Shown: piece by piece, positions 1 through 64,000 of the stretch
Position numbering within the stretch: position 1 is the first letter of the stretch
How the letters are laid out: each line of letters begins with the position of its first letter
Assembly: GCA_005881885.1 (NCBI GenBank)
Contig: VBDX01000133.1
Location: 15,461-79,460, forward strand
Length of the DNA: 64,000 bases
Reading direction: 5' to 3'
DNA from: Chloroflexota bacterium
GTDB taxonomy: Bacteria; Chloroflexota; Limnocylindria; P2-11E
Program-made: the position numbers and the translations under genes
Notes under the pieces: generated by a model
Databases searched by the model: none
Seen by the model: only the letters and a program-made list of their open reading frames with translations
What the model was told of the DNA's origin: nothing

Positions 1-4
1 GGGC

Positions 5-1873
5 ATGAAGATCAACCTCGTCGACACGCCCGGTTACGCCGACTTCGCCGGCGACCAGCACGCCGCGCTGCGGGTCGCGGATGCCGCGATCGTCTTTGTC
101 GATGCGTCCGCCGGGGTCCAGGTCGGCACGCAGACCGTCTGGTCCGAGCTCGAGAAGGGCCAGACGCCGCGCGTGGTGGTCGTCGGCCGCCTCGATCGGG
201 AGAACGCCGACTTTGACGAGGTTCTCGGGCAGCTCCGCGAGGCCTACGGCATCCGCGTAGTACCCCTGCACGTGCCTCTCGGCGAAAAACAGGAGCTCAA
301 GGCCACGATCGACCTGCTCCACGGGCAGATCCTGAAAGGTCCGAAGGATCCCGTCGCCGAGCTTGCGAAAGACGAAGAGGCCGAGCGCGTGGGCCAGTAC
401 CGCCAGCAGCTCGTCGAGTCGATTGTCGAGACCGACGAGGATCTGCTGACCCGCTATCTCGATGGCAAGGAGCTTGCGTACGACGAGCTCCGAGACGCGC
501 TCCATGCGGCGGTCCGCGAAGGGAAGGTCATCCCGGTCGTCGCCACGTCGGCGCACAAGCACGTCGGATATGCGGCGCTCCTCAACACGATCCGCGAGAT
601 GCTCCCCTCGCCCGCCGAAGCGGGATCGGTGATCGGGCGGTCGGCGTCGGGAGAGGAAGTCGCGCGCAAGCCCGATCCGGCGGACAAGCTCTCGGCATTC
701 GTCTTCAAGACCCTCGCCGATCCGTTCGTCGGCAAGCTCAGCTACGTCCGCGTGTACTCGGGAACGCTGCACCACAACGCGCAGGTCTACGACGCGACGA
801 AGAAGGAGACCGAGCGTGTCGGTCAGATCTTCTTCCTCCGGGGTAAGGAGCAGGAAGCGACCGAGGCGGTCGGCGCCGGCGACATCTGCGCCATCCCCAA
901 GCTCACCGCGACGACGACCAACGCCACGCTCTGCGATAAGGACGCCGTCATCCTCTACGACCCGATCGACTTCCCACCGCCTTCGTTCTCCGTGGCCATC
1001 GAGCCGTCGAGCAAGGCCGATCTGGACAAGCTCGCCACTGCGCTCCATAAGCTCACGGACGAGGATCCGACCTTGCACGTCCGCCGCGAGGATGCGACGC
1101 ACGAGACCATCTTGTCGGCGATCGGCGAGTCGGCGATCGAGGTCGCGGTGCATCATCTGAAGAACAAGTTCGGCGTCCAGGTCGACATGCGGACGCCCCG
1201 GGTCCCCTACCGCGAGTCGATCCGTTCGAAGGCGCAGGCGCAGGGTCGCTACAAGCGGCAGACCGGCGGCCACGGGCAGTTCGGCGATGTGTTCCTCGAG
1301 ATCGAGCCACAACCCGCGGGATCAGGGGTTGTGTATGCCACGCGGATCGTGGGCGGATCCGTCCCACGGAACTTCTGGCCCGCTGTCGAGAAGGGCGTCC
1401 GTGAGACCGCGGAGAGAGGGGTCATCGCGGGATACCCGCTGTCGGACTTCAAGGCGACGCTCTACGACGGGAGCTTCCACCAGGTCGACTCGAGCGAGAT
1501 GAGCTTCAAGATCGCCGGATCGCTCGCCCTGCAGAACTGTGTGAAGGAAGCGCAGCCTTTCCTGCTCGAACCGATCATGAACGTTGAGGTCTTGGTGCCC
1601 GAGGAGCAGATGGGCGACGTGCTCGCCGATCTCAACTCGCGACGGGGCCGAGTGCTCGGGATGGAGAGCACGGGCGCGGGACACCAGCTCATCAAGGCGC
1701 ACGTCCCCATGGCCGAGACCTTCCGCTACGCGACGGACCTTCGCTCGATGACCGGCGGGCGCGGGACCTTCAGCGCGGAGATCCTTGGGTACGAGGAGTG
1801 CCCATCGCACATCGCGCAGAAGGTGATCGCGGCACACGAAGGGCAGGCTGAGGAGACGGCAGCGGCGCGCTAG
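5..1873 (+). CDS. EF-G-like translational GTPase paralog, 5' end outside the window; switch-II reads DTPGY and the G4 motif reads GRLD instead of DTPGH and NKxD
   Basis: 622-aa ORF running off the window start. Domains III-V align to EF-G (GYPLSDF...HQVDSSEMSFKIA...LEPIM...RSMTGGRG...ECPSHIAQKVI). The N-terminal 'INLVDTPGYADF' and 'VVVVGRLDREN' replace the canonical DTPGH and NKxD motifs. Confidence 0.8.
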   Translation: MKINLVDTPGYADFAGDQHAALRVADAAIVFVDASAGVQVGTQTVWSELEKGQTPRVVVVGRLDRENADFDEVLGQLREAYGIRVVPLHVPLGEKQELKATIDLLHGQILKGPKDPVAELAKDEEAERVGQYRQQLVESIVETDEDLLTRYLDGKELAYDELRDALHAAVREGKVIPVVATSAHKHVGYAALLNTIREMLPSPAEAGSVIGRSASGEEVARKPDPADKLSAFVFKTLADPFVGKLSYVRVYSGTLHHNAQVYDATKKETERVGQIFFLRGKEQEATEAVGAGDICAIPKLTATTTNATLCDKDAVILYDPIDFPPPSFSVAIEPSSKADLDKLATALHKLTDEDPTLHVRREDATHETILSAIGESAIEVAVHHLKNKFGVQVDMRTPRVPYRESIRSKAQAQGRYKRQTGGHGQFGDVFLEIEPQPAGSGVVYATRIVGGSVPRNFWPAVEKGVRETAERGVIAGYPLSDFKATLYDGSFHQVDSSEMSFKIAGSLALQNCVKEAQPFLLEPIMNVEVLVPEEQMGDVLADLNSRRGRVLGMESTGAGHQLIKAHVPMAETFRYATDLRSMTGGRGTFSAEILGYEECPSHIAQKVIAAHEGQAEETAAAR

Positions 1874-2505
1874 GCTTTCCCCAGGGAATGCTCAGCTCGG
1901 CGCAGGTTTGGCTGAGGAGGCTGCCTCTCGTACTGGGCCTTTCCGGCCAGGAATATGAGCGGGCCACTCAAGACATCTCTGATGAACGGCTCGTTCTTTC
2001 TTCTGAGCCTTCCGAATTCGGTGCGGGTTAGTTCGACGAGATTCACCTCGCGGCGGAGTTGGCGCTCGACGCTGCCGAGAGCCCTTCGCAGGAGGTCGCT
2101 GTTCGGGGATCCCACGATCAGTACGTCGAGATCGCTTGTTGGCCGATCAGTGCGGGCGGCGTACGACCCAAAGATCCAGGCAGCGTCGATACCGGCGAGG
2201 CCGCCCAGCGCTCTGCGCAACGTCCCTTCAATCCCGATTGTCCGCTGCACGAGAGCCCGAATCTCGTTGGCGCTCGGCGAGTCAGTGTCGATCTCGTAGG
2301 TGCGATTTCGGCCCTGGATGGCTGAACGGAGAACCCCGGCACGCTCGAGCCGATCTAATTCACGTCCGACGGCCGAGGCGGCACGCCCAACCCCTCGCGC
2401 AATCTCGCGGACGTGCCCACGAGCACCAGGTCGGCTGAAGAAATACAGGAGGATCTCCTTACGCAGGGAAGATCGCCCGAAAACCAGCACGTCCAATACG
2501 TACAT
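1870..2505 (-). CDS. Winged-helix (ArsR-like) DNA-binding domain fused to a minimal nucleotidyltransferase (MNT / Pol-beta superfamily) domain
   Basis: N-terminal wHTH (HVREIARGVGRAASAVGRELDRLERAGVLRS). C-terminal 'WIFGSYAARTDRPTSDLDVLIVG' matches the GS...D.D nucleotidyltransferase motif. ATG at 2505; stop forms a palindromic CTAG overlap with the EF-G-like stop. Confidence 0.6.
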   Translation of the reverse strand: MYVLDVLVFGRSSLRKEILLYFFSRPGARGHVREIARGVGRAASAVGRELDRLERAGVLRSAIQGRNRTYEIDTDSPSANEIRALVQRTIGIEGTLRRALGGLAGIDAAWIFGSYAARTDRPTSDLDVLIVGSPNSDLLRRALGSVERQLRREVNLVELTRTEFGRLRRKNEPFIRDVLSGPLIFLAGKAQYERQPPQPNLRRAEHSLGKA

Positions 2506-2528
2506 TTGTACCCGAAATCGGTTACAAT
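2500..2528. promoter_or_regulatory. AT-rich divergent control region with a 12-bp palindrome GTACA-TT-TGTAC over the start codon of the wHTH-MNT gene, and a TTACAAT (-10-like) element facing the RusA-wHTH gene
   Basis: This is the only markedly AT-rich stretch nearby. There is a perfect inverted repeat, GTACA / TGTAC. Both flanking genes encode similar wHTH domains, so it is a candidate shared operator. Confidence 0.4.
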
Positions 2529-2552
2529 CGAAAGCACGCCTAGTCCGTCGGC

Positions 2553-3345
2553 CTTGGGCGGCTTGGATCCTTACTCTCTCGCGCCCAGCGACTGGCAGCT
2601 CTTCGCGGAGCTACGTGTTGCTGGCCGACCATCGAGCATCTCCGGGCCCCACGGTGCGGCCTGGCGAGCTGCCGTCACGAGTGCGGTCACGCTTGCTCGA
2701 ATCGAACCTCCTGCCGGAAAGAGATTCTTCGTCCGGATCACATTTGCGACGCCTCGACAGACGACGCGCAGCGCGTTCTGGGATATCGACAACCTGGTCA
2801 AGCCGACACTTGATGCGATGACGGGCATATTTGGGGCGCGCCGGTGGACCGGACTGCCTCAGGCCGCCGATGATCAGGTCGACGGTCTGTACGCCGAAAG
2901 GCGCGAGGTACAAGCCGGGGAAGCCTCCGGGGCCGAGATTGCCATCTTCGTTAGGAATGCCGCAACGGAACCAGCCATAGCGGTTCGAACCAAACGGCTC
3001 AAACAGTCAGCAAGGCCCTCTCTCTTCGGCGCATCGGTGGTACGGCAGGCGATTCTTCGACATCTCTTCGAACCTCCAGCGCGCGCTGTGCATGTTCGTG
3101 AGCTCGCACGTCGGATCGGACACGATCCTGGTGCGGTCAGTCGCGAGCTGGGCCGGCTGCAGCATTCGGGCTTGGTCGTGTCGGAATGGATCGGGCGATC
3201 GAGAACTTATCGTGCCTCCTCGACCGTTCTCGCGCGCGACGTTCAACGATTGCTTAAACGAGTGCCTTCGTCTGCAGCCGAAAGACAATCGTCGTTGGCG
3301 CGCGACGCGGAACCGGTCGCACGGCGGACCGCAGGCACTTTGTAG
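2553..3345 (+). CDS. RusA-like Holliday-junction resolvase domain fused to a C-terminal winged-helix DNA-binding domain (start uncertain, probably TTG near 2553-2562)
   Basis: 'RITFATPRQTTRSAFWDIDNLVKPTLDAMTG ... DDQVDGLYAERRE ... AEIAIFV' aligns with the E. coli RusA catalytic core (RRRDLDNLQKAAFDALT ... DDAQVVDYRVVK). The C-terminal 'HVRELARRIGHDPGAVSRELGRLQHSGLVVS' is a paralog of the wHTH in the divergent neighbour. The 2413 start in the ORF track would overlap that gene. Confidence 0.55.
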
Positions 3346-3352
3346 CCCGCTG

Positions 3353-3823
3353 CTACACGCTGCCGCGCGCCACCGCGCGGATGCTCGCGAGATGCCCTCG
3401 CGTGTGCGGAAGCACGATCCGGCGGACGATGCGCTCGACGTCGAATTCGTGACCCTGATAGGTCACCGCGACGCGGCGAAGCTGCGCCTCGCTCATGACA
3501 TCCAGCAGCCTAAGCAAGCGCGATCTCCCCTTCCGGAGCTCCCGCCGGACGGCCTCCTTCGTGGGGACTCCTCGAGCGGCGACCCGCGCGTTCAACGCGT
3601 CAGTCGCTTCCCAGTCGAATACGAAGGGTGCTTTGCCGTCTCGCGCCAGTGCGATGAAGCTCGCCTGCCGGCGGAGTCCGAGCGCGATGTGGAGCGCCGT
3701 TACGGCCACGGACCAGCATTCTGCTTCGCAGGTCCGCTCCCACGCCTTGGCGTCGAGCGCTTCGATCGTCGCGGTGGCTTCGTCGATCACGGCCTCCACC
3801 TCGGGGACAACCGCGATGTTCAT
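3353..3823 (-). CDS. Hypothetical helical-bundle protein (DinB_2/ClbS-like), 156 aa from an internal ATG
   Basis: The ORF track gives 3353..3961. ATG at 3823 (MNIAVVPEV...) avoids the GC-rich N-terminal extension. Only weak family resemblance. Confidence 0.4.
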   Translation of the reverse strand: MNIAVVPEVEAVIDEATATIEALDAKAWERTCEAECWSVAVTALHIALGLRRQASFIALARDGKAPFVFDWEATDALNARVAARGVPTKEAVRRELRKGRSRLLRLLDVMSEAQLRRVAVTYQGHEFDVERIVRRIVLPHTRGHLASIRAVARGSV

Positions 3824-4176
3824 GCGCGCAGGCGCGGCACGATCCCATTCGCCCAGCACGCAGCGACGATCGCGAGACCGCCCGCGACGCCCGCGGGCAC
3901 GTGGTACCAGGCAGCGTAGAAAGCGAACGCCGCGCCGAAGAGCCGGAGCGCCTGCACCCATGGCGGCATGTAGCGGCGAACGTACGCGCCCATCGCGCTG
4001 CGGCGATAGCGGTCGAGATCGACCTCACTCATGAGCGTCGCCGAGACCAGAACCGGCGGCAGGACCGCGACGACGAGGCCCGGGACGAGCAGGTGCCGCC
4101 AGAGGAGGTCGAGCGCCATGACCGCGGACGCGACGTCCGTGAACACCTTCGCCGGATGGATCTGGTGGTAAAGCAC
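3820..4176 (-). CDS. Small hydrophobic membrane protein immediately downstream of ndh (start uncertain)
   Basis: Hydrophobic ORF (LLVPGLVVAVLPPVLVSATLM ... FGAAFAFYAAWYHVPAGVAGGLAIVAACW). The 4302 start in the track overlaps ndh. A GTG at ~4176 lies just after the ndh stop. Confidence 0.3.
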   Translation of the reverse strand: MLYHQIHPAKVFTDVASAVMALDLLWRHLLVPGLVVAVLPPVLVSATLMSEVDLDRYRRSAMGAYVRRYMPPWVQALRLFGAAFAFYAAWYHVPAGVAGGLAIVAACWANGIVPRLRA

Positions 4177-4190
4177 TCGCCGCGCGTGGG

Positions 4191-5447
4191 TCAGGGCGTG
4201 TTCGCCACCAGCCGTCCGGCGAAGAACGAGAGCACCCATTCGACGAGCAAGGTACCGCGATTCCGCACCCCGAGGAGCTGCATGAGGTAGTTCACGCGCC
4301 ACACCGTCCAGGCAGGCAGACCGCCCATCACGAAGCCGCCGAGCTTGGCGAACTCGGCCGCCGCCTGCGTTCGTCCGAGCGCGACGAGATCGCCCTTCCG
4401 GTGGTAGACGAACGGCGTCGTCGGCGCTCCGCGCACCAGGGCCAGCAGATTCCGAGCCGCGGCCGGCGCCTCGAGGACGGCGACCTGCGCCAGCTGCGGG
4501 AGGCCCTTGCCCTGGTTTTCGAAGTACGCCGCGTCGCCGAGCGCGAGGACATCGTCGCGGCCCGAAGCGCGGAAGCGGTCGTCGACGATGATGCGGCCGT
4601 CTTTCGCTCTTCGGAGGTCGAGCGAGGCGACCAGAGGATTCACTTTGACGCCGCCCGACCAGACGATCGTCCGCGCGCGGAGCTGCGCGCCGTCCTTCGT
4701 ACGGACGACGCCCGGGCCGATCTCTGAGACGAGCGTCTTCAGAAGGACCCGCACGCGCTGCTGCTCGAGGCGTCGCGCCGCTATTTTTGACAGCCGCGGG
4801 TCCATCCCCGGGATCACGCGATCGGCACCATCGAGGAGGTGGATCGTCACGTCGGCGTAGAAGTCGATCGTCGGATAGATGCGACGCAGCGTGTGGTCCA
4901 TGAGATCGCGGAGCGAGCTCGCGAGCTCCACGCCGACGGGTCCGGCGCCCACGATGATGAAGGTGAGCTGCTCGCGCCGGCGCGCGATGTCGGTCTCGGT
5001 GGCGGCGGCCTCGAACACATCAAGCACGTGCCGCTTGAGTGCTTCCGCGTCGGCGAGCCACTTCACCGGCATCGCGTTCTCGCGGACGCCCGGAATACCG
5101 AAGTCGTTGGTGACCGAGCCGAGCGCGATCACGAGGTGGTCGTACGGCAGCTCGCCCTCCGCGGTGCCCACCCGGCGGTGCTTGAGGTCTATCGAGGAGA
5201 CCTCGGTCTGCAGGAAGCGAAAGCCCACCGGCGCCGTCGCGTCGCGGAGCGGGTAAGCCACGGCGTGCGGCGGCAGCTCCCCGGTGCAGACCTGGTAGAG
5301 GAGCGGGGTGAAGAGGTGGTAGTTCTGGCGATCGACGAGGGTGAGGTCCAGCTCGTCGCGCCGCATTCGCCGCTCGAGGTGACGGACCAGATGCAGTCCG
5401 CCAAATCCGCCGCCCAAAACGACGATCTGCTTTGGAGCGTTCTTCAA
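4191..5447 (-). CDS. ndh: Type II NADH:quinone oxidoreductase (NDH-2)
   Basis: 'QIVVLGGGFGGLHLVRHL', two Rossmann dinucleotide-binding motifs, ~418 aa. TTG start overlaps the stop of the upstream TPR gene (TTGA). Confidence 0.85.
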   Translation of the reverse strand: MKNAPKQIVVLGGGFGGLHLVRHLERRMRRDELDLTLVDRQNYHLFTPLLYQVCTGELPPHAVAYPLRDATAPVGFRFLQTEVSSIDLKHRRVGTAEGELPYDHLVIALGSVTNDFGIPGVRENAMPVKWLADAEALKRHVLDVFEAAATETDIARRREQLTFIIVGAGPVGVELASSLRDLMDHTLRRIYPTIDFYADVTIHLLDGADRVIPGMDPRLSKIAARRLEQQRVRVLLKTLVSEIGPGVVRTKDGAQLRARTIVWSGGVKVNPLVASLDLRRAKDGRIIVDDRFRASGRDDVLALGDAAYFENQGKGLPQLAQVAVLEAPAAARNLLALVRGAPTTPFVYHRKGDLVALGRTQAAAEFAKLGGFVMGGLPAWTVWRVNYLMQLLGVRNRGTLLVEWVLSFFAGRLVANTP

Positions 5448-7102
5448 TTCGCTTTTCCGGTCGCGGCCTCCGCGCGCTCGAGCTCGACGAGATATGCGTG
5501 CGTCAGCGGATCGTCCGCGTTGATCGCGCTGGCGAGGCGCAGCCGTTCGCGCGCGGCGCCGAGGTCACCGGCGCGAAGGTGCGCGAAGCCTGAGTCGGCA
5601 AGGTAGCCGGCGTCGCGCGGGCGCAGCGACGCCGCCTGATCGAGGAGCGCAAGGGCTTCGTTCTGCGATCCCGAAGCGAGCAGTGCGACGCCAAGCTCGT
5701 GCAGGACGTCGGGCTGGCCGGGAGCGAGCTCGAGCGCGCGCCGGAACGAGCTCGCAGCTGCGGGGAAGTCTTCCTGCTTACGAGCGACCAGCCCGAGACC
5801 GAAGTGCGCCTCCCACAGGTTCGGGTCGAATCCCAGCACTCTCATGAATGAGGCACGAACCTCGTCGTACGACAGCGGATTCGTGGAGAGCGCGGCCCGG
5901 CCGGCGCGCTCGAGATCGGTCTCGAGATCCGGCCGCTCGAGCCCGAGGCGCAGGCGTCTCGCCTGGCCGACCGTATCGGCGTCGGTCCCCGAGCTGATGA
6001 TCGCGCCGAGCGCGTGGCGCGCGTCGTCGATGCGTCCGGCAGCGATGTGCGCGCGCGCGAGGTGCGCTTCGGCGCTCGGACGGCCGTTCGCGGCGGCGCG
6101 CTCGAGGTACGAACGCGCACCTTCGTGGTCACCCTTTCCGAGCGCGAGCACGCCTAGAAGCTCCTGCGCACGGCCGAACGACTCGCTCCCTGCCGTGATC
6201 CGCCGAAGATGGGCGGCGGCCTGGCCCGGCGCGCCTTCGGCCACGTACAGCTCGGCCAGCATCATCACGTCGACATCGCGGAGCGGCCGCAGCGCGTGTG
6301 CGTGCTCCAGCGCCACGATCGCGTGGGTGGTCTCGCCGATCTGGCGGAGGAGCTCAGCGAGCATGTAGTGCGAGCGCCACGACATTGGCTTCGTCTCGAT
6401 GACTTCCTCGAGAGCGCGCGCCGCCCGCTCCTCGTCTCCGCGCTCGACGGACTCGGCGGCCAGCACGAGCAGCCGGTCCTCGGCCCGCAGTGACGCCGGG
6501 TCCGCACGGACCGCGGCGACGTAGAGCTGGAACGCGAGGACCCGCGCGGCGTCGGCCGCGGCGGGATCGCCCGCGCGCAGCAGCGTCGCGTTCACTTCTT
6601 CTTCGAGCCCGCCCAGTAGCGCGCGGTAGGCGGTCTCGTTCGCTGTCTCCGGCTCGTCGAGTCCCGCTTGGGCGGGCACCCCCAGCGCGCCGACGAGCCA
6701 CGCGGCGAGCGCCGGTTCTGCCCGATGGAGCTCCCCCTCGGCCACCGCGAATTCGCGCGACGCGACCGCACGGCGTGCCGCGACGTCCACCAGGGTCACC
6801 AGGAAGGCTTGACCGCGCTCGTCTTCCCGGTACAGGCCGGTGAGCGCGTGGGTCGTCCCGAGCGACTCGCCGTAGCGCACGGCCAGATCGGGGTCGGGTG
6901 TCGACCCGAAGATCAGGTATCCGGCGTCGCGCTTGGTCTCCGGCATGGCCACGAGGAAGACCGGCCGCAGCTCCAGCGCGGGATCGTCGGCGAAGCGCTC
7001 CACGAGCCGGCGGGCCACCTGCCGACCGATGATGCCCGCCTCAGCGTCACGGCCCTGCGCGCCAAACGGCACGACCGCGACGACGGGGCGCGGGGTCGTC
7101 AC
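5444..7102 (-). CDS. Tetratricopeptide-repeat protein
   Basis: Multiple TPR-like helical repeats (AxxYxxLG, EEAxxxxxRALELxP). GTG start overlaps the tyrS stop (GTGA). Confidence 0.7.
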   Translation of the reverse strand: MTTPRPVVAVVPFGAQGRDAEAGIIGRQVARRLVERFADDPALELRPVFLVAMPETKRDAGYLIFGSTPDPDLAVRYGESLGTTHALTGLYREDERGQAFLVTLVDVAARRAVASREFAVAEGELHRAEPALAAWLVGALGVPAQAGLDEPETANETAYRALLGGLEEEVNATLLRAGDPAAADAARVLAFQLYVAAVRADPASLRAEDRLLVLAAESVERGDEERAARALEEVIETKPMSWRSHYMLAELLRQIGETTHAIVALEHAHALRPLRDVDVMMLAELYVAEGAPGQAAAHLRRITAGSESFGRAQELLGVLALGKGDHEGARSYLERAAANGRPSAEAHLARAHIAAGRIDDARHALGAIISSGTDADTVGQARRLRLGLERPDLETDLERAGRAALSTNPLSYDEVRASFMRVLGFDPNLWEAHFGLGLVARKQEDFPAAASSFRRALELAPGQPDVLHELGVALLASGSQNEALALLDQAASLRPRDAGYLADSGFAHLRAGDLGAARERLRLASAINADDPLTHAYLVELERAEAATGKAN

Positions 7103-8262
7103 CGGAAGCGGATGCGTGCGAAGCTGCGCTTACCCACCTGGACCCACGGTTCGCCCTTGACCGCCACGGAGGTATCGAGCTTGGCGAGCTCGCCCTCCAC
7201 ACGCACCCCGTTCTGCTCTACGAGCCGCCGCGCGGCGGCCTTGCTCGGAGCGAGCTTGGCAAGGACGAGCAGGTCGACGATGGAGATCTCCTTCGCGCCA
7301 TTCGCCTTCACGTCGATCGTCGGCATGTCGACCGGCGCCCCGCCTTCTTTGTGCACGCGGTCGAACGCGCGCTCGGCCTCCTCGGCGGCAGCCGCGGAGT
7401 GGAGCTCGGTTGTGATGGTCCGAGCGAGCTTTCGTTTCGCCTCACGCGGGTGCAGCTCCTTGGCCGCGATCGCCCGGAGGGTCGCCTGCACCTCGCTCAT
7501 CGGGAGCTCCGTCGCCCATTCGAAGTAGTGCGACATGAGCTTGTCTTCGATCGACATGACCTTGCCGTAGACGTCGTTCGGCGGGTCGGTGAGCCAGATC
7601 GCCGTGGCCGGCTTCGACTTGCTCATCTTCTCGCCGTCGAGGCCCTCGAGAAGCTGATTGATGAAGACGCTCTGCGGGCGCTGACCGATCTGTTCCTGGA
7701 GCTCGCGACCGGCGAGTATGTTGAACAGCTGGTCCGTCCCGCCGACCTCGACGTCGGATTCGATCGCGACCGAGTCGTAGGCCTGCAGCAGCGGGTAGAG
7801 GATGTCCTTGATCGGGATCGGCGTCTTCTTCTCGAGGCGTTTGCGGAACTCCTCGCGCGCGAGCATCTGCTGCGTGGTGAAGCGGGACGCGAGACGGATG
7901 ACGTCGCCGAGCCCGAACTTTCCGAACCACTCGCTCTGCATGACGATGCGGACGCCCTCGCGCGGCACGATCTTGTGGAACTGATCGAGGTAGGTCTGCG
8001 CGTTCTCGAGCACCTTCTCGTGGGACATGGTCGGGCGAGCATCGTCGCGGTCGGTCGGGTCGCCGATCTGCGTCGTCCAGTCGCCGACGATGATCACGAT
8101 CTCGTGCCCCCACTCAGCGAAGCGCTTGAGCTTCCGCAGGGGCACGGCATGTCCGATGTGAAGGTTCGGGTGCGTCGGGTCGAAGCCCTGTTTGATACGA
8201 AGCTGACGCTCCCCGGCGCGGAGCTGTTTGGCGAGCTCCTCCTTCACGATGACCTGGCTCAT
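7099..8262 (-). CDS. tyrS: Tyrosyl-tRNA synthetase
   Basis: HIGH motif 'PNLHIGHA', KMSKS motif 'EKMSKS', C-terminal S4-like domain. ATG at 8262 (MSQVIVKEEL); the upstream 395 aa of the track ORF are GC-frame noise. Confidence 0.9.
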   Translation of the reverse strand: MSQVIVKEELAKQLRAGERQLRIKQGFDPTHPNLHIGHAVPLRKLKRFAEWGHEIVIIVGDWTTQIGDPTDRDDARPTMSHEKVLENAQTYLDQFHKIVPREGVRIVMQSEWFGKFGLGDVIRLASRFTTQQMLAREEFRKRLEKKTPIPIKDILYPLLQAYDSVAIESDVEVGGTDQLFNILAGRELQEQIGQRPQSVFINQLLEGLDGEKMSKSKPATAIWLTDPPNDVYGKVMSIEDKLMSHYFEWATELPMSEVQATLRAIAAKELHPREAKRKLARTITTELHSAAAAEEAERAFDRVHKEGGAPVDMPTIDVKANGAKEISIVDLLVLAKLAPSKAAARRLVEQNGVRVEGELAKLDTSVAVKGEPWVQVGKRSFARIRFR

Positions 8263-8487
8263 CGCGCGCGTGAGGAATTCGTCGACTTCGCGTTCTGAAG
8301 GACGGGCCGGCATCAGGGAGAAGGATAGGTGGCGGTTTCGAAGGGGCAGGGGCCCCTGGGCACGGAGTGACGCCCCTTCGGTCGCTACCATGGTCGAATC
8401 GCGCGCTCGAAAACGACGCTGGACCATGCCTTCCGGCGCGGGGCATATCGCTCGAAGCGGCGCCAGGGCGGCGGCTCGTTCAGCGGT

Positions 8488-10836
8488 TTGCGCCTCGCAC
8501 TGCCGTCGGGCCTGCTCGCCATGATCCTCGCGACGGCAGGGCTTCTCGTCGTGGGGGCAGGCGCGGCGCTCGCCTTCTTCACCGAGGACCTGCCCTCGCC
8601 ACAGGATCTCGCCAAGGCCCCGCTCGCGCAGGGGACCAAGGTCTACGACCGGACCGGCAACACGCTCCTTTACCAGTTCTCGGAGGAGAACCGCGAGGTC
8701 GTGGCCTTCGATCAAATCCCACAGGTGCTCGTCGACGCGACGGTCGCGGCCGAGGACAAGAGCTTCTGGAGCAACCCAGGCGTCGACGTGCTCGGGATCA
8801 TGCGGGCCGTCTACGCCGACCTCACCAGCCGCGGAACGGGCTCCGGCGGCGCGTCGACCATCACGCAGCAGCTTGTGAAGCAGCGGATCGTCGGCGGCGA
8901 GCTCTCCATCAAGCGAAAGATTCGCGAGGCCATCCTCGCGATCCAGGTCACAAACACCTATTCGAAGCAGCAGATCCTCGAGCTCTACTTCAATCAGATC
9001 TACTACGGCAATCAGGCGTACGGCGTGAAGGCCGCCGCGCAGACCTATTTCGGGAAGACCGATCTCACTCATCTCACCCTGGCTGAAGCCGCGCTCCTCG
9101 CGGGTCTGCCGCAGGCGCCTTCGGTCCTCGATCCGACCCAGGAGGCGAACGTGGACCGCGCCGAGGAACGGCGCGCCTACGTACTCGACCAGATGGTGGA
9201 GACGGGCGCGATCACCCAGCAGCAAGCCGACGCGGCGAACGCCGTGCCGATCAAGGTCGCCGGCCCGCCGGTCGCGACGATCAAGGCGCCGCACTTTGTC
9301 TTCCAGGTGCGGAACCAGCTGTCGCAGATCCTCGGTGGCGACGAGGCGGCCGTCACTCGCGGCGGCTACCGCGTCACGACCACGCTCGATCTGACCAAGC
9401 AGGAGATCGGCGAGCGGCAGGTGCGCGAATGGGTCGAGGAGCTCCACAACCGCAACGTCTGGAACGCGGCCCTCGTATCGATCGATCCGCGCAGCGGCGA
9501 GGTCCTCACCTACGTCGGTTCGGTCGACTACAACAACCGCGACGATCCGCGCGTGCAGGGCCAGTTCGACGTGGCGGGCATCGGGCTACGTCAGCCCGGC
9601 TCGTCCTTCAAGATGTTCAACTACGTGACTGCGCTCAAGAAGGGCGCGAGCGCGGCGACCGTGGTGGTTGACGCGCGCACCGACTTCACCGGGAAGGCCG
9701 ACCCCACGCGGATGAGCGCGACGGCCTGCGGCTACTGCCCGGAGAACGCCGACCTCCAGTACCACGGTCCGGTGACGATGCGCCAAGCGATCCGCGAATC
9801 TAGGAACGTACCGGCGGTCCGGTTCCTGGCTGAGTACTCGGGCATCGAGGACACCATCCAGACCGCGCATGAGCTGGGCATCACGACGGACATCGACTCG
9901 TCGAAGGTCGGGTTATCGCTGACGCTCGGAGCGCGCGAGGTGCACCTTGTCGACATGGCCAGCGCCTACGGCGTGCTCGCGAATATGGGTGTTCGGATCG
10001 CGCCGACGTACATCCTCAAGGTCGAGGATGCCCGCGGAAAGGTCGTCTGGGAGCACAAGGACTACGAGTCCAAGCGCGTGCTCGACCAGGGGATCGCCTG
10101 GATCATGACCGACATCCTCAAAGACACGACGCAGCCGTCGCGTAACTTCATCTTCGGCCAATGGACGAATATCGGTCGCGTGGCGGCGCTCAAGACCGGC
10201 ACGACCGACAACCTGAAGGACGTGTATTCGGTCGGCTACGTGCCCTCGCTGGTGACCGGGGTGTGGATGGGCAACTCGAACGGCGACCCTATGAGCTCGC
10301 GCGACTTCAACAGCGCGATGGGCCCCGGCCAGCTCTGGCGCGACTACATGAAGGAAGCGCTCACGGACACGCCGCCGTCGGACTGGCAGCGTCCGTCCAA
10401 CGTCGTGAGCGGCACGGTCGTCTCCGCGCCCGGCGCGTTCGGCGGATATGGCTCGGGCCTTCTTCCGTCGAGCCTCACGCCGTTCTCGACCACGGAGTGG
10501 TTCATCAAGGGCACGGAGCCCGCGAGGACCGACGACTGGTTCGTCGCGGGGTGCCAGCTACCCGACGGGTCACGGAAGGTCGCGATGAGGATCCAGGACA
10601 CCCACGCGCCGGCGGCCTTCCAGCGATACACGGACCAGTGGATCCGCGATGCGATCGCCGGCCGGCATACGTACGGCCGGTACACCTGGAACCTCGTGAG
10701 CCCAGATCCCTGCCCGACGCCGTCCCCGACGCCGTCGCCCTCGCCGACGCCGTTCTTCGGGTTCCCCACCCCGACGCCGACGCCTTTCTTCGGCTCGACC
10801 CCTACGCCGCGACCGACCAGCACCAAGAGGCCGTAG
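8488..10836 (+). CDS. Class A penicillin-binding protein (transglycosylase + transpeptidase, PBP1A family) with a C-terminal Pro/Thr/Ser-rich tail
   Basis: N-terminal TM helix, GT51 motifs ([19 protein letters not shown]), transpeptidase domain, and a (PT)n-type tail [29 protein letters not shown] start; ATG at 8521 is an alternative. Confidence 0.85.
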
Positions 10837-10841
10837 CCCGG

Positions 10842-11300
10842 GTGGCCGAGGATCCGGCCGTCAGCGCGATCGTCGCCTGCGTCGATCCGAGCGGCCGGAT
10901 CCTCGTCGTCAAACAGCATCGCGGACCATTCGCCGGTGCCTGGATCCTGCCCGGAGGGAACGTCGAGCGGGGCGAGCGGGTCGAGGATGCGGCCCGCCGC
11001 GAGCTCCTCGAAGAGACCGGCTATCGCACCACTGATCTGCGACTTGTGGCTCGCTATGAGGTGAGGAGCCTGCCACCGGATGGCTTCCACTTCCTCGTCC
11101 ACATGTTCCGCGCCGGTGACCTCGCCGGGGAGCCGCGTGCGGAAGCCGGTGGTGCGATGCGCTGGCAAGATCCCCGCGCGAGCGATGCGCACCCGAGCCT
11201 GGTCACGGCTCTCGCCGATCTCGGTCTCATCGATCCCGATCGCGCAGCCCTGTTTCACAGGCTCTCACAGATTGGCGTCGAGATGCGCCGCGTCTCTTAG
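10842..11300 (+). CDS. NUDIX hydrolase
   Basis: Nudix box '[24 protein letters not shown]'. GTG start 6 nt after the PBP stop; the longer ORF in the track overlaps the PBP gene. Confidence 0.7.
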
Positions 11301-11332
11301 GCGGGAAGGCCATTGCTCACTGGTAGCGCCCT

Positions 11333-13699
11333 CTACAGCCGGACGATCGTGGCCCCATCCCCGCCCTCGGACTGACCCGCGGGCTCATGCGCGCGAACCA
11401 GAGGATGCTGCGCCAGTGCGGCGCGGATGGCCGTGCGTAGCGCGCCCGTGCCCTTTCCGTGGACGATCCGCAGGCGCTCAACGCCCGCGACCGCGGCGTC
11501 ATTCAGGTAGCGATCGAGCACCGCGAGCGCCTCCTCGGCTCGCGCGCCGCGAAGATCGAGCTGCAGCGGCACGCTCGGCGCTGAACCGTGCACGACAGGT
11601 CTCTCCGAACGGATCGGGGAGCTCTGCTCCCTACCTCCCGGCGCGGGTCGAAGCTGCGAAGCGGGAACGCGCAGCCGCAGGGCGCCGGCGGCGACGTCCG
11701 CAAGCCCGCGGTCGTCGATAGCGAGCAGCGTTCCCGGCTCGGCGACCCCCTCCACGAGCACGGGCGAGCCGATGGCGATGGGAATGGACGTGCGGGGAGC
11801 GGGCGCCGATCCGGTCGATGCGGCCCGCGCGGACTCCGCCTCGGCGAGCGCCGCGCGCGCGTCGTCGACGAGGTTCCGTTTGGCCGCACGGTCGCGGGCG
11901 TCCTCGGCCTGGCGCAGCGCGCGGCGCGCCTGCAAAAGGAGCTCGTCGGCCTCGGCGTGGGCACGCCGCAGCGCGCGCCGCGCCTCATCGCGAACACGTT
12001 CGGCCTCGCGCTCCGCCTCGGTGGTCGCGTCCGAGGCGTCGGCCGCGGCGACTCGTGCTTCCTCGAGCGCGGCGGCCAGCTCAGTCCGCTGGCGCTCGGC
12101 CTCGCGGAGCGTCCGCTCGAGCGAGCGGTGCAGCTCCCCCAGGTGCGTGTCCGCGCGCCCGAGGACCGCGCGGTCGAGGCCGAGACGCTCCGCGATCGCG
12201 AAGGCATTCGACGCGCCCGGCAGGCCGACATGCAGGCGGAACGTCGGCCGGAGCGTCTCCGAGTCGAATTCCATGCTCGCGTTGCGCACGCCCGGCGTGC
12301 TGAGCGCGAACGCCTTGAGCTCAGGGTAGTGCGTCGTCGCCGCGACGAGCACCCCCCGCTCGAGCAGCGTCTCGAGCACCGCCATGGCCAGCGCCGCGCC
12401 CTCATCCGGGTCGGTGCCGGCGCCGATCTCATCGAGCAAGGCAAGATCGCCGCGCTCCGCCCCCGCGAGCGTCGCGACGACGTTGCGCAGGTGCGAGGAG
12501 AACGTCGAGAGCGACTGCGCGATGGACTGCTCGTCGCCGATGTCCGCGAAGATGCGTCGCAGCACCGGCACGCGGCTGTTCGGCGCCGCGGGAATGGCGA
12601 GGCCGCAGGCGGCCATCAGCGTGAGAAGCCCGATGGTCTTCAGCGTGACGGTCTTGCCGCCGGTGTTCGGCCCGGTGATGACGAGCACGCGGAACTCCCC
12701 GCCGAGCTCCGCGTCTATCCCCACGACGTTCCCCTGCTCGACCAGCAAGGGGTGGCGTGCGTCTACGAGATCGAGGATCCCTTCGGCGTTCAGCGCGGGC
12801 CGGCTTGCCTCGAGCGCATCGGCATAGAGCGCTTTCGCGATCGCCAGATCGAGCCCAGCGAGCGCCTGCAGCACGGCGTCGAGGTCATCTGCGGAGCGCT
12901 CGACACGACGGGAGAGCTCGTCGAGGATGCGCTGGACCTCGGCGCGTTCGGCGAGCTCGGCTTCGCGAAGGACGTTGTTCGCCTCCATGATCTCGAGCGG
13001 CTCGATGAAGACGGTCTGCCCGCTCGCGGACTGGTCGTGGACGATCCCCTTCACCGCGCCACGGTGCTCGGCCTTGACCGGGACGACGTAGCGGCCCCCG
13101 CGCTGCGTGACGATGGGGTCCTGAAGCAGACGCGCCAGGTCGGGAGAGCGGACGAGCCCGTCGAGCCGCTGCTGGAGGCGCGCCTGCGCGGCCCGCAGGT
13201 CGGCGCGGAGCGAGCCGAGGCGGATGCTCGCGCGGTCCAGCACTTCACCTGTGGATCCGATCGCGTTCTCGATCGCGCCGGCGACGTCCGATGGAGGCCG
13301 CGCGAAACGCGCTCGTCCGGCGAGCGGCGGATACGGCCGGACGTCAGCGAAGAGGTGCTCCGCCGCGCGCACCGTGTCGGACACCGCGACGAGCTGCTCG
13401 GGGTCGAGCGTTCCCCCAAGGCGTGCGCGCCGCAGCGCGTCGCGGATGTCCCGCGCGCCGCGTAGGCCGCTCGACGGGCTCGCCCGCATCAGGTCGCGCG
13501 CGGCCGCTGTCTCGTCCTGGAGGCGCTCGGCCTCGCGAACGTCGGAGGTCGGGAAAAGTGCGTGGGCCAGCTCGCGGCCCGGCGCGAAGGCGGTGCGCTC
13601 GGCGAGGAGCGCGCGGATCGCGGGCAGCTCGAGACGGGCGAAAGCGCCCTCGTTCAAGGCCGGGATATCCCGGACGAGCCGCGGATGTAGAAGCGCCAC
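11333..13699 (-). CDS. mutS2: Endonuclease MutS2 (MutS domain + C-terminal Smr)
   Basis: Walker A 'ITGPNTGGKTVTLKT', Walker B 'LLDEIGAGTDPDEG', C-terminal Smr 'LDLRGARAEEALAVLDRYLNDA ... IVHGKGTGALR'. Confidence 0.85.
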   Translation of the reverse strand: MALLHPRLVRDIPALNEGAFARLELPAIRALLAERTAFAPGRELAHALFPTSDVREAERLQDETAAARDLMRASPSSGLRGARDIRDALRRARLGGTLDPEQLVAVSDTVRAAEHLFADVRPYPPLAGRARFARPPSDVAGAIENAIGSTGEVLDRASIRLGSLRADLRAAQARLQQRLDGLVRSPDLARLLQDPIVTQRGGRYVVPVKAEHRGAVKGIVHDQSASGQTVFIEPLEIMEANNVLREAELAERAEVQRILDELSRRVERSADDLDAVLQALAGLDLAIAKALYADALEASRPALNAEGILDLVDARHPLLVEQGNVVGIDAELGGEFRVLVITGPNTGGKTVTLKTIGLLTLMAACGLAIPAAPNSRVPVLRRIFADIGDEQSIAQSLSTFSSHLRNVVATLAGAERGDLALLDEIGAGTDPDEGAALAMAVLETLLERGVLVAATTHYPELKAFALSTPGVRNASMEFDSETLRPTFRLHVGLPGASNAFAIAERLGLDRAVLGRADTHLGELHRSLERTLREAERQRTELAAALEEARVAAADASDATTEAEREAERVRDEARRALRRAHAEADELLLQARRALRQAEDARDRAAKRNLVDDARAALAEAESARAASTGSAPAPRTSIPIAIGSPVLVEGVAEPGTLLAIDDRGLADVAAGALRLRVPASQLRPAPGGREQSSPIRSERPVVHGSAPSVPLQLDLRGARAEEALAVLDRYLNDAAVAGVERLRIVHGKGTGALRTAIRAALAQHPLVRAHEPAGQSEGGDGATIVRL

Positions 13700-14166
13700 G
13701 GTTTGTGCGTGGTGGCGTGCTGGTTCAATCCGATCCGCGCCGCGCGGACCACACGCGAGGACTGCACCGGCGACGCGTCGCGGATGGAGAGCTCGGACCG
13801 GACCAGGTCCATGTCGGTCTGCGCGGTGGTCAGGCCGAGCGCACGCGCGAGCTTTCCGGGCCCGGCGAGCGCGCGTGGATCGTCGCCGACGCCGGCGATC
13901 GGCTCGGCGCCGCGCAGGAGCACGGCGCCCGCGACACCGCCGCGTGATGCGACCACGTTCAGGCAGTGATACATGCCATACACGAAGTACACGTAGCTCC
14001 TTCCGGGCGGGCCGAACATCGGCGCGGTGCGCGCGGTCGGACCCCGGTACGCATGCGATGCGGGGTCGCTCGCTCCGAGATAGGCCTCGACCTCGACGAG
14101 CCGCACGGCGCGCCGTCCCGCGGGGCCATCGTAGACGAGCACCTTCCCGAGCAGATCGCGCGCCAC
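13654..14166 (-). CDS. mpg: DNA-3-methyladenine glycosylase (Mpg/AAG family); start uncertain
   Basis: 'VEVEAYLGASDPASHAYRGPTARTAPMFGPPGRSYVYFVYGMYHCLNVV' is typical of the AAG family. The ORF in the track extends far upstream over dppC; a GTG near 14166 gives ~170 aa. Confidence 0.65.
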   Translation of the reverse strand: MARDLLGKVLVYDGPAGRRAVRLVEVEAYLGASDPASHAYRGPTARTAPMFGPPGRSYVYFVYGMYHCLNVVASRGGVAGAVLLRGAEPIAGVGDDPRALAGPGKLARALGLTTAQTDMDLVRSELSIRDASPVQSSRVVRAARIGLNQHATTHKPWRFYIRGSSGISRP

Positions 14167-14222
14167 GCGCGCCGTGGGCCGCGCGTAAAACGACCGGGGA
14201 AGCCTCGCGCCGAGCCTTGTGG

Positions 14223-15152
14223 CTATGTCTTGCGGGGGTCGAGGGCGTCGCGTAGACCGTCGCCGATGTAGTTGATCGACAGGACGGTGACGAAGATCAG
14301 GAACCCGGGGAAGACGACCCAATGCGTTGCGATGTCGATGAAGTTCTGAGCGTCGTACAGCAGACGTCCCCAGGTCGGCACGTCCGGCGGAAACCCGAGA
14401 CCGAGGAAGGAGAGCGTGGACTCGGTGAGGATCGCGCCGCCGACGCCGATCGTCGCGGCGACGAGGACGGGCGACAACGTGTTGGGGAGGATGTGCCGCC
14501 AGATGATCGCGAGGTCCGGGTCGCCGATCGCGCGTGCGGCCTCGACGAACTCCTTCTGCTTGAGCGAGAGGAACTGCGCGCGTACAAGGCGTGCGACGGG
14601 CATCCACTCCAGCAAGCCGATGACCGTCACGATCATGATGAAGATCCCGACCTCGGGGCCGAAGGCCGCGCGCAGCACGTCGCGGAAGAGATAGATGACG
14701 ATGAGCAAGAGCGGAAGGATCGGCAGCGACAGGAAGAGATCGGTGAGCCGCATGAGGGGGTTGTCGAGCTTGTTGAAGTAGCCCGCCAGGGCCCCGACGA
14801 GCGTCCCGAGCGTGATCGCGATGAACACCGCGGAGAGGCCGACCGCGATCGACACGCGACCGCCCCACAGGGCGCGCGCGAAGATGTCGCGCCCGAGATT
14901 GTCGGTTCCGAACGGGTGATCGGCAGATGGCCCCTGGAGCGCGATCGTGTAATCAAGTGTGTCGATGCGGATGGGCCAGAAGTACGGCCCGACCACGGTC
15001 GCGACGATCAGGAAGGAGAGCACCGCCAACCCGGCCATGGCCAGCCTGTGACGCCTGAATTGGTACCAGGCATCGGTCCACAGAGATCGCGGAGGCCGCA
15101 GCATGTCGGCCTTGACCGTGGCCGTCGTGAGCCGAGCCTGGGTTGTCGCCAT
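14223..15152 (-). CDS. ABC transporter permease (DppC/OppC type)
   Basis: BPD_transp_1 permease with N-terminal OppC extension, 309 aa from ATG at 15152. That ATG overlaps the dppB stop (TAATG). Confidence 0.85.
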   Translation of the reverse strand: MATTQARLTTATVKADMLRPPRSLWTDAWYQFRRHRLAMAGLAVLSFLIVATVVGPYFWPIRIDTLDYTIALQGPSADHPFGTDNLGRDIFARALWGGRVSIAVGLSAVFIAITLGTLVGALAGYFNKLDNPLMRLTDLFLSLPILPLLLIVIYLFRDVLRAAFGPEVGIFIMIVTVIGLLEWMPVARLVRAQFLSLKQKEFVEAARAIGDPDLAIIWRHILPNTLSPVLVAATIGVGGAILTESTLSFLGLGFPPDVPTWGRLLYDAQNFIDIATHWVVFPGFLIFVTVLSINYIGDGLRDALDPRKT

Positions 15153-16111
15153 TACGTGTACCGGATACGCGGGTCGAGCACCGCGTACAGGAGATCCGCC
15201 AGCAGATTGAAGGTCACGACGAGCACCGCGAAGATGAACACCACCGTCGCGACCACCGGGATGTCCCCATTCGAGATCGAGGTCACCAGGAGCTCGCCAA
15301 TGCCCGGTACGCGGAAGATCTGCTCGGTCACGATCGCGCCGCCAAACACCGTCGGGACCCCGAGCGCCACGAGGGTGACCACCGGGATGAGGCTGTTCCG
15401 GAGAACGTGGCGAAGTACGACGAGCCGCTCCATAAGTCCCTTGCCCCGCGCCGTCCGCACGTAGTCGAGCGGAAGGTGCTCGAGCATCTCCGAGCGCACG
15501 TACCGCGCGATGGTCGCGACGTTGAACAGGCCGAGGACCGTGATCGGCATGATCGATTGCCTGATTTGGAACACGAAGCTGTCGAGGTCGTGGACCTGAG
15601 TCGTTGAGCTGTAGATGAACGGGAACCACCGCAGCTTGATGCCGAAGATGATGATGAGAAGAAGGCCGGTGAAGAACGTCGGCACCGAGAAGCCCATGAA
15701 GGCGACCGTCGTCGCCGCGTGGTCGAAGATCGAGTAACGCTTGATCGCCGAGATCATTCCGACAGGGATACCCATGAGGACGCCGAAGACGTACGCCACG
15801 CCCACGACGGCGAGGGTATTCGGGAGGCGCTGCGCGATGAGGTCGCCGACCGAGGAGTGGCTCATGAACGAGACGCCGAAGTCTCCGCGGAACATCGAGG
15901 TCATCCACTTGACGTATCGGATCGGCCAGGGCTGATTCAGGCCCAGGCTCTCCCGGATCCGCTCGCGGACTTCTGCCGGGACCCTCGGATCGGCGCCGAA
16001 CTGGGAGAGGGGGTCGATCGGAGCGAGCGCCAGGATCGCGTAGATCACAAAGCTGATGACGATCAACGTCGGGACCGCGATGAGGAGACGGCGCGCGATG
16101 TAGCGACCCAT
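15152..16111 (-). CDS. ABC transporter permease (DppB/OppB type)
   Basis: 319 aa, six-TM permease with an EAA-like loop. Confidence 0.85.
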   Translation of the reverse strand: MGRYIARRLLIAVPTLIVISFVIYAILALAPIDPLSQFGADPRVPAEVRERIRESLGLNQPWPIRYVKWMTSMFRGDFGVSFMSHSSVGDLIAQRLPNTLAVVGVAYVFGVLMGIPVGMISAIKRYSIFDHAATTVAFMGFSVPTFFTGLLLIIIFGIKLRWFPFIYSSTTQVHDLDSFVFQIRQSIMPITVLGLFNVATIARYVRSEMLEHLPLDYVRTARGKGLMERLVVLRHVLRNSLIPVVTLVALGVPTVFGGAIVTEQIFRVPGIGELLVTSISNGDIPVVATVVFIFAVLVVTFNLLADLLYAVLDPRIRYT

Positions 16112-16194
16112 CGCTAGACCCTCACCTCGCCCTTACGGTGCGGGTGGTGCGGTGGAGGTTCTCCACCGCACCACCGTAGCACGCTTGCCTGCTC

Positions 16195-17940
16195 TTACTT
16201 GGACCAGTCGGCGATGTTGTACATCACCGAGTCCCACCCTGAAACGTCGATGCCCTTGAGCGCCTTGGAGACACCGTCGGGTGTCGGTGCCACGCGGTTG
16301 ATGAGCGGGATGATCACGACATCCTTGATGAGGATGTCGTTCGCCTGGATCGCGAGCTGGGCCAGCTTGGCCTGATCGGCCTCGACAGCCATCTGGTCGA
16401 CGACCTTGTCGAAGTCGGGGTTGCAGTAGCGGTTGTAGTTGCTGCCGTTCCAGTTGTTCGCCTTGCCCGTAGCCGTCTTGCAGGTCCAGCCCCTGAAGTA
16501 GCCGGTGGGATTGGGGTCACCGCTGTTGGTGAACATCTCGACATCGGCCCAGAAGTGGTTGGCACCGTCGGGCGAGGTGTTGGTGAAGAAGGTGCTCGCG
16601 GGCACCGACTTCAGCTCGACTTGGAAGCCGACCTTCTCCCAGTTGGACTTCATGATGGCCTGCGTGCTCTGGCGGACGCTGTTCACGGTCGTCTGGTAAA
16701 GGATCTTGAGCTTCTGGCCGCCCTTGGCGCGGACGTTGTCGGAGCCTTTCGCCCAGCCGGCGTCATCGAGCTCCTTGTTGGCGGCGTTCAGGTCGAACTT
16801 GCAGATATCGAAGCTGTCGCTGTTCTTGGACTCCATCGCCGTAGGGGCCGTGAGGATGTTGCAGGTCGCCTTGCCCGTAAGGCCATCGCCGTAGAGCTGG
16901 CTCGCGACCGATGCGCGGTCCGTGGCCATCGCGAGCGCCCGGCGGACGTGGATGTCCGTGAAGAACGGGTGCTTCGTGTCCGGCTCGCCGCGCTTGTCGC
17001 CGAGCGAGGCGTCAGGGTTCGAGAAGTTGACCAGAAGCCGCTCGACGCTTGAGGCGTATGAGGTGAGGAGCCGGCCGGTGGTGCTGCTCGCGGCCATCGG
17101 CTTGAGCACGCTCGCCTCGACCTGGAGGTTCCAGGCGTAGTCAACGTCGCCGGTCTGGAAGACCGCGCGCGCGGCCGAGGCCGCGTCGCCGCCTCCCTTG
17201 AGAGTCACGGTCTTGAAGAACGGCTTGTTCGGATCGCGGAAGTTCTCGTTCAGGTCGTACTGCACGACGTCGCCGGGCTTGAACGTATTCACCTTATATG
17301 GACCGGTACCGATGGGCTTGAGGTCCGCCGGGCAGTCCTTCGCCTTCACGCCCAGGCAGTTCGCGTACTGGGCCTTCTGGATAATCGGCGTGTTGAAGCC
17401 GACGCCCCACTGGAAGTAGAAGGGCTGCGCCGGCGAGTACGTGACGACCGCGGTATTCGGGTCCTTCGCGGTGACGCTCTTCACGCCTTCGCAGACATCA
17501 ACGGTAGAAGCCGCGGTCTTTTCGTCGCACATGTAGGTGTAGGTCCCGACGACGTCATCGGCGGTGAACGGCGTCCCGTCGGACCACTTCACGCCGGTAC
17601 GGAGCTTCCAGGTCACGCTCGTGAAGTCCTTGGCGACGCCGCCGTTCGCGACAGTCGGGATCTCGGCCGCGAGGCCGTTCGCCAGCGCCTGGCCGTTCTT
17701 GTCCCAGGATGCGAGCGGCTCGAGGACGAGCCGTGACGCGTCGTTGTCCTTCGTGCCGGTCGCCTGATGCGCGTTGAGGATCGTCGGTGCCTGCCAGTAC
17801 AGGATCTTGAGCTCGCCGCCGGCGCCGCGCTGCGCGACTGGCGTTGCGCTCGCCGATGGGGCCGGGCTCGCTGCTGGCTGCTGAGTACACGCTGCTAGTG
17901 CCATGGTCGCGGTGACAGCGAGGGCGAACCCTCTACGCAC
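16195..17940 (-). CDS. ABC transporter substrate-binding lipoprotein (family 5, peptide/nickel type)
   Basis: SBP_bac_5-like, ~580 aa, lipobox 'MALAAC'. Probable GTG start at 17940 (VRRGFALAVTATMALAAC) with GGAGAG 7 nt upstream; the track gives 17955. Confidence 0.85.
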   Translation of the reverse strand: MRRGFALAVTATMALAACTQQPAASPAPSASATPVAQRGAGGELKILYWQAPTILNAHQATGTKDNDASRLVLEPLASWDKNGQALANGLAAEIPTVANGGVAKDFTSVTWKLRTGVKWSDGTPFTADDVVGTYTYMCDEKTAASTVDVCEGVKSVTAKDPNTAVVTYSPAQPFYFQWGVGFNTPIIQKAQYANCLGVKAKDCPADLKPIGTGPYKVNTFKPGDVVQYDLNENFRDPNKPFFKTVTLKGGGDAASAARAVFQTGDVDYAWNLQVEASVLKPMAASSTTGRLLTSYASSVERLLVNFSNPDASLGDKRGEPDTKHPFFTDIHVRRALAMATDRASVASQLYGDGLTGKATCNILTAPTAMESKNSDSFDICKFDLNAANKELDDAGWAKGSDNVRAKGGQKLKILYQTTVNSVRQSTQAIMKSNWEKVGFQVELKSVPASTFFTNTSPDGANHFWADVEMFTNSGDPNPTGYFRGWTCKTATGKANNWNGSNYNRYCNPDFDKVVDQMAVEADQAKLAQLAIQANDILIKDVVIIPLINRVAPTPDGVSKALKGIDVSGWDSVMYNIADWSK

Positions 17941-18099
17941 GTAACTACTCTCCACTTAGTTCACATACCTCCCTAGCGCATGGTGGCCGAGTCTATCTGG
18001 GTACCCCCCGACCTGCCCTCGGGTTCAGTCGTGGTCTGACCATTCAATCGCAGGGGCTGGCCCCTCCGACCCCTCACTCTCTTCGGCGGAGCGCACGCG

Positions 18100-20520
18100 C
18101 TAACTCCGGATCGTGGCTCCCAGGGCCTGTTGCAGCCGTCCGGCGACGCGCTTGACCAAGCGGTCCACGTCCTCTTCGCCAAGCGTGGCCGTCGCTCGGC
18201 GAAGCACCAGCCTCACCGCGAACGACTTCTTCCCTGCCCCGATCTGCGGGCCGCGATAAAGGTCGACGAGCGCGATGGACCCAAGGTCTGTTCCGCCGGC
18301 TGCGCGAATTTCGCGTTCGACGTCGCGATAGGGCGTGGCCTCGTCGACCACGATCGCGAGGTCCCGAAGCGCGGCCGGGAAGCGCGGCGGTGCGATGACC
18401 CGGGGCGGCCGGGCCGCGTCCAGCCACGAGGAGAGGTCGATCTCCGCAATGAAGGTCTCCGCCGGGAGCTCCCACTTCGCCGCGACTCGGGGGTCGAGCT
18501 GGCCGGCGACAAGGTGCCGCCGGCCGTCGTGGGCGAACGCGAGCGATCGTCCCGGGTGCAGTCCGGGTGCGTCCACCTGATCACCGGCCGTCTGGACGTC
18601 AAGGAGATCCGCGAGCGCGAGGACGTACCCCTGTAGATCGCGCACGTCCCAGGGCCGCTCCGGAGTGAGCCAGGTCTCGCCGTCGCGCACCGGCTCGGCG
18701 TTCCCCGCGAGGAGGATCCCGATCGTCCACCGCTCGTCGGGAAGGTCGCCGCGCTGGGGAAGATAGAGAGGAGCGATCTCGAAGATGGCGACCCCGGCGC
18801 GATTTCTTAGATTTCGTCGCGCCGTGTCCAACAGGCTCGCCCGAAGGGTCGGGCGTGCGGCCGACTGCGCGACGGTCGTCGGGTTGATGACGCGCAGCGG
18901 CTCGGGTGCGATACAGGATCCATCCGCCGTCAGCATCCCGAGCCACGCCGGATCGATGAGTGAATAAGAGAGCACCTCCTGCAGCCCGAACCCGGCCAGT
19001 CCATCGCGCGCCCGCTCGCGGAACTCCTGAAGCGGGTGCCGCTCGTGCAGCGGGAGGGGACCATCGGGGACGCGCACCGGGAGGCGGTCGTATCCGGCAA
19101 TGCGCCCGACCTCTTCGACGATGTCTTCGGCGATGGCGATGTCCGTTCGCACCGCAGGGGGTGTCGCGACGAGCGTGTCGCCGTCTGCCGCGGCGACGAA
19201 TTGGAGCCGGCGGAGGATATCGAGCGTCTCCTCAGGTCCGATCTCGATCCCAAGCACGCGTGGGATGTCGGAGAAGCGCATGCGGACGTTGACCACCCCG
19301 CGGCGTTTGGGGTAGCGGTCCATCACTCCGCTCACCTCGGCCCCGGCATGCTCGCGGAGCAGACGGACGGCGCGCGCGAGCGCGACCGGAACGAGATCGG
19401 GCGAGAGCTCCCACGAAAAGCGGCGCGCCGCGGCGCTCCCAGCCGAGCCGTGGAGCCCGAGGTTCGCTGCCGTCCGTCCGATGCCGCGCGGTTCGAACGA
19501 GGCGCACTCGAGGGCGACCGTCGTGGTGTCCTCGCGGATCTCCGAATCCTCGCCCCCGAGGATGCCGGCAACGCCGAGCGCGCGGTCCGCATCCGCGATC
19601 ACGAGAGTGTCGTCGTGGAGCACCCGCTCGACGCCATCGAGTGTGCGGAGCGTCTCGCCGCGACGCGCCCTTCGCGCGACGAGCAAGCCGCCACGCAGCT
19701 TGCGATGGTCGTACGCATGGAGCGGCTGGCCGAGCTCGAGCATCACGTAGTTCGTGATGTCGACGACGTTGTCGATGGGGCGCATACCCGCCGCGATCAG
19801 GCGCTGCTGGATCCAGGTGGGCGACGCCCCGATGCGTATCCCGGTGAGGAGCGCCGCCGCGAAACGCGGACAGGCGACCGGGTCCTCGATACGCACATCG
19901 AGGTCCCTGCTCGTCCTCTCCGGCAAGCGGTCGACCGGCGGCTCGCGCAGCCCAGTGGCGAGGATCGCCGCGACCTCGCGCGCGATCCCGACCACGCCGA
20001 GACAATCCGGGCGGTTCGGCTGAAGCTCGAGCGCCAGGATCGTCTCGCCGAGAACGTCCCGCAGCCGTGCTCCCACCGGAAGCTTTCGATCGAGAACCTG
20101 AATGCCGTCGTGATCCTCGCCTTGGCCGAGCTCCTTCGCCGAGAGCACCATGCCCTCGCTCTGAATGCCCCGCATCGGCTTCCCCCGAAGCGTCGTCCGC
20201 TCGCCGGTGTGCCCATCGATGATCTGCGCGCCTTCGTCGGCGAACGGCACGATGTCGCCGACGGTGAGATTCGTCGCACCGGTGACGACGGTCTTGGGAC
20301 GGTCCTCTCCGTATTCGACGGTCGCGAGCTGCAGCTTGTCCGCATTCGGATGCTTTGCGAGCTTGGAGATCCGCCCGACCCGGACTTTGTCGTCCCACCA
20401 CGGCCGTTCGACGCCCTTCACTTCGGTGCTGGACATGTGCAGCCGCAGGGCGAGCTCGTCGATGGGCACGCTGATGTCGACGTACTCGCGCAGCCACGAG
20501 ACAGGCATCTTTATCAACAT
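18100..20520 (-). CDS. pheT: Phenylalanyl-tRNA synthetase beta subunit
   Basis: 'MLIKMPVSWLREYVD ...' B3/4, B5, tRNA-binding and ferredoxin-fold anticodon-binding domains. ATG at 20520 overlaps the pheS TGA (ATGA); the upstream 80 aa of the track ORF are rejected. Confidence 0.9.
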   Translation of the reverse strand: MLIKMPVSWLREYVDISVPIDELALRLHMSSTEVKGVERPWWDDKVRVGRISKLAKHPNADKLQLATVEYGEDRPKTVVTGATNLTVGDIVPFADEGAQIIDGHTGERTTLRGKPMRGIQSEGMVLSAKELGQGEDHDGIQVLDRKLPVGARLRDVLGETILALELQPNRPDCLGVVGIAREVAAILATGLREPPVDRLPERTSRDLDVRIEDPVACPRFAAALLTGIRIGASPTWIQQRLIAAGMRPIDNVVDITNYVMLELGQPLHAYDHRKLRGGLLVARRARRGETLRTLDGVERVLHDDTLVIADADRALGVAGILGGEDSEIREDTTTVALECASFEPRGIGRTAANLGLHGSAGSAAARRFSWELSPDLVPVALARAVRLLREHAGAEVSGVMDRYPKRRGVVNVRMRFSDIPRVLGIEIGPEETLDILRRLQFVAAADGDTLVATPPAVRTDIAIAEDIVEEVGRIAGYDRLPVRVPDGPLPLHERHPLQEFRERARDGLAGFGLQEVLSYSLIDPAWLGMLTADGSCIAPEPLRVINPTTVAQSAARPTLRASLLDTARRNLRNRAGVAIFEIAPLYLPQRGDLPDERWTIGILLAGNAEPVRDGETWLTPERPWDVRDLQGYVLALADLLDVQTAGDQVDAPGLHPGRSLAFAHDGRRHLVAGQLDPRVAAKWELPAETFIAEIDLSSWLDAARPPRVIAPPRFPAALRDLAIVVDEATPYRDVEREIRAAGGTDLGSIALVDLYRGPQIGAGKKSFAVRLVLRRATATLGEEDVDRLVKRVAGRLQQALGATIRS

Positions 20521-21575
20521 CAGAACTGCTCCAAGTACCGCAGGTCGTTCTGATAGAAGAGCCGGATGTCCGGCGCGCCGGTGCGCAGCATCGCGAGTCG
20601 TTCGATCCCGCCACCGAACGCGAAGCCCTGGTAGCGCTTCGGGTCGTAGCCGACCCGCCGCAGGACGTCGGGGTGGACCATGCCGCAGCCGGCGGCCTCG
20701 ATCCAGCCGTCGCCACCGCACACCCGGCACTCCGGATCGCGACCTTCGCAGCTGAAGCAATCGAACGCGATCTCCGCCGATGGCTCGGTGAACGGGAAGT
20801 AGTCAATGCGGAAACGGATCTTGCGGTCGCTCCCGAAGATCTGCCGTGCGAACGAAAAAAGCACACCCTTCAGGTCGGCCATCGTGAGCTTCTCATCGAT
20901 GGCCAGACCCTCGTACTGGAAGAAGATCGACTCGCGGATCGCGTCGGTCGCTTCGTAGCGATAGCAGCGTCCGGGTATGACGACCCGGACCGGGGGCCTG
21001 CGCTGCTCCATCACACGGATCTGCATCGGTGAGGTGTGCGTCCGACCGAGGAGCGGACGCGACGGGTCATCCCCGAGCGGATTCGAGATCCAGAGCGTCT
21101 GCCACTTCTCGCGCGCGGGGTGTCCCGGCGGGATGTTGAGCGCCTCGAAGTTGTAGTAGTCCCACTCGATCTCAGGCCCTTCGACGGTCTCGAAACCCAT
21201 CGTCGCGAATACGCGAGACACCTCGCGTACGGTCTGCGAGATGGGGTGCAGCCGGCCGACGCGGACCCGCCGCGGCGGGAGGCTCATGTCCTCGCGCTCG
21301 CCGCCGAGGTCTCGGGCGACCCTGGCCTCGCGCAGCGCGCGGGTCCGCTCCTCGAGGGCGCGCTCGATGCGGAGCTTGCCTTCGTTGACCGCCGCGCCGT
21401 AGGCCGGCTTCTCGCCCGGAGGAAGCTTGGCGATGCGCTTCGTCGCCTCGCTCAAGGCGCCTTCCTTGCGACCCAGGTACTTCACGCGCGCAGCTTCGAG
21501 CGCGGCGTCGTCCGCGGCGCCAGCGATCTCAGCGACCGCCCGGTTCGCGAGCTCTCTCAGTTCTTCGCCCGGCAT
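20520..21575 (-). CDS. pheS: Phenylalanyl-tRNA synthetase alpha subunit
   Basis: Class II core motifs (FPFTEPSAEI, GWIEAAGCGMVHPDVL). ATG at 21575 preceded by GGAGAGG. Confidence 0.9.
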   Translation of the reverse strand: MPGEELRELANRAVAEIAGAADDAALEAARVKYLGRKEGALSEATKRIAKLPPGEKPAYGAAVNEGKLRIERALEERTRALREARVARDLGGEREDMSLPPRRVRVGRLHPISQTVREVSRVFATMGFETVEGPEIEWDYYNFEALNIPPGHPAREKWQTLWISNPLGDDPSRPLLGRTHTSPMQIRVMEQRRPPVRVVIPGRCYRYEATDAIRESIFFQYEGLAIDEKLTMADLKGVLFSFARQIFGSDRKIRFRIDYFPFTEPSAEIAFDCFSCEGRDPECRVCGGDGWIEAAGCGMVHPDVLRRVGYDPKRYQGFAFGGGIERLAMLRTGAPDIRLFYQNDLRYLEQF

Positions 21576-21849
21576 CGTCACCTCTCCAGAGAACACAACG
21601 CCCGCCGTTCGTCTCGGGACGAAGGCGGGCCTCCGCGGTACCACCCGTGTTCCCTCCTGAGGTCGCGCTCCGCGCGAAACCTAGGGAGGACGCTCGGTCG
21701 AGGCTCTATCGGGCCTCAGGCGGGCCGGCTTTTCTGCCGGTCGGCTGAGGAGCGAATTCCCGCATCGTCGGCGCGACCGCTTTCACCCGCTCCGGTCTCT
21801 CTGGTGCGCCGCGTTACGCGGTACTGCTCTCCGTCTTCGCCTTATCGCG

Positions 21850-22218
21850 CTAGCTCGATGACTTTTTCGACTTCTCTTTGATGAGATCGACATAGTGCCG
21901 AAAAACCTTGGGATCCCGGATGGCCATGTCGGCGAGGACCTTGCGGTCCAGATCGATCCCCGAGAGCCGGAGGGCGTTCATGAGCCGGCTGTAGGAAACG
22001 CCCGCCTCGCGTGCGGCGGCGTTGATCCGCGCGATCCAGAGCGCGCGGAACTGGCCCTTTCGGGCACGGCGATCCCGGTACGCATAGCGCAACGCGTGCA
22101 TCGCGGCTTCGCGCGCCGGACGGACGAGCTTGTGCTTCGAGGCGCGGCGGCCTTCGGCCTGCGAGAGCAGCTTCTTGTGCTTCTTGTGTGCGGCAACGCC
22201 GCGCTTCACTCGTGACAT
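21850..22218 (-). CDS. rplT: 50S ribosomal protein L20
   Basis: MSRVKRGVAAHKKHKKLL ... canonical L20. Confidence 0.95.
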   Translation of the reverse strand: MSRVKRGVAAHKKHKKLLSQAEGRRASKHKLVRPAREAAMHALRYAYRDRRARKGQFRALWIARINAAAREAGVSYSRLMNALRLSGIDLDRKVLADMAIRDPKVFRHYVDLIKEKSKKSSS

Positions 22219-22222
22219 CGGG

Positions 22223-22432
22223 TCAGCTCCTTACCTTGAGGTTAGGCAGCAGCTTGCGGACGAGCTGGAGATCGCCCTTGGCGACGAGCGCCTTGCCCGC
22301 GTGACGGCGCTTCCGGGACGGGCTCTTGTGCTGGTTGAGGTGGCCCTTGTACGCCTTCGACCGCCGGAGCTTGCCGCGACCGGTGAATTCGAAGCGCTTC
22401 TTGGCACCGCTATGGCTCTTGATCTTGGGCAC
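22223..22432 (-). CDS. rpmI: 50S ribosomal protein L35
   Basis: MPKIKSHSGAKKRFEFTGRGK ... canonical L35. Confidence 0.9.
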   Translation of the reverse strand: MPKIKSHSGAKKRFEFTGRGKLRRSKAYKGHLNQHKSPSRKRRHAGKALVAKGDLQLVRKLLPNLKVRS

Positions 22433-22481
22433 GCTGAACGACCTCCGGTCCTTGCGTGGTGTGAAACGTCGATTCTATGTG

Positions 22482-23210
22482 CTAAGCGGGCCGCTGCGCG
22501 CGGGGCGGCGCCGGCGGCCGGGACGCGGGCGGTCGAGCGCTCGCGGGTGGGGGCGTCGGACCGGGCCGCGGCGCCGAGGCTGCCGCTGGAGCGGGCCGGG
22601 CTGGAGTCACCGCCGGAGGTTTGGTCGCGCCGGAAGGCGTGGCCGGAGGCGGCGGCCCGGCTGCGGGCCGCGGCGGCGTTGAGGGCGCGACGGCATCCCG
22701 ACGCAACGCGTTCATGACCATGCTCATCGAGCGACCCTCCAGTAGCGGTGGGCGCTCGACGGTCCCGTGCTCCTTCAGGCGGTCGCCGATAGATAGGAGC
22801 AAGGTCCGGCCGCGTTCGGGATGGGCCAGCTCGCGCCCGCGAAAGCGCACCGTGACCTTCAGCTTGTCACCTTCATCGAGGAACTTCGCGGCCGAGCGGA
22901 TCTTTGTCCCGATATCGTGCTCGTCGATCTTCGGCGAGACCCGGATCTCCTTCCAGATGACGGCCTTCTGCTTCTTCTTCGCGTCCTTCGCCTTCTGCTG
23001 CAGGTCGTAGCGGTACTTCCCGAAGTCGCCCATACGCGCGACCGGCGGCTGCACGTTCGGCGCGATCTCGATGAGGTCGTACCCGTCTTCCTGCGCCTTC
23101 GCGAGCGCGCGCGCGGTGGGGATGATGCCCAGCTGCTCGCCGTTGGGGCCGAGAAGGCGAACGGTCGGAACACGGATCGCCTCGTTGATCCGCAGTTCGG
23201 GCGCGGCTAT
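22482..23210 (-). CDS. infC: Translation initiation factor IF-3, apparently starting on a non-canonical ATA codon and carrying a ~65-aa Pro/Ala-rich C-terminal tail
   Basis: In-frame translation upstream of the track's 23054 GTG gives 'IAAPELRINEAIRVPTVRLLGPNGEQLGIIPTARALAKAQEDGYDLIEIAPNVQPPV' (IF3 N-domain). An in-frame TAG lies 36 nt upstream with no ATG/GTG/TTG in between. GAGG sits 9 nt before the ATA at 23210. Confidence 0.7.
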   Translation of the reverse strand: MAAPELRINEAIRVPTVRLLGPNGEQLGIIPTARALAKAQEDGYDLIEIAPNVQPPVARMGDFGKYRYDLQQKAKDAKKKQKAVIWKEIRVSPKIDEHDIGTKIRSAAKFLDEGDKLKVTVRFRGRELAHPERGRTLLLSIGDRLKEHGTVERPPLLEGRSMSMVMNALRRDAVAPSTPPRPAAGPPPPATPSGATKPPAVTPARPAPAAASAPRPGPTPPPASARPPASRPPAPPRAQRPA

Positions 23211-23293
23211 AGGGAGACCTCGGTTATTGGCGTGTGAATGCCGCTAGCAGCGCGGCCGCTCCCCGTGAGAGAACTTCAAGTGCGACGAGCATA

Positions 23294-24427
23294 TCACCGG
23301 GCAAGGTACTCAAGCAGGCGTTGGCGAACGCTTGGCCACTCATCTTTGGTGATGCCGAAGATCACGCTGGTGCGTAGCGTCCCATCCGGAAGGATGCGCT
23401 CGTTCCGGAGCTCGCCTTCTTTCGTGGCGCCGAGGCGCGCGATCGCCGTTTGTGACCGTTCGTTGCGTTTGTCGGTCTGGAGCCACACGCGATTGGCATC
23501 CAGCGTTTCAAAAGCGTGACGGAGCAACAGCAGCTTGCATTCGGTGTTCACCGGCGTTCGGCGCGCGCCTTTCCCGTAGAGCGTGTAACCGATCTCGAGC
23601 GTGTGGTTGGGCGGATCGATATGCGCGTAGCGCGTGGTCCCGACAAGCGTGTCATCCGAGTTGCGGATCACGGCGAATGGCAGCTGGGTGCCGAGGATCT
23701 GCTGGTCGAGCGCCCAGCGGATGTATCTCCTACAGCCCTCGACGCCCCGCGGCCGGGGCTGCATCCAGAGCCAGATTTCGTCTTCATCCCCCGCCTCGAA
23801 GAGCGCGGGGGCGTGCTCCATGCGGAGGGGGGCGAGCCGGACGTGCTCGCCCGCGAGAGTCACCGGCCGGGGGTCGAAGTCCGGACGCGGCCGGCCCTTC
23901 ACGATGGCCATCTTGACGTCATCGACGAAGCCGTCCTCGGTGCCGACGCCGTCGCGCTCGATCCCTTCGACCTCGAACCCGACGGCCTTGTACATCGCGA
24001 TCGCGCGGTCGTTGAAGCTCACCACGGAAAGCCCCACCCGATGCAGGTCGAGGTCGTCGAACAAATAGCGGATCAGAGTCGTCAGCGCGTCACGGCCCAA
24101 GTGCCTGCCCCACAGATCCGGCTCGCCGATCCCGATCCCGATCTCCGCGCTCCGGCCCTTCGGATGGTGATCGCGATAGTTCGCGAAGCCGATCGGGCGG
24201 CCCTCGTGTTCGAGGACCCAGCACGCGGAGTCGCCGGGCCGCGACATCCGCTCGATCCATTTGCGAGCGTCCGCTTCGTCGAACACGCCTCGCGTGCGGG
24301 CCCATTGGTAGTGACGGAAATCGGGGTTGCTCCCCCACTTCATCAGGAGCGGCGTGTCCGCAGAGGTCATCGGGCGAAGCACGACACGCTCGCCGCGTAG
24401 GAGCGGAACCGCCGCGACGGTGGTCAT
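23294..24427 (-). CDS. Tandem GNAT-family N-acetyltransferase (two acetyltransferase domains)
   Basis: Two RimL-like GNAT halves (each ~170 aa). Start abuts the thrS stop. Confidence 0.7.
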   Translation of the reverse strand: MTTVAAVPLLRGERVVLRPMTSADTPLLMKWGSNPDFRHYQWARTRGVFDEADARKWIERMSRPGDSACWVLEHEGRPIGFANYRDHHPKGRSAEIGIGIGEPDLWGRHLGRDALTTLIRYLFDDLDLHRVGLSVVSFNDRAIAMYKAVGFEVEGIERDGVGTEDGFVDDVKMAIVKGRPRPDFDPRPVTLAGEHVRLAPLRMEHAPALFEAGDEDEIWLWMQPRPRGVEGCRRYIRWALDQQILGTQLPFAVIRNSDDTLVGTTRYAHIDPPNHTLEIGYTLYGKGARRTPVNTECKLLLLRHAFETLDANRVWLQTDKRNERSQTAIARLGATKEGELRNERILPDGTLRTSVIFGITKDEWPSVRQRLLEYLAR

Positions 24428-26298
24428 CCGCCGAGCGAGTCGGCGACAGAGGGGCCGTGGGGACCGAAGTCTGGTGGGAGCGCTTTGGTGTCGCGTTCGT
24501 TCGCCAATCGAGCGATCACCTCGTCGAGCTTCACGCCGCGTTCTTCTTCACCCTGGGCCGCACCCCGGCGGCGGACGGACACCGTTCGTGCCGCCGCCTC
24601 CTTATCCCCGACGACCAGCATGTACGACGCCTTCCGCTGCTGCGCCTCTTTGATCCGCGTCCGCAGATCACCCGCCTGTTCGTCGAGATGGACGCGGAGG
24701 CCTGCGCCTCGAAGTGCGGTCGCCAGCTCCTCCGCGTACGGCCGCGCGGACTCGCGTACCGGGATGATCGCGGCCTGCTCCCAGTTGAGCCAGAGCGGGA
24801 AGTTGCCGGCGAAGTGCTCGATGAGTCCGCCGACGAAGCGCTCGAGGCTGCCGAAGAGCACGCGGTGGATCATCACCGCGCGTTCGCGCTCGCCCTTCTC
24901 GTTGACGAATGTGACGTCGAAACGCTCGGGCAGGTTGAGATCGATCTGGATGGTCGGCCCCTGCCACTCGCGGCCGATCGCATCCATGACCTTGATATCG
25001 ATCTTCGGCGCGTAGAAGACCCCGCCGCCCTCGTCGACGTCGTACGGGACTTCGCGAACGCCCAGCGCGTCCGCCAGCGCCTTCTCCGCCTTGTCCCATT
25101 GCTCGTCCGTGCCGAGCCGTCGTTCCGGGCGCGTCGACAGGTAGACCCGCGGATCGCGGTACCCGAACGTCTGGAGGAATTCCATCGCGAGGTCGAACAC
25201 CTTCCCGATCTCCGCCTGCGCCTGGTCCCACGAGCAGAAGATGTGCGAGTCGTCCTGCGTGAACCCGCGCACCCGCAGCATTCCGTGCAGCGTTCCGCCG
25301 CGTTCGTAGCGGTATACCGTGCCGAGCTCGCCGATGCGCAACGGCAGCTCGCGGTAGCTGTGGATCTTCGACTGGAAGACCTTGATGTGTCCGGGGCAGT
25401 TCATCGGCTTGATCCAGAAGCGGGCGGGGGGGCGCTGCCCCCCAGTCGCCCCGGCCGAGTCGTCCAGGAGCAGCGGGCCGTACATGTTCTCGCCGTACTT
25501 CTCGAGGTGGCCCGAGCGCTGGTAGATCTTCTCGTGCGCGATGTGCGGCGTATAGACCAGCGTGTAGCCGCGCTCGCGATGGACCTTGCGCCACCAGTTC
25601 TCGAGCTCCTCACGAACGATCGAGAGGTTCGGGAGCCAAAGTACGAGGCCCGAGCCGAGCTCCTCGTCAATGCGGAAGAGCTCGAGGTCGCGGCCGAGCG
25701 CGCGATGGTCGCGACGCTCGATCTCCTTGAGCTTTTCGAGATACTCGTTCAGCTCCTTCTCGGTCGGCCAGACCGTCCCGTAGATGCGCTGCAGCTGAGG
25801 GTTGCGCTCGTTCCCGCGCCAGTACGCGCCGGCCACCGAGAGGAGCCGGAAGGCGCCGATCTTGGAGGTGCGCTCGACGTGCGGCCCGCGGCAGAGGTCG
25901 ACAAAGTCAGCGTGCTCGTAGATCGAGACGGAGCCGTTCCGCAGCTCGACCTGCTCATCCGCCTTGTCCAGCTTCTCGATCTGCTCGACCTTGTAGTCCT
26001 GGTGACGCTCGCGAAAGAAGTCGAGCGCCTCGGGCACCGGCATCTCCCGATGTTCGAAGGGCACGTCGCGTTTGGCCATCGCCCGCATGCGCTCCTCGAT
26101 GCGCGGGAGATCCTCGTCGGTGAGCGCTCGAGGGAGATCGAAGTCGTAGTAGAAGCCGTCCGCGACGGGCGGACCGAACCCGAACTTCGCGTCGGGAAAG
26201 AGCTCCAGGACCGCACCGGCCATGACGTGCGCGGTCGAGTGCCGGAGCGCGTAGAGCGCTTCGTCGCCGTGGTCGGGTTTGCGTTCCGTCTTGGCCAT
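24424..26298 (-). CDS. thrS: Threonyl-tRNA synthetase (short form lacking the N-terminal TGS domain)
   Basis: Editing-domain HxxxH 'HSTAHVMAG', class II catalytic and anticodon-binding domains. ATG at 26298 (MAKTERKPDHGDE). Confidence 0.9.
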   Translation of the reverse strand: MAKTERKPDHGDEALYALRHSTAHVMAGAVLELFPDAKFGFGPPVADGFYYDFDLPRALTDEDLPRIEERMRAMAKRDVPFEHREMPVPEALDFFRERHQDYKVEQIEKLDKADEQVELRNGSVSIYEHADFVDLCRGPHVERTSKIGAFRLLSVAGAYWRGNERNPQLQRIYGTVWPTEKELNEYLEKLKEIERRDHRALGRDLELFRIDEELGSGLVLWLPNLSIVREELENWWRKVHRERGYTLVYTPHIAHEKIYQRSGHLEKYGENMYGPLLLDDSAGATGGQRPPARFWIKPMNCPGHIKVFQSKIHSYRELPLRIGELGTVYRYERGGTLHGMLRVRGFTQDDSHIFCSWDQAQAEIGKVFDLAMEFLQTFGYRDPRVYLSTRPERRLGTDEQWDKAEKALADALGVREVPYDVDEGGGVFYAPKIDIKVMDAIGREWQGPTIQIDLNLPERFDVTFVNEKGERERAVMIHRVLFGSLERFVGGLIEHFAGNFPLWLNWEQAAIIPVRESARPYAEELATALRGAGLRVHLDEQAGDLRTRIKEAQQRKASYMLVVGDKEAAARTVSVRRRGAAQGEEERGVKLDEVIARLANERDTKALPPDFGPHGPSVADSLGG

Positions 26299-26560
26299 CG
26301 CTGTTCTCCTCTCGTCCAAACAAAAAGGCCCTCGTCCTCTTATTTCTGGGACGAGAGCCCTGGCTCCCGCGGTTCCACCCGCATTCCGCCTCGTGGCGGC
26401 ACTCATATCCGCGGTACGGGGCGGACCCACGTCGCTCGGCGGCGGTCTCTCCTATCCATTGACCGGCCGGCTCGCACCTTATCCGGCTCTCTGAACGGCC
26501 CTGCGCTGGAGCGGTGTCCGCGTCGTCGCGAGGCACAGATGATAGCGCGGGATTGAGCCG
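26299..26560 (-). promoter_or_regulatory. T-box riboswitch leader of thrS (T-box motif + intrinsic terminator/antiterminator)
   Basis: On the minus strand: 'GCGGGUGGAACCGCGGGAG' matches the T-box consensus AGGGUGGNACCGCG. It is followed by hairpin GGGCUCUCGUCCC-AGAAAUAAGA-GGACGAGGGCC + UUUUUGUUUGG ending ~25 nt before the thrS ATG. Confidence 0.6.
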
Positions 26561-26580
26561 GCCTTGACGCCGCATTGACG
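26552..26580 (+). promoter_or_regulatory. Triple direct-repeat operator-like element (ATTGAGC-cggc-CTTGACG-ccgc-ATTGACG, 11-bp periodicity), ~50 nt upstream of the Gfo/Idh/MocA-epimerase-flippase genes
   Basis: Seen directly in sequence; one of six copies of the same architecture in this window. Confidence 0.55.
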
Positions 26581-26628
26581 GCGGCTCCCGCGACCGGCCA
26601 CGCTGGTGCGCGACGGTCGCGGCGCCTC

Positions 26629-27795
26629 ATGCCGGGGCACAGCCGGCCTCAATCCACCGGCGATTTCAATAGACGTTCCGTGATCCACTCGGCGGCGCCG
26701 CGGCTCGACATCGCGGTCATCGGTTGCGGCGCGGCGGCCGAGGGCCTCTATCGGTACGCCCTCGGAGCGCTAGAGTCCCGCGGCATCGCTCGCGTCGCAG
26801 CGCTCGTCGACCCCAATCCCGTGCGGACCGCTGCGCTCCAACGACACTTTCGCGCGGCTAGAACCTTTGCCGATCCCGCAGACGCGTTCGCATCGGTAGC
26901 CGTCGACCTGGTGATCGTGGCGTCGCCGCCGGGGATGCACGCGCAGCACACGGTCGACGCCTTGGCCGCCGGCAGCCATGTGCTCTGCGAAAAGCCCATG
27001 GCGATCGGTGCCCCCGATGCCGAGCGGATGGTCGCCGCGGCCCGCGTGGCGCGGCGCATCCTCGCGGTCGGGATGACGCGACGGATGTATCCGTGTCTGG
27101 TCGAAGCGCAGCGACTCATCGCGCAGGGCACGCTCGGTGATCGACTGCGCTTCACGTACCGCGAAGGGCGCGTGTACGACTGGCCCGTCAACAGCGACGC
27201 GGCATTTCGTCGAGCGACGGCCGGGGGCGGCGTCCTCACGGACATCGGTTCGCACGTTCTTGACTTCTTGAGCGCGCTCTTCGGTGCGACGACCGCCACG
27301 AGCTACGCGGATGACGCGCACGCCGATGGCGTCGAGACGAACTGCCGGATCGAGGTCGTCTGCCCTGAGGCGAGCGGCGTCGTGCAGCTGTCCTGGAACC
27401 AGCCGCTCGTGACGAGGCTCCGCATCACGGGCTCGGCCGGAGAGCTAATGCTCGACCCCGGTCGGATCGACGCGCTCCGCGTACGGCGTGGCGGCGGCAC
27501 CTGGGAAACGCGGATCAGCACGGCGACGTGGCCGTCCGACCTCGCGACGCGCGGCCGCGGCGATACCCCGCGGACCCACCGGGACTGCGTCTACCACCAG
27601 CTCGTGCAGGTGTTGAGAGCCGTGACACACGGAGAGGATGTGCCGGTCGATGGCGAGCGGGGCCTCGCCGTCATCCGCGCGATCGATTCCTGCTACGAGC
27701 GCGCGACATCGTTCGAGCTCCCGTGGCTGGACGCGGCCGAGCGGTCGCAGGCCGACGCGCGTCACTGGACCCGGCGGCGATGCGCGGCGGCATAG
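26629..27795 (+). CDS. Gfo/Idh/MocA-family NAD(P)-dependent oxidoreductase (sugar-nucleotide dehydrogenase-like)
   Basis: N-terminal Rossmann 'LDIAVIGCGAAAEG', 'EKP' motif 'LCEKPMA'. Start uncertain (ATG 26629 or GTG ~26671). Confidence 0.8.
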   Translation: MPGHSRPQSTGDFNRRSVIHSAAPRLDIAVIGCGAAAEGLYRYALGALESRGIARVAALVDPNPVRTAALQRHFRAARTFADPADAFASVAVDLVIVASPPGMHAQHTVDALAAGSHVLCEKPMAIGAPDAERMVAAARVARRILAVGMTRRMYPCLVEAQRLIAQGTLGDRLRFTYREGRVYDWPVNSDAAFRRATAGGGVLTDIGSHVLDFLSALFGATTATSYADDAHADGVETNCRIEVVCPEASGVVQLSWNQPLVTRLRITGSAGELMLDPGRIDALRVRRGGGTWETRISTATWPSDLATRGRGDTPRTHRDCVYHQLVQVLRAVTHGEDVPVDGERGLAVIRAIDSCYERATSFELPWLDAAERSQADARHWTRRRCAAA

Positions 27796-28868
27796 CGGTC
27801 CTGGGCGCCGGCGGGTTCGTCGGCTCCCGGTTGCTCGAGAGGGCGGCGCACGCCGGTCGGACGGACATCGTGCCGGTGGTCCGCGCCGCGCGCAGCGTCG
27901 GCCGTACGGCGAACCTCGGGATCTCGCATCGGTTCGGCGATGCCTCTCGCGCCGAGACCCTCGAGCGCGCGCTGGCCGGCTGCGAGGCGGTGGTGAACCT
28001 CACCACCGGTGATCCCGCTGACATCCCGCGAACGACGGAGAACATCTACACCGCGGCGCTCGCCGCGGGGGCGCGGCTTCTCGTGCACCTGAGCTCGGCG
28101 TCGGTCTACGGCGCCGTCGAACAGCCGGATCTTCCCGATGACGCGCCACCCTGGCCCGGCCACTGGATGGCATACGCGCGGCAGAAGGGAGTGGCCGAGA
28201 ACTTCTTACGCGAGCGAATGGCCGAGCGCCGCCTGGCGATCGTGGTGCTGCGACCGGGCCTGGTGTGGGGCCCTGGTTCGCCGTGGGTCCTCGGACCCGC
28301 GACCGACCTGCTCCGCGGAGCCGCATTCCTCGCCGGCAGCGGCGGTGGCATCTGCAATCTGATGTACGTCGACGACCTCTTGCGCGGCATCGACGCCGTC
28401 GTCGCACATCGTGAGGCGCCTTCCGGGTTCTATCACGTCGGCGACAACGAAACGATCACTTGGGCCAAGTACTACGGCGCGCTCGCGGCGGGCCTGGGCG
28501 TGGATCCCGAAACGATCCGCGCGGTTCCCAGCGATCGTTACCGCACCGGTCTCCGGGACCGGGTCGATGAGCTCAAGGCCCTACCCATTTACAAGCGCGC
28601 GAGAGCTTGGCTGCCGGTCGAAGCGCGTGCTCAGATCAAACGTCGGCTCGCGCGAGTTCGCGGGCGCGAGCGCCCGATGTCGAGCGCGGCTGACAACGCA
28701 GTCGGGACCCGTGAGATCTGGCACCTGCAGACCACCCGCTACAGGCTGCCGACCACTAAGTTCCGCGCGACGTTCGGTGACCACAACATGGTCCCGTTCC
28801 CGGTCGGCATGGCCGCATCGCTGGCCTGGCTTCGATTCATCGGGATCGGGTTGGACGAGGCGGCCTAG
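27780..28868 (+). CDS. NAD-dependent epimerase/dehydratase (SDR family, sugar-nucleotide modifying)
   Basis: 'IAVLGAGGFVGSRL' Rossmann, YxxxK 'YARQK'. ATG at 27780 overlaps the upstream stop by 16 nt. Confidence 0.8.
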   Translation: MRGGIAVLGAGGFVGSRLLERAAHAGRTDIVPVVRAARSVGRTANLGISHRFGDASRAETLERALAGCEAVVNLTTGDPADIPRTTENIYTAALAAGARLLVHLSSASVYGAVEQPDLPDDAPPWPGHWMAYARQKGVAENFLRERMAERRLAIVVLRPGLVWGPGSPWVLGPATDLLRGAAFLAGSGGGICNLMYVDDLLRGIDAVVAHREAPSGFYHVGDNETITWAKYYGALAAGLGVDPETIRAVPSDRYRTGLRDRVDELKALPIYKRARAWLPVEARAQIKRRLARVRGRERPMSSAADNAVGTREIWHLQTTRYRLPTTKFRATFGDHNMVPFPVGMAASLAWLRFIGIGLDEAA

Positions 28869-28872
28869 AGCT

Positions 28873-30372
28873 GTGGCACCGCTGATCACGATCGTCCGCA
28901 ATTGGTCCGTGCTCGCCGGCGCCCAGGTCGTGTCGAGCCTGATCGCCATGGTCTTCCTGATCGTCGTCTCGCGGACGCTCGGAGAGATCGAGTTCGGCCG
29001 CCTGTATCTCGCGCTAACGCTGACCGCGATCGTCGGGGTCGTCGTCGACTTCGGCCTGAGCCAGGTGGTCACGCGCTCCGTCGCTCGTGATCGAGCGCTC
29101 GCGCGACCGTACTTCCGGCGTGCTGCCTTCATCGTGGGGACGCTGGGTGCCGGTCTCTACGTGCTATTGCTGGGGGCAGCGCTCGCTCTCGGCTACACCG
29201 CCGAGGTGTTGTCGCTCGTGCTGATCCTCGGATTGCTCATGGTCGTCGAGGCGTTCTCCCAGCTTCTCGGCGCGCTCTTCCAGGCGCATGAGCAGATGCT
29301 GATCCCCGCGATCGCGCGCGTTGGTGGTAACGTCATCACGCTCGCGCTCGTCGTCCCGCTGCTGTTCCTTGGACATGGCGCCGCGATGGTGGCGACGGTG
29401 ATCGTCGTTGCCGCGGCGGCGCGCGTCGGATTCCAGGCGATCGCCGCGCGCCGTCTCAGTGGATTCCGGTTGCCCGCCCCGGCGGCACCGTCGTGGCGAG
29501 CGATGCTCCGTGCGGGATTTCCCTTCCTGACCGCGAACGGCTTCGCGCTCTTCGTCGCTCGGGTGGACGTGCTGATCCTGGGTCAGCTCGCCGGTGCGGC
29601 GGCCGTGGGCTGGTACGGCGCCGCCTCGCGGCTTGTCGAGGCCTTCTACTTCCTTCCGGTGCTCCTCACGACGGCGACGTTTCCCGTGCTCTCGCGGCTG
29701 TGGTCAGAAGACCGGAACGAGTTCCACGCGACGGTGCGCAAGACCCTCGACCTGCTGATCGTGCTCATCGTTCCGCTATCGGTCACGTTCTTCATCCTCG
29801 CCGAGAGCATCGTCGGGTCGCTCTTCACACTTCAGTCGTATGCGCCCGCGGTGCCCCTTCTCCGGATCCAGGCGCTGTCGCTGGCCTTGATCTTTGTGGA
29901 TTACCTGCTCACCTGCATCCTGCTCGCGACCGGACGGGAGCGGACGTGGATCACGATCCTCGGCGCGGCGTGTCTTGTGAACCCGGCGGTGAACTTTGTC
30001 CTGATCCCCGCGACGAGCGCCGCCTACGCGAATGGCGCGATCGGCGCCGCGCTCGCGACGTTGCTGACGGAGATCTTCATCCTGATCTGCGCGCTGCGCG
30101 TCGTTGCCGCGGGGACATTCGATGCCGGATCGGTCCGCGTCGCGGTACGCGCCGCGGTGCTGGGTGGGATCCTGGCGACGGCTCTGCTCGCCAGCCGCCC
30201 GCTGGGGATCCCCTGGATGTTGGCGGCCGCGGTCGGCGGCGCGGGCTACCTCGCCGCAGTGGTCCGGCTGGGCTTGCTGCCGCCGGACATCAAGGCCTGG
30301 GTCGGAGGTTTGCTGCGCCGGAGGCGACCGCTCGCGCTATCGACAGTGACCACGGAGCTCGACGCCGCCTGA
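28873..30372 (+). CDS. Polysaccharide/oligosaccharide flippase (Wzx-like, MOP superfamily)
   Basis: ~12 TM segments throughout. GTG start proposed just after the epimerase stop; the track ORF (28411) overlaps the epimerase. Confidence 0.75.
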   Translation: MAPLITIVRNWSVLAGAQVVSSLIAMVFLIVVSRTLGEIEFGRLYLALTLTAIVGVVVDFGLSQVVTRSVARDRALARPYFRRAAFIVGTLGAGLYVLLLGAALALGYTAEVLSLVLILGLLMVVEAFSQLLGALFQAHEQMLIPAIARVGGNVITLALVVPLLFLGHGAAMVATVIVVAAAARVGFQAIAARRLSGFRLPAPAAPSWRAMLRAGFPFLTANGFALFVARVDVLILGQLAGAAAVGWYGAASRLVEAFYFLPVLLTTATFPVLSRLWSEDRNEFHATVRKTLDLLIVLIVPLSVTFFILAESIVGSLFTLQSYAPAVPLLRIQALSLALIFVDYLLTCILLATGRERTWITILGAACLVNPAVNFVLIPATSAAYANGAIGAALATLLTEIFILICALRVVAAGTFDAGSVRVAVRAAVLGGILATALLASRPLGIPWMLAAAVGGAGYLAAVVRLGLLPPDIKAWVGGLLRRRRPLALSTVTTELDAA

Positions 30373-30389
30373 CCCGCGGCTCGCGCTCT

Positions 30390-31106
30390 CTACATCGCGG
30401 CTTCGAGTGTCTCCCAGACCTTGCGCTGGATCTCCTGGGTGGCCGGCCAGCGGTCGTCGGCCCGCGGGGTCGCGATGCCGTTCTGGTGGATGAAGACGAA
30501 CGCGACCTGCTGGAGCATGGCGAGGGCTTCGTTCCGGGCCTCGTGGTCCTTCCACTCGAGAACGCGTGCTCGCGCACGCGTGAGTCGCTGATGGATGCGG
30601 TCGATCACGACGTAGCTGCCGCCACCCGGCCAATGCTGGCCGCGCACGTCAATCCCGTTCACGAACAGGACACTGAGCAGGGACGCCTCGGTGAAGTCGT
30701 TGCCCGTGAAGGCGTTCGTGGTGCGGACCGGGTCAATACGCTCGGCGGCGTGGCCCCACGGCTTGCCGTGGAAGGTGATGTTCCGGAAGGTGCCGGTGAA
30801 GCGGCACTCCACGAACTCGGCACACGCCGACATCCAGCCGTCGATGTTTGCGCCGGCGAAGCTGCACCGTTCGAATCGCGCCTGGCCGGGGCGGACGCCG
30901 CGCAGGTCGGCGCCGTCGAATCGGCACTCACGGAACACGCTCTGCCGGCGGCTCGCGAAGAGCGTCTGCAAACGCTCGTCGAACGACTCGCCGCGGAAAT
31001 CGCAACGCTCGAAGACGCAACCGTTCGGCGCGAATCGCTCGAACGCGGCGCGACTGAAGTCCGCGTCGCGGATGGTGACTCGATCCAGCGCGAGAACGCC
31101 CTGCAC
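30390..31106 (-). CDS. Pentapeptide-repeat protein with a unique C-terminal half
   Basis: N-terminal ~130 aa of A(D/N)LxG-like quintets (ADLRG, ANIDG, CDFRG...). Lies immediately downstream of the bactofilin gene. Confidence 0.5.
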   Translation of the reverse strand: MQGVLALDRVTIRDADFSRAAFERFAPNGCVFERCDFRGESFDERLQTLFASRRQSVFRECRFDGADLRGVRPGQARFERCSFAGANIDGWMSACAEFVECRFTGTFRNITFHGKPWGHAAERIDPVRTTNAFTGNDFTEASLLSVLFVNGIDVRGQHWPGGGSYVVIDRIHQRLTRARARVLEWKDHEARNEALAMLQQVAFVFIHQNGIATPRADDRWPATQEIQRKVWETLEAAM

Positions 31107-31129
31107 GCCTTAGCTCCTTAAGTCGCGCG

Positions 31130-31504
31130 CTAGTCCTCTTCCGACGCAGCCCGCAGGTTCACGACGTTCGATGCTTCGAGGTTCTCCATCTTGGAACGGC
31201 CTTCGAAGATGACGCCCTTCTCGACCATGAAAGATGGAGTCGTGATGTCGCCGCGCACCTTCGCCGGCCGATGGAGCTCGACGGCGCCCGTCGCCTTGAT
31301 GTTGCCGACGACCTCTCCCTCGACGATGACGGTGCCGCAGCTGATCTCCGCCGAGACCTTGGCGCCTTCGCCGATGTGCAACGTGTCGTTCGTCGAAATT
31401 TCGCCGGTGAAGTTGCCGTCGATCCGGACCTTGCCCTCAAAGGCAAGCTTGCCCTCGAACTCCGACCCGCGCCCCAGCGACGCATTGAGCTCGCTACCAG
31501 TCAT
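31130..31504 (-). CDS. Bactofilin (polymer-forming cytoskeletal protein, DUF583)
   Basis: 'GKVRIDGNFTGEISTNDTLHIGEGAKVSAEISCGTVIVEGEVVGNIKATGAVELHRPAKVRGDITTPSFMVEKG' beta-helical bactofilin repeats. ATG at 31504 (GGGAGG 7 nt upstream); alternative ATG at 31528. Confidence 0.75.
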   Translation of the reverse strand: MTGSELNASLGRGSEFEGKLAFEGKVRIDGNFTGEISTNDTLHIGEGAKVSAEISCGTVIVEGEVVGNIKATGAVELHRPAKVRGDITTPSFMVEKGVIFEGRSKMENLEASNVVNLRAASEED

Positions 31505-31955
31505 GTAGGCCTCCCGCTGTTGCTGCATGTCTCTTCTTTCCTCCGCTTCTTCAGCCCGCGGCGGCGCGGGGGTGTCTGCCTGCTGGTGCTGGGGCACCTG
31601 CCACGCCGGCTGACGATCCTCGGCTTTGCCGCTTCCTCGCTTGAACGTGGATCGGAACACTACGCTCTCAACGCGACAAGTTCGAGAACGTTGTCGTCGC
31701 AATCCGGTCTGTAACTCTCGCCGATCCGGGCCCCACTCGCGACAAAACCGCGGGACTTCGAAGCTTGGTCGCGCCATCCGCTGGTCCGCATCGGCGGGCG
31801 TCGGCTGCCTTCTCGTACCTCGCCCCTCGAGTGCGTTCATCGTCGGTGGCGGGCGCACCTGCGCACGGGTCGCGTCTCTTGCGGGGCGCGCGGACCGCGG
31901 GCCCGGATGCGATCCGCCCGAAACGGCCGGTCGCTGAATTGGCGCCGTTACGGTC

Positions 31956-34900
31956 ATGGCCCGAAGGTCGTCAGCGGTCCTAGGACGGCCCCCTGTACCA
32001 GTTCGCCCCTCTACACAGAACAGCGCAGGACTAATCCTCCAGGTTGTGTACGAGGTTAGGGAGGGCGGATCCCACTGGGTCCGCGGATTCGCCGGAGCGC
32101 TTGTCGTCGTCATCGCGGCGCTTGGGTTCGTCGTGTGGTCCCCGATGCCCACGCCCCTCACCGAGTTCGGGTTCCACGCCTCGCTTGTCGATCAAGGCCC
32201 GTCACCGGCGCTCGCGCCCGGCGCGGCGACCACCTATTCGATGCAGTTCCGCAATACCGGCCTCGTCGCGTGGCAACGCGGGACCGAGAAACAGGTGACG
32301 CTAGGCGTCAGCGGTGACGCGCGTAGTTACGCCGACTCGGGCATGGCGGTCGACTGGCTCTCGCCCGCTCGGATCGCGACCACGTCGGAAGGGCTCGTGC
32401 TTCCCGGGATGATCGGAACGTTCACCTTCAACGTGCGCGCACCGATGACACCGGGTACCTATCGCGTGCCGGTCCGACTGGTCGTAGACGGATTAGCTTG
32501 GCTCGACCACGAGCCGGTGGCCCTCTCGATCACCAGCGACCTCGGATTCCATAGCCGGTTTCTCGATCAATCGGCGCACGTCATCCTCAAACCCGGGGAG
32601 ATGAGCGCTCCTTTGATGCTGCACATCCGAAACACCGGGGCGAAGACCTGGAGCCGCGGCGTCCCCGGGCAGCAGGCGAACCTCGGACTGACCGGCGATG
32701 ATCGAGCGCTCAGCGCGCTCGGGGTTGGTTGGCCCTCACCGGATCGCGTGGCCATCCAGAGCGAGCCGAGCGTGGGGCCGGGCGCCGTGGCGACCTTCAC
32801 CTTCCGTGTCCGGGGTCCATATGTCCCGGGCACCTATGCCCTGCGCCTGCGGCCCGTCGTCGACGGCCTCACGTGGCTCGAGGACGAGGGGATCGTGAGT
32901 CTCATCACGGTCCTCGATCCCTCCGGCGCGGCGGCCACGCCGGTGCCTGGCGAGGCCTTCAAGAACGTCCAGCCGACCGGCTTCGCGTTCGACGCATCCG
33001 TCGATCCGAGTAGCGTCGCGCCGGGCAAGTCGGTGAACATCAGCGCGACCGTCGCGACCGGATCGACCGGAAACGCCCTGATCGGCGTCGAGGTCTACTC
33101 TCCGAGCGGCACCACGCTGGCCTTCCAGAAGTGGTTCCACAACGAGAACTTCATCGCCGGGCAGGCCAAGTCCTACAGCGTGAGCTGGGATGTCCCGTTC
33201 GGCACCGCCTCTGGGACGTACACCGTAACCGTCAGCGCCTACGCCGATGCCTGGAAGACGCGGTACGCCGCGAAGGCGTCGGCCGCCAAGTTCGCCGTCG
33301 CCGCGCCGCTCGTCACTCCGCCTTCGCCCGCGCCCACCGGAACGGCGGCCCCGACGGCCACCGCGCCCCTTGGCTCGACCGCGCCGAGTGCGACGCCGAC
33401 GGCGGCGCCCACCGTCGCGCCAACCGCGACCCCAGCCCCGACCGCGAGCCCGTCCGCCAGCTTCGCGTCGACGGCATCGCTCAGCCTGACGAGCGTCCTC
33501 GCCGGCGGATCGGTCGGCCTGACCGACAACGTCACCAGCGCCACGGCCACGAGTGCGCTCGTCGACATCGAGCTCTGGGCAGCGGCCGCCGCGAGCCCCG
33601 TTTATCAGGTGTGGTTTGACAACCAGACCTTCGCTGCCGGCCAACAGCGCTCGTATCCTGCGACCTGGCAGGTCCCCGCCAACGCCGCCGTGGGGACTTA
33701 CACCGTGAAGCTCGGCGTCTACGCGCCGCAGTGGGCTTCGCTCTACGGGATGACCGACGGCGGCACGTTCACGGTCGCCGCGGCCGCCCCCGCGCCGTCA
33801 CCGGCGCCGACGGCGGCGCCCACGCCCGTGCCGACGGCTGCGCCTACGCCCGTGGCGACGCCGGCCCCCACGGCTGCGCCGACACCGGTCCCGACCGCCG
33901 TTCCGACCCCCGTGCCGACAGTCGTTCCGACACCAGTCCCGACCCCGGTCCCGACCGCGGCGCCGACCCCGACGCCGGTTCCCACGGCCGCGCCGTCGCC
34001 GAGCTTCACGTCGACCTCCGCGCTCGTCCCGACGAGCGTCGCGCTCGGCGGCTCGATCACGATCACGTCGAAGGTCACGAGCGCAACCGCGGTCACGGGG
34101 ATCGTCAACATCGAGGTGTACGCGCCCGGCGCTCCGACAGGCTCGTACCAGGTCTGGTACGACAACCAGTCCTTCGCGGCGGGCCAGCAGCGTACCTACA
34201 CCTCGACGTGGGCCGTGCCTCTCACCGGAGCGACCGGAACGTACAAGGTCGCCATCGGGGTGTACTCGCTGGGCTGGACGACGCTGTATACGCTGTCCGA
34301 TCCCGCCGGGACGTTCACCGTCACGTCGGCCGCGCCGACACCCGTTCCGACCGTCGCGCCGACGCCTGTGCCGACCCCCGCGCCGACGAGCGTGCCGACT
34401 CCGACCCCCGCGCCGACCGCGACGCCGGCTCCGGGCGCGCTCTCGCCGTTGCACGTGCAGGGCAACAAGCTGGTCAACGCGTCCGGTCAAACAGTCGTGC
34501 TTCACGGCGTGAACCACTCCGGCACCGAGTACGCCTGCGTCCAGGGCTGGGGCATGGGCGACGGGCCGACGTACGACCAGTCGGTGGTCACGGCGATCAA
34601 GAGCTGGCGGACGAACGCGGTGCGCGTGCCGCTCAATGAGGATTGCTGGCTCGCGATCAACGGCGTCCCGGCCGCGTATTCCGGCGCGACCTACCAGCAG
34701 TTCATCAAGAACTGGGTGACCCTGCTCAATAACAACGGCATCTACGCGATCCTCGAGCTCAAGTGGACCGCGCCCGGAGGCACCCCTGCGACGGGCCAGG
34801 TGCCGATGCCCGATATCGATCACTCGCCAACCTTCTGGTCACAGGTCGCAAACGCCTACAAGGGGAACAACGCCGTCATCTTCGAGCTCTTCAACGAGCC

Positions 34901-35423
34901 GTTCCCCGACAACCAGCAGAACAGCACCGCGGCGTGGACATGCTGGCGCGACGGCGGCACGTGCTCGGGCGTCTCATTCCAGGCGGCCGGCATGCAGAGC
35001 CTCGTGAATGCCGTGCGCGGCACCGGAGCGACGAACGTTGTCGCGCTCGGTGGCGTCTCCTACGCCAATGCGCTCTATCAATGGTTGGCCTACAAGCCGA
35101 ACGACCCGCTCAACAACATGGCCGCGGTGTGGCACGTCTACAACTTCAACATCTGCAACACCGTCAGCTGCTACAACGCGAACGCCGGACCGGTCCTCGC
35201 ACAGGTCCCGGTGATCGTGACGGAGACCGGCGCCGACACGTGCGACGCGACGTGGTGGAACACCTACCTGAGCTGGCTCGACACCAGCGGCGTGAGCTAC
35301 CTCGCCTGGGTCTGGAACACCTGGGGTGCTTCGTGCACGACGCTCTCATTGATCAACGACTACGCAGGCACGCCTACGCAGATGGGGCAGATCTACAAGA
35401 CCCACCTCGGCGGGCTTCCCTAA
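31956..35423 (+). CDS. Large membrane-anchored/secreted multidomain glycoside hydrolase: N-terminal TM, 2 + 3 tandem beta-sandwich repeats separated by Pro/Thr/Ala linkers, C-terminal GH5 (cellulase-family) catalytic domain
   Basis: GH5 signature '[11 protein letters not shown]' (acid/base) and 'VIVTETGAD' (nucleophile). Repeats ending 'GTYTVTVS', '[10 protein letters not shown]' and '[10 protein letters not shown]', separated by (TP/AP)n linkers. Confidence 0.8.
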
Positions 35424-36685
35424 ACAGCCGCCTCGACCGGCGCGTCGGCCCAACGATGGGCTGAGCCAAGAAGCGACCTGACCACGCGCTGGGCCACGCC
35501 CAGACCGTGGTTCTGCTCGAGGTAGGCGTACCCGGCGCCGCGGAGGTTCGCCTGCAGCTCGGTGGACATCGCGACCTTCGCGAATCGGACGGCGAAAGCC
35601 CGCGGGTCGGATTCGACGAACACCTCTCGTCCGGGTTCGACCGCGAGACCCCGCGCCCCATCGGGCGTCGTCACCACGGGCACCCCATTGCGAAAGGCCT
35701 CGAGCAGCTTCATGCGCACGCCGGAACCGCCCAGCACCGGCGCGACCATCAGAGCGGACCGCTCGTACAGGGGCCCGAGCTCGGGAACTAACCCGAGGAC
35801 CGTTATCCCGGGCGCGCGCCACGCCGAGGGGACCAGCGGCGCGGCGCGCGAGCCATCCTCCAACCCCGAGCCCGCGATCTCCAGCGTCGCGGTCGGAAGC
35901 AGATCACGCACATGCGGCCACACCTGCCCGCAGAACCAGTCCAGCCCGCGCACGTTCGGATGCCAGGTAAGCGTTCCGACATAGCAGGCCCGCGGCGCGG
36001 CGCGCGTCTCGTTACGGCGTTCGAACGAGACGACCTGCGGTACCACGCGGGCTTCGACGCCCGCCAGTTCGCGATAGGCGCGCGCGTCGTCCGCGGAGAT
36101 CGCGCCGACGGCATCCACCTCACGGAGCACGTCGATCTCGAAGCGACGCGCGCGACGCCACTCGGCCTCGGCGACCGCGCGGCGGACACCACGCTGCCGT
36201 CGCGCGAACTGCGCCCAGATGTCGCTCTCCACGTTGTGCTGGTCGAGGACGATTCGCGCGCGCGGCTGGAGACGCCGGACCAGCGGCAGGTAGCGCGCGG
36301 TGCCGAGGGCGCCGAGCCACACTACGTCGAAGGGCTGACCGCGTAGCTCTCGCTCGATTGCGCTCCGCACCAGCGGCGACTCCCACTTCCCGGAGAGGTA
36401 CGGAACCCCGTGCACGATCCGTAGCCACGCGACGCGGGGAACGTAGCGGGGATGTTGAAAGAGATGGATCGGATGGAAGATCGGGTCGAGCACATCGACC
36501 TTCGGCATCTCGCGCGCGAGCCCGGCGCGAGCCGTGAAGGACGCCCGATCTTCGCTGAGCCAGAAGACCCGGATGCGTTCGACCTCAGGAAGCGACGAGA
36601 GCACTGCCAGCTGCGAGAGGACGCGAACCTGCCCCCCGCGAAGCGCCGGCCAGCCGAAATCAGGCGCCAGATAGAGAAGGCGCAT
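35420..36685 (-). CDS. Glycosyltransferase family 4
   Basis: GT-B fold with C-terminal '[20 protein letters not shown]' (EX7E-like region). ATG at 36685 ([13 protein letters not shown]). Confidence 0.75.
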
Positions 36686-36695
36686 TTGGTCCGTA

Positions 36696-36744
36696 GTTGA
36701 TGAACGACCCGCGGCATTGAGGGCCGGTATCGGGCCTGATTGAG
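36696..36744 (+). promoter_or_regulatory. Variant direct-repeat element (GTTGATG-N13-ATTGAGGGCC-N12-ATTGAGGGCC; 20/22-bp spacing) in the GT4/GT-C divergent intergenic region
   Basis: Same ATTGAG heptamer as the other five sites, at double helical spacing. Confidence 0.4.
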
Positions 36745-36870
36745 GGCCCGCCCGCCGCATGCCAGGCCGCGGGAGCCGTCTCCAGCAGAGCGCCCGCTTG
36801 GCCCGAAACGGCCTCAATGGGCCGGTCTAAGCCGCTTCAACCGCCGGAGTCCAACTTCGACTCTGCTCAC

Positions 36871-38487
36871 ATGCCCGATCTCTCCGTGGGCCTCGCGCCC
36901 CGACGGGCGGCGGCGGCCGCCTGGCCCCGCCCGGCGTGGCCACGCGCCCTCCGGGCGGCCGGACAGGTGGACGGCGCGGTGGCTCTGGGCCTCGCCGCGG
37001 TGGCGCTCGGGCTCGACCTCTTCAGGCTTCCCGGCCTGAGCCTTTGGGGAGATGAGCTCTTCTCGGTCCAGCTGGCGAGCCGGCCGTGGCCGGTCTTCTG
37101 GGAATTCCTCTCGCGGTACGAGCCGAACATGGCGCTCTACTACGTAGTGCTGCGGGGCTGGCTGGGGCTCACGAGTCTCCTCGGCATCGTTCCCGACGAG
37201 CTCGTCGTACGCGTGCCCTCGATCTTTTTCGCTGTCCTCAGCGTGATCGTCGTTTTCTGGATCGGGCGGCGGTTCTTCGGACGGACCGTCGGGATCGTGG
37301 GAGCGCTCCTGTACGCGCTCAATCTCATTCAGTTGACAGCGGCGCGCGAGGCGCGTTCCTACGGTCTCGAGATGTTCCTCTTGTGCCTAGGCTGGTACGC
37401 GTTCTTGCTGATCGTGACGCGGGACCGCCCTGGGCCGCGCGTGTACCTCGGATATATCGTCGCGATGGCGCTCGCCATCTATGCACACCTCTTCAGCACG
37501 CTGGTGCTCGCGTCGCAGGTGATCACATTCGCGGCCCTGCTCAGCCTCGACGGCGACTCGCGAGTGCGTCTGCGTCGCTCGGCCGGCGCGTTCGCGCGGA
37601 GTGTGGCGGCGATCGGCGTCGCCGTGATCCCGATGGGTGCCTACTTCTTCCGTCACGGATCGACGAACGCGTGGCTGCCGCCGGCGGACGCCACGGGTCT
37701 TGTTCGGTTGCTCTGGAATGTCGCCGGCCACCAGGTCATCTATGGCGTTCTTCTCGGGGTCGCGGTGCTCGCCGTTGTCGTTCTGGCCATCCGCGCGAGA
37801 GGTCACCGGGCGAAGGCCGCGCACGCCTGGCCGCGACTTGGGCCTTTGATCGCGCTCGGAGCCTGGGTCTGTGTCCCTGTCGCGCTGAGCTACGCCGCGA
37901 GCCAACCGCGGCTGAACCTGCACCTCTTCTCTTGGGGCTATCTCATCGTTGTGGTCCCTGCGCTCTGCTTGCTCGCCGGCATCAGCATCGCGGCCATCCG
38001 GCGGCCTCTTGCGCGACGTGCCGTCGCGACCAGTCTGGTTGCTGCCGCGGCACTGGCGATGCCGATCCTCACCTCTGCGCCGCAACAGGATTTCCGTACG
38101 GCCGCGCGCTGGGTCGAGGAGCGCTACCTGCCCGGCGACGGGCTCGTCGCCACGTCCTGGTCGTCCTCGCTCGCGATGGACTACTACGTGCGGATCGACG
38201 GCGCTCCAAACGAGCTGCTCGCGGCGTCACCGGCGCCCTGGTCCTGGACCGCAGGCGGGGACCAGCGGCTCGAGCAGCGCGCTATCGCCGAGTACACGGT
38301 CGCTCGCCACCGCATCTTCCTCGTGGACTCGCCGCTCGAGGGCGACTCGCCCGACGTAAAAGCGCGGTCGTGGATGGCGCGGACTTGGTTCGACTCCCGG
38401 TACGCGCTGGTCAGCGAAATCGCGCTACCGTCGGCGCTCGGGCAGGTCCGCGTGCGCCTGTATGACGTCGAGGAATTGCTGGACTAG
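36871..38487 (+). CDS. Integral-membrane GT-C-fold glycosyltransferase (ArnT/PMT-like, GT39/GT83-type)
   Basis: ~13 predicted TM helices, N-terminal periplasmic-loop 'LWGDELFS' acidic motif. Start 36817 (track) or ATG 36871. Confidence 0.6.
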   Translation: MPDLSVGLAPRRAAAAAWPRPAWPRALRAAGQVDGAVALGLAAVALGLDLFRLPGLSLWGDELFSVQLASRPWPVFWEFLSRYEPNMALYYVVLRGWLGLTSLLGIVPDELVVRVPSIFFAVLSVIVVFWIGRRFFGRTVGIVGALLYALNLIQLTAAREARSYGLEMFLLCLGWYAFLLIVTRDRPGPRVYLGYIVAMALAIYAHLFSTLVLASQVITFAALLSLDGDSRVRLRRSAGAFARSVAAIGVAVIPMGAYFFRHGSTNAWLPPADATGLVRLLWNVAGHQVIYGVLLGVAVLAVVVLAIRARGHRAKAAHAWPRLGPLIALGAWVCVPVALSYAASQPRLNLHLFSWGYLIVVVPALCLLAGISIAAIRRPLARRAVATSLVAAAALAMPILTSAPQQDFRTAARWVEERYLPGDGLVATSWSSSLAMDYYVRIDGAPNELLAASPAPWSWTAGGDQRLEQRAIAEYTVARHRIFLVDSPLEGDSPDVKARSWMARTWFDSRYALVSEIALPSALGQVRVRLYDVEELLD

Positions 38488-38502
38488 CGGTCCGGCCCGG
38501 GC

Positions 38503-39519
38503 TCAACCGGCGTAGCGGTAGAAGAGCTCCCCCACCGTTCGGCACATCCATGGCGCGGAGTTCCGGATCACTTTTCCCATCATCTGCTGGAACTTGCGCG
38601 AGGATGGCTTGATCGGCCGATTCGCGATCCACGAATAGGCCAGCGGCTTCTCAAGCGCTCCCCATCCGTTCTTGAAGCCGCGGAGCGGCGCCTGCTCGAG
38701 ATCAGACCGACCCAGGTCGACCGTGTGGCAGCCGTTTTCGCTGGCGATCCGTATTGCGGTCCAGATGAGGAGATAGTTCGCGTCGAGCTTGGCGAAGCGT
38801 TCGTCGCGCGCGCTGTACTTGTAGATGAGCGTTCCGTTCCACGACCCGAAGATCGCCGCAGCGATAGGGGTGTCGCCGGAATATGCGGTGAGCACGAATC
38901 CCAGGCCCGGCGCGACGACGCGCTCGAGCAGCAGACGGAAGAAGCGGCGCGGCTGAATGGGTACGCCCAGGCGTCTGCGGGTGCGCAGATGCAACCGGTA
39001 GAACGTCTCCATGTCGGCCGCTGAGGAGCCGCGCGCGATGCGCACGCCGCCACGCTCGGCGAGCCGGACGTTGCGACGGTGATTCTTGAAGAGACCCGCC
39101 CACGTCACGGTGATGTCGTCCGTCAGCGCGAGCTCGTGGCGAACGTGAGCGGAGCGGAGCTGGATCCCCGCGTGATCGGCGACCGGCGCGCGGAGCTCGA
39201 GCGCACGGACCGCGCGCGCTCTCGTGAGCGCCGCGAGCTCCTCGACGAGCTCTGGCTCCCGCTGGGCGGCGAGCGGCGGGCAGTAGTCGGTGAATGGCAG
39301 GGAGACCCAGCGGCGCTGGCCGAGTGGCCGGCTCACTTCGACGACCGGCAGGCCCGCGGTGACCGCGCCGGCGCCATCGGTCAAGGCGAGGGCCATCGCC
39401 CGGTAGCCATAGCAGTCGACCAGCAGCCGCGCCCAGGCGGGATGGTGGAAGAGCGTCGCCTCAGGCCGGCCGCGCACGAACTCGACCCAGCCGGGATCCT
39501 CGAGCTCAAGGAGCCTCAT
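38503..39519 (-). CDS. FemAB-like / GNAT-fold aminoacyl-transferase family protein (Acetyltransf_6-like)
   Basis: ~338 aa from ATG 39519 (MRLLELEDPGWVEF...). Two GNAT-like halves typical of FemAB/peptidoglycan-bridge enzymes. ATG overlaps the ATP-grasp stop (ATGA). Confidence 0.6.
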   Translation of the reverse strand: MRLLELEDPGWVEFVRGRPEATLFHHPAWARLLVDCYGYRAMALALTDGAGAVTAGLPVVEVSRPLGQRRWVSLPFTDYCPPLAAQREPELVEELAALTRARAVRALELRAPVADHAGIQLRSAHVRHELALTDDITVTWAGLFKNHRRNVRLAERGGVRIARGSSAADMETFYRLHLRTRRRLGVPIQPRRFFRLLLERVVAPGLGFVLTAYSGDTPIAAAIFGSWNGTLIYKYSARDERFAKLDANYLLIWTAIRIASENGCHTVDLGRSDLEQAPLRGFKNGWGALEKPLAYSWIANRPIKPSSRKFQQMMGKVIRNSAPWMCRTVGELFYRYAG

Positions 39520-40772
39520 CGCGATGCGCCCTGGCCCGAGGGCACGGCCGTTGCGAGGGATTCGGGCAGGTCGCGCCTGGCGCTCGCGCGCCGCCAGGCG
39601 AGGTAGAGCACCGCGGGAAGCTCGATGAGGGCGGGTACCGGATCGTCGGTGGCCAGGATCGCGAACTCGATCGGACCGCGGAGTGAAGAAAGGTACGCAG
39701 CGACGGAGAGTCGACCTGCGCGTATCTCGCCGAACGCCGTGGGCAGGTCGGTGAGCGCGCGCACCCAGCGCACGCCGCTCCTCCCGCGGACCTCTGGCAC
39801 CGAGGCGCCGCTCGTCATCCGCCAGAGCAGGTAGGGGAAGTCGACGCCGGCGCGACCGGCGAGCGTGTGCCAGCCCCACACGCGTGGGTTGACGTCGAGC
39901 AGCTTCAAGCGACCGTCGCGCGGGTCGCGCTTGAATTCGACCTCGACGATCCCTTCGTAGCCCAACACGGCGAGGAGCCGCGCGGCGATCTCTTCGACGT
40001 CAGGCGCCTCGATCGTCTCCACGTACGTGCTGGCCCGACCGAAGTCCATAGGCCACTGCCGAGTCCGGCGCGCGACCACCGACGCCACCGGTTGGCCTTC
40101 GCGGCAGAGCGCGGCGTACGAGAGCTGGCACGCCCCGCCGCCCACGATCAGCTCCTGGACCATGATGAGCGACGGGTCGACCAGCGCCGAGGCCTCCGCG
40201 TAGCGCGCCGCGAGCTCGGCGGGATCCTCGACTCGCCAGGCCTTCGACATCGTGAAGCGATTGAGCTCCGTCCGGATCGCCGGCTTGAGGATCGCCGGAT
40301 ACCGAACGTCCAAGCCTTGAAGGTCTTCCGCGGTCTGCGGGTAATGCGTACGCGGGTGGTCGATGTCGAGCCCGGCGGCGAGCCGGTACGTTAGGCGCTT
40401 GTCGTAGGCCCACCGCAGCACGTCCCAGCGCGGCACGGTGAGCCGGTACCTCTCGCCGAGCGCGCGCCGGTTGCGGGCCAGAAGCGCCGCCGTTTCGTCG
40501 TCGGTCGGGAAGATCGTCCAGCCTTCGATCGCGCTGCGCTCGCAGAGCTCGAGGAGGTAGCGGACGCGCTCCGCCTCGCCGACCGCGGGCCACGAGAGGG
40601 TCCGCACGCAGTAACGGGAATAGCCCGCGAGCGCGTGCTCGTCCTGGAGGACCCACACCGGGATCCCATGCCGCCCGAGGCTCCGGACGATGCCGAGCGC
40701 TTTGTAGTCGCTGCCGAGGACGAGCGCGCCTGGTGCGGCTTGGTGCGTTCGACCGTCGATCGCCATCGTCAT
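39516..40772 (-). CDS. ATP-grasp domain protein (carboxylate-amine ligase-like)
   Basis: 'ILKPAIRT ... MVQELIVGGGACQLSYAALC ... VEVEFKRDPRDGRLKLLDVNPR' ATP-grasp fold. ATG 40772 overlaps the upstream stop (ATGA). Confidence 0.65.
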   Translation of the reverse strand: MTMAIDGRTHQAAPGALVLGSDYKALGIVRSLGRHGIPVWVLQDEHALAGYSRYCVRTLSWPAVGEAERVRYLLELCERSAIEGWTIFPTDDETAALLARNRRALGERYRLTVPRWDVLRWAYDKRLTYRLAAGLDIDHPRTHYPQTAEDLQGLDVRYPAILKPAIRTELNRFTMSKAWRVEDPAELAARYAEASALVDPSLIMVQELIVGGGACQLSYAALCREGQPVASVVARRTRQWPMDFGRASTYVETIEAPDVEEIAARLLAVLGYEGIVEVEFKRDPRDGRLKLLDVNPRVWGWHTLAGRAGVDFPYLLWRMTSGASVPEVRGRSGVRWVRALTDLPTAFGEIRAGRLSVAAYLSSLRGPIEFAILATDDPVPALIELPAVLYLAWRRASARRDLPESLATAVPSGQGASR

Positions 40773-41992
40773 TCCGCCGTTCGGTAGTCCACGATGCGAT
40801 CGGCGGAGGCGACCGGGGCCTGCTTCACCTCGTGCCGAGCGACCCACGTGGTGAGCGCCCGAGCTCCGAATTGGGTCCCGGCGACGAACCGGACGAGCGG
40901 CCCGAAGGAGAACCCCGCGGGCGCGCCGAGGAAGTGCAGGCCGGGAACCGATGACTCGAGGCCCGCATCGAGGACCGGATGGCCCTCGACGATGCGCAGC
41001 GCCGCGAGCAGCGAGGGCGACAGGAAGCCGTACTTGCGCACATCGACGCGGTAACCGGTCGCGAGCAGGAGATGGTCGACGCGGCGGGTGGTGGCGTCGT
41101 CCAGCGCGAGCTCGAGATGGCCGTTCACGCGTGTCGCCGCGGTCACGTGCCGCCCGGTGCTGATGGCCATCCCCTCTGATCGCGGCCGAAGCCAGAGGGA
41201 TGCGCCCGGCGCGAGCGAGCGCCGCATCGCCGCGCGTCGCATGGAGCCGGGCAGGTGCCGCAGCAGCATCGGTCGTGCGACGATGTGACTCACACCGGCG
41301 GGACCGACATCCGTCCGGTCGAAGAGGAGACGCCCCAGGAATCCCTTCCGCGTCGCGCGGCCGACCCAGCGGATGCGCGGAGCGCGCATGATCAGCTCGA
41401 CATCCACCCCCGCCTCGTGCAGCAGGACCGCTGACTCGAATGCGCTCTGCCCACCGCCGACGACCGCGACGCGTTGTCCGGCGAAGCGCGCGAGATCGTC
41501 GTGCTCGCTCGAGTGGCTCGCGAACTTCCGCGGTACGTGATCGAACTCGCGCGGACGCCACGCGAAGGCAGCGATGCCCGCGGCGACGACGACGCGTTCG
41601 GATTCGATCGACTCCCCATCATCCAGCAGAACACGGAAGCGACCGTCGGCGCGCTCCACTCGCTCGGCCTGACGCTCGTCGATCGCCGGTCCGGCTAGCT
41701 TTTGGAACCAGTGCCCGTACGCCACGAAATCGGAGAGCGGTACGGGCCGGTCGATGCGTTCCCCGCGGCCACGCTCGAAATCGTCGAGCGTCAGGGCCGC
41801 AGCGGGATCGGCGATATGCGAGGCGGCCCACGGGCTCCGGAGCCGCATGCCTTTCGGCATGTGCCGCATCCAGAACGACATCGGCTTGCCGAGAACGCGT
41901 ACGTTCGCTCCGGCGCCGCGAAGGTGCGCGCTCGCGGCGAGGCCGTAGGGGCCCGCACCGATGACGATGACGTCAGTCTTCTGCCCGCTCAT
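40769..41992 (-). CDS. FAD/NAD(P)-dependent class B flavoprotein monooxygenase (FATGY-motif; N-hydroxylating/FMO-like)
   Basis: 'VIVIGAGPYGLA' FAD motif, second 'VAVVGGGQSAFE' NAD(P) motif, 'LLLATGYRVD' FATGY-type motif. ATG 41992 overlaps the upstream stop (ATGA). Confidence 0.65.
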   Translation of the reverse strand: MSGQKTDVIVIGAGPYGLAASAHLRGAGANVRVLGKPMSFWMRHMPKGMRLRSPWAASHIADPAAALTLDDFERGRGERIDRPVPLSDFVAYGHWFQKLAGPAIDERQAERVERADGRFRVLLDDGESIESERVVVAAGIAAFAWRPREFDHVPRKFASHSSEHDDLARFAGQRVAVVGGGQSAFESAVLLHEAGVDVELIMRAPRIRWVGRATRKGFLGRLLFDRTDVGPAGVSHIVARPMLLRHLPGSMRRAAMRRSLAPGASLWLRPRSEGMAISTGRHVTAATRVNGHLELALDDATTRRVDHLLLATGYRVDVRKYGFLSPSLLAALRIVEGHPVLDAGLESSVPGLHFLGAPAGFSFGPLVRFVAGTQFGARALTTWVARHEVKQAPVASADRIVDYRTAE

Positions 41993-43287
41993 TTTCGCTT
42001 CCACCCCCTGAATGAAGTGCTCCGTGTCTCCCACGAGCGGGTGACGAAGTCGCGAAGCGTGAGCGCATCGACGTCGCCCGTGACGGCGAGCGCGCTACGC
42101 GCCCCGTCCGGCCATCTCCAGATCCGGACCAGCGGTCCGGGCGCCGTCTCGATCTCGCGCAAGATGTCGCCCTCCGACCAGCGCGCCGTCGCGACGTCCA
42201 CGTGCGCGCCGTATGCGCGCGCGTCGTCGGAGATCTCGAACGGCAGACCCTCCTCCGCAAGGAATCGGTGGACCGCGTCGGGCGACCGGTGCGACACGCC
42301 GACGACTGGCGCCCGTGCTGACTCCGTTTCGAAGTCGAACCGGTCCGTGCGCCGGTCACGCCCGTACCAGGGCTCCGCGCTTATCGCGAGCCCGCGAACG
42401 AGCACGGTCGCGTCCCCATCCGCGCCCACCTGGATGCGATACCGGCAGCCGCCGAGGCGCGTCACGCGGAGCGTGAAGCGACTGCGTCGCAGCCACCAGG
42501 ATGCGATCTCGTCGAGGCGCGCGATGAAGATGGCCGGCACGCGGCGGCGCGCCGCACCGAGGACGGCCTGAAGAGCGTTCCCCAGCTCCGGGATGCGCTC
42601 CGGATGAAGCTGGATCGTGAACAGGTCGCCGCGGCCAAAAGTCAGATCGAGCACGTGGCACCACTGGGAGGCCGCGGCGCACTCGGACCAGCGCAGACGC
42701 TCGACGAGCGTCTCGTCGTCCGGGATGGCGACGGGCACATCGACCAGTCCGTCACGAAGTCGTGGGATCACCGCGACGTCGCGCGCCGCGATGGCGGAGT
42801 ACAGCTCGAGTGCCAGCTCGTACCCCCGCGTCGCTTCGCTGCGCAGCGGAAAATGCACCGCCTGGCTGCTGTGGTACCGGAAACCGAGCTCGCGGAGGAC
42901 CTCGAGCGTCGCCTGGTTGTAGCGGAGGTACGGTCCGCGGAAGCCCGTCGGCTCGAGGCCGGCGCGCGTGAACAGCTCCATCGCCCGAGCGATGGTGTCG
43001 TGCTGCCGCTGGCGGTCCATCGCGGCGTGATCGCCGTGGACGAGGCCGTGCACCGGGATCTCCGCGCCCCGCGCGGCGAATCGCTGGAGCACCTCCGGGT
43101 GCCGGGCGAGGACGCACGCCGTCGTCGGCCAGGTCGGCCGGATGCCGAGCTCGGACGTGAGCGCGTCGTAGCGCTCGAGGCGCTGCACCATCGCTCCAGG
43201 GGTGGCCCCGAAGCGGGCGAGCACCTTCGCCGTGCGTGCCGCCGAACCGGCGGGGCCACGTCCGCGCAGGCTCATCGCGAGGCTCAT
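41989..43287 (-). CDS. Polysaccharide deacetylase (CE4 family) with a C-terminal extension
   Basis: 'IPVHGLVHGDH' and NodB-like motifs. ATG 43287 overlaps the GT4 stop (ATGA). Confidence 0.6.
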   Translation of the reverse strand: MSLAMSLRGRGPAGSAARTAKVLARFGATPGAMVQRLERYDALTSELGIRPTWPTTACVLARHPEVLQRFAARGAEIPVHGLVHGDHAAMDRQRQHDTIARAMELFTRAGLEPTGFRGPYLRYNQATLEVLRELGFRYHSSQAVHFPLRSEATRGYELALELYSAIAARDVAVIPRLRDGLVDVPVAIPDDETLVERLRWSECAAASQWCHVLDLTFGRGDLFTIQLHPERIPELGNALQAVLGAARRRVPAIFIARLDEIASWWLRRSRFTLRVTRLGGCRYRIQVGADGDATVLVRGLAISAEPWYGRDRRTDRFDFETESARAPVVGVSHRSPDAVHRFLAEEGLPFEISDDARAYGAHVDVATARWSEGDILREIETAPGPLVRIWRWPDGARSALAVTGDVDALTLRDFVTRSWETRSTSFRGWKRK

Positions 43288-44510
43288 GCGCGCTCCGCTC
43301 CGTCCACGGCGACGGGAACCGATCGCCGTAGCGTGTCCGCGGCGGCGAGGTGCTCCACCAGTTCGACGTAGCGCTTGGCCTGGCGCACCCAGCGGTATGG
43401 CTCGTTGACCTCGGTCGCCCGCCGGACGAGCCGCTGACGCAGCTCGGGATCCTCGTAGAGCTCGAGGATCGCGCGCGCGAGGTCCTGCTCGTTGCCCGAC
43501 TCGAACAGCTGGAAGCATTCGTCGCCGAAGTACGCCTCCACCGCGCGGGTCCGCGACGTGACGACAGGCTTCTGCATCGCGATGAGGTCGTACATCTTGT
43601 TGCTGTGCGTCAGGTCGAAGCACGCGTCCCTCCTGATCGCGACGACGCCGACGTCCGCCTCCGCGATCCTCGGGAGCAGCTCGTCCATGGGGACCCACCC
43701 ACGGCTGAACCAGACCAGATCCTCGACACCGAGCTCCTTCGCGAGGGCTTCGATGGATTCGCGACGCGGCCCGTCGCCGTAGATGCGAAGGAGGAGGCCG
43801 GGGATGCGGTGGCGGAGCCGCGCGATCGCGCGCACGACCAGGTCGAGGCCGTACATGTCGTCGATGGTTCCGTGGAAGACGAGCACGAAGTGCCCGCGAT
43901 CCCTCTTCACCGCGGAATACCGCCGCGGGTCGAACCGCTGATCATCGAAGGAGTTGAGGATGACCCCGATCTTCTCTTTGCGCGCTCCGCGCTCCGCGAA
44001 CCGCTCGCGCATCTGCTCAGTGCAGGTGATGGCCGCGTCGGCGAATCGAATGCTCACCTGCTCGCAGAGACCGAGCGCGCGGACCAGTGTGTGCTGCGCT
44101 GGCAGCTTGTACTTCAGCGAGAAGAATTCGGGCATGCATTCGTGGAGGTCCAAAAGGACGCGAGCGCCGAGCAGCCGTGGCACGAGCGCCGCGAAGACTA
44201 GGCAGTCAGGCAGCGAGTTCACCTGGACCACGTCGTAGCGCTCCCGCAAGTGCAGCCTCGTGGCGCGCAGCGCGGCGAGGACGAAGAAGGCGCCGTACTC
44301 GAGGACGTAGCTGATCTTCCCGCGACGCTGACGCTCGATCGGCAGGCGGTACACGGTGAGGCGGCCGCTCCGTTCATGCCGTGGCTGGTCGCCCCAGCGC
44401 TGGCAGATGAGGTCGACCTCATGACCCGCGGCGATGAGCGCCTTGACCTCGCGCGTTAAGCGCGCGTCGAACGGGAAGACGCCTTGGCGGATGACGCAGA
44501 TCCGGGCCAC
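43284..44510 (-). CDS. Glycosyltransferase family 4
   Basis: GT-B fold ('RICVIRQGVFPFDARL ... FHGTIDDMYGLDLVV ... NKMYDLIAMQKPVV'). GTG start overlaps the Wzy-like TAG (TAGTG). Confidence 0.75.
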   Translation of the reverse strand: MARICVIRQGVFPFDARLTREVKALIAAGHEVDLICQRWGDQPRHERSGRLTVYRLPIERQRRGKISYVLEYGAFFVLAALRATRLHLRERYDVVQVNSLPDCLVFAALVPRLLGARVLLDLHECMPEFFSLKYKLPAQHTLVRALGLCEQVSIRFADAAITCTEQMRERFAERGARKEKIGVILNSFDDQRFDPRRYSAVKRDRGHFVLVFHGTIDDMYGLDLVVRAIARLRHRIPGLLLRIYGDGPRRESIEALAKELGVEDLVWFSRGWVPMDELLPRIAEADVGVVAIRRDACFDLTHSNKMYDLIAMQKPVVTSRTRAVEAYFGDECFQLFESGNEQDLARAILELYEDPELRQRLVRRATEVNEPYRWVRQAKRYVELVEHLAAADTLRRSVPVAVDGAERA

Positions 44511-46039
44511 TAGCGCACCTGCTCGACCGCGGGGGATTCGAGCGATGCGGAGCGAACCAGGAACGCGCAGATCCCGAGGGCCGTCCCGAGGACGATCATC
44601 GACCGGCTGAACGTCATTCCCTGGTCGACGGAGGAGAAGATGACCTGACAGATAACGATCGCCAGGGGAAGCGCCGCGAGCCAGCGAAGCTCCCCGTCGC
44701 GCTGCTCTCGGACGAAGAGAGCCGAGCACACGAGAACCGCGCGCGCGACCAGGAACCAGAGCGCGAGCGCCGCGAAGGGACCCGCCTTCAGCCAGAGCCA
44801 GAGCAGCGCGTTGTGGGTGATGTTGCGCCAGTACGGCAACCCGTAGAGCGGCGGTGGCTGCTGCTGAAAGAGGTACTCCTGGCCAAGGCCGACGCCGGTC
44901 AGCGGCAGCTGACGCACGGTGTACGCGATATTCCGGTTCTCGATGACGCGCCACGCGTTCGAGCTCTGATCGCGCGTGCTGCTGGACGACGGCTCGACCA
45001 CCGCGCGCACCGCCCTCACCGGCTCGGCGATGGGCCCGCTCGAGTCCCAAAAGAGCGCTCCGTACGCGGCGAGGCCGACCGCCGCGACCCCGGCGAGCAC
45101 GAGCGCTCGGCGTCGGCGGACGAAGAACGTGAGCAAGGTGATGACGGCGAAGACCGCGGCCATCGCGATGAAGGCGGTCCGCCGCTGGTCGAGAAGCAGA
45201 GCGACGAGGATCACCGGCTGCAGCCCAAGCAGGAAATAACCGAACCTCGTGCGCACCCGCAGCGCCACCATCGCGATGGCGAGGGCGATGGCGGCGTCGA
45301 AGAAGACGATGTCCTCATGGCTCGTCACGGAGCCGGCGTCATATGGTGTCCAAGCGGGGCCCTCCTGGTAGTTACCGATCCCCTGGAGCGCCTTGACGGC
45401 GACAAGCGCAACGAACATCCACACGATGACCATGAGCTGGCGGCGGTCCTCGACGAGGTTCGCCGCGAGGAAGTAGAGGGCGCACAGCTCGATCGGCGCG
45501 CGCACCTCGTTCAACCCCGCCTCGAGGTCCACTCCGCCGCGGGCGACACCGATCAGGCCGCCGAGCGCGAAGGCGGCTCCGTACCCGACGATCGCCCAGC
45601 CGAACGGACCCATTCGCAACGCCTCGCGCCGTCCGGTCAGCCGATGGAAGACGAGACTCGCGCCGGTGAGCAGCATCAAGAGTTCCGCGAGGCTCAGACG
45701 GATCGGCAGGGGCGTGTAGGCGGACACATTCTGGAAGAGATGCGACTGCGCGGTGAGCGGGGCGAGGCCCGCGATCGCGAACTGCTCGAAGAGCAGCGCC
45801 GCGCCGAACAGCAGGTACACGCCGGTGACGGGGTGCGCGCCGACCATGAGTACGACGAGCGCGCCGACCACCGGAGCGAGCGCGAGCACGTCGCCGCCGG
45901 TGGCGATGATCACGGCGGCGTACGCGCCTGCGAATGCCACGGTCAGTACGAAACCGACGATCGCGCCGCGGCGCGCGCGCCACGCGTACGCATCGCTCGT
46001 CGGCCAGGCCCGCGCGCCAGTCTGGAGCACGGCGCTCAT
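44510..46039 (-). CDS. O-antigen ligase / Wzy-like polysaccharide polymerase (multi-TM)
   Basis: ~12 TM helices with a large periplasmic loop; Wzy_C-like. ATG 46039. Confidence 0.7.
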   Translation of the reverse strand: MSAVLQTGARAWPTSDAYAWRARRGAIVGFVLTVAFAGAYAAVIIATGGDVLALAPVVGALVVLMVGAHPVTGVYLLFGAALLFEQFAIAGLAPLTAQSHLFQNVSAYTPLPIRLSLAELLMLLTGASLVFHRLTGRREALRMGPFGWAIVGYGAAFALGGLIGVARGGVDLEAGLNEVRAPIELCALYFLAANLVEDRRQLMVIVWMFVALVAVKALQGIGNYQEGPAWTPYDAGSVTSHEDIVFFDAAIALAIAMVALRVRTRFGYFLLGLQPVILVALLLDQRRTAFIAMAAVFAVITLLTFFVRRRRALVLAGVAAVGLAAYGALFWDSSGPIAEPVRAVRAVVEPSSSSTRDQSSNAWRVIENRNIAYTVRQLPLTGVGLGQEYLFQQQPPPLYGLPYWRNITHNALLWLWLKAGPFAALALWFLVARAVLVCSALFVREQRDGELRWLAALPLAIVICQVIFSSVDQGMTFSRSMIVLGTALGICAFLVRSASLESPAVEQVR

Positions 46040-46188
46040 CGCGAGCCGACGAGTAGCGCGAACTGGGCGGCGACCATCGCCGCCGCGAAGGTCGCGGCGA
46101 CCCAGGGGCGCGCGACGCGAGATCCGCCCATGGCGCCGAGACCCGCGCAGAGCACGAAGAGGAGCACCGCCAAGGCCGTGTAGGTCAC
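46036..46188 (-). CDS. Putative 50-aa two-TM micro-protein wedged between the CpsD-like and Wzy-like genes
   Basis: GTG start overlaps the CpsD-like TGA (GTGA). Its TGA overlaps the Wzy ATG (ATGA). Product: VTYTALAVLLFVLCAGLGAMGGSRVARPWVAAATFAAAMVAAQFALLVGSR (two hydrophobic helices, basic loop). Confidence 0.3.
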   Translation of the reverse strand: MTYTALAVLLFVLCAGLGAMGGSRVARPWVAATFAAAMVAAQFALLVGSR

Positions 46189-46811
46189 GCGCGTGCCGCG
46201 AGGAGCGCCGCGGGGACGTCGACCGAGGATCCTCTGGCTCGGTTCAGAACGATGTAGGGCGGCGCCGCGAGGCTGAGCTTGCCGAGGGCCTGCTGGATCA
46301 GGGGTAGCGGTGTGGCTCCTTCGCGCAGTACGACGAAGAGCTGGTCGACCAGCGCGGCCCAGGGCAGCACGAACGTTTCGCCGGCAAGCACCGGCGGAAG
46401 GTCCACGATGACCGTCTCGAAGGAGACGGCCTCCTTGGCCACGAACGATGCGAGCCCCCGGAGGGTCGGCCTCGCGCCCATGCCGTCGCCGAGTGGCAGG
46501 AAGGCAACGCGCGAGGGGGCGTACCGGCGGATGCAGGCCGCGGCGTCGGCCCGGTCCGCAAGTAGCTCGGCCAGCCCAACGCTCGATTCGAGACGAGCGT
46601 CGCGTGTCAGCGAGGGATGGATCCAGTTCGCGTCGACGAGCAGCACGCTGCCCCTGCGCATCGCCGCGAGCGAAAGCGCCGTGCCGAGCGCGAGCGTGCT
46701 GACGCCCTCGCCGAGCAGGGCACTGGTGAAACCGATTGTGCGAAAGCCCATCGCATCGACGCGGCTGGCCAGCCCGTCGAACGTGGCCATGAGGCTCGCC
46801 GGTGCGCTCAT
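46185..46811 (-). CDS. CpsD/Wzc-type (BY-kinase/MinD-like) ATPase domain protein with a degenerate Walker A (GEGVST)
   Basis: 'FTSALLGEGVSTLALGTALSLA' in place of the canonical 'SxxPGEGKST'. Walker A' 'VLLVDANWIHPSL'. Walker B 'VIVDLPPVL'. ATG overlaps the Wzz-like stop (ATGA). Confidence 0.65.
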   Translation of the reverse strand: MSAPASLMATFDGLASRVDAMGFRTIGFTSALLGEGVSTLALGTALSLAAMRRGSVLLVDANWIHPSLTRDARLESSVGLAELLADRADAAACIRRYAPSRVAFLPLGDGMGARPTLRGLASFVAKEAVSFETVIVDLPPVLAGETFVLPWAALVDQLFVVLREGATPLPLIQQALGKLSLAAPPYIVLNRARGSSVDVPAALLAARA

Positions 46812-47848
46812 CCGCTCACCTCTCCGTTTCGCGCGCCGCCGTCCGCGAATGCGATCGCGGCGAGCGAGGTGCGCAGGTCACCAGGACTCGCGCCGCCACC
46901 CGCTCGCGTCACGCGGGGTACGGCCGCGAAGAGCCGGGCGGGTGCGAGCCGGCTGACATCGGCGGGTCCTGATACGTGCGCCGGAAGCAGCGTGCCGATG
47001 ACCACGAGGAGCGCGGCGAGGGCGCACCCCGCGGCGATCGCGACGGCGCCGATCATCGCGGCGGATCGAGTACCGCCTCGCGGCGAGGTCTCGACCTGTG
47101 GCTGGTCGACGACCTGGAACTCCATGCCGCTCACTGACAGGATGGCGGGCGCGAGGGCCGCTTGGTTGATGCGGCCGCGCAGGTCGCCGAGGCGGATCTG
47201 CGCGTAGTCGAGAGTCAGCCGGAGTTGATCCTTCAGATGCTGCTCGATATCGCTGAGCGCTCCGGGATGGCTCGCGTCGAACTCGTCGAGCGCGCGCTGG
47301 GCATCGAGCGCCTGGGCCTGGGCGACCTGGAGCTGCTTCTGGTAAAGCGTGTTCGTGATCGTCGTGAAGGTGGTACTCGCCTGCGCCACCCGATCCGCTC
47401 GAACAGCGAGGATGGCGTTGACCATCTCCGGTCCGAGCGGCGGATCGTGGGCCGCGAACGAGACGGTCAGCAGATTGTTCCCGTGTGTCTGGACGCGGAA
47501 GCTCTTCTGGACACCGGCCAGGAATTTCGTCTCGTCCGGCGCGGCTGCGAGCGCCGCGCGCAGGGAGGTCTGCCGGACCACGTCGCGAAGGAACTCCTTC
47601 GTCTGTAACAGCTGATTCAGCAGGTCAGCCTGCTGGGAAGCGGCCGTCTGAATGACCGTCGCATTCGGGTCGTCAGGGCTCGTCGTCGCCAATTCCGGCG
47701 AGGCCCGGAGCACCCAGATCGTGGCCTCGGACTCGAAGGTCGTCGCGTACTCCGTGTAGGCGGCGACGATCCCGGCTCCCCAGATGATCGCCAGGACCGC
47801 CCCGAGCAGCCAGCGATAGCGATGAGCAGTGGTGAGGTACGGCCGCAT
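46808..47848 (-). CDS. Polysaccharide co-polymerase (Wzz/CpsC-like chain-length determinant)
   Basis: N-terminal and C-terminal TM helices flanking a ~250-aa coiled-coil-rich periplasmic domain. Confidence 0.7.
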   Translation of the reverse strand: MRPYLTTAHRYRWLLGAVLAIIWGAGIVAAYTEYATTFESEATIWVLRASPELATTSPDDPNATVIQTAASQQADLLNQLLQTKEFLRDVVRQTSLRAALAAAPDETKFLAGVQKSFRVQTHGNNLLTVSFAAHDPPLGPEMVNAILAVRADRVAQASTTFTTITNTLYQKQLQVAQAQALDAQRALDEFDASHPGALSDIEQHLKDQLRLTLDYAQIRLGDLRGRINQAALAPAILSVSGMEFQVVDQPQVETSPRGGTRSAAMIGAVAIAAGCALAALLVVIGTLLPAHVSGPADVSRLAPARLFAAVPRVTRAGGGASPGDLRTSLAAIAFADGGARNGEVSG

Positions 47849-48002
47849 GACGGCGACGACCGTATCGGCGCCTCATTGAAGGAGTGTTAGTTGGGCCATT
47901 ATTTCCCGTCGGTCGCCTGGTCGGTCGGGGGGAGGCTCGGCCAGGACGGCCTCAGCAAGCGCTACACCCACCCTCAATGCCGCCGCCGCTCCATAGGCGA
48001 GC

Positions 48003-49028
48003 ATGCGAGCCGCCGACAACCCGACCGTTAGCGTCATCGTACCGACCTACAACCGTCGCACGCGGTTGGGCCGGCTCCTCGCGGCACTCGACAGGCAGCA
48101 TCGGTCCGGGGTCCGTTTCGAGGTCGTCATCACGGTAGACGGCGCAACGGACGGCACGGCCGAGATGCTCGCGCGCCTGCGGCCTTCCTTCCCGCTCGAG
48201 GTCATCAAGCGGGCGCAGGGCGGTCCGGCGGCGGCGCGGAACGCCGCGATCGCCGCGGCCACAGGCGAGGTGCTGCTGTTCCTCGACGATGACGTCGTCC
48301 CGCAGGACGGTCTCTTCGAGCGGCACCTGGCGGTCCATCGGCGCGACCCGCGCGCCGCCGCGGTCGGACGGATGAGCGCGCCGCCCGGAGCGGTGCTTCC
48401 GCCGTGGCTCGACTGGGAGGCCGCGCTGCTCGACCGGCATTACGACAGGATCCTGTCGGGTGTCATCCCCGTCGACTGGCGGATCTTCTTCACGGCGAAC
48501 GCATCGGTGCGCCGCGAGCACGCCGTCGCGGTCGGGTGCTTCGACGCGCGCTTCGTACGCGAGGAGGACCTCGAGTTCGCGCACCGGCTCGCGGATCGTG
48601 GCGTCGGGTTCCAGTTCATCTCCGACGCGGTCGTGCACCACGACCCGGACCGCACCCTCGCGGGCTGGCGGCATATGGCCTTCGAGCGCGGACGCCACGA
48701 CTACATGCTCGAGACCCAGCTCGGCCGGGCCGAGCGATCGATGCGCGACGAGTGGGAGCAGCGGCACGCCGTGAATCGTGCGCTGGCGCGCTACTGCGTG
48801 GGCCATCGGCGCCGCACGCAGGTCGTCGCCCGCGCGCTCGAGCACGCGATCACGTCGGCATTCCAGCGTTCGCGTCGCCTGCGCCTTCTGCTCTGCAGCG
48901 CGCTCTTCAACGTCATGTACTGGGAGGGGGTCGCGCAAGCCGCGGGACTCGGCGCCGAGATCTGGAACGCTTTTCTCGAACGGCCGAGCTACGGCGCCGT
49001 CACGAACTCGAGCAACGCGAAACCATAA
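48003..49028 (+). CDS. Glycosyltransferase family 2
   Basis: 'VSVIVPTYNR ... VVITVDGATDGT ... LFLDDDVVP' GT-A/DxD. Confidence 0.8.
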   Translation: MRAADNPTVSVIVPTYNRRTRLGRLLAALDRQHRSGVRFEVVITVDGATDGTAEMLARLRPSFPLEVIKRAQGGPAAARNAAIAAATGEVLLFLDDDVVPQDGLFERHLAVHRRDPRAAAVGRMSAPPGAVLPPWLDWEAALLDRHYDRILSGVIPVDWRIFFTANASVRREHAVAVGCFDARFVREEDLEFAHRLADRGVGFQFISDAVVHHDPDRTLAGWRHMAFERGRHDYMLETQLGRAERSMRDEWEQRHAVNRALARYCVGHRRRTQVVARALEHAITSAFQRSRRLRLLLCSALFNVMYWEGVAQAAGLGAEIWNAFLERPSYGAVTNSSNAKP

Positions 49029-50476
49029 CCGGCGAGGGTCAGGGTCGCGGCGTTCCCACCGGCGAGGCTCACAAGACTGGGCCCGTTCTCAAGAGGCGTG
49101 GTCGCATCGACCCGCCTCAGCGTCACCCCGATCACCGGCGGGAGACCCGAGATCGTCACTCGCACGGTGGCCGGAGATCCCCGTCCGCCCACCGCGCTGT
49201 CGCTATCTGCGCGATGGTTGACGACGAGCACGCGGACGTTCGCCGACCCCGGAGCTAGCGCGGCGAGGGTTTCAACCTCATCGAGGCTCGACGTGGCCGA
49301 GACGAGAACGCTTCCGGGCGGGAAATAGCGCGCGAGGTAGTAGTCACGCCAATACGGAAGGAGCGGCGCACCCGCGGCATCCAACAACGAGAACTGCCGA
49401 AGCGTCGGATGTACGAACTGGAACTGATAGACCGTATCGACGCCCGCTCGCGCGAAACGCGCGAATGCGCTGGCACCCCACGCGGCGCCGTACGCGGTCC
49501 ACGGGCGCGCCGCGGGGTCGTCGCCATCCCAGGCGGCGTTCACGTTGACCTCGGTGATCCAGATCGGCGTATCGCCGGCGAGCGCACGCACCCTCGCGAG
49601 GCCGCGGTCGATTCCGGCGAGCCCGCAGCAGGCCCCGTCGCCACTGAACAGGAACCGATCGGTCTGTGCGTTCTGCCAACCGCCGTAGGCGTGGAAGCTA
49701 ACGACGTCGGGCCGATGCCGAGCGCCCGATAGCACCGCGGGGAGATAGTCCGGGACCCGCGAGGTGACCGGGCCACCCGTGGTCGGGCCGACGAGCTTGA
49801 TGGACGGGTCCACCGCGAGCATTGCGTCGGCCGAGGCGTTCCACATGCCCACGTACTGCTCGGGGGAGAGGCCCGGGCCGGGCGGGCACGCGGAGTGGTG
49901 CTGGTCCGGTTCGTTCCAGAGCTCCCAGTACGTGGCGCGGTTCCCGGTCGCGGCGGGATTCAGGATCTGCCGCCCGTCCTCGGCCACGAACGAACCGGTG
50001 TTGTAGTACGCGACCAGCCGCGCGGCGTACGCTGCGAATTCGCCGAACGTGGGATCACGCAGCGTCCGGGTACCGCAGTCCCACATCCATTGCGGTGGGT
50101 ACGCGATCGTCATGAGGATCCGAGCTCCGGCGGCGCGTGCGTCGCCGACTATCAAGTCGAGGTTGGCGAAGTCCCAGTCGCCTTGCGTGAGTCCCGCCGG
50201 CATCACGAGGGGCAGCCCGGGATAACCATCCGTCGTCACATTGATGCGGATGATCGTGGGCGCGAGCGCGGCGAAGCGCGCGCGGGCCTCCCGGCTCCGA
50301 TCGAGACCGCCGGGCCACACGAACTGGGTGCCAAGATGCGTCCGCACCGGCCCCAGCTCGTTGTCCGCGCGCACCGCGACCGCGACGTCGGCCGACGAAG
50401 CCGGAAGGGACGTGGCGAAGGGTGCGGCCACGGCGATCGTGATCAAGCCGATCGCGACTACGAAAACGCGGCGCAT
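48989..50476 (-). CDS. Secreted clan GH-A glycoside hydrolase (GH39/GH5-like; PslG-type candidate)
   Basis: Signal peptide, 'YWELWNEPD' (acid/base NEP) and 'IWITEVN' (nucleophile TE) on a (beta/alpha)8 scaffold, C-terminal beta-sandwich. Confidence 0.65.
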   Translation of the reverse strand: MRRVFVVAIGLITIAVAAPFATSLPASSADVAVAVRADNELGPVRTHLGTQFVWPGGLDRSREARARFAALAPTIIRINVTTDGYPGLPLVMPAGLTQGDWDFANLDLIVGDARAAGARILMTIAYPPQWMWDCGTRTLRDPTFGEFAAYAARLVAYYNTGSFVAEDGRQILNPAATGNRATYWELWNEPDQHHSACPPGPGLSPEQYVGMWNASADAMLAVDPSIKLVGPTTGGPVTSRVPDYLPAVLSGARHRPDVVSFHAYGGWQNAQTDRFLFSGDGACCGLAGIDRGLARVRALAGDTPIWITEVNVNAAWDGDDPAARPWTAYGAAWGASAFARFARAGVDTVYQFQFVHPTLRQFSLLDAAGAPLLPYWRDYYLARYFPPGSVLVSATSSLDEVETLAALAPGSANVRVLVVNHRADSDSAVGGRGSPATVRVTISGLPPVIGVTLRRVDATTPLENGPSLVSLAGGNAATLTLAGYGFALLEFVTAP

Positions 50477-50503
50477 CAGCCGGACTTAGAGGACTGTGCG
50501 CGG

Positions 50504-50532
50504 ATTGAGCGCCGATTGACGGTGCATTGAAG
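50504..50532 (+). promoter_or_regulatory. Triple direct-repeat element ATTGAGC-gccg-ATTGACG-gtgc-ATTGAAG upstream of the sugar-transferase operon
   Basis: Exact 11-bp periodicity; the same heptamer family as at 26552, 53360, 54456 and 61354. Confidence 0.55.
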
Positions 50533-50621
50533 AGCGCCCGCCAGGGCCCGGCCCGACCGTGGGGAGCGTCGGGAAAACGTCATGGTCAGGCCGTACCGAT
50601 CCTCAATGGTGCGGGGCTTCC

Positions 50622-51395
50622 ATGCTCCTCGTGGCAGCGGACCCGATCGCTCTCCAGTCCACGATGCCAGCCCGTGCGGACGGCGCACGGCTTTCCGATT
50701 GGTCGGTTGCGGGAGCGCAGGCCGACGCACCTGCGCTCTCCGCCGTTGCTCAGGCACTCGGGGCGGCGGCCCGTCGCGAGACCTTCTACGCATTCTCCAA
50801 GCGAGCGCTCGACCTGATGATCGCCGCCGTGCTCCTTCTGGGACTCGTGCCGCTTTTCGCGCTGGTCGCTATCGCGATCCGCTTCGACGGACCCGGGCCC
50901 ATCTTCTACCGTGGCGAGCGGCTCGGTCGCTACGGCAGCCGCTTCAGTGTCGTCAAGTTCCGATCGATGCGCGCCGACGCGGATCCGAACTCGCATTGCG
51001 CATTCCTCCGGAGCCTGATGCAGCAGGGCACAACGTGCACCGTTTACAAGGTCCCCGACGATCCCCGGATCACGCGGGTCGGCGCCATCCTTCGCAAGAC
51101 GAGCCTCGACGAGCTGCCGCAGCTCTGGAATGTGCTCCGCGGCGAGATGAGCCTCGTCGGTCCCCGCCCGGACGTCCCTTACGCCGTCGCGGAGTACAGC
51201 GACTGGATCCACCGCCGGCTTCTCGTGAAGCCGGGGATCACGGGCTTGTGGCAGGTCAGCGGTCGCAGCCGCCTGAGTCCCCTCGAGATGTACCGCCTCG
51301 ATGTGGCGTACGTCGCCGCGGCGTCACTGGCGTTCGACCTGCGGATCCTCCTGCGCACCATCCCGGTCGTCCTCACCCGGGACGGAGCGGCCTAG
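50622..51395 (+). CDS. Polyprenyl-phosphate sugar phosphotransferase (bacterial sugar transferase, WbaP/CpsE C-domain type; initiating enzyme)
   Basis: '[18 protein letters not shown] ... [10 protein letters not shown] ... [21 protein letters not shown]'. Start uncertain (ATG 50622 or 50664). Confidence 0.8.
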
Positions 51396-51398
51396 GCG

Positions 51399-52199
51399 GT
51401 GAGCGTGGCGATCGCAGCGCCCGCCGCCGGACAGCGCGCCCGAAAGATCCGCAGGGTCCGCAACTCGGACATCCTGCTTGGCGTCGTCGCCAGGGCGGTC
51501 CGCAGATCGCTCAGCGATCCAGAGCTTCGCCGCCGACTGCTGAAGGAGATCTGGATCGCGCTCAAGCGCTCCGCCGCCCAGAACGTCAAAGCCGTCGAGC
51601 TCTCACGCCTCCGCGGCATCGAGGCCGTCAGGGTGGACGGACCGATCACTCGTCTTTGCCCACTGGTCCTGAGCGCGCTCGCAACGATCCTCGAGTGCGA
51701 GACGATCTTCGAGTTCGGGACATTCCGCGGCGAGACCGCGTGGCTCCTCGCGCACAATCTTCCGAAGGCGCGCATCTTCACCCTCGACCTGCCCGGACAG
51801 GATGCGCACGACCACGCCGCGCTCGAGCTCACCGACGGGCCCGAATACTTCACCACCTGGGACCGCGGCGGCCGCTTCCGGGGAACGCCGGAGGCCGAGC
51901 GGATCACGCAGGTCCTCGGCGATTCGGCGACATTCGACTTCGCCCCGTACAGCGGCAAGGTCGACCTCGTGTACATCGACGCGAGCCACAGCTACAGCTA
52001 CGTCAAGGCCGATACCGAATCGGCGTTCGGGATGCTCTCTGAGCTCGGAACGATCGTCTGGGACGATTACACGTACTACCCGGGCATCTACGCGTATGTG
52101 AACGAGCTCGCGCCCACCCTCGACCGCCCTGTCTACCACATCCTCGGTACGCGCCTCGCGCTCTACAGCCGTTGGGACATCGTGGTCCCCGACATGTGA
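51399..52199 (+). CDS. Class I SAM-dependent O-methyltransferase (TylF/Methyltransf_24-like)
   Basis: 'ETIFEFGTFRGETAWLLAHNL ... DLVYIDASHSYSYVKAD'. GTG start. Confidence 0.7.
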   Translation: MSVAIAAPAAGQRARKIRRVRNSDILLGVVARAVRRSLSDPELRRRLLKEIWIALKRSAAQNVKAVELSRLRGIEAVRVDGPITRLCPLVLSALATILECETIFEFGTFRGETAWLLAHNLPKARIFTLDLPGQDAHDHAALELTDGPEYFTTWDRGGRFRGTPEAERITQVLGDSATFDFAPYSGKVDLVYIDASHSYSYVKADTESAFGMLSELGTIVWDDYTYYPGIYAYVNELAPTLDRPVYHILGTRLALYSRWDIVVPDM

Positions 52200-53386
52200 C
52201 GGAAGCCGAGCCGCGCATTCTCGTTGTCCTCGGCACCCGGCCCGAAGCGATCAAGCTCGCTCCGGTCATCAACGCTCTGCGCGCGACGCCCGATGCGCTG
52301 AGCGTCGGGGTGTGTGTTACCGGTCAGCATCGCGAGATGTTGACGCCGATCCTCGAGCTCTTCGGGATCGTGCCGGACTACCAGCTCGGCCTCATGACGC
52401 CGAACCAAAAGCTAGCGCGGCTCACGTCGGCGATCCTCGACGAGATCACGCCGGTCCTCGATGCCTTCCGTCCCGATTGGGTCATCGTCCAGGGTGATAC
52501 GACGACAGCTCTTGCCGCATGCCTCGCCTCGTTCTACCAAGGCGTTCGCGTGGCTCACGTGGAGGCCGGCCTGCGCACGAACGACAAGCGCCGACCTTTC
52601 CCCGAGGAGGCGAATCGCCGCATCGTCGATACGCTCTCCGACCTGCACTTCGCTCCCACCGAACGCGCCCGGCGGAGCCTCCTCGCGGAAGGGACCAACC
52701 CAGCGACCGTGCACGTGACCGGCAACACGGTCATCGACGCGCTCTGCCAGACCAGCGCGCGCGAGTACGACGTCGGGTCCGGTCCTCTCGCCGGGGTCCC
52801 CTTCGATCGGCGCATCGTCCTGGTCACCGCTCATCGACGGGAGAGCTTCGGCCAGGGCATGATCGCGATCTGCCGCGCCCTCGCGCGGCTCGTCGACGAG
52901 GTGCCGGACGTTCAGGTCGTGTATCCCGTGCATCTCAATCCGAACGTGCGTGACCCGGTGCGAGAGCGACTGGGCGGCGATCCACGGATCAGTCTTCTCC
53001 CGCCACTCGACTATCAGGCGCTCGTTCATTTGATGCGCCGGGCCACGCTGATCCTGACCGACTCAGGGGGCATCCAGGAAGAGGCGCCGACCCTAGGAAA
53101 GCCGGTGCTCGTCCTCCGCGAGGTGACCGAAAGGCCGGAAGCGATCGAAGCCGGTTGCGCCCGACTCGTCGGCACCGACGCGAGCCGCATCGTGAGCGAG
53201 GCGCGACGGCTTCTCCAAGACCGTGGCGCCTACGACCGGATGGCGCGAGTCGTGAATCCATTCGGCGACGGCCGCGCGAGCGAACGCATCGTCGCTGTGC
53301 TGCGGTCGGCCGATGTCGCCGCTCGCTCGGCGGCACGGGAGACTACCTCGCGGCAAGGGATTGAGGCCGCCTTGACGCCGAATTGA
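52196..53386 (+). CDS. wecB: UDP-N-acetylglucosamine 2-epimerase (non-hydrolysing)
   Basis: 'RILVVLGTRPEAIKLAPV ... VHVEAGLRT ... PEEANRR ... VTGNTVIDAL'. GTG at 52196 overlaps the methyltransferase TGA (GTGA); ATG 52172 is an alternative. Confidence 0.85.
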   Translation: MTEAEPRILVVLGTRPEAIKLAPVINALRATPDALSVGVCVTGQHREMLTPILELFGIVPDYQLGLMTPNQKLARLTSAILDEITPVLDAFRPDWVIVQGDTTTALAACLASFYQGVRVAHVEAGLRTNDKRRPFPEEANRRIVDTLSDLHFAPTERARRSLLAEGTNPATVHVTGNTVIDALCQTSAREYDVGSGPLAGVPFDRRIVLVTAHRRESFGQGMIAICRALARLVDEVPDVQVVYPVHLNPNVRDPVRERLGGDPRISLLPPLDYQALVHLMRRATLILTDSGGIQEEAPTLGKPVLVLREVTERPEAIEAGCARLVGTDASRIVSEARRLLQDRGAYDRMARVVNPFGDGRASERIVAVLRSADVAARSAARETTSRQGIEAALTPN

Positions 53387-53388
53387 AG
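53360..53388 (+). promoter_or_regulatory. Triple direct-repeat element ATTGAGG-ccgc-CTTGACG-ccga-ATTGAAG upstream of secreted-protein paralog A (overlaps the last codons of wecB)
   Basis: Exact 11-bp periodicity. Confidence 0.55.
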
Positions 53389-53529
53389 ACTCGCAGCGCC
53401 GCCAGCGCGGTCGGAAGACCCCGGCCGCAAGAAGTAACGCCGTGCCTCAGCGCTCCTCAACGCCCCGGCTTTGTCATCAGACGCGACGGCCAGGGTGCCG
53501 GTATTTGCCGTTGGAACGAGGAGATCTGA

Positions 53530-54441
53530 ATGAAGACTTCGCTGCTGCGCCGCCTTAGTCCGTTCGCAATCGTCGCGGTCGTCCTGCTCCAGCTAACCGT
53601 TGGTGCGCGACCCGCCGCCGCGGCGCCAGGTGCCGTGATCGCCGACGTCGTCGTGCCCTTCGGAGACGATGGAACGCTCTGGCCCGTGGGCATCTCATCC
53701 AGCGTCGCCTTTGACGGAAAGTATCTCTACTACGCCGAGTACAGCGGTCCGATCCTGCATCGCATCGACGTGCCCCCGGCGGGCGGGCCGACCCCGGCGA
53801 CGAACAAGATAGACATGCCGATCGTCGGGATGCACGCCGGAGCGATGTCGCTCGCCTACGACCGCGGCCGCGACATGTTCTGGGCGATCGGTGGCGACGG
53901 ACTCTCGGTCTATCTCCTCAGCAAGACCGGCATCGCAACGCTCATGTTCACGATCAACGCGGCGACCGACCGCCCCGGCTATCAGCCCACGACCTACGCG
54001 ACAGAGACCAAGCTCGCATACGACCGGTCCGACGACACGATCTGGTACGCGCCGGACGCCAATTCGCGCATCTTCCACTACCGGGCGTTTGGGGACACTC
54101 TCGGCTTCGCCCAGCTCGTCGCCGGGTCGCCATTCTTGGACGTCAGCGTGCCGCCGAACGACATGACACCGCAGTGCGGATACAGCATCGTGAGCGGGGT
54201 CGCGGTCGGTGGTCGCGACCTCTTCCTGGACATCGCGGGCTGTCCCTACTACTTCGAATATTCCAAGACCGGGACGAAGATCGGTTGGTTCCCTCTCGCG
54301 GGCACCGCCGCTGGCGACGTGGAATGCGACAACGTGAGCTACGGCGTGTCCGTGCTGTGGGTGAAGGACGCGTGGGCCGGTCACTTCCGGGCGTACGAGC
54401 AGCCCTCGGCGGGCGCGTGTGCCTTCGGCGGCGGGCTCTGA
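53530..54441 (+). CDS. Secreted protein of unknown function, beta-propeller-like (paralog A)
   Basis: Signal peptide, strong GGAGA RBS. Recurrent blade-like units 'VAFDGKYLYY', 'LAYDRGRDMFWA', 'KLAYDRSDDTIWY', 'DANSRIFHY'. 60-70% identical in blocks to the gene at 61470. Confidence 0.6.
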   Translation: MKTSLLRRLSPFAIVAVVLLQLTVGARPAAAAPGAVIADVVVPFGDDGTLWPVGISSSVAFDGKYLYYAEYSGPILHRIDVPPAGGPTPATNKIDMPIVGMHAGAMSLAYDRGRDMFWAIGGDGLSVYLLSKTGIATLMFTINAATDRPGYQPTTYATETKLAYDRSDDTIWYAPDANSRIFHYRAFGDTLGFAQLVAGSPFLDVSVPPNDMTPQCGYSIVSGVAVGGRDLFLDIAGCPYYFEYSKTGTKIGWFPLAGTAAGDVECDNVSYGVSVLWVKDAWAGHFRAYEQPSAGACAFGGGL

Positions 54442-54455
54442 CCCGCCCTTCGCGC

Positions 54456-54484
54456 ATTGAGCGCTCGTTGACGCTGGGTTGACC
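54456..54484 (+). promoter_or_regulatory. Triple direct-repeat element ATTGAGC-gctc-GTTGACG-ctgg-GTTGACC upstream of the 979-aa secreted protein
   Basis: Exact 11-bp periodicity. It overlaps the TTG used as the ORF start in the track, which argues for a later true start. Confidence 0.55.
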
Positions 54485-54580
54485 GGAATGGGCAAAGAGC
54501 GGCGCTATCGCGAGGCGCGTTCCGAAAGGTCATGCCGTCGCCGCAGCGCTCCTCAATCCGCGACGTGTTTGATCCCACCC

Positions 54581-57418
54581 GTGCGCGGAGATCTCCGGCA
54601 TCGGCTCGCGCTGATCCTCGTCACGGCGATGGTCGGTGTATACCTCTACGCCGCGGAGCCGTCACCGGCGACGACGGCCCTTGGCGCCGACAATCCGATC
54701 GTCGTTGAGAACCAGTTCCCGGGATCGAACGCGTGGCTTCCGGGATCGTCCATCGCCGACGATGCGGCCGGACAGATCAAGGGCTACGCCTCGGCGACCA
54801 GCGTCGCTCAGGGACAGAGCATCAGCCTGTTCGTCACGGTCAGCCCGGCCCAGACCTACACGATCGACTTCTACCGGCTCGGCTACTACGCCGGCGCCGG
54901 TGGCCGGCTTCGTCTGCAGACCGGCCCGCTCAACGGCGTCACGCAGGCCCCGTGCGGTGCGGACTCGACCACGGGCCTCATCGAGTGCAACTGGCCGCCG
55001 AGCTACACGCTGACCATCCCGAGCGATTGGACGAGCGGCGTCTACATCGTCAAGCTGACGAACTCCCTCGGATATCAGAACTACGTCATGTTCGTCGTCA
55101 AAGACGGGCGCCCGGCGCCGTACCTCTACCAGCAGGCCGTCCTCACCGACCAGGCCTACAACAACTACCCGAACAATCACGTGACCGGGAAGAGCCTCTA
55201 CAGCTTCAATAGCTACGGGCCGAACACGGTCGCCGGCGAAACGCGGGCGGTCAAAGTCTCGTTCGATCGTCCCTACGCGGACTACGGCTTTCCAGAGGTG
55301 GATGCCATCGAGTTCATCCGCTGGATCGAGCGTTCTGGTTACGACGTCACGTACTCGACGAATGTCGACACGCATGCGAATGGTTCAGCCCTCCTGACTC
55401 ACAAGGCCTTCATGTCGATCGGCCACGACGAGTACTGGTCGAAGCCGATGTTCGACGCGGTCCAGGCCGCCCGCGACGCGGGGGTTGGTCTGGCGTTCTT
55501 CGGAGCGGACGCGGTCAGCGTGCAGGTGCGAATCGAGTCTGCGACCGACGGCGAACCTAACCGCGTGGTGGTCTGCTACAAGAGCGCGGCCCTCGACCCG
55601 GTGCAGGGTCCGACGACCACGGTCGCGTGGCGCAGCGCACCGGTGAATCGTCCCGAACAGGCACTCCGGGGGATCCAGGACACCTTCCACGCGATCGTGA
55701 ACTCGAACGTGGATTACGTGGTCAACAACAGCTCTCACTGGATCTATGCCGGGACCGGCTTCAAGGACAACGATGTGGTGCCGGGGATCGTCGGCTACGA
55801 GAGCGACCGCTTCATGACCGGGTTCCCCGCTCCGAACTCGACGAACCAAACGCTCTTGTCGCATTCGCCGTTCACCAACAACGAGGGCGGCGCCGAGTAC
55901 CAGAACTCCTCCATCTACCAGGCCCCGAGCGGCGCATGGGTCTTCTCGTCCGGCACGATGTCGTGGAGCTGGGGCCTGGACAGCTTCTGGCACGGACGCG
56001 CAGACGCCCGGATCCAGCTAACGACGACCAACCTCCTCAACGCGTTCACCGCCGCTCCCGCCCCCACACCCACTCCGACGCCAACACCTACTCCAACCCC
56101 GACACCTACTCCCACGCCGACGCCTACTCCGACACCGACGCCAACTCCGACGCCAACTCCGACGCCGACACCTACCCCGACGCCGACACCTACTCCCACA
56201 CCGACGCCACCACCGAGCGGCGTCCACGATCTTCGGGTGACGGCCGCGGCGACCACGACTGCGGGCCAGTCCTTCACCGTCGGTGTGACCGCCGAGGACG
56301 CGCTGGGCAGCCCGGTCACGTCTTACAGCGGCACCGTTCACTTCGCCAGCAGCGACACGTCGTCGGGGGTCGTGCTGCCAGCCGACTCGACCTTGACGAA
56401 CGGTCAGGGCACCTTCTCGCTGACCCTGACCAAGGCCGGATCGCAAACGGTCACCGTTTCCGACGCCGCGAACGCGCTCACCACGACCGCGACAATGGGC
56501 GTCACTGCCGCGGCGGCCAACAGTCTCGCGCTCGCCACCGCGGCCAGCCCGAAGGCCGGGACGCCCTTCCAGTTCACCGTGACCGCGAAGGACTCGTTCG
56601 GCAACACCGACACGTCCTACGCCGGGACGGTGCACTTCACGAGCAGCGATAGCGCGAGCGGCGTGTCGCTTCCGGCTGACGGCAGCCTGACGAACGGTCA
56701 GCAGACCTTCTCGGCGACGCTGGTCACGCTCGGCTCGCAGACCATCACGGCCACCGGCGCGACGATCACCGGAACGCTTTCGGTCACCGTCAGCCCGGGG
56801 AACGCGTCGAAGCTCGTGCTTGCCACCAGCGGCACTCCGACCGCCGGTACGGCTTTCCAGTTCACCGTGACCGCGCAGGACCCCTTTGGTAACACGGCCA
56901 CGTCCTACACCGGGACGGTGCACTTCACGAGCAGCGACACGTCCTCGGGCGTCGTGCTCCCGGCCGACTCGACCTTGACGAACGGCCAGCGGACGTTCTC
57001 GGCGACGCTCATCAGGGCCGGTGCCCAGACGATCACCGCGACGGACAAAGTCACCTCGAGCATCACCGGGAACCTCAATGTCTCGGTGCGGCCCGGCGCC
57101 GCCGCGGTCGTCATCGTCGCGGCGCCAGCGACCGTCGTGGCGGGCCAGTCCTTCAACTTCACGGTCACGCTGAAGGACGGCTTCGGGAACGCGGCGACCG
57201 GCTACACCGGGACGATGCACTTCACGACCAACGACATCTCGCCGCTCGTCGTGTTGCCAGCGGACTACGCCTTCAATGGCGGCGACGCCGGAGCGCACAC
57301 CTTCTCGGCGACCCTCTGGACGCCGCCGAGCCGGCCGATCACCGCGACGGACACCGTAAACGCGAGCCTCACCGGCACGGCGGCGGTAGGAGTGACGCTG
57401 GTGCCACCGCTCCCGTAG
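54581..57418 (+). CDS. Large secreted protein: N-terminal ~500-aa domain (possibly N,N-dimethylformamidase-large-subunit-like), (PT)n linker, and four tandem ~95-aa bacterial Ig-like (Big-type) repeats
   Basis: Likely GTG start at ~54581 giving the signal peptide 'RGDLRHRLALILVTAMVGVYLYAA'. Repeats of 'GTPFQFTVTAKDSFGNTDTSYAGTVHFTSSD ... LTNGQ.TFSATL'. The family assignment of the N-domain is from memory only. Confidence 0.6.
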   Translation: MRGDLRHRLALILVTAMVGVYLYAAEPSPATTALGADNPIVVENQFPGSNAWLPGSSIADDAAGQIKGYASATSVAQGQSISLFVTVSPAQTYTIDFYRLGYYAGAGGRLRLQTGPLNGVTQAPCGADSTTGLIECNWPPSYTLTIPSDWTSGVYIVKLTNSLGYQNYVMFVVKDGRPAPYLYQQAVLTDQAYNNYPNNHVTGKSLYSFNSYGPNTVAGETRAVKVSFDRPYADYGFPEVDAIEFIRWIERSGYDVTYSTNVDTHANGSALLTHKAFMSIGHDEYWSKPMFDAVQAARDAGVGLAFFGADAVSVQVRIESATDGEPNRVVVCYKSAALDPVQGPTTTVAWRSAPVNRPEQALRGIQDTFHAIVNSNVDYVVNNSSHWIYAGTGFKDNDVVPGIVGYESDRFMTGFPAPNSTNQTLLSHSPFTNNEGGAEYQNSSIYQAPSGAWVFSSGTMSWSWGLDSFWHGRADARIQLTTTNLLNAFTAAPAPTPTPTPTPTPTPTPTPTPTPTPTPTPTPTPTPTPTPTPTPTPTPTPTPPPSGVHDLRVTAAATTTAGQSFTVGVTAEDALGSPVTSYSGTVHFASSDTSSGVVLPADSTLTNGQGTFSLTLTKAGSQTVTVSDAANALTTTATMGVTAAAANSLALATAASPKAGTPFQFTVTAKDSFGNTDTSYAGTVHFTSSDSASGVSLPADGSLTNGQQTFSATLVTLGSQTITATGATITGTLSVTVSPGNASKLVLATSGTPTAGTAFQFTVTAQDPFGNTATSYTGTVHFTSSDTSSGVVLPADSTLTNGQRTFSATLIRAGAQTITATDKVTSSITGNLNVSVRPGAAAVVIVAAPATVVAGQSFNFTVTLKDGFGNAATGYTGTMHFTTNDISPLVVLPADYAFNGGDAGAHTFSATLWTPPSRPITATDTVNASLTGTAAVGVTLVPPLP
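56060..56215 (+). repeat. Hexanucleotide tandem repeat (ccgacg/ccaacg/cctact units) encoding a (Pro-Thr)n linker
   Basis: ~26 consecutive PT dipeptides. Similar DNA repeats recur at 62405-62700, 59690-59770, 33290-33460/33780-34000 and 10720-10830. Confidence 0.7.
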
Positions 57419-57596
57419 GGCGGCGAGCACAGCCAGGCACGCTCGGAATGAAGCCTGAGTGAGAGGACGCCGACGAGTTCAGCGGCCCAGAGCCAGCGCC
57501 TGGCTGGAAGCTCGCCTTGTTCTCCGGGTAGAGCGTATCGACGATCCCCTCACTTTGGCCCTCGGCCGAACGCCTGTATCCTTGGCTCTACGCGGG

Positions 57597-58334
57597 GTGG
57601 GTGCTGCCGAGAACGATGCCGGTCAGCGCGTCGGGATCCTCGTTGTCGATGACGACCGGGAGCTCGTCGACCTTCTTGCCTTCCTTATGGAGCAATCCGG
57701 GCTGACCCCGCTCTGCGCGACCGAACCCGTCGCCGCGCTCGAGCTCTTCGACAAGGAAGACCCGTACGTGGCGGTCGTCGATCTCAACCTCAAGCCGTGG
57801 GATGGCTTCGAGCTGCTTGCGGAGCTCCGCCGGCGCAGCGCGCGGATCCCGATCCTCGTCCTCACCGGGCGCGGCAGCGAGGACGACAAGGTGCGAGCGC
57901 TCGACATGGGCGCGGATGACTACGTCGTCAAGCCTTTCTTGCACCGCGAGCTTGTGGCCCGGATCCGAGCGCTTGCACGGCGCGCGCAGATGGACCGCAA
58001 TGTCATCGAGCCGACCATCCTGGAGGCGGGTCCGCTCCGCCTCGACCTCAAAGAGCGTGGGCTCCAGATCGACGGAGCCGACGTCCGCCTCACCGGGACC
58101 GAGTTCCGGCTCCTGGAATACCTGATGCGCCACCTCGACAGCGTCGTCTCCACGACCTCGCTGGCGCGGCACGTGTGGGGCTATGACGACCCCCCGGCGC
58201 GTGACGTGGTGCGAGTGACGGTGCACCGGCTGCGCCGCAAGCTTGGCGACGATGGCGAGAGCCCGCGTTTCGTCCACACCGTTCCGGGCGTCGGACTCAA
58301 GCTTCGGTCCACACCGTCTCAACGGGCGAGCTAG
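57597..58334 (+). CDS. OmpR/PhoB-family response regulator (receiver + winged-helix)
   Basis: 'GILVVDDDREL ... VVDLNLKPWDGFELL ... YVVKPF' receiver domain, then an OmpR-type wHTH. GTG start ~57597; the track ORF (57459) has a GC-rich extension. Confidence 0.8.
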   Translation: MGAAENDAGQRVGILVVDDDRELVDLLAFLMEQSGLTPLCATEPVAALELFDKEDPYVAVVDLNLKPWDGFELLAELRRRSARIPILVLTGRGSEDDKVRALDMGADDYVVKPFLHRELVARIRALARRAQMDRNVIEPTILEAGPLRLDLKERGLQIDGADVRLTGTEFRLLEYLMRHLDSVVSTTSLARHVWGYDDPPARDVVRVTVHRLRRKLGDDGESPRFVHTVPGVGLKLRSTPSQRAS

Positions 58335-58468
58335 CCCCCGCTGTAACGGCATTGTGTCGGCTGCCGGGCCGGTGTAACGCCTTTGTTCCCTAACGCTTAA
58401 CGCATCGAGGCATCCCATTTGCGGTTTCTACAGGCCGTGGCTCGGTGAGCCGCGACTCGCATGGGGGT

Positions 58469-59281
58469 ATGGATTTCATGATCAAGATCCTGCTGGTCGA
58501 AGACGATCTCGACATGCTCGACCTGACCGCGTATGTCCTTCGGAGAGAGCGATTCGTCGTGATGGAGGCCTCGGACGGCGCAGCGGCCCTGCGGCGATGG
58601 AGAGCCGACCGTCCGGACCTCGTCGTCCTCGACCTTGGTCTGCCGAGCCTCGATGGGTTCGAGGTCCTGCGTCGCATCCGTGCCGACGACGAGACGCCGA
58701 TACTCGTCCTCACCGGTCGGCGCGACGCCCAGGACATTTTGCGGGTCTTCAACCTGGGATCCGATGACTTCCTCGCCAAGCCGTTCGAGTTCAAGGAGCT
58801 CATCGCACGGATTCGCGCGATCCTGCGCCGCGTCCAAACATCCCCGAAGGAGAACACCGAGCCCCGCGTCGAAGTCGACGGGCTCAAGCTCGACCCCGAG
58901 GCATACGAGGTGGCGTGGAGAGATGCCTACGTCCGACTCACGCCCACCGAGTTCCGCATCCTCTACCTCCTCGTGACGAATGCCGGACACGTGGTCTCCG
59001 CCAATCGCCTCTACACGTACGTGTGGGGCAGCGAAGGCGGCGACGCGAACGCGTTGCGATCGCACATCAGCCACCTGCGGCGAAAGCTCGAGACGACGGG
59101 GGAAACGCCGGGCACGATCTCGTCGGTGCCGGCGATCGGCTACGTCTACCGCAAAGTCGCGCAGCCCGCGACCGTCCCGGTGGAGACGACCGCGATCGCA
59201 CCATCGGCACCGAGTTCGAAAGACGACCGGGTCCCGACCCCTACGGCGACGGCGCAGGTCGCTCCCGCGGCATCCGGCTAG
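58469..59281 (+). CDS. OmpR/PhoB-family response regulator (second, adjacent)
   Basis: 'KILLVEDDLDML ... LVVLDLGLPSLDGFEVL ... FLAKPF' receiver + wHTH, with a C-terminal Pro/Thr/Ala tail. No histidine kinase nearby. Confidence 0.8.
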   Translation: MDFMIKILLVEDDLDMLDLTAYVLRRERFVVMEASDGAAALRRWRADRPDLVVLDLGLPSLDGFEVLRRIRADDETPILVLTGRRDAQDILRVFNLGSDDFLAKPFEFKELIARIRAILRRVQTSPKENTEPRVEVDGLKLDPEAYEVAWRDAYVRLTPTEFRILYLLVTNAGHVVSANRLYTYVWGSEGGDANALRSHISHLRRKLETTGETPGTISSVPAIGYVYRKVAQPATVPVETTAIAPSAPSSKDDRVPTPTATAQVAPAASG

Positions 59282-59431
59282 CGGGCGCGGTCGAGCGCCG
59301 CGAGCGGCGGGAAGGCGAGGTCGGTTCACGACGACGCGCTTCCCGGCCCGGCAGCAGCCTCGAGTCAGGAGAACACGCGGTGGGCCGTGTGAAGGGAAAC
59401 GAAAGCGAGAGCCCGGCCCTCGCCCTTTCCG

Positions 59432-59505
59432 TGGGCTCTGCGTGGCTCGAACACGCGACCTCAGCGATGTCAACGCTGCGCTCTAACCAGCTGAGCTAAG
59501 AGCCC
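59432..59505 (-). tRNA. tRNA-Val (anticodon GAC), 74 nt, CCA not encoded
   Basis: Minus-strand sequence GGGCUCU-UA-GCUC-AGCUGGUUA-GAGC-G-CAGCG-UUGACAU-CGCUG-AGGUC-GCGUG-UUCGAGC-CACGC-AGAGCCC-A folds as a canonical cloverleaf with anticodon GAC. Confidence 0.85.
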
Positions 59506-59571
59506 GAGAACCAAAGTCTACTTCAAAGATCGTCTTCTGATCCCGGCCAGTAACGGGCGCGCGCCGGCCCG

Positions 59572-60198
59572 ATGTTTGAATCGCGCCACATGCGTCATCT
59601 CGCCGCAGGCATCGCGCTAACGATCGCTCTCACGGCTTGCGGATCGAGTACGGCGTCCGTGCCACAACCCGTGCCGACCCCCGCGGCGCCGACCGTCACC
59701 CCGTACCAGACGATGACGCCGACTCCGATCCCGCCGACACCGGCTCCGACGCCGACACCGACGCCAGGCCCCACGCTCTCCTCGGTGGCGGCCGAAAAGT
59801 ACTTCCATCCGCTCGCGGGGTACGAGCTCGTCGTCCCGCCCCCAGAAGTCGCGACGCAGCTGCAGGCCCTCGTCTCGGCCCCCGAGGTGACCGACATCGC
59901 CACCGGCGTTGCGCTGCGCTTGGTGACCCGGAACGGCGATGCAGCGAACATGGCCGTCCTCAGCCTCTCGCTGCTGCCGTCGTACGCTGCGCTCCCCGGA
60001 GTCCTCGACGAATTCGCCGCGAGCTACTCGCAGGCCGCGGTCGAGCGCTTCACACTCGCCGGCCATCCGGCGCTCTACTACCAGACCGCCCCGAAGAGCC
60101 TCGTGTGGGCCCACCGCACGTACATCCTCGTGGTCTACGGCACCGACCGAGCGGCGATGACCCGGTTGGGCGAAGCACTCATCGCATCGAACCCGTAG
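59572..60198 (+). CDS. Lipoprotein of unknown function with a Pro/Thr-rich linker
   Basis: Lipobox 'LTACGSS', then '[34 protein letters not shown]', then a ~130-aa domain. Confidence 0.5.
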   Translation: MFESRHMRHLAAGIALTIALTACGSSTASVPQPVPTPAAPTVTPYQTMTPTPIPPTPAPTPTPTPGPTLSSVAAEKYFHPLAGYELVVPPPEVATQLQALVSAPEVTDIATGVALRLVTRNGDAANMAVLSLSLLPSYAALPGVLDEFAASYSQAAVERFTLAGHPALYYQTAPKSLVWAHRTYILVVYGTDRAAMTRLGEALIASNP

Positions 60199-61288
60199 CG
60201 CTGGTCGCGCCGAACATCCGCAGGCTCTCCGTCGGAGCATCCTTCGCGAAACACACCACCCTGAACGCGCCCAACCCATTCGGATCGAGCAACGCGTCGA
60301 TCGCCGAGCGCCGGCTCGCCGCGCGCAGTTGCTCGATCGGGATCGACGGTCGCGCCGTGGCCTCGCGGATGCCGAGCGCGAGCAACACCTCGCGCTGCAT
60401 CGCGGATCCCGCGAAGCGAAGTCCCGCGCCTTCCGCGGCACGGCGGATCGCCGTGAAGTCAACGCTCGCGGTCAGGTCGTGGCGGCCAGGCTCGGCCAGC
60501 GGATCGGAGATGAGGCGATGACCAGCGAACCCGCGGATCGTGCCCGCGCCGTCGCGCGTCAGGAGATCGGTCTCCTCGCCACCGTAGTCGACGAAGACGA
60601 CGTAGCCCGACACCAGGGCGCCCGCGAGGCTTGCGACCCAGCCTTCAGCCGCGGGGCTGGTCTCCCACCGGCCGCCGAGGGGCACGGATTCGGGGACACG
60701 CCAGCGCAGATCCTGGCTGGGCACGCGTAAGACCTCCACGAGCGCCCCGCTCTGTTCGCCGACGAAGACCTCGCGCACACCCTCGGGCGTTCTGATCAAG
60801 ACGTGGACCGGAAACGCGTCGAGGACCTCATTCGCGAACAGGACGCCCTTGATGGGCGCGAGGCTGTGAGCGACGGACGCCCATCGCAGGTCACGCCCCT
60901 CGAGCGCGAGCGATTGCTGCCCGCGCATGCGCGGCGAGACCTCGACGATCGCGGGCCGCACCCCTCGAACGGCGTCGGATCGTTCGCGCTCCAGCGCGGA
61001 GAGCAGATCGCGCATGAGGATGCCGCGTCCCGCACCTGCTTCGACGAGATCCCAGACCGCCGGCCGTCCCATGTGCGACCAGAGATCAGAGACGCCGCGC
61101 GCCAGCGATTTCCCGAACGCTGGGCCCAGGTCCGCCGAGGTGACGTAATCGCCGTCGAATCCGATCGACGCCCGAGTCGTGTAGTAACCATCCTCCGGGT
61201 CGTAGAGGGCCGCCTCCATGTAGTCGGCGAATGTGATCGCTCCACCCGAGCGAATCCGCGCGACGATCCGATCGCCGAGCTTCCCCAC
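60179..61288 (-). CDS. MidA/NDUFAF7-like class I SAM-dependent methyltransferase (DUF185)
   Basis: 'EAGAGRGILMRDLL' SAM motif and 'FANEVLDAFPVH' typical of MidA. Confidence 0.65.
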   Translation of the reverse strand: MGKLGDRIVARIRSGGAITFADYMEAALYDPEDGYYTTRASIGFDGDYVTSADLGPAFGKSLARGVSDLWSHMGRPAVWDLVEAGAGRGILMRDLLSALERERSDAVRGVRPAIVEVSPRMRGQQSLALEGRDLRWASVAHSLAPIKGVLFANEVLDAFPVHVLIRTPEGVREVFVGEQSGALVEVLRVPSQDLRWRVPESVPLGGRWETSPAAEGWVASLAGALVSGYVVFVDYGGEETDLLTRDGAGTIRGFAGHRLISDPLAEPGRHDLTASVDFTAIRRAAEGAGLRFAGSAMQREVLLALGIREATARPSIPIEQLRAASRRSAIDALLDPNGLGAFRVVCFAKDAPTESLRMFGATSATGSMR

Positions 61289-61353
61289 GCGGTCGAGGGT
61301 ATATGGCAGCTAAAGGCGGCGCGGGATCCGTAAAGATCCGGTAACGCTCATGG

Positions 61354-61382
61354 ATTGAGCATCCGTTGACGTCGAGTTGACG
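61354..61382 (+). promoter_or_regulatory. Triple direct-repeat element ATTGAGC-atcc-GTTGACG-tcga-GTTGACG upstream of secreted-protein paralog B
   Basis: Exact 11-bp periodicity; GTAACGC lies 13 nt upstream. Confidence 0.55.
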
Positions 61383-61469
61383 CTCGTGACGTCGGGGTGC
61401 TCTCTAATGCGAAAAGCCGCTCAAAACGTATGCGGGCGGCGCAACGCCGCTCAACCCGGGTCCGCTCGA

Positions 61470-62711
61470 ATGACTGAGGTGCAGCCGACAAGGGACCGCC
61501 ACGCCCGCCGAATCGGATTCATTCCGATCATGGCGCTGGTCCTGATGCAGCTCGCGGTGTTCGGCGCGCGGCCCGCAGCCGCCACCGGTGGCGATCTCAT
61601 CGCCGACGTCATGGTGAACGAGCCGTACCCAGACTACGTCGCTCCGAGCGTCGCATTCGACGGGCGGTACCTGTACCACACCGGGTACGGCACATCAGTC
61701 CTCCATCGGATCAACGTGCCGCCGAGGGGGACTTCCGGCAACGGGACGGGCCAGGTCGACGTCCCGATCACCGGCGCGTCCTCGGGGATCATGACGCTCG
61801 CCTATGATGCCGGCCGCGACGCCTTCTGGGCCGTAAGCGGCGACGGGCTATCCATCTACATGCTGAGCAAGACCGGTGCGGCCACGCTTGCCTTCCGGAT
61901 CGATCCGAACACTGACAGGCCCGGCTATCAGCCTGTCGGCAACTACCCGAACGAAGTCAAGCTCGCGTACGACCGCGCCGACGACACCATCTGGTACAGC
62001 AACGACGCTAACTCGCGCATCTTCCATTACCAGACGTTCGCCGAGGCAGACGGGACCGCGGCCCTCGTCCCAGGGACGCCATACATCGACATCAACGTCC
62101 CGCCGAACTCGATGGATGCGGAGTGTGGCTATAGCCAGAGCAGCGGCGTGACCGTGGGAGGAGCCCACATCTTCATCACGGTCGCCGGCTGCAACTACCT
62201 GTTCGAGTTCACGAAGACCGGCGGCAAGGTGGCCTCGTACGCCTACCACCCGTATCCCGGAACGGGGCCCCAAGATCTCGAGTGCGACAACCTGAGCTAT
62301 GGCGTAGCCGTTTTCTGGATCCGCGACACGTATGACGGCCACATCCGCGCGTTCGAACAGCCCACATCGACATCCTGTCTCTACGGCGGTGGCACCGCCG
62401 CACGTCCGACCCCCACTCCCACGCCGACGCCTACTCCTACACCCACGCCGACCCCGACTCCGACACCCACACCAACGCCAACGCCTACCCCGACCCCCCC
62501 AACACCAACGCCAACGCCTACCCCGACCCCCACGCCGACCCCGACGCCCGCACCAACACCGACGCCAACACCGACGCCAACACCGACGCCGACGCCAACC
62601 CCAACCCCGACTCCTACGCCAACACCGACGCCGACGCTGCCACTTCCGACCCTTCCGCCGCTTCCGACGCCCCCGTTGCCTACGCTCCCGCCGCCACCTC
62701 CGTTGCCCTAA
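61470..62711 (+). CDS. Secreted beta-propeller-like protein (paralog B of 53530..54441) with a ~100-aa C-terminal (PT)n/proline-rich tail
   Basis: '[11 protein letters not shown]', '[12 protein letters not shown]', '[13 protein letters not shown]', 'DANSRIFHY', '[16 protein letters not shown]' colinear with paralog A. Tail '[11 protein letters not shown]...[19 protein letters not shown]'. Confidence 0.6.
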
Positions 62712-62729
62712 CGCGCGGCGCGGCAAGAC

Positions 62730-63419
62730 TTACACGACGAGCATCTCGCGTAAGCGTTCGATTTCGGCGCGCAGCACGCCGATCCGCTCCAGATATGCAG
62801 CCGCGTCAGCGTGCTCCGCGCGCACGGCCGTCAGCAGCTGGCCAATGACCCACGCACGCCGGGCCTGGCGCTCCGCCATGTCGGCGGCGACTTCCGGGTG
62901 TTCCGATCTGAAGCGCGCGTACTCGTCGGCGAGCTCGACGTCGCTCGCGCAGTAGTCGGCGACGATGTCGTCGTGGGCGACCTCGAGCGCGGCGAGCAGC
63001 AGCGCCACGACGATCCCGGTTCGGTCCCGCCCGGCCTGGCAATGGACGACGACCGCCGGATCCGCGCTCGCGATCGCGGCGAGTGCCGCTCGCAGCCCGC
63101 TCCCCGGCCGCGCGAGATCGACGAGCTGTTGCGCCATCGTTCCGGCGATCGCATGTTCGTGCAGCTTCAGGGTGTGCTCGCCGTCGACACGGACGTTCCG
63201 GTACGCGAGGCCCAGCCCGAACGGGTTTGGCAGCGCCGTCACCTCATCCGGCCCACGCAGGTCGATAACGGTCTTGACGCCGTGAGCGCGGATGGCGACC
63301 GACCCTGCCGGCGTGAGCGATCCCAAGGTCGATGCGCGCACGAGGGCCCCGCTCCTGATCACGCCGCCAGCGCAGCGAAGGCCACCGAGATCGCGCACGT
63401 TGAGGTACGCGTCCCACAT
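62730..63419 (-). CDS. Protein tyrosine/dual-specificity phosphatase (CX5R active site)
   Basis: 'VVHCQAGRDRTGIVVALLL' P-loop. Confidence 0.7.
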   Translation of the reverse strand: MWDAYLNVRDLGGLRCAGGVIRSGALVRASTLGSLTPAGSVAIRAHGVKTVIDLRGPDEVTALPNPFGLGLAYRNVRVDGEHTLKLHEHAIAGTMAQQLVDLARPGSGLRAALAAIASADPAVVVHCQAGRDRTGIVVALLLAALEVAHDDIVADYCASDVELADEYARFRSEHPEVAADMAERQARRAWVIGQLLTAVRAEHADAAAYLERIGVLRAEIERLREMLVV

Positions 63420-63439
63420 CAGGCGCCGATCGTGTGCGA

Positions 63440-64000
63440 TCAGGCGTCCCAGCGCGGCGGACCGGGCGGGCGGATCTCAGGCGGGCGCGGCGCGTTGTGG
63501 CCGTCGAGCGGGATCTCTTCCGACGGCTTCCACGTACGCGCGGCGGCGAGTTCTTCTTTCGCCAGCACCGTCCTCCCGAAGCGACCGTAGGTCGAGAGCT
63601 CGAAGTTCGGGGTCTCGCCGAGCGCGCCGTGCGGGCAGACCTCGACACAGTCGCCGCAGTAGATGCAGCGGACGATGTCCAGCTCGTACGTCTGCAGGTC
63701 GCGCTCGCGCATCATCAGCGCTCCAGTCGGGCAGGTCTCAGCGCACGCACCGCATGACACGCAGTCGGTGTACTTGAGCGAGACGTTCCATGGTGTGGTG
63801 ACGATCGAGTCGTAGCCCCCGCCCATCAGGCCATAGCAGTTCGCGCCGATGACGTCGCGGCAGATGCGCACGCACTGTGTGCAGTTGATGCACTTGTTGA
63901 GGTCGCGAAGGATGAAGTCATGGCTGAAGTCGTACTCGTAGTCGTGATAGTCCACCGGCTCGGCACGGTGGAAGCGGTTGTCGGTGAGCCCATGCTCGAG
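63440..64000 (-). CDS. 4Fe-4S ferredoxin-type iron-sulfur protein (NuoI/HycF-like), N-terminus beyond the window end
   Basis: Three CxxCxxCxxxC(P) clusters (CINCTQCVRIC, CVSCGACAETCP, CIYCGDCVEVCP). The reading frame stays open to position 64000. Confidence 0.55.
   Translation of the reverse strand, partial: LEHGLTDNRFHRAEPVDYHDYEYDFSHDFILRDLNKCINCTQCVRICRDVIGANCYGLMGGGYDSIVTTPWNVSLKYTDCVSCGACAETCPTGALMMRERDLQTYELDIVRCIYCGDCVEVCPHGALGETPNFELSTYGRFGRTVLAKEELAAARTWKPSEEIPLDGHNAPRPPEIRPPGPPRWDA

What the first reader, a model, noticed from the sequence alone, without database searches (positions are those of the whole stretch)
5..1873. EF-G paralog with both the catalytic histidine (DTPGH to DTPGY) and the NKxD guanine-specificity motif (to GRLD) replaced
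Domains III-V are clearly EF-G-like. In the visible part of the G domain, however, the switch-II histidine that activates the hydrolytic water in all translational GTPases is a tyrosine. The G4 motif has also lost its Asn and Lys.

This combination predicts a factor that cannot hydrolyse GTP, and may not bind guanine nucleotides, yet retains the ribosome-binding domains. It could be a pseudo-GTPase EF-G2-type paralog, for example with a ribosome-protection or hibernation-like role. The P-loop lies upstream of the window and could not be inspected.
Basis: partly seen in the sequence, partly recalled or inferred. Interest (0 to 1): 0.6.

Follow-up and report, generated by a model that had tools for sequence, protein, structure and literature searches.

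The report
Ordinary EF-G2-type paralog, soil Chloroflexota
The window starts inside a gene for a known second type of elongation factor G (EFG II / EF-G2) from a soil Limnocylindria bacterium.

Summary
Window 1-1873 (+) encodes the last 622 residues of an EF-G-like protein. DTPGY aligns to DTPGH and GRLD to NKMD of canonical EF-G. A near-identical scaffold gives the full 695-aa gene, with an intact P-loop (GHGGSGKTS) and switch I (RHITI).

The protein belongs to the published EFG II (EF-G2) subfamily:
- It carries every EFG II marker residue.
- It separates from canonical EF-G with 100/100 bootstrap support.
- It passes NCBIfam NF009381 and fails the canonical model TIGR00484.
- It lies outside the str operon.

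Loss of the histidine is the family rule. Of 144 EFG II-type cluster representatives, 141 lack it, and most have Tyr or Phe. Lys-to-Arg in G4 recurs in 23 of 150 representatives. His-to-Tyr is already described for M. smegmatis EF-G2 (GTPase-poor) and occurs in T. thermophilus EF-G-2 (GTPase-active). Tyr alone therefore does not predict a dead enzyme.

All nucleotide-binding elements, including the guanine-specifying Asp, are conserved under strong purifying selection, so loss of guanine-nucleotide binding is unlikely.

I could not show a canonical fusA in these genomes. Verdict: a new member of a known kind, of low to moderate interest. The clade is unusually well conserved for an EFG II.

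The parts
1..1873 (+). 3' part (codons 73-695 plus TAG stop) of an EFG II / EF-G2-type elongation factor G paralog. The 5' 73 codons lie before the window.
   Evidence: Translation. Pfam five-domain EF-G architecture. NCBIfam NF009381 scores 807 bits against a cutoff of 583. The full gene was recovered on L004 at 10633-12720(-), whose C-terminal 622 aa are identical to the window.
5..610 (+). Visible part of the G domain including the G' insertion (full-length residues 74-275)
   Evidence: Pfam GTP_EFTU matches residues 2-202 at profile positions 70-188. The best solved-structure matches for the G domain are T. thermophilus EF-G-2 (1WDT, 215 bits) and M. smegmatis EF-G2 (9K0Z, 192 bits), against 171 bits or less for canonical EF-G.
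23..37 (+). G3 / switch II motif DTPGY (Tyr84 replaces the catalytic His)
   Evidence: Aligned to DTPGH of S. aureus EF-G. Close homologs have F 89, Y 30, H 0. Family representatives have Y 75, F 29, H 7 of 150.
185..196 (+). G4 motif GRLD (NKxD with Asn to Gly and Lys to Arg; Asp kept)
   Evidence: Aligned to NKMD. Arg135 and Asp137 are invariant in 119 homologs. Arg occurs at this position in 23 of 150 family representatives.
545..559 (+). G5 region TSAHK (canonical G[ST]A[FL]K)
   Evidence: Alignment to 1WDT and 2XEX. S[AS] is kept in the close homologs.
689..937 (+). Domain II, carrying the EFG II marker residues Thr (FKT, nt 704-727), Gly (LRGKE, nt 836-850) and Lys (IPKL, nt 893-904)
   Evidence: Pfam EF-G_D2 / GTP_EFTU_D2. 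Positions 291, 333 and 352 in 1WDT numbering are T, G, K, against V/I, A, G in canonical EF-G (PMC3150367).
971..1192 (+). Domain III
   Evidence: Pfam EFG_III, 1.3e-25.
1196..1555 (+). Domain IV with intact tip loops: GRYKRQTGGHGQ (nt 1244-1279, the basic EFG II-type loop I) and YDGSFHQVDSSE (nt 1463-1498)
   Evidence: Pfam EFG_IV, 1.7e-39. Loop I is nearly invariant in 120 homologs. Positions 471/472 are K/R, against K/K typical of EFG II.
1562..1822 (+). Domain V
   Evidence: Pfam EFG_C, 3.6e-29.

Best explanation
Identity (about 0.95; shown). This is the gene for an EFG II (EF-G2-type) paralog of elongation factor G from a Candidatus Limnocylindria (Chloroflexota) soil bacterium, cut by the window edge. 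It is a stand-alone gene with its own promoter-like site. It is divergent from yebC-ruvC-ruvA-nusA-infB and lies outside the str operon.

Mechanism (inferred; about 0.45). The protein still binds GTP/GDP and Mg2+. The P-loop, switch-I Arg/Ile/Thr, DxxG, the G4 Asp and G5 are all kept under purifying selection. It docks on the ribosome like EF-G, because domains II-V and both domain IV tip loops are intact.

The water-positioning His is an interchangeable Phe/Tyr. The P-loop Ile and Asp that contact the sarcin-ricin loop are both Gly. Ribosome-stimulated GTP hydrolysis of the canonical kind is therefore probably very slow or absent.

I take it to act as an alternative, slow, GTP-sparing translocase used during slow growth or starvation, as reported for Bacteroides EF-G2. 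A canonical EF-G encoded elsewhere would do fast translocation and ribosome recycling.
For: Identity:
- NF009381 (a PRK12740 EF-G2-like subcluster) scores 905 bits for the full-length protein against a cutoff of 583. The canonical model TIGR00484 scores 639, below its cutoff of 659.
- All EFG II marker positions of Margus et al. are present: G16 and L25 on L004 and in homologs, and D216, V250, L264, T291, G333, K352, K471, R472 in the window.
- A neighbour-joining tree splits canonical EF-Gs from the group containing this protein and T. thermophilus EF-G-2 in 100 of 100 bootstraps.
- There is no rpsL/rpsG/tuf within 10 kb in 74 loci.

A functional, constrained gene:
- The G1-G5 nucleotide contacts are conserved in 119 homologs.
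- dN/dS is 0.045 for the gene and 0.06 for the G domain.
- Identity between two genomes is 83%, equal to NusA (84%) and IF-2 (81%).

Poor hydrolysis:
- Phe (89) and Tyr (30) interchange at the His position, so the side-chain hydroxyl is not needed.
- H88Y nearly abolishes GTPase in M. smegmatis EF-G1. M. smegmatis EF-G2, which has Tyr, has minimal ribosome-dependent GTPase.
- An EF-G paralog that translocates without GTP hydrolysis is established (Han et al. 2023, as cited in PMC12775393).

Translocase-like: the domain IV loops are intact and nearly invariant.
Against: - No biochemistry exists for this clade.
- T. thermophilus EF-G-2 is the closest solved G domain. It has GHAGSGKT, DAPGY and TKLD and is reported GTPase-active, so the aromatic residue alone does not prove inactivity.
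- M. smegmatis EF-G2 keeps similar domain IV loops but is described as a non-recycling stress factor whose loops sit away from the tRNA. Intact loops therefore do not prove translocation.
- From my memory of Han et al. (not held in the library), the Bacteroides protein owes its lack of GTPase to a family-specific 26-residue region. This protein fails the Bacteroides model NF058620 (548 bits against 1000).
- A canonical EF-G partner in Limnocylindria was not found with the tools available.
Confidence: 0.5

Rival explanations
1. An active GTPase of the EFG II type. Like T. thermophilus EF-G-2, it hydrolyses GTP (intrinsically and on the ribosome) without the His and works as a second, conventional but slower translocase.
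For: - The closest solved G domain is T. thermophilus EF-G-2 (215 bits), which shares GH.GSGKT, D.PGY and xK/RLD.
- That protein is reported to have GTPase and translocation activity.
- The Limnocylindria proteins keep the P-loop His and the switch-I Arg, Ile and Thr that M. smegmatis EF-G2 has lost.
- The G domain is under strong purifying selection.
Against: - Most clade members have Phe rather than Tyr, so no polar group is available at the catalytic position.
- The P-loop Ile (hydrophobic gate) and Asp (sarcin-ricin-loop contact) are both Gly.
- H88Y in a canonical EF-G nearly abolishes GTPase.
Confidence: 0.25
2. A non-translocating ribosome-binding stress or regulatory factor, as proposed for M. 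smegmatis EF-G2. It would occupy the factor site of non-rotated ribosomes under stress, without translocation or recycling.
For: - It belongs to the same subfamily and has the same His-to-Tyr change as M. smegmatis EF-G2, which lacks ribosome-dependent GTPase and recycling and is described as stress-specific.
Against: - The Limnocylindria protein is only distantly related to the actinobacterial subgroup. Its G2 is R[HRK]I[TS]I rather than QQRSV, and its P-loop is GHGGSGKT rather than GPSGGGKT.
- It is as conserved as IF-2 and NusA, which fits a core translation role better than an accessory one.
- No stress-related genes are linked to it.
Confidence: 0.2
3. The main or only EF-G of Limnocylindria. 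The class would then run elongation with a His-less translocase.
For: - Conservation is unusually high for an EFG II: 78-96% across the class, equal to NusA and IF-2, with dN/dS 0.045.
- G2 is close to canonical RGITI.
- No canonical fusA was seen in the window or in about 1 Mb of related loci.
Against: - The DNA examined is only the neighbourhood of this gene, so the absence of fusA there says nothing.
- In 305 genomes, a single EF-G was always EFG I, and EFG II was always accompanied by another EF-G (PMC3150367).
- The gene is not in the str operon.
Confidence: 0.04
4. A true pseudo-GTPase that no longer binds guanine nucleotides (the stronger form of the first reader's idea).
For: Asn and Lys of NKxD are both replaced.
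Against: - The guanine-specifying Asp is invariant, and Arg can replace Lys in packing against the base.
- GxxxxGK[TS], the Mg2+-binding Thr/Ser, DxxG and G5 S[AS] are all conserved.
- G domain dN/dS is about 0.06.
- M. smegmatis EF-G2 (TKLD, with more degenerate motifs) has been imaged on the ribosome. From my memory of Seshadri et al. 2009, it still binds guanine nucleotides.
Confidence: 0.04
5. A tetracycline-type ribosomal protection protein or other EF-G-derived family (RF3, LepA, BipA).
For: Weak NCBIfam matches to these families.
Against: - tet_protect scores 360 bits against a cutoff of 775. RF3, LepA and TypA score far below their cutoffs.
- Domain IV is of EF-G type with the EF-G loops.
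Confidence: 0.01

Closest known systems
EFG II subfamily of elongation factor G (Margus, Remm & Tenson 2011, PMC3150367); NCBIfam NF009381 (PRK12740.1-5)
   Same: - All subfamily marker residues are present: G16, L25, D216, V250, L264, T291, G333, K352 and a basic domain IV loop I.
- The gene is outside the str operon.
- It groups with EFG II in 100 of 100 bootstraps.
- It passes NF009381.
   Different: - It evolves slowly. EFG II is described as fast-evolving, but here conservation equals IF-2 and NusA.
- G2 keeps Arg-x-Ile-Thr-Ile, close to canonical RGITI, where the subfamily consensus is xxxSx.
- G4 Lys is an invariant Arg and Asn is Gly/Ser/Thr/Ala.
Thermus thermophilus EF-G-2 (PDB 1WDT / 2DY1)
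   Same: It is the best solved-structure match for the G domain (215 bits). The P-loop is GHAGSGKTTL against GHGGSGKTSL, the catalytic position is DAPGY against DTPGY, and the domain IV loop is QTGGHGQ. Overall identity is 41%.
   Different: - T. thermophilus has TKLD against GRLD and HRTTV against RHITI.
- Its domains II-III are much more diverged.
- It is reported GTPase-active. Most Limnocylindria homologs have Phe, not Tyr.
Mycobacterium smegmatis EF-G2 (PDB 9K0Z / 9K10)
   Same: It belongs to the same subfamily. DTPGYADF is identical around the replaced His, and G4 has Asn replaced (TKLD). The published interpretation is a GTPase-poor stress factor.
   Different: M. smegmatis EF-G2 has also lost the P-loop His (GPSGGGKT) and the switch-I Arg/Ile/Thr (QQRSV). 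The Limnocylindria protein keeps these.
Bacteroides thetaiotaomicron EF-G2 (PDB 8DMF / 7UVP)
   Same: It is an EF-G paralog that supports translocation without GTP hydrolysis (Han et al. 2023, cited in PMC12775393). This is the functional model I favour.
   Different: This protein is not a member of that subgroup. NF058620 scores 548 bits against a cutoff of 1000 and matches only residues 7-510. The Bacteroides protein is longer (718 aa).
Canonical EF-G (EFG I, fusA; TIGR00484)
   Same: It has the five-domain fold and EF-G-type domains III-V. Identity to S. aureus EF-G is about 40%, and Foldseek E-values to EF-G structures are about 1e-70.
   Different: - AHIDAGKT is GHGGSGKT, RGITI is RHITI, DTPGH is DTPGY/F and NKxD is GRLD.
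- It scores below the TIGR00484 cutoff.
- It is not in the str operon.

Membership tests
EFG II (EF-G2-type) subfamily, Margus et al. 2011 | P-loop type I positions: Gly16 (Ala in EFG I) and Leu25 (Thr in EFG I) | tested here: met
   These positions are not in the window. On the near-identical scaffold L004 and in homologs the P-loop is VVGHGGSGKTSL / ...TTL. Numbering was checked on the verified 1WDT sequence.
EFG II (EF-G2-type) subfamily, Margus et al. 2011 | Domain II type I positions: Thr291, Gly333, Lys/Arg352 (Ile/Val, Ala, Gly in EFG I) | tested here: met
   The window protein has T, G, K; S. aureus EF-G has V, A, G.
EFG II (EF-G2-type) subfamily, Margus et al. 2011 | Type II positions: Asp216, Val250, Leu264, Lys471, Lys472 (basic loop I of domain IV) | tested here: met
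   The window protein has D, V, L, K, R. Position 472 is Arg, as in 16 of 150 representatives.
EFG II (EF-G2-type) subfamily, Margus et al. 2011 | G2 motif RGITI relaxed to xxxSx (Chloroflexi subgroup r/kxxSI) | tested here: inconclusive
   The clade has R[HRK]I[TS]I, with Thr in 107 and Ser in 12 of 119. Gly is lost, but the motif stays closer to canonical than the subfamily consensus. It is compatible with the Chloroflexi pattern r/kxxSI if Thr/Ser is allowed.
EFG II (EF-G2-type) subfamily, Margus et al. 2011 | Phylogenetic separation from EFG I | tested here: met
   A neighbour-joining tree of 154 sequences over 673 columns separates the canonical set (S. aureus, Dictyoglomus and 3 others) from the rest, which includes this clade and T. 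thermophilus EF-G-2, in 100 of 100 bootstraps. This was neighbour-joining only, with few canonical sequences.
EFG II (EF-G2-type) subfamily, Margus et al. 2011 | Gene lies outside the str operon (rpsL-rpsG-fusA-tuf) | tested here: met
   The neighbours are yebC, ruvC, ruvA, nusA and infB (divergent) and a convergent nucleotidyltransferase gene. No S12 and no second EF-G were found in 74 loci totalling 1.05 Mb.
EFG II (EF-G2-type) subfamily, Margus et al. 2011 | Always accompanied by another EF-G (EFG I, or the spdEFG pair) in the same genome | not testable with these tools
   Only the gene's neighbourhood can be read. The window has no second EF-G. A search seeded with the best-scoring canonical representative returned Dictyoglomus and Firmicutes, not Limnocylindria.
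NCBIfam NF009381 (PRK12740.1-5, 'elongation factor G' subfamily of the EF-G2-like cluster) | Whole-protein score at or above the curated cutoff of 583 bits | tested here: met
   The window fragment scores 807 bits. Full-length homologs score 875-905 bits.
Canonical EF-G (EFG I; TIGR00484 equivalog) | Score at or above 659.4 bits; motifs AHxDxGKT, RGITI, DTPGH, NKxD; str-operon location | tested here: not met
   Full-length homologs score 622-641 bits. All four motifs differ. The gene is not in the str operon.
EF-G2 equivalogs NF009377 and Bacteroides-type NF058620 | Score at or above 890 and 1000 bits respectively | tested here: not met
   The scores are 680-690 and 514-556 bits. The protein belongs to the same broad kind but to different subgroups.
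Tetracycline ribosomal protection proteins (NF012153) | Score at or above 775 bits | tested here: not met
   The scores are 290-360 bits.

The most novel reading that the evidence does not exclude
In Limnocylindria this His-less EFG II is as constrained as IF-2 and NusA. It might therefore be the principal translocase of these slow-growing soil oligotrophs, or even the only one. In that case a whole bacterial class would run routine elongation without His-catalysed GTP hydrolysis on EF-G, as a standing GTP-sparing mode of translation.
Probability: 0.06. Interest if true: 0.8.

Novelty: new member of a known kind. Interest (0 to 1): 0.22.

Why it matters
The direct value is modest. It adds a soil-abundant, uncultured Chloroflexota class to the EFG II / EF-G2 family.

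Two points may be useful to specialists:
- A survey of the 150 nearest 50%-identity clusters shows that losing the catalytic His is the rule for EFG II (141 of 144), with Tyr or Phe the usual replacement. The 2011 family description, which called G3 'conserved (DxPG)', does not bring this out.
- The Limnocylindria clade is an unusually slow-evolving EFG II. It keeps most sarcin-ricin-loop and Mg2+ contacts but freely swaps Tyr and Phe at the catalytic position. That makes it a clean natural test of whether the aromatic residue does any chemistry.

If the protein proved to be the main translocase, it would bear on the open question of what GTP hydrolysis by EF-G is for.

Tried and rejected
1. 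Second EF-G in the window. A tblastn search of the protein against all 64 kb found only itself.

2. Canonical fusA in Limnocylindria.
- I queried the big protein database with the best-scoring canonical-type representative (P0146). It turned out to be Dictyoglomus EF-G, and the top 120 hits were Dictyoglomus and Firmicutes, so the search was uninformative.
- I found no way to seed a search specific to the Limnocylindria canonical gene. I left the last protein search and the metagenome scan unused rather than spend them on low-odds queries.

3. Residue in B. thetaiotaomicron EF-G2. I tried to see which residue it has at the His position by querying the PDB with representative P0210. 7UVP was not among the printed alignments, so this remains unknown here.

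4. Han et al. 2023 (PMC9841332) is not held in the library. Its content is cited second-hand or from memory, and is marked as such.

5. Rfam scan of the 5' leader on L004. The only match was sub-threshold and due to chance, so there is no known riboswitch or leader.

6. AlphaFold model and Foldseek. The model (pLDDT 71.9) confirmed an EF-G fold over the full length. It does not separate EF-G from EF-G2 structures, because all TM-scores are about 0.5 owing to domain arrangement.

7. Pseudogene or decaying G domain. Rejected on dN/dS of 0.045-0.06 and intact ORFs in 68 GTDB genomes.
Full report
**What is in the window**

Bases 5-1873 on the + strand translate without interruption into 622 residues ending at TAG 1871-1873. 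Pfam finds the C-terminal two-thirds of a translational G domain (profile positions 70-188), followed by EF-G domains II, III, IV and V.

The frame is open to the window edge. The ATG at base 5 is therefore not a start codon. An ENA metagenome scaffold (L004, CRIT18-1_SAMN08902880_METAG-scaffold_36) is identical to window 1-2505 at 2504 of 2505 positions. It carries the complete 695-codon gene, and the window protein is exactly its residues 74-695.

The missing 73 residues contain an intact P-loop, VVGHGGSGKTSL, and a switch I motif, RHITI.

**Checking the observation**

In the phmmer alignment to S. aureus EF-G (2XEX), DTPGY pairs with DTPGH and VVGRLDR pairs with FVNKMDK, with no gaps nearby. 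A 158-sequence MAFFT alignment anchored on T. thermophilus EF-G-2 gives the same correspondence.

The substitutions are real and are inherited, not errors. Among the 119 closest database homologs that cover these motifs (78-96% identity, from Candidatus Limnocylindria / Chloroflexota MAGs):
- The His position is Phe in 89 and Tyr in 30, and never His.
- G4 is [GSTA]R[LMA]D, with Arg and Asp invariant.
- The P-loop is GHGG[SA]GKT[ST].
- G2 is R[HRK]I[TS]I.

The Asp of NKxD, the residue that specifies guanine, is kept. Only Asn and Lys are replaced.

**What it is**

NCBIfam scores:
- The best model is NF009381, a subcluster of the PRK12740 EF-G2-like cluster. Full-length proteins score 875-905 bits against a cutoff of 583.
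- The canonical EF-G equivalog TIGR00484 is missed, at 622-641 bits against a cutoff of 659.
- The tetracycline-protection, RF3, LepA and TypA models are far below their cutoffs.

The G domain's best solved relatives are the two structurally characterised EFG II proteins: T. thermophilus EF-G-2 (1WDT, 215 bits) and M. smegmatis EF-G2 (9K0Z, 192 bits). Canonical EF-Gs score 171 bits or less.

Margus, Remm and Tenson (PMC3150367) defined EFG II by five differentially conserved positions (Gly16, Leu25, Thr291, Gly333, Lys/Arg352). They added positions conserved in EFG II but relaxed in EFG I, of which I tested Asp216, Val250, Leu264 and Lys471/472. This protein has all of them, with Arg at 472; S. 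aureus EF-G has the EFG I states.

A neighbour-joining tree of 154 sequences separates five canonical-type sequences from everything else in 100 of 100 bootstraps. The other side includes this clade and T. thermophilus EF-G-2.

**Genomic context**

The gene stands alone on its strand. Upstream and divergent lie yebC, ruvC, ruvA, a small flp-like gene, nusA, ylxR, infB and rbfA. Downstream is a convergent nucleotidyltransferase gene, followed by NDH-2, a TPR protein and tyrS.

None of 74 related loci (1.05 Mb) has rpsL or a second EF-G within 10 kb. By the published criterion, EFG I resides in the str operon. This gene does not.

**How unusual is the motif combination?**

I searched 1.84 billion 50%-identity cluster representatives with the full-length homolog and aligned the best 150.
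- 144 of them are EFG II-type (Lys or Arg at position 352), and only 3 of those keep the His.
- Across all 150, the residue at the His position is Tyr in 75 and Phe in 29. Asp, Ala, Leu, Asn and Ser appear in the rest.
- The G4 Lys is Arg in 23, Gly in 10 and Gln in 9.
- Asn is replaced by Thr, Ser or Gly in 34.
- The G4 Asp is kept in 133.
- Tyr/Phe together with Arg occurs in 16 other clusters.

It is also already in the literature. In M. smegmatis EF-G2 the catalytic H88 of EF-G1 is replaced by Y98, which points away from the gamma-phosphate. Asn and Met of NKMD are replaced by Thr and Leu, and the protein has minimal ribosome-dependent GTPase. An H88Y mutation in EF-G1 nearly abolishes GTPase (bioRxiv 10.64898/2026.05.25.727771). 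That work follows Baid and Sengupta 2025, FEBS J, as cited.

**What the changes do and do not predict**

Three EFG II proteins have been studied.
- T. thermophilus EF-G-2 has Tyr at this position. It is reported to have intrinsic and ribosome-dependent GTPase activity and to translocate.
- M. smegmatis EF-G2 has Tyr and is GTPase-poor. It is described as a stress-specific factor that cannot recycle ribosomes.
- Bacteroides EF-G2 translocates without hydrolysing GTP (Han et al. 2023, cited in PMC12775393).

Tyr alone is therefore not diagnostic of a dead enzyme.

For the Limnocylindria clade I infer that canonical ribosome-activated hydrolysis is weak or absent, for two reasons.
- Phe and Tyr interchange freely, so no polar group is required at that position.
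- The P-loop Ile and Asp of AHIDAGKT, described as hydrophobic-gate and sarcin-ricin-loop contacts, are both Gly.

Against this, the P-loop His and the switch-I Arg, Ile and Thr are retained, unlike in the mycobacterial protein. A T. thermophilus-like residual activity remains a serious rival.

Loss of nucleotide binding is unlikely.
- Every nucleotide-contacting element is conserved.
- G domain dN/dS is about 0.06 in the least saturated comparison.
- The protein is 83% identical between two genomes in which NusA is 84%, IF-2 81%, YebC 78% and TyrRS 71% identical.

Domain IV keeps both tip loops nearly invariant. For this reason I favour an alternative, slow, GTP-sparing translocase (about 0.45) over a non-translocating stress binder (about 0.2) or a conventional active GTPase (about 0.25).

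**What could not be shown**

The tools read only about 10 kb around a known protein, and I had no Limnocylindria-specific seed for the canonical gene.

One attempt used the best-scoring canonical representative. It landed on Dictyoglomus and Firmicutes.

The expectation that a canonical EF-G exists rests on the published rule from 305 genomes. A lone EF-G is always EFG I, and EFG II is always accompanied by another EF-G. It also rests on the non-str-operon location. I put the 'only EF-G' reading at about 4%.

**Other checks**

An AlphaFold model (pLDDT 71.9) matches EF-G structures over its full length, with Foldseek E-values of about 1e-70. It does not discriminate EF-G from EF-G2.

The short 5' leader has a conserved -10-like GAATACTAT and a Shine-Dalgarno sequence, but no Rfam element.

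**Verdict**

The 'cannot hydrolyse / may not bind' part is overstated. The feature is a new, unusually well-conserved member of a known and already characterised kind.

Noticed in passing
window 1870-1873: The TAG stop of the EF-G-like gene (+) and the stop of the convergent nucleotidyltransferase gene (1870-2505, -) overlap in the palindrome CTAG. This leaves no intergenic space for a terminator.
   Followed up: partly
L004 12721-12797 (5' leader of the same gene, just before window base 1): The leader is very short, and the yebC start codon lies about 45-75 nt away on the other strand. A -10-like GAATACTAT is conserved in 14 loci. L004 alone carries an inserted G/C hairpin (GGGGGGCTCCGCCCCCC) that the 97%-identical L008 lacks. 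There is no Rfam match.
   Followed up: partly
L011, L034, L057, L071 (GTDB records): L011, L034 and L071 are contigs filed under Bathyarchaeia, Saccharimonadales and Thermoanaerobaculia MAGs that carry 78-91% identical copies of this Limnocylindria gene. They are most likely mis-binned contigs. L057, also filed under Bathyarchaeia, carries only a 44%-identical EF-G-like gene.
   Followed up: no
L004 vs L001 (two Limnocylindria genomes): The paralog is as conserved (83%) as NusA (84%) and IF-2 (81%), and more so than TyrRS (71%) or YebC (78%). This is unusual for EFG II, which is described as fast-evolving.
   Followed up: yes
P0217 (cluster representative, not in the window): A 1040-aa canonical-type EF-G (AHIDAGKTTV, RGITI, DTPGH, NKMD) with a 342-residue N-terminal extension. 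It may be a fusion or a gene-calling artefact.
   Followed up: no
window 31956-35423 and 54479-57418: Two large secreted-looking proteins: a 1155-aa GH5 cellulase with Ig-like/MG2 domains, and a 979-aa protein with an N,N-dimethylformamidase beta-subunit-like (DMFA2_C) domain plus a Big_3_5 domain.
   Followed up: no
window 7099-9447 (-): The mechanical ORF is 782 aa, but the TyrRS domain starts at residue 413, and the gene called on L004 is 404 aa. The long ORF is a high-GC artefact upstream of the real start.
   Followed up: partly
window 5-1873: the ORF listing reported this as a closed ORF starting at ATG 5, although the frame is open to the window edge. The ATG is internal Met74.
   Followed up: yes

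What the first reader, a model, noticed from the sequence alone, without database searches (positions are those of the whole stretch)
1870..3345. Divergent pair: wHTH-nucleotidyltransferase (MNT-like) and RusA-resolvase-wHTH fusion sharing a palindromic operator
Two divergently transcribed genes carry paralogous winged-helix domains. One is fused to a Pol-beta-type minimal nucleotidyltransferase (the MNT module of MNT/HEPN-type systems). The other is fused to a RusA-like Holliday-junction resolvase core (DIDNLVKPTLDAM matches the catalytic DxDN...DAL motif).

Between them, overlapping the MNT gene start codon, is a perfect palindrome GTACA-TT-TGTAC in the only AT-rich patch of the region. RusA is normally a cryptic-prophage gene, and a RusA-wHTH fusion is not an architecture I recognise. 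The pair may be a small mobile-element remnant, a DNA-damage/regulatory module, or a toxin-antitoxin-like or defence-associated cassette.
Basis: partly seen in the sequence, partly recalled or inferred. Interest (0 to 1): 0.6.

Follow-up and report, generated by a model that had tools for sequence, protein, structure and literature searches.

The report
Remodelled MNT toxin-antitoxin locus with RusA-wHTH
A soil bacterium's toxin-antitoxin-like module has lost its usual RNase partner, and beside it sits a very rare fusion of a RusA-type DNA-cutting domain to a copy of the module's own DNA-binding domain; the fusion is real and unusual, but its function is untested.

Summary

In all seven independent M05A relatives examined, three of them syntenic with this window, a HEPN-like M05B gene follows M05A. 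Here, and in the only other lineage that carries RusA-wHTH, M05B is absent. An exhaustive HMMER scan of 1.84 billion cluster representatives found only those two full-length RusA-wHTH clusters.

The 5+5 palindrome is not significant alone and is broken in four of six near-identical contigs. It is, however, one half of a two-inverted-repeat operator (2500-2526) whose layout recurs at the start codon of all nine M05A genes examined.

The prophage or mobile-remnant reading is not supported.

Best reading: a remodelled MNT-HEPN-type module with shared-operator control. A swap of RNase effector for DNase effector is possible but unproven. Interest is moderate.

The parts
1870..2505 (-). PDC-M05A-family gene: wHTH plus minimal nucleotidyltransferase. 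It is 211 aa if translation starts at ATG 2505; the probable true start is TTG 2496 or GTG 2490. Its stop overlaps the stop of the convergent EF-G-like gene by 4 nt.
   Evidence: ORF list. Pfam Polbeta and NTP_transf_2 are above their cutoffs. PADLOC PDC-M05A E=3.6e-43 over residues 12-193. ATG is changed to ACG in 4 of 6 near-identical contigs.
2236..2484 (-). N-terminal DNA-binding module of M05A (about aa 8-90): an ArsR-like winged helix plus a following helix.
   Evidence: Weak ArsR/HVO_A0114/LexA-type hits. Alignment with eight other M05A proteins and the two RusA-wHTH proteins. dN/dS 0.11 against L036.
1996..2211 (-). Pol-beta-type nucleotidyltransferase domain (aa 99-170), carrying G-S-x10-D-L-D and a conserved downstream acidic residue.
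   Evidence: PF01909 covers 99-170 and PF18765 covers 105-162. NCBIfam MntA_antitoxin gives a partial hit of 33 bits, below its cutoff of 60. The motif was read from the translation.
2500..2526 (.). Operator-like element made of two overlapping inverted repeats that share a central half-site: GTACA-TT-TGTAC (2500-2511) and TGTACCCG-AAAT-CGGTTACA (2507-2526).
   Evidence: Sequence. Conserved as TTACA-CT-TGTACCCG-CGAA-CGGATACA in L001. Unique in the window. The same two-repeat layout abuts the start codon in all 9 M05A loci examined, against background rates of 21% and 5.4%.
2523..2528 (+). TACAAT, a -10-like hexamer for the RusA-wHTH gene that overlaps the right-hand half-site. This is an inference, not a demonstrated promoter.
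   Evidence: Read from the sequence. The consensus two-hexamer scan found no full sigma-70 promoter.
2503..2508 (-). AT-rich spacer between half-sites (ACAAAT on the minus strand). It resembles a -10 element and lies 7 nt before TTG 2496. Equivalent spacers lie 6-7 nt before the GTG start in L004, L100 and L101, which suggests leaderless mRNAs. This is an inference.
   Evidence: Upstream sequences of nine M05A genes.
2554..3345 (+). RusA-wHTH fusion gene, 263 aa from TTG 2554 (alternative start TTG 2563). The listed ORF start at GTG 2413 is an artefact of ORF extension.
   Evidence: Alignment of start regions with P0002/L001, whose ATG has an AGGAG Shine-Dalgarno sequence. P0002 is a full-length homologue at 48% identity.
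2596..2958 (+). RusA-fold nuclease domain (aa 15-135). Catalytic motif D77-I-D79-N-L-V-K83-P-T-L-D87-A-M at 2782-2820; invariant D106 at 2869-2871.
3022..3258 (+). C-terminal copy of the M05A DNA-binding module (aa 157-235): winged helix plus the post-wing helix.
   Evidence: BLASTP against gene 1, E=1e-13. PDC-M05A HMM E=4e-14 on residues 157-224. Alignment. ArsR structures are the top structural hits.

Best explanation
The locus is a remodelled MNT-HEPN-type module (PADLOC candidate PDC-M05, similar to type VII toxin-antitoxin systems). It resides in a housekeeping region of an uncultured, high-GC soil bacterium.

Shown:
- Gene 1 is a PDC-M05A protein (wHTH + MNT).
- The HEPN-like M05B gene follows M05A in all seven independent relatives examined. 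It is missing here and in one other lineage.
- Exactly those two lineages carry, divergently and 57 bp upstream, a protein that joins a RusA-fold nuclease with intact catalytic residues to a copy of the M05A DNA-binding module.
- The control region carries the family-typical operator of overlapping inverted repeats at the M05A start.

Inferred:
- Each protein dimerises, M05A through its MNT domain and the fusion through its RusA domain. RusA is a homodimer by established knowledge.
- Each dimer places two related winged helices on the TGTAxCC inverted repeats, which flank -10-like hexamers for both directions. The pair would therefore be co-repressed from one operator.
- The RusA-like domain is a Mg-dependent DNA endonuclease that acts as the module's effector in place of the lost HEPN RNase.

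Not known: whether the MNT controls the nuclease, by nucleotidylylation or by binding.
For: - M05A membership.
- Composition of PDC-M05: (PMC12988326).
- M05B is present downstream of M05A in L004/5, L006/7 (split by an IS21-family insertion), L008, L099, L100, L101 and L102.
- M05B is absent from the 64-kb window and from L001/L002.
- Synteny with L001, L008, L099 and L101.
- RusA fold and catalytic residues.
- The fusion's C-terminal half is an M05A-type module.
- The divergent pairing recurs in the only other RusA-wHTH lineage.
- Operator conservation and statistics.
- Purifying selection on both genes (dN/dS 0.11-0.25).
- Accessory-gene codon usage (GC3 0.58-0.69 against 0.87 for neighbours).
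- RusA-like proteins can be highly toxic when overexpressed: (PMC10700055).
- Relatives of this RusA subfamily are fused to other nucleic-acid enzymes and sometimes sit next to Mrr, GmrSD or GIY-YIG genes.
Against: - Only two lineages carry the fusion, so the anti-correlation with M05B (2 against 7) rests on few independent events.
- Divergent orientation is atypical for toxin-antitoxin pairs.
- In near-identical contigs the NTase gene carries a 19-bp frameshifting deletion (L034) and a 36-bp deletion that removes the wing (L036), while RusA-wHTH stays intact. This argues against an essential antitoxin role for the NTase.
- The window's RusA-wHTH has a TTG start with no Shine-Dalgarno sequence.
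- The recognition helix of the fusion (AVSREL) differs from that of its neighbour (AVGREL). Binding to the same operator is therefore not assured.
- No promoter passed the consensus scan.
- PDC-M05 itself has no experimental validation.
Confidence: 0.5

Rival explanations
1. The neighbours are independent. Gene 1 is an orphan antitoxin/repressor left behind after M05B was deleted, and it is slowly decaying. RusA-wHTH is a separate site-directed nuclease or regulator. It owes its position only to the local duplication that supplied its winged helix, and it has no functional coupling to the NTase.
For: NTase lesions occur in 2 of 6 near-identical contigs while RusA-wHTH remains intact. The NTase domain has a higher dN/dS (0.23-0.25) than the RusA domain (0.11). 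The recognition helices differ. Other members of the RusA-like subfamily have no NTase neighbour.
Against: The pairing, the orientation and the roughly 40-57 bp spacing are kept between two lineages that are only 48-60% identical. The operator between the genes is conserved. Substitutions in the NTase are still mostly synonymous.
Confidence: 0.3
2. RusA-wHTH is a housekeeping recombination or repair enzyme: a true Holliday-junction or branched-DNA resolvase. Its winged helix merely adds DNA affinity or autoregulation, and it is unrelated to conflict systems.
For: RusA fold and catalytic residues. Subfamily fusions to repair-type domains: GIY-YIG, MazG-like, DUF1643 and DUF429. Location in a core chromosomal region.
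Against: The distribution is extremely narrow for a housekeeping function, with two clusters worldwide. GC3 is atypical. The winged helix is specifically of the M05A (TA/defence) type rather than a generic one. Syntenic relatives lack the gene.
Confidence: 0.1
3. The pair is a remnant of a prophage or other mobile element.
For: RusA is classically a prophage gene (established knowledge). GC3 is lower than in the neighbouring genes.
Against: tblastn finds no match in 50,697 phage records, and plasmid matches come only through the wHTH. There are no att-like flanking repeats. The only tRNA lies 56 kb away. M05A occupies the same position next to the EF-G-like gene in four further lineages. The flanking genes are housekeeping genes.
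Confidence: 0.05

Closest known systems
PDC-M05 (PADLOC candidate defence system) / MNT-HEPN modules, including type VII MntA-HepT toxin-antitoxin systems
   Same: Gene 1 matches the PDC-M05A models over its full length. It has the Pol-beta NTase signature and an N-terminal DNA-binding domain. It has the same overlapping-inverted-repeat operator at its start codon as other M05A genes. It also sits at the same chromosomal position as complete M05A+M05B pairs in relatives.
   Different: The HEPN (M05B) partner is absent. A divergent RusA-wHTH gene is present instead. The NCBIfam MntA equivalog is far below its cutoff (33 against 60 bits).
E. coli RusA and phage RusA-like Holliday-junction resolvases (PF05866; PDB 1q8r, 2h8c)
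   Different: Sequence similarity is marginal: Pfam 19.7 bits, with no PDB hit by sequence. There is an insert of about 13 residues before the last Asp. The domain is fused to a C-terminal winged helix. The gene is chromosomal with no phage relatives by tblastn. Junction resolution is untested.
Actinobacterial RusA-like subfamily (about 125-aa stand-alone proteins in Micromonospora, Actinoplanes, Solirubrobacterales and others, plus fusions to GIY-YIG, MazG-like, DUF1643 and DUF429)
   Same: These are the closest sequence relatives of the nuclease domain, at 43-53% identity, and WD[IL]DNL[IV]KPTLDAM is invariant.
   Different: None carries a winged helix or has an M05A neighbour. They have no widely conserved gene partner.
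AbiE (type IV toxin-antitoxin: AbiEi wHTH antitoxin + AbiEii nucleotidyltransferase toxin)
   Same: It combines a wHTH protein with a Pol-beta-superfamily NTase, and autoregulation through inverted repeats is typical (established knowledge).
   Different: Here the NTase is of the MNT/M05A type, and no AbiEii/DUF1814 match was listed. Both proteins carry the wHTH. The genes are divergent rather than co-directional.

Membership tests
PDC-M05 (NTase + HEPN candidate defence/TA system) | M05A-type wHTH-nucleotidyltransferase | tested here: met
   PDLC04368 E=3.6e-43, residues 12-193 of the protein against positions 12-195 of the 201-position model.
PDC-M05 (NTase + HEPN candidate defence/TA system) | Adjacent HEPN-like M05B gene downstream of M05A | tested here: not met
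   tblastn with the M05B proteins of L008 and L004 finds nothing in the 64-kb window (best E=0.23) or in the L001 gap. The M05A stop overlaps the EF-G-like stop. All seven relatives do have M05B.
Type VII MntA-HepT toxin-antitoxin | MntA-type adenylyltransferase that modifies a cognate HepT | tested here: not met
   NCBIfam MntA_antitoxin scores 33.1 bits against a cutoff of 60. There is no HEPN gene. Enzymatic activity cannot be tested with these tools.
Pol-beta minimal nucleotidyltransferase (PF18765 / PF01909) | Profile match above the gathering score, and the G-S-x(9-13)-D-x-D motif | tested here: met
   35.4 bits against 26.9 and 31.6 against 21. FGSYAARTDRPTSDLDV is present in the translation.
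RusA endodeoxyribonuclease (PF05866) | Profile match above the gathering score | tested here: inconclusive
   The window protein scores 19.7 bits against 22.8. Its closest relatives pass: P0003 28.2, P0006 30.7, P0009 25.2 and the L037 fusion 25.1. PHROG RusA-like scores 3.7e-6.
RusA endodeoxyribonuclease (PF05866) | RusA alpha/beta fold | tested here: met
RusA endodeoxyribonuclease (PF05866) | Catalytic residues D70, D72, K76 and D91 (E. coli numbering) | tested here: met
   hhalign aligns D77/D79/K83 (and N80, D87) with D70/D72/K76 (and N73, D80). The RusA query sequence was verified as identical to 1q8r. The equivalence of D106 with D91 is inferred across an insert. D106 is invariant in A2.
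RusA endodeoxyribonuclease (PF05866) | Homodimeric, Mg-dependent, sequence-selective Holliday-junction resolution | not testable with these tools
   Requires biochemistry.
AbiE type IV toxin-antitoxin | AbiEii (DUF1814) nucleotidyltransferase toxin with a co-directional AbiEi | tested here: not met
   Neither Pfam nor PADLOC lists an AbiEii or AbiE match for either protein. The genes are divergent.
Prophage / integrative element | Phage relatives, an integrase, and att repeats or a tRNA target | tested here: not met
   No phage hit. No flanking repeats beyond chance. The only tRNA is at 59.4 kb. The surrounding housekeeping genes (EF-G-like, NDH-2, TPR, TyrRS) are shared with relatives.

The most novel reading that the evidence does not exclude
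A RusA-fold DNase has replaced the HEPN RNase as the toxin or effector of an MNT-type toxin-antitoxin/defence module. It wired itself into the module by capturing the antitoxin's own operator-binding domain. This would be a previously undescribed 'MNT-RusA' system in which the nucleotidyltransferase, or shared operator occupancy, keeps a DNA-cutting effector in check.
Probability: 0.2. Interest if true: 0.65.

Novelty: new variant of a known kind. Interest (0 to 1): 0.4.

Why it matters
If the swap reading is right, it is a clean natural example of effector exchange in a toxin-antitoxin/defence module. An RNase toxin would have been replaced by a DNase that borrowed the antitoxin's DNA-binding domain. 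That would add the RusA fold to the list of conflict-system effectors.

The family-wide operator layout also gives a testable model for how the still unvalidated PDC-M05 systems are autoregulated. In that layout, overlapping inverted repeats bracket a -10-like spacer directly before the start codon.

If the genes are uncoupled, the finding reduces to a rare, lineage-restricted domain fusion next to an orphan antitoxin.

Tried and rejected
- **HEPN relic.** I looked for remains of M05B in the window and in the 400-bp gap of L001, using tblastn with relaxed settings and the PADLOC models. Nothing was credible.
- **Mobile-element signatures.** I checked for direct and inverted flanking repeats, tRNA genes, and phage or plasmid relatives. 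All were negative.
It is not significant. The repeat finder with 6-nt seeds reports nothing there.
- **Consensus promoter scan.** No hit.
- **Second operator type.** The fusion's recognition helix resembles that of the L008-type M05A, so I searched the window for TGGCA/TGCCA inverted repeats. None were found.
- **Conserved gene partner of stand-alone RusA-like genes.** All-against-all BLAST over 82 loci found none beyond close relatives.
- **More RusA-wHTH proteins.** I used the word-indexed search, genome and metagenome scans, and an exhaustive HMMER scan. Only the window lineage and P0002 turned up.
- **P0064.** This 143-aa protein looks like a third lineage of the same RusA subtype, but no DNA is on record and no full-length relative was found.
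- **Sequence search of the PDB with the family profile.** It did not reach RusA. Only fold comparison did.
- **Organism.** It was not identified.
Full report
**What is in the sequence**

The region holds two divergent ORFs: 1870-2505 on the minus strand (211 aa) and 2413-3345 on the plus strand. The left gene ends in a 4-nt overlap with the stop of a convergent EF-G-like gene. The right gene ends 7 nt before the stop of a convergent DinB-family gene. The surrounding genes are housekeeping genes: an EF-G paralogue, NDH-2, a TPR protein and TyrRS, with rplT and infC further on.

**Gene 1**

Pfam places a Pol-beta minimal nucleotidyltransferase at residues 99-170, above the gathering score, preceded by weak ArsR/LexA-type winged-helix hits. 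The decisive match is to the PADLOC models for PDC-M05A: E=3.6e-43, covering residues 12-193 of a 201-position model. According to PMC12988326, PDC-M05 is a two-gene candidate defence system made of a nucleotidyltransferase (M05A) and a HEPN-domain protein (M05B). It resembles toxin-antitoxin modules, and its antiviral role is unconfirmed. The G-S-x10-D-L-D signature and a conserved downstream acidic residue are present, so the enzyme looks competent. This was read from the translation.

**Gene 2**

- *Sequence evidence.* The Pfam RusA hit is slightly below threshold (19.7 against 22.8 bits). The closest relatives of the N-terminal domain pass the threshold (25-31 bits), and PHROG RusA-like families match at 3.7e-6.
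- *Catalytic residues.* Profile alignment to RusA puts D77, D79, N80, K83 and D87 on RusA D70, D72, N73, K76 and D80. The RusA query sequence was verified as identical to 1q8r. Numbering is from TTG 2554. The invariant D106 probably corresponds to D91, across an insert of about 13 residues; that step is inferred. The block DIDNLVKPTLDAM is invariant in the nine-sequence alignment.
- *C-terminal half.* It is not a generic winged helix. It matches the PDC-M05A model at E=4e-14 and gene 1 at E=1e-13 (46% over 63 aa). It aligns through the whole M05A N-terminal module, including the helix after the wing.

**Gene boundaries**

The only full-length homologue is P0002 (48% identity). It starts at an ATG preceded by AGGAG, with no earlier in-frame start codon. 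That ATG aligns with window TTG 2554, and a second ATG aligns with TTG 2563. The 2413-2553 extension, used in the public 310-aa gene call P0001, is therefore not coding.

For gene 1, four of six contigs that are 97-100% identical to the window carry A2504G, which changes ATG to ACG. The conserved candidates are TTG 2496 and GTG 2490.

**The palindrome**

GTACA-TT-TGTAC is at 2500-2511. Taken alone it is unremarkable. A perfect 5-nt-arm palindrome appears in 24% of shuffles of the intergenic region and in 44% of 57-nt tiles of the window. It is also broken by A2504G in four of six relatives.

It is nevertheless part of something real. Its right arm is also the left arm of TGTACCCG-AAAT-CGGTTACA (2507-2526), and this larger element is conserved in the second lineage as TGTACCCG-CGAA-CGGATACA within otherwise unalignable DNA. 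It is unique in the 64 kb.

I extracted the upstream regions of nine M05A genes. Every one has inverted repeats abutting the start codon, usually as two overlapping repeats that share a central half-site:

- L004: TGAACCG-CAAT-CGGTTCA-TTAT-TGAACC, followed directly by GTG
- L101: GGGTACATATGTACCC, followed directly by GTG
- L008/L099: TGGCAT-CATATG-TTGCCA-AGA-TGGCAA
- L102: ATGGCATC-GTTTGT-GATGCCAT-ATGGCA
- L006: GTAGCCG-TAAA-CGGCTAC-AATT-GTTGCC

An 8-nt-arm repeat with at most one mismatch occurs in 21% of background 50-nt tiles but in 9 of 9 of these sites. A three-half-site arrangement occurs in 5.4% of background 80-nt tiles but in 6 of 9 sites.

The half-site sequence changes from lineage to lineage while the layout stays the same. 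That is what one expects of an autoregulatory operator read by the M05A winged helix.

The AT-rich spacer between the second and third half-site looks like a -10 element and lies 6-7 nt before the start codon. This suggests leaderless mRNAs and repression by promoter occlusion. On the other strand, TACAAT (2523-2528) overlaps the outer half-site and could serve the RusA-wHTH gene. These promoter assignments are inference; the consensus scan found no full promoter.

**Comparative context**

I examined seven independent relatives of gene 1, at about 50% identity. All have a PDC-M05B (HEPN-like) gene immediately downstream, and in L006/L007 that gene is split by an IS21-family insertion. Three of them (L008, L099, L101) are syntenic with the window: the M05A-M05B pair lies between the TPR/NDH-2 block and the same EF-G-like gene.

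The window and L001/L002 lack M05B. tblastn and HMM searches find no relic of it. These are exactly the two lineages that carry RusA-wHTH, divergently and 40-57 bp from M05A.

I searched for further RusA-wHTH proteins in four ways:

- a word-indexed search of 5.8 billion cluster representatives
- 185,579 species genomes
- JGI metagenomes
- an exhaustive HMMER pass over 1.84 billion representatives

Only the window lineage (contigs L031-L036) and P0002 were found.

The nuclease domain belongs to a small, mostly actinobacterial RusA-like subfamily. Most members are stand-alone proteins of about 125 aa. Others are fused to GIY-YIG, MazG-like, DUF1643 or DUF429 domains, or to an unassigned domain. 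Some lie beside Mrr, GmrSD or GIY-YIG genes, or next to IS elements. There is no conserved partner and no M05A neighbour. The subfamily has no tblastn match in phage records.

**Selection and decay**

Against the most divergent near relatives, dN/dS is as follows (counts are small):

| Region | dN/dS |
|---|---|
| RusA domain | 0.11 |
| M05A winged helix | 0.11 |
| NTase domain | 0.23-0.25 |
| C-terminal tails of both proteins | about 0.5 |

Both genes have GC3 of 0.58-0.69, against 0.87 for neighbouring housekeeping genes. That is typical of accessory genes.

Two of six near-identical contigs carry damaging lesions in the NTase gene. L034 has a 19-bp frameshifting deletion flanked by GTCC microhomology. 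L036 has a 36-bp in-frame deletion that removes the wing of the winged helix. RusA-wHTH has no indel in any of the six.

**Interpretation**

The best-supported reading is a remodelled PDC-M05/MNT-HEPN locus. The M05A gene and its operator are retained, the HEPN gene is lost, and a RusA-fold nuclease that captured the M05A DNA-binding module is installed head-to-head, so that one operator lies between both promoters.

Dimerisation through the RusA domain would present two winged helices to an inverted repeat, just as MNT dimerisation would for M05A. RusA is a homodimer by established knowledge. Whether the nuclease functionally replaces HEPN as the effector, and whether the NTase restrains it, is open.

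- *For the swap:* the perfect but small anti-correlation with M05B (2 lineages against 7), and the reported toxicity of an overexpressed RusA-like protein (PMC10700055).
- *Against the swap:* the NTase lesions in strains with an intact nuclease, the divergent orientation, and the weak translation signals of the window's gene.

The main rival is that the two genes are uncoupled, an orphan antitoxin next to a site-directed nuclease. The prophage-remnant idea is not supported.

**Verdict**

The palindrome is real only as part of a larger, family-typical operator. The system is a new variant of a known kind, built on a very rare architecture with no functional data. Interest is moderate (0.4).

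Noticed in passing
L006 4554-7752 (and L007): The M05B (HEPN-like) gene downstream of M05A is split by an IS21-family insertion (Mu-transposase-C-like and IstB genes, 4897-7211). tblastn finds its N-terminal part at 4554-4733 and its C-terminal part at 7498-7752.
   Followed up: partly
L053, L049, L056, L084 (MazG-like); L037 (DUF1643); L026 (DUF429); L038/P0003-P0009 (GIY-YIG); L058 and P0069 (unassigned domain): The actinobacterial RusA-like domain is a promiscuous fusion partner of nucleic-acid and nucleotide enzymes. In some genomes it lies next to Mrr (L015), GmrSD (L020), GIY-YIG (L010) or cREC_REC (L014) genes. This hints at a conflict or repair role for the whole subfamily.
   Followed up: partly
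P0195 (protein of 3282 aa): A giant protein with six matched stretches to the query. It may be a polyvalent or repeat protein containing RusA-like or wHTH units.
   Followed up: no
window 2226-2244 (L034) and 2284-2319 (L036): Near-identical metagenome contigs carry deletions in the NTase gene. One is 19 bp, frameshifting and flanked by GTCC microhomology. The other is 36 bp, in frame, and removes the wing of the winged helix. The neighbouring RusA-wHTH gene is untouched in both.
   Followed up: yes
window 2504: The A/G polymorphism is G in L032-L035. It also changes the last base of the -10-like ACAAAT on the minus strand.
   Followed up: partly
window 1718-2283 against L035/L036: The 3' half of the NTase gene and the end of the EF-G-like gene are much more divergent from L035/L036 (about 90% identity) than the rest of the locus (about 97%). 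This suggests a recombination boundary inside the NTase gene.
   Followed up: no
window 3353-4302 against L008 2938-3800: The DinB-family gene and a small membrane-protein gene lie in the opposite order in the window and in the syntenic locus L008.
   Followed up: no
window 7099-9447 (-) and many other long ORFs: The 782-aa ORF is a TyrRS gene with a long, spurious 5' extension. The high GC content produces many long antisense or shadow ORFs, for example 3092-3919 (+), that are unlikely to be genes.
   Followed up: no
L004 617-3408: In this MAG the M05A-M05B pair follows three co-directional genes: DUF6932, an XRE-type HTH protein and an unassigned 254-aa protein. An Lhr helicase gene lies just downstream. 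This may be a larger defence island.
   Followed up: no

Follow-up and report, generated by a model that had tools for sequence, protein, structure and literature searches.

A putative promoter module with two inverted arrays heads polysaccharide and secreted-protein operons in soil Limnocylindria and is predicted to dock two neighbouring OmpR/PhoB-family regulators

The 64,000-nucleotide stretch of Chloroflexota DNA analysed here (hereafter the window) contains exactly seven copies of a composite element, as detected with a covariance model built from sequence only, and all seven are located at the 5' ends of operons. Module 1 (26552..26682, plus strand, 66 bits) precedes a GFO/IDH oxidoreductase-epimerase-flippase operon and comprises three direct heptamers (ATTGAGC at 26552-58, CTTGACG at 26563-69 and ATTGACG at 26574-80), followed by CTCAAT at 26648-53, a -10-like TTCAAT at 26665-70 and a GTG start at 26680. 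Module 4 (50504..50633, plus, 78 bits), which lies before a Bac_transf-methyltransferase-WecB operon with a GTG start at 50631, has its heptamer trio at 50504-50532, CGTCATG at about 50578-84, CTCAAT at 50602-07 and TTCCAT at 50618-23; a GH39 gene (ATG 50476) diverges from it. Module 5 (53360..53532, plus, 67 bits; trio 53360-53388, CTCAAC 53456-61, TGTCAT 53472-77) precedes paralog A, which has a leader, a GGAG Shine-Dalgarno motif and its ATG at 53530. The trio of this module overlaps the wecB stop codon. Module 6 (54456..54583, plus, 79 bits; trio 54456-54484, then GGTCATG, CTCAAT 54552-57 and TTTGAT 54568-73) stands before a DMFA2_C/Ig-repeat gene (GTG 54581), and Module 7 (61354..61481, plus, 53 bits; trio 61354-61382, CTCAAC 61450-55, TCGAAT 61466-71) before paralog B (GTG 61479).

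The two remaining copies are variant and bidirectional. On its plus side, Module 2 (36685..36873, 27 bits) runs from ATTGAGG at 36716-22 to CTCAAT at 36813-18, ahead of a PMT_2/GT-C gene (ATG 36871), while on its minus side CTCAAT-N10-GTTCAT (36721-36700), which contains the reverse complement of the first box, serves a divergent GT1 gene (ATG 36685). Module 3 (47848..48005; 28 bits on the minus strand, 15.5 bits on the plus strand) matches the covariance model at 47984-47850 on the minus strand, upstream of a minus-strand polysaccharide operon that starts at 47848 and encodes two unknown proteins, Wzy, GT4, a deacetylase and a FemAB-like protein. Its minus side has ATTGAGG starting at 47978, TTCAAT at 47880-75 and ATG at 47848; its plus side has CTCAAT-N10-CTCCAT at 47973-47994 and the ATG of a GT2 gene at 48003. 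The pattern CTCAAY-N14-AT occurs six times against 0.95 expected, the reverse sides of both variant modules included.

Downstream of Module 6, the Ig-repeat gene is followed by two tandem OmpR/PhoB-family response regulators, RR1 (57597..58334, plus) and RR2 (58445..59281, plus). Both have complete receiver and winged-helix (Trans_reg_C) domains according to Pfam, and both carry the DD..D..T..K motifs of a receiver with an acceptor aspartate. The closest solved relatives of RR1 are RegX3 and PrrA, and that of RR2 is M. tuberculosis PhoP (E = 2e-47).

A sequence-only reading of this DNA had described six sites of three phased heptamers upstream of polysaccharide and secreted-protein genes and had judged them too regular to be accidental. 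All six were found where it had placed them, and chance is indeed a poor explanation: an exact search for TTGA-N7-TTGA-N7-TTGA returns five plus-strand matches in the window (26553, 50505, 53361, 54457 and 61355) and none in 100 dinucleotide-preserving shuffles. The sixth site is genuinely related, albeit a variant in which the two ATTGAG copies (36716 and 36739) are 23 bp apart rather than the 22 bp initially reported. The census itself needs correction, as the window holds seven modules rather than six, the overlooked copy being Module 3 on the minus strand, and two sites are bidirectional.

Each triplet forms just the distal end of a module of about 130 bp. A box CTCAA(T/C), the reverse complement of the first heptamer, follows every triplet at a fixed distance (10 strand-matches versus 0.2 expected), with an ATTGAG..CTCAA span of 101-103 nt at all six originally described sites. 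In order, the module consists of the distal trio, with consensus ATTGAGC-n4-GTTGACG-n4-ATTGAAG, an unconserved spacer of about 45 bp, an inverted trio, 10 bp, the hexamer T-T-N-C-A-T, 7 nt and a GTG or ATG. On the coding strand the proximal, inverted trio reads CGTCATG, ..GCA.., CCTCAAT, with half-sites that are roughly 11-bp-phased. Both trios are built of tandem 6-8-bp half-sites at 10-11-bp periodicity and share the same half-site in inverted orientation, the distal array being the better conserved of the two; the proximal trio is weak, with a middle half-site that amounts to GCA only and a spacing of 22-23 bp rather than a strict 22. The distal array lies about 50 bp upstream of the proximal one, their centres being about seven helical turns apart, and the conserved boxes closest to the T-T-N-C-A-T hexamer are 10 and 21 bp away from it.

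Soil MAGs of Limnocylindria and metagenomes yielded 59 distinct copies, which keep this geometry along with the heptamers. The 11/11-bp phase of the distal trio is present in 52 of the 52 non-redundant copies scored for phase, whereas the spacer after the third heptamer has an information content of about 0 bits over some 45 columns. An invariant A occurs 8 nt before CTCAAT. In 47 of 47 copies, 20 nt separate the T of CTCAAT from the hexamer's last T, and CTCAAT-N10-TTNCAT is invariant. Genes downstream in the related loci include sugar transferases, epimerases, glycosyltransferases and Ig-repeat proteins. The initial proposal that the motif regulates polysaccharide and secreted-protein operons in cis, at the level of DNA, is supported.

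Where does transcription begin relative to this element? The first in-frame start of a long, high-GC3 open reading frame is found 6-9 nt after the hexamer in 39 of 51 copies, and exactly 7 nt after it in 28; the other 12 have their start codon away from the T-T-N-C-A-T box. None of the 39 starts at 6-9 nt has a Shine-Dalgarno-like motif, compared with 6 of 11 starts more than 12 nt away. The geometry holds across many gene families, and among sugar-transferase orthologues the third positions of the first five codons past the +7 start vary, as coding sequence does. This is what a leaderless promoter would present: a start without Shine-Dalgarno motif, preceded at about 7 nt by a -10-like hexamer, although the hexamer departs from TANNNT. 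Note that sigma-70-type -10 elements normally need an A at position 2, which T-T-N-C-A-T lacks; a different sigma factor, or another meaning of the box, is possible. A sigma-54 promoter (GG-N10-GC at -24/-12, with an AAA+ enhancer-binding protein) was considered and rejected: within TTGCA, conservation is low for both the G (0.21) and the C (0.56), a GG is missing 10 nt before it, and the loci retrieved through RR2 contain no AAA+ activator.

Fixed, reverse-complementary ends about 100 nt apart might alternatively indicate that the 5' UTR contains a structured RNA acting in cis, similar to a riboswitch or leader, with an ATTGAG-CTCAAT closing stem and TTGACG-CGTCA pairing (TGACG and CGTCA are complementary), and the copy at 26552 does fold with z = -3.6. 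Several results speak against this. Rfam searches at gathering and permissive thresholds gave no family, with chance matches only at E<=10; an all-against-all covariation scan is flat, with 1 of the top 50 column pairs Watson-Crick-like against a background of 3.6%; and the proposed helices lack compensatory support, observed values equalling those of shuffles. Uncompensated mismatches are frequent (A.C in 15 of 54 copies at the first pair, and 21-22 of 55 at two P2 pairs), there is no local hairpin, and the folding of the spacer does not exceed that of shuffles (z = -0.05). Over its full length, the element gives z = -0.65 on the plus and -0.81 on the minus strand, the two strands being alike, as expected of a DNA palindrome. 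Known families, covariation and folding strength thus all fail to support a structured RNA, and because Shine-Dalgarno-free starts follow 7 nt after the -10-like box the element would not be transcribed at all; we consider this explanation very improbable. Terminal inverted repeats, a length of about 100 nt and multiple copies are also features of mobile or recombination repeats such as MITE/REP elements or integron attC sites with RYYYAAC...GTTRRRY-like ends, and GCTCAAC does fit RYYYAAC. Yet the boxes alone are common to the copies (mean column identity 61%), which occupy orthologous positions before the same genes in many species at fixed orientation and distance to start codons. Furthermore, Pfam reveals no integrase or transposase among the window ORFs scanned, and the units between copies are operons of 1-10 kb rather than cassettes, making a mobile origin barely credible.

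If the module acts as DNA, which protein reads it and from what position? The third heptamer is often TTGACG or TTGAAG and hence resembles a -35 hexamer, and 11-bp direct repeats suit the OmpR/PhoB family, and the triplet was initially read as an activator site overlapping the -35 element, which would imply a start some 30 nt past the third heptamer and a leader of about 95 nt. This part of the proposal fails. At 16-18 bp past the third heptamer the copies share no -10, and the roughly 45 columns that follow it have an information content of about 0; a consensus scan finds no sigma-70-type -35/-10 pair, and where a canonical -35 would lie the aligned copies have no hexamer in common. Moreover, the rigid CGTCATG/GCA/CCTCAAT/TTNCAT boxes and the 7-nt distance to Shine-Dalgarno-free starts would be left unexplained; we hold this reading to be highly improbable. 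The array at the position of a Pho box is instead the second, inverted trio, which had gone unseen: it takes the place of a -35 element and, in 47 of 47 copies, ends about 10 bp before the -10-like box, whose identity as a -10 is deduced from its 7-nt distance to the start. Because that box follows the third heptamer at a distance of about 85 nt and precedes starts by 7 nt, the triplet would fall at about -126 to -98, and the proximal trio at about -53 to -24.

With regard to the regulators, linkage was found from both directions. RR1-RR2 orthologues, in every case in tandem, are present in at least 13 loci fetched by the DNA motif alone and, conversely, the element lies within 10 kb in 7 of 7 loci fetched through an RR2 homologue alone, where it usually heads an operon ending in RR1-RR2. 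The suggestion that the two regulators lack a kinase holds for the neighbourhoods covered: both are domain-complete, and neither the window nor the 10 kb around the pair in the RR2-fetched loci contains a histidine kinase gene. Of the proposed orphan response-regulator regulon, then, RR1 and RR2 stand as by far the best candidate binders, whereas the placement of the triplet at -35 does not stand. It is nevertheless possible, if less likely, that the promoter module is real but read by an alternative sigma factor (recognizing GCA/CTCAAT/TTNCAT) or an unlinked transcription factor, with RR1 and RR2 as co-regulated cargo. The -10-like hexamer is non-canonical, without A at position 2, and RR1-RR2 sit downstream of modules, so their linkage could reflect co-regulation. 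Against this, the loci have no sigma factor or further DNA-binding protein in common, the boxes are 10 and 21 bp from the hexamer whereas sigma region 4 would require 16-18 bp, and phased 7-bp repeats with 4-bp spacers are an OmpR/PhoB signature (PMC11825685, PMC10570014). Most likely, the module is a docking site of the neighbouring RR1 and RR2.

Taken as a double-stranded DNA element, the module would be an activator-dependent promoter, predicted to be bound by RR1/RR2 and to give mostly leaderless mRNAs, a reading to which we assign a probability of about 0.6. Imagine that an unlinked kinase phosphorylates RR1 and RR2 so that both bind the arrays. Strong distal sites, the triplet serving as an upstream auxiliary array, would be filled first, and the weak proximal sites would then be filled cooperatively via bending or looping of the spacer. 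With the proximal trio in place of a -35 element, at the position and in the orientation of a Pho box or pmra-box, the bound regulators may recruit RNA polymerase, and transcription would start about 7 nt after T-T-N-C-A-T, usually at the GTG or ATG itself; between divergent operons, a symmetric form of the module would serve both sides. Since RR1-RR2 are at the end of element-led operons, the regulators would be co-induced (autoregulation), and polysaccharide synthesis, secreted Ig-repeat proteins and regulators would all be turned on together. Most likely we are looking at a new regulon of a familiar kind rather than an RNA switch; in this uncultured soil bacterium of the Limnocylindria it would cover seven or more operons for cell-surface polysaccharides and secreted proteins.

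Pairs of direct repeats, arranged head to tail, are the usual targets of OmpR/PhoB proteins; three-site arrays, with two arrays inverted, depart from this textbook arrangement. More tentatively, the module might be a two-regulator nucleoprotein switch, in which an RR1/RR2 hetero-oligomer with differing half-site preferences (TTGAG/CTCAA versus TTGACG/CGTCA) bridges the inverted three-site arrays by a loop of about 70 bp. The complex, rather than a -35 element, would then set polymerase, possibly with a non-housekeeping sigma factor, on T-T-N-C-A-T for leaderless transcription in one or both directions. If true, this would be an architecture undescribed for the OmpR/PhoB family; we regard it as possible but unlikely.

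How does the module compare with known systems? OmpR at ompF fills phased sites hierarchically (F1-F2-F3 plus distal F4), and its distal site, which probably acts through a DNA loop, lies about 300 bp off and serves in repression; multiple phased sites and a distal site are shared, but the module is near-palindromic and the ompF architecture is not. The proximal box CGTCAT presumably resembles the PhoB half-site CTGTCAT, which we take as a lead only. Pho boxes are 11-bp-periodic tandem direct repeats in place of the -35 that end 10 bp before the -10, and cyanobacterial SphR needs at least three of them (PMC1906773). The module is alike in having 11-bp tandem repeats for a -35, 10 bp from the -10, but differs from the Pho boxes of E. 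coli PhoB and of SphR in its two inverted arrays about 50 bp apart, its half-site CNTCAAT, its -10 (T-T-N-C-A-T), its mostly leaderless mRNAs (predicted), its polysaccharide and secreted-protein rather than phosphate targets, and its two tandem regulators without a linked kinase. Its CTCAAT is one base from the CTTAAT of the pmra-box (XTTAAY-N5-XTTAAY; CTTAAT, CCTAAG), which overlaps or replaces the -35 on the non-template strand, and PmrA/BasR controls envelope-polysaccharide modification genes (PMC10570014). That box, however, has only two repeats, no distal inverted array and a sigma-70 consensus -10, and PmrA has a cognate kinase, PmrB, while binding by RR1/RR2 is a prediction. M. tuberculosis PhoP, whose dimers, tetramers or hexamers occupy 4-bp-spacer sites and push sigma region 4 off the -35, uses PHO boxes of similar design (7-bp sites, 4-bp spacer), with one to three tandem dimers extending upstream from the -35 (PMC11825685); its arrays are contiguous and in a single orientation, whereas the module trios are split by an unconserved gap of about 45 bp and an orientation flip. 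Finally, leaderless genes of high-GC bacteria are recognizable by a -10-like signal situated about 12 nt ahead of their start codon (PMC3160421); the module is alike in that the first T of its hexamer lies about 12-13 nt before a start without Shine-Dalgarno motif, although their consensus is TANNNT and T-T-N-C-A-T has no A at position 2.

All six heptamer sites reported by the sequence-only reading are found in the window where it had placed them, and its claim that their phasing exceeds chance is borne out: TTGA-N7-TTGA-N7-TTGA occurs five times, always on the plus strand, and is absent from all 100 dinucleotide-preserving shuffles. The sixth site (36716) is a related copy, as proposed, but in a variant form whose two ATTGAG motifs lie 23 bp apart. 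The triplets, although present, make up only part of the conserved module, the other half of which had been overlooked. CTCAA(T/C), the reverse complement of the first heptamer, follows every triplet at a fixed distance, with a span from ATTGAG to CTCAA of 101-103 nt in 6/6 sites (10 strand-matches versus 0.2 expected), and further boxes recur around it, (A)ACGTCATG ~22 nt 5' of CCTCAAT and T-T-N-C-A-T 10 nt 3' of CCTCAAT. R1, a sequence-only covariance model built from alignment A3, recovers exactly seven copies in the window (modules 1-7 in coordinate order): the six reported sites and one degenerate copy at 47984-47850 on the minus strand, which fronts a minus-strand polysaccharide operon. 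The window is chromosomal, with genes for EF-G, TyrRS, PBP1, MutS2, PheST, L20, IF3 and ThrRS and, beyond them, a polysaccharide locus of ~37 kb. Note that heptamer 3 of module 5 (ATTGAAG) contains the TGA stop codon of wecB (53384-53386; ORF 52172-53386), so that the distal array of this module shares bases with the 3' end of the preceding coding sequence.

A single pattern scan over 185,579 species genomes returned 17 matches. Ten of these are clearly homologous, the other seven being chance matches, low-GC or otherwise unrelated; eight of the ten bear the label Candidatus Limnocylindria or 'Chloroflexi bacterium CF_x' (soil MAGs). The remaining two, L008 (DATLPP010000085.1, labelled Candidatus Udaeobacter) and L014 (DASXTS010000521.1, labelled Pseudonocardiaceae), carry a Limnocylindria-type element and gene order and are therefore probably misbinned. 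A relaxed pattern applied to metagenomes yielded ~30 additional loci, mostly from soil samples, and R1 identifies 67 copies (59 distinct) at 38 loci in the related sequences.

The anatomy of the module was computed from 56 non-redundant copies. The distal trio has the consensus ATTGAGC-n4-GTTGACG-n4-ATTGAAG, with TTGA cores and 11/11 spacing in 52/52 scored copies, keeping in mind that the genome and metagenome scans demanded exact ATTGAG/TTGA/CTCAA, which makes the invariance of those letters partly circular in pattern-fetched copies; variation was judged on model-found copies without exact matches, such as L079:4360, L007:5528 and L015:6508. A spacer of ~45 bp with essentially zero information follows, and then, 5' to 3', the proximal boxes AA-CG-TCATG, CC-GCA (with an invariant A) and C-CTCAA-T, separated by exactly 10 bp from a -10-like hexamer of composition T(0.89)-T-N-C-A(0.92)-T(1.00). 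From the T of CTCAAT to the final hexamer T, the distance is 20 nt in 47/47 copies; it is 22-23 nt from TCAT to TCAA and 50-54 nt from heptamer 3 to TCAT. On the complementary strand, the distal trio reads CTTCAAT / CGTCAAC / GCTCAAT, half-sites of one family with the proximal CGTCATG / ..GCA.. / CCTCAAT; the module thus consists of two three-site arrays in inverted orientation, of which the distal has the better half-sites. A short form occurs 5' of UDP-glucose dehydrogenase (L009:1154-1264 and L062:5046-5156), where the proximal half and hexamer are normal and a single ATTGAGG stands 43 nt before CTCAAT, ~54 nt, or roughly five helical turns, nearer than usual.

Of the 51 copies that could be scored, 39 have the first in-frame start codon of a long ORF with high GC3 at 6-9 nt past the hexamer, 28 of them at exactly 7 nt. 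This rule spans unrelated proteins, namely Bac_transf, WecB, UDP-glucose dehydrogenase, GT1/GT2/GT4, epimerases, GDSL lipase and DMFA2_C/Ig-repeat proteins, and holds also for two unknown protein families. The five codons that follow the +7 start differ between orthologous sugar transferases chiefly in their third positions and are therefore translated. Shine-Dalgarno-like motifs are found in 0/39 copies with a start at 6-9 nt and in 6/11 with a start more than 12 nt away. A -10-like signal with its first T ~12-13 nt before the start codon serves as the accepted signature of a leaderless gene (PMC3160421). Taking this signature together with the 7-nt start distance, we infer that +1 coincides with the start codon or shortly precedes it. 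On this putative numbering, the hexamer would lie at about -13 to -8, CCTCAAT at -30 to -24, GCA at -38 to -36, CGTCATG at about -53 to -47 and the originally reported triplet at about -126 to -98.

The earlier suggestion that the triplet overlaps a -35 does not survive the alignment: column information over the 56 non-redundant copies reveals no -10 after the third heptamer, and the module region contains no sigma-70-type -35/-10 pair, so that the triplet is not the -35. Sigma-54, ECF, SigB and sigma-28 promoters misfit in spacing or conserved bases when compared by consensus sequence; the 132 other ORF starts tried for the lineage's own -10 consensus included too few reliable ones. An integron attC site or a MITE is contradicted by the absence of an integrase from the window and the RR2-fetched neighbourhoods and by orthologous placement.

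A structured 5'-UTR RNA, first suggested by the complementarity of ATTGAG with CTCAAT and of TTGACG with CGTCA, is not supported; the approaches used were Rfam, RNAalifold, all-against-all MI/APC, pair counts with controls, and two-strand folding z-scores. Rfam holds no match for the element at gathering or permissive thresholds; one of the 50 top column pairs by all-against-all mutual information is Watson-Crick-like, which equals the background level; and the ATTGAG/CTCAAT and TGACG/CGTCA pairs involve positions that are invariant or uncompensated, with a covariation score equal to that of shuffles. The proposed helices contain an A.C mismatch in 15/54 sequences and leave two P2 pairs unpaired in 21-22/55, an extended P1 or a GAGCGC/GCGCTC register lacks compensation in the 41 sequences inspected, and a local hairpin around heptamer 2 (GCGCCG-ATTGA-CGGCGC) is not maintained, 48% of cells being paired, as in shuffles. 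The spacer has no folding advantage over shuffles (mean z = -0.05), and the whole element folds alike on its two strands (z = -0.65 and -0.81), as expected of a DNA inverted repeat.

As DNA, the module resembles OmpR/PhoB-dependent promoters, which likewise have heptamers with 4-bp spacers in 11-bp phase, oriented on the coding strand, and an array in place of the -35 that ends 10 bp before the -10. Documented examples include the Pho box and SphR with three repeats (PMC1906773), the pmra-box CTTAAT/CCTAAG (PMC10570014), and M. tuberculosis PhoP with its dimers, tetramers and hexamers (PMC11825685). The module is unlike documented promoters of this kind in its second, inverted array, set apart by a fixed ~50-bp gap with centres ~7 helical turns from each other, in the three sites of each array, in a putative -10 that lacks the canonical A at position 2, in targets predicted to be mostly leaderless, and in having two tandem orphan regulators as candidates. 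Our literature search found no description of this motif, which we take to be a variant form of a well-known kind of promoter, with binding and transcription start predicted.

Two variant modules are located between divergent operons. On the reverse strand of module 2, box 1 reads CTCAAT-N10-GTTCAT (36721-36700, minus strand) and precedes the GT1 ATG at 36685; on the far side of module 3 it reads CTCAAT-N10-CTCCAT (47973-47994, plus strand) and precedes the GT2 ATG at 48003. An unbiased search for CTCAAY-N14-AT returned 6 matches versus 0.95 expected, both of these reverse sides among them, and either end of a bidirectional copy would act as the proximal array of its own gene. On the far side of the Bac_transf modules of L011, L097 and L067, box 1 reads CTCAAT-N10-(C/G/A)TAAAT on the strand of a divergent GH39 gene, possibly a second promoter; its distance to the GH39 start is non-uniform, and the window copy (50476-50504) has TCCTCT instead.

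The idea of a regulon with a regulator encoded nearby gains strong backing from genomic linkage. RR1 (57597-58334) and RR2 (58445-59281), tandem plus-strand OmpR/PhoB-family regulators with intact receiver residues, are the only DNA-binding proteins of the locus; the nearest solved relatives are M. tuberculosis PhoP for RR2 and RegX3 and PrrA for RR1. Tandem orthologues occur in at least 13 loci fetched by the DNA motif only (identity 56-88% for RR1, mostly 69-88% for RR2), frequently just downstream, within an operon that the element heads; L002 and L094, for instance, have the order element - Bac_transf - (methyltransferase) - RR1 - RR2. Conversely, 7/7 loci fetched by an RR2 homologue only carry 1-5 elements within 10 kb. 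Neither the window nor the RR2-fetched neighbourhoods encode a histidine kinase, a sigma factor or an integrase. These observations support RR1 and RR2 as the predicted binders of the element. At L137:7360-8094, a third OmpR-type regulator gene lies just 5' of an element-Bac_transf-RR-RR operon. In the window, no module match falls in the ~180 nt (57419-57596) that separate the Ig-repeat gene from the probable GTG start of RR1 at 57597; besides read-through, a separate promoter may serve RR1-RR2.

Limnocylindria are abundant in soil and uncultured, and to our knowledge nothing is known about their gene regulation. The module offers a testable regulon, with a defined target of 130 bp on the DNA, a pair of candidate regulators, and a target set made up of exopolysaccharide enzymes and secreted Ig-repeat proteins, whose products probably influence the cell surface, aggregation or biofilm behaviour. 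It also supplies evidence, at the sequence level, for leaderless mRNAs and a non-canonical -10 in Limnocylindria. Confirmation of the dual inverted-array geometry would widen the known OmpR/PhoB promoter architectures, and the covariance model can serve to mark promoters and the first genes of operons in Limnocylindria MAGs.

The only Rfam or ARAGORN match in the window is a minus-strand tRNA-Val(GAC) (59431-59505) between RR2 and module 7. The element-driven secreted proteins (the L118:4983, L007:5528 and L079:4360 ORFs, and 54581-57418 in the window) share Ig-like repeats, GTVHFTSSD..LTNGQG.F.ATL. Those of L118, L007 and L079 also end in one identical C-terminal sequence, TQFKWVNV(S/T)LL, possibly a sorting signal not yet described; in the window protein, the repeat occurs three times and the tail differs. 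Paralogs A (53530-54441) and B (61479-62711), encoded after modules 5 and 7, have no Pfam match; their homologues are present in 16 related loci and in some of these form the N-terminal domain of Ig-repeat proteins. The C-terminus of paralog B is a long (TP)n / PLP low-complexity tail.
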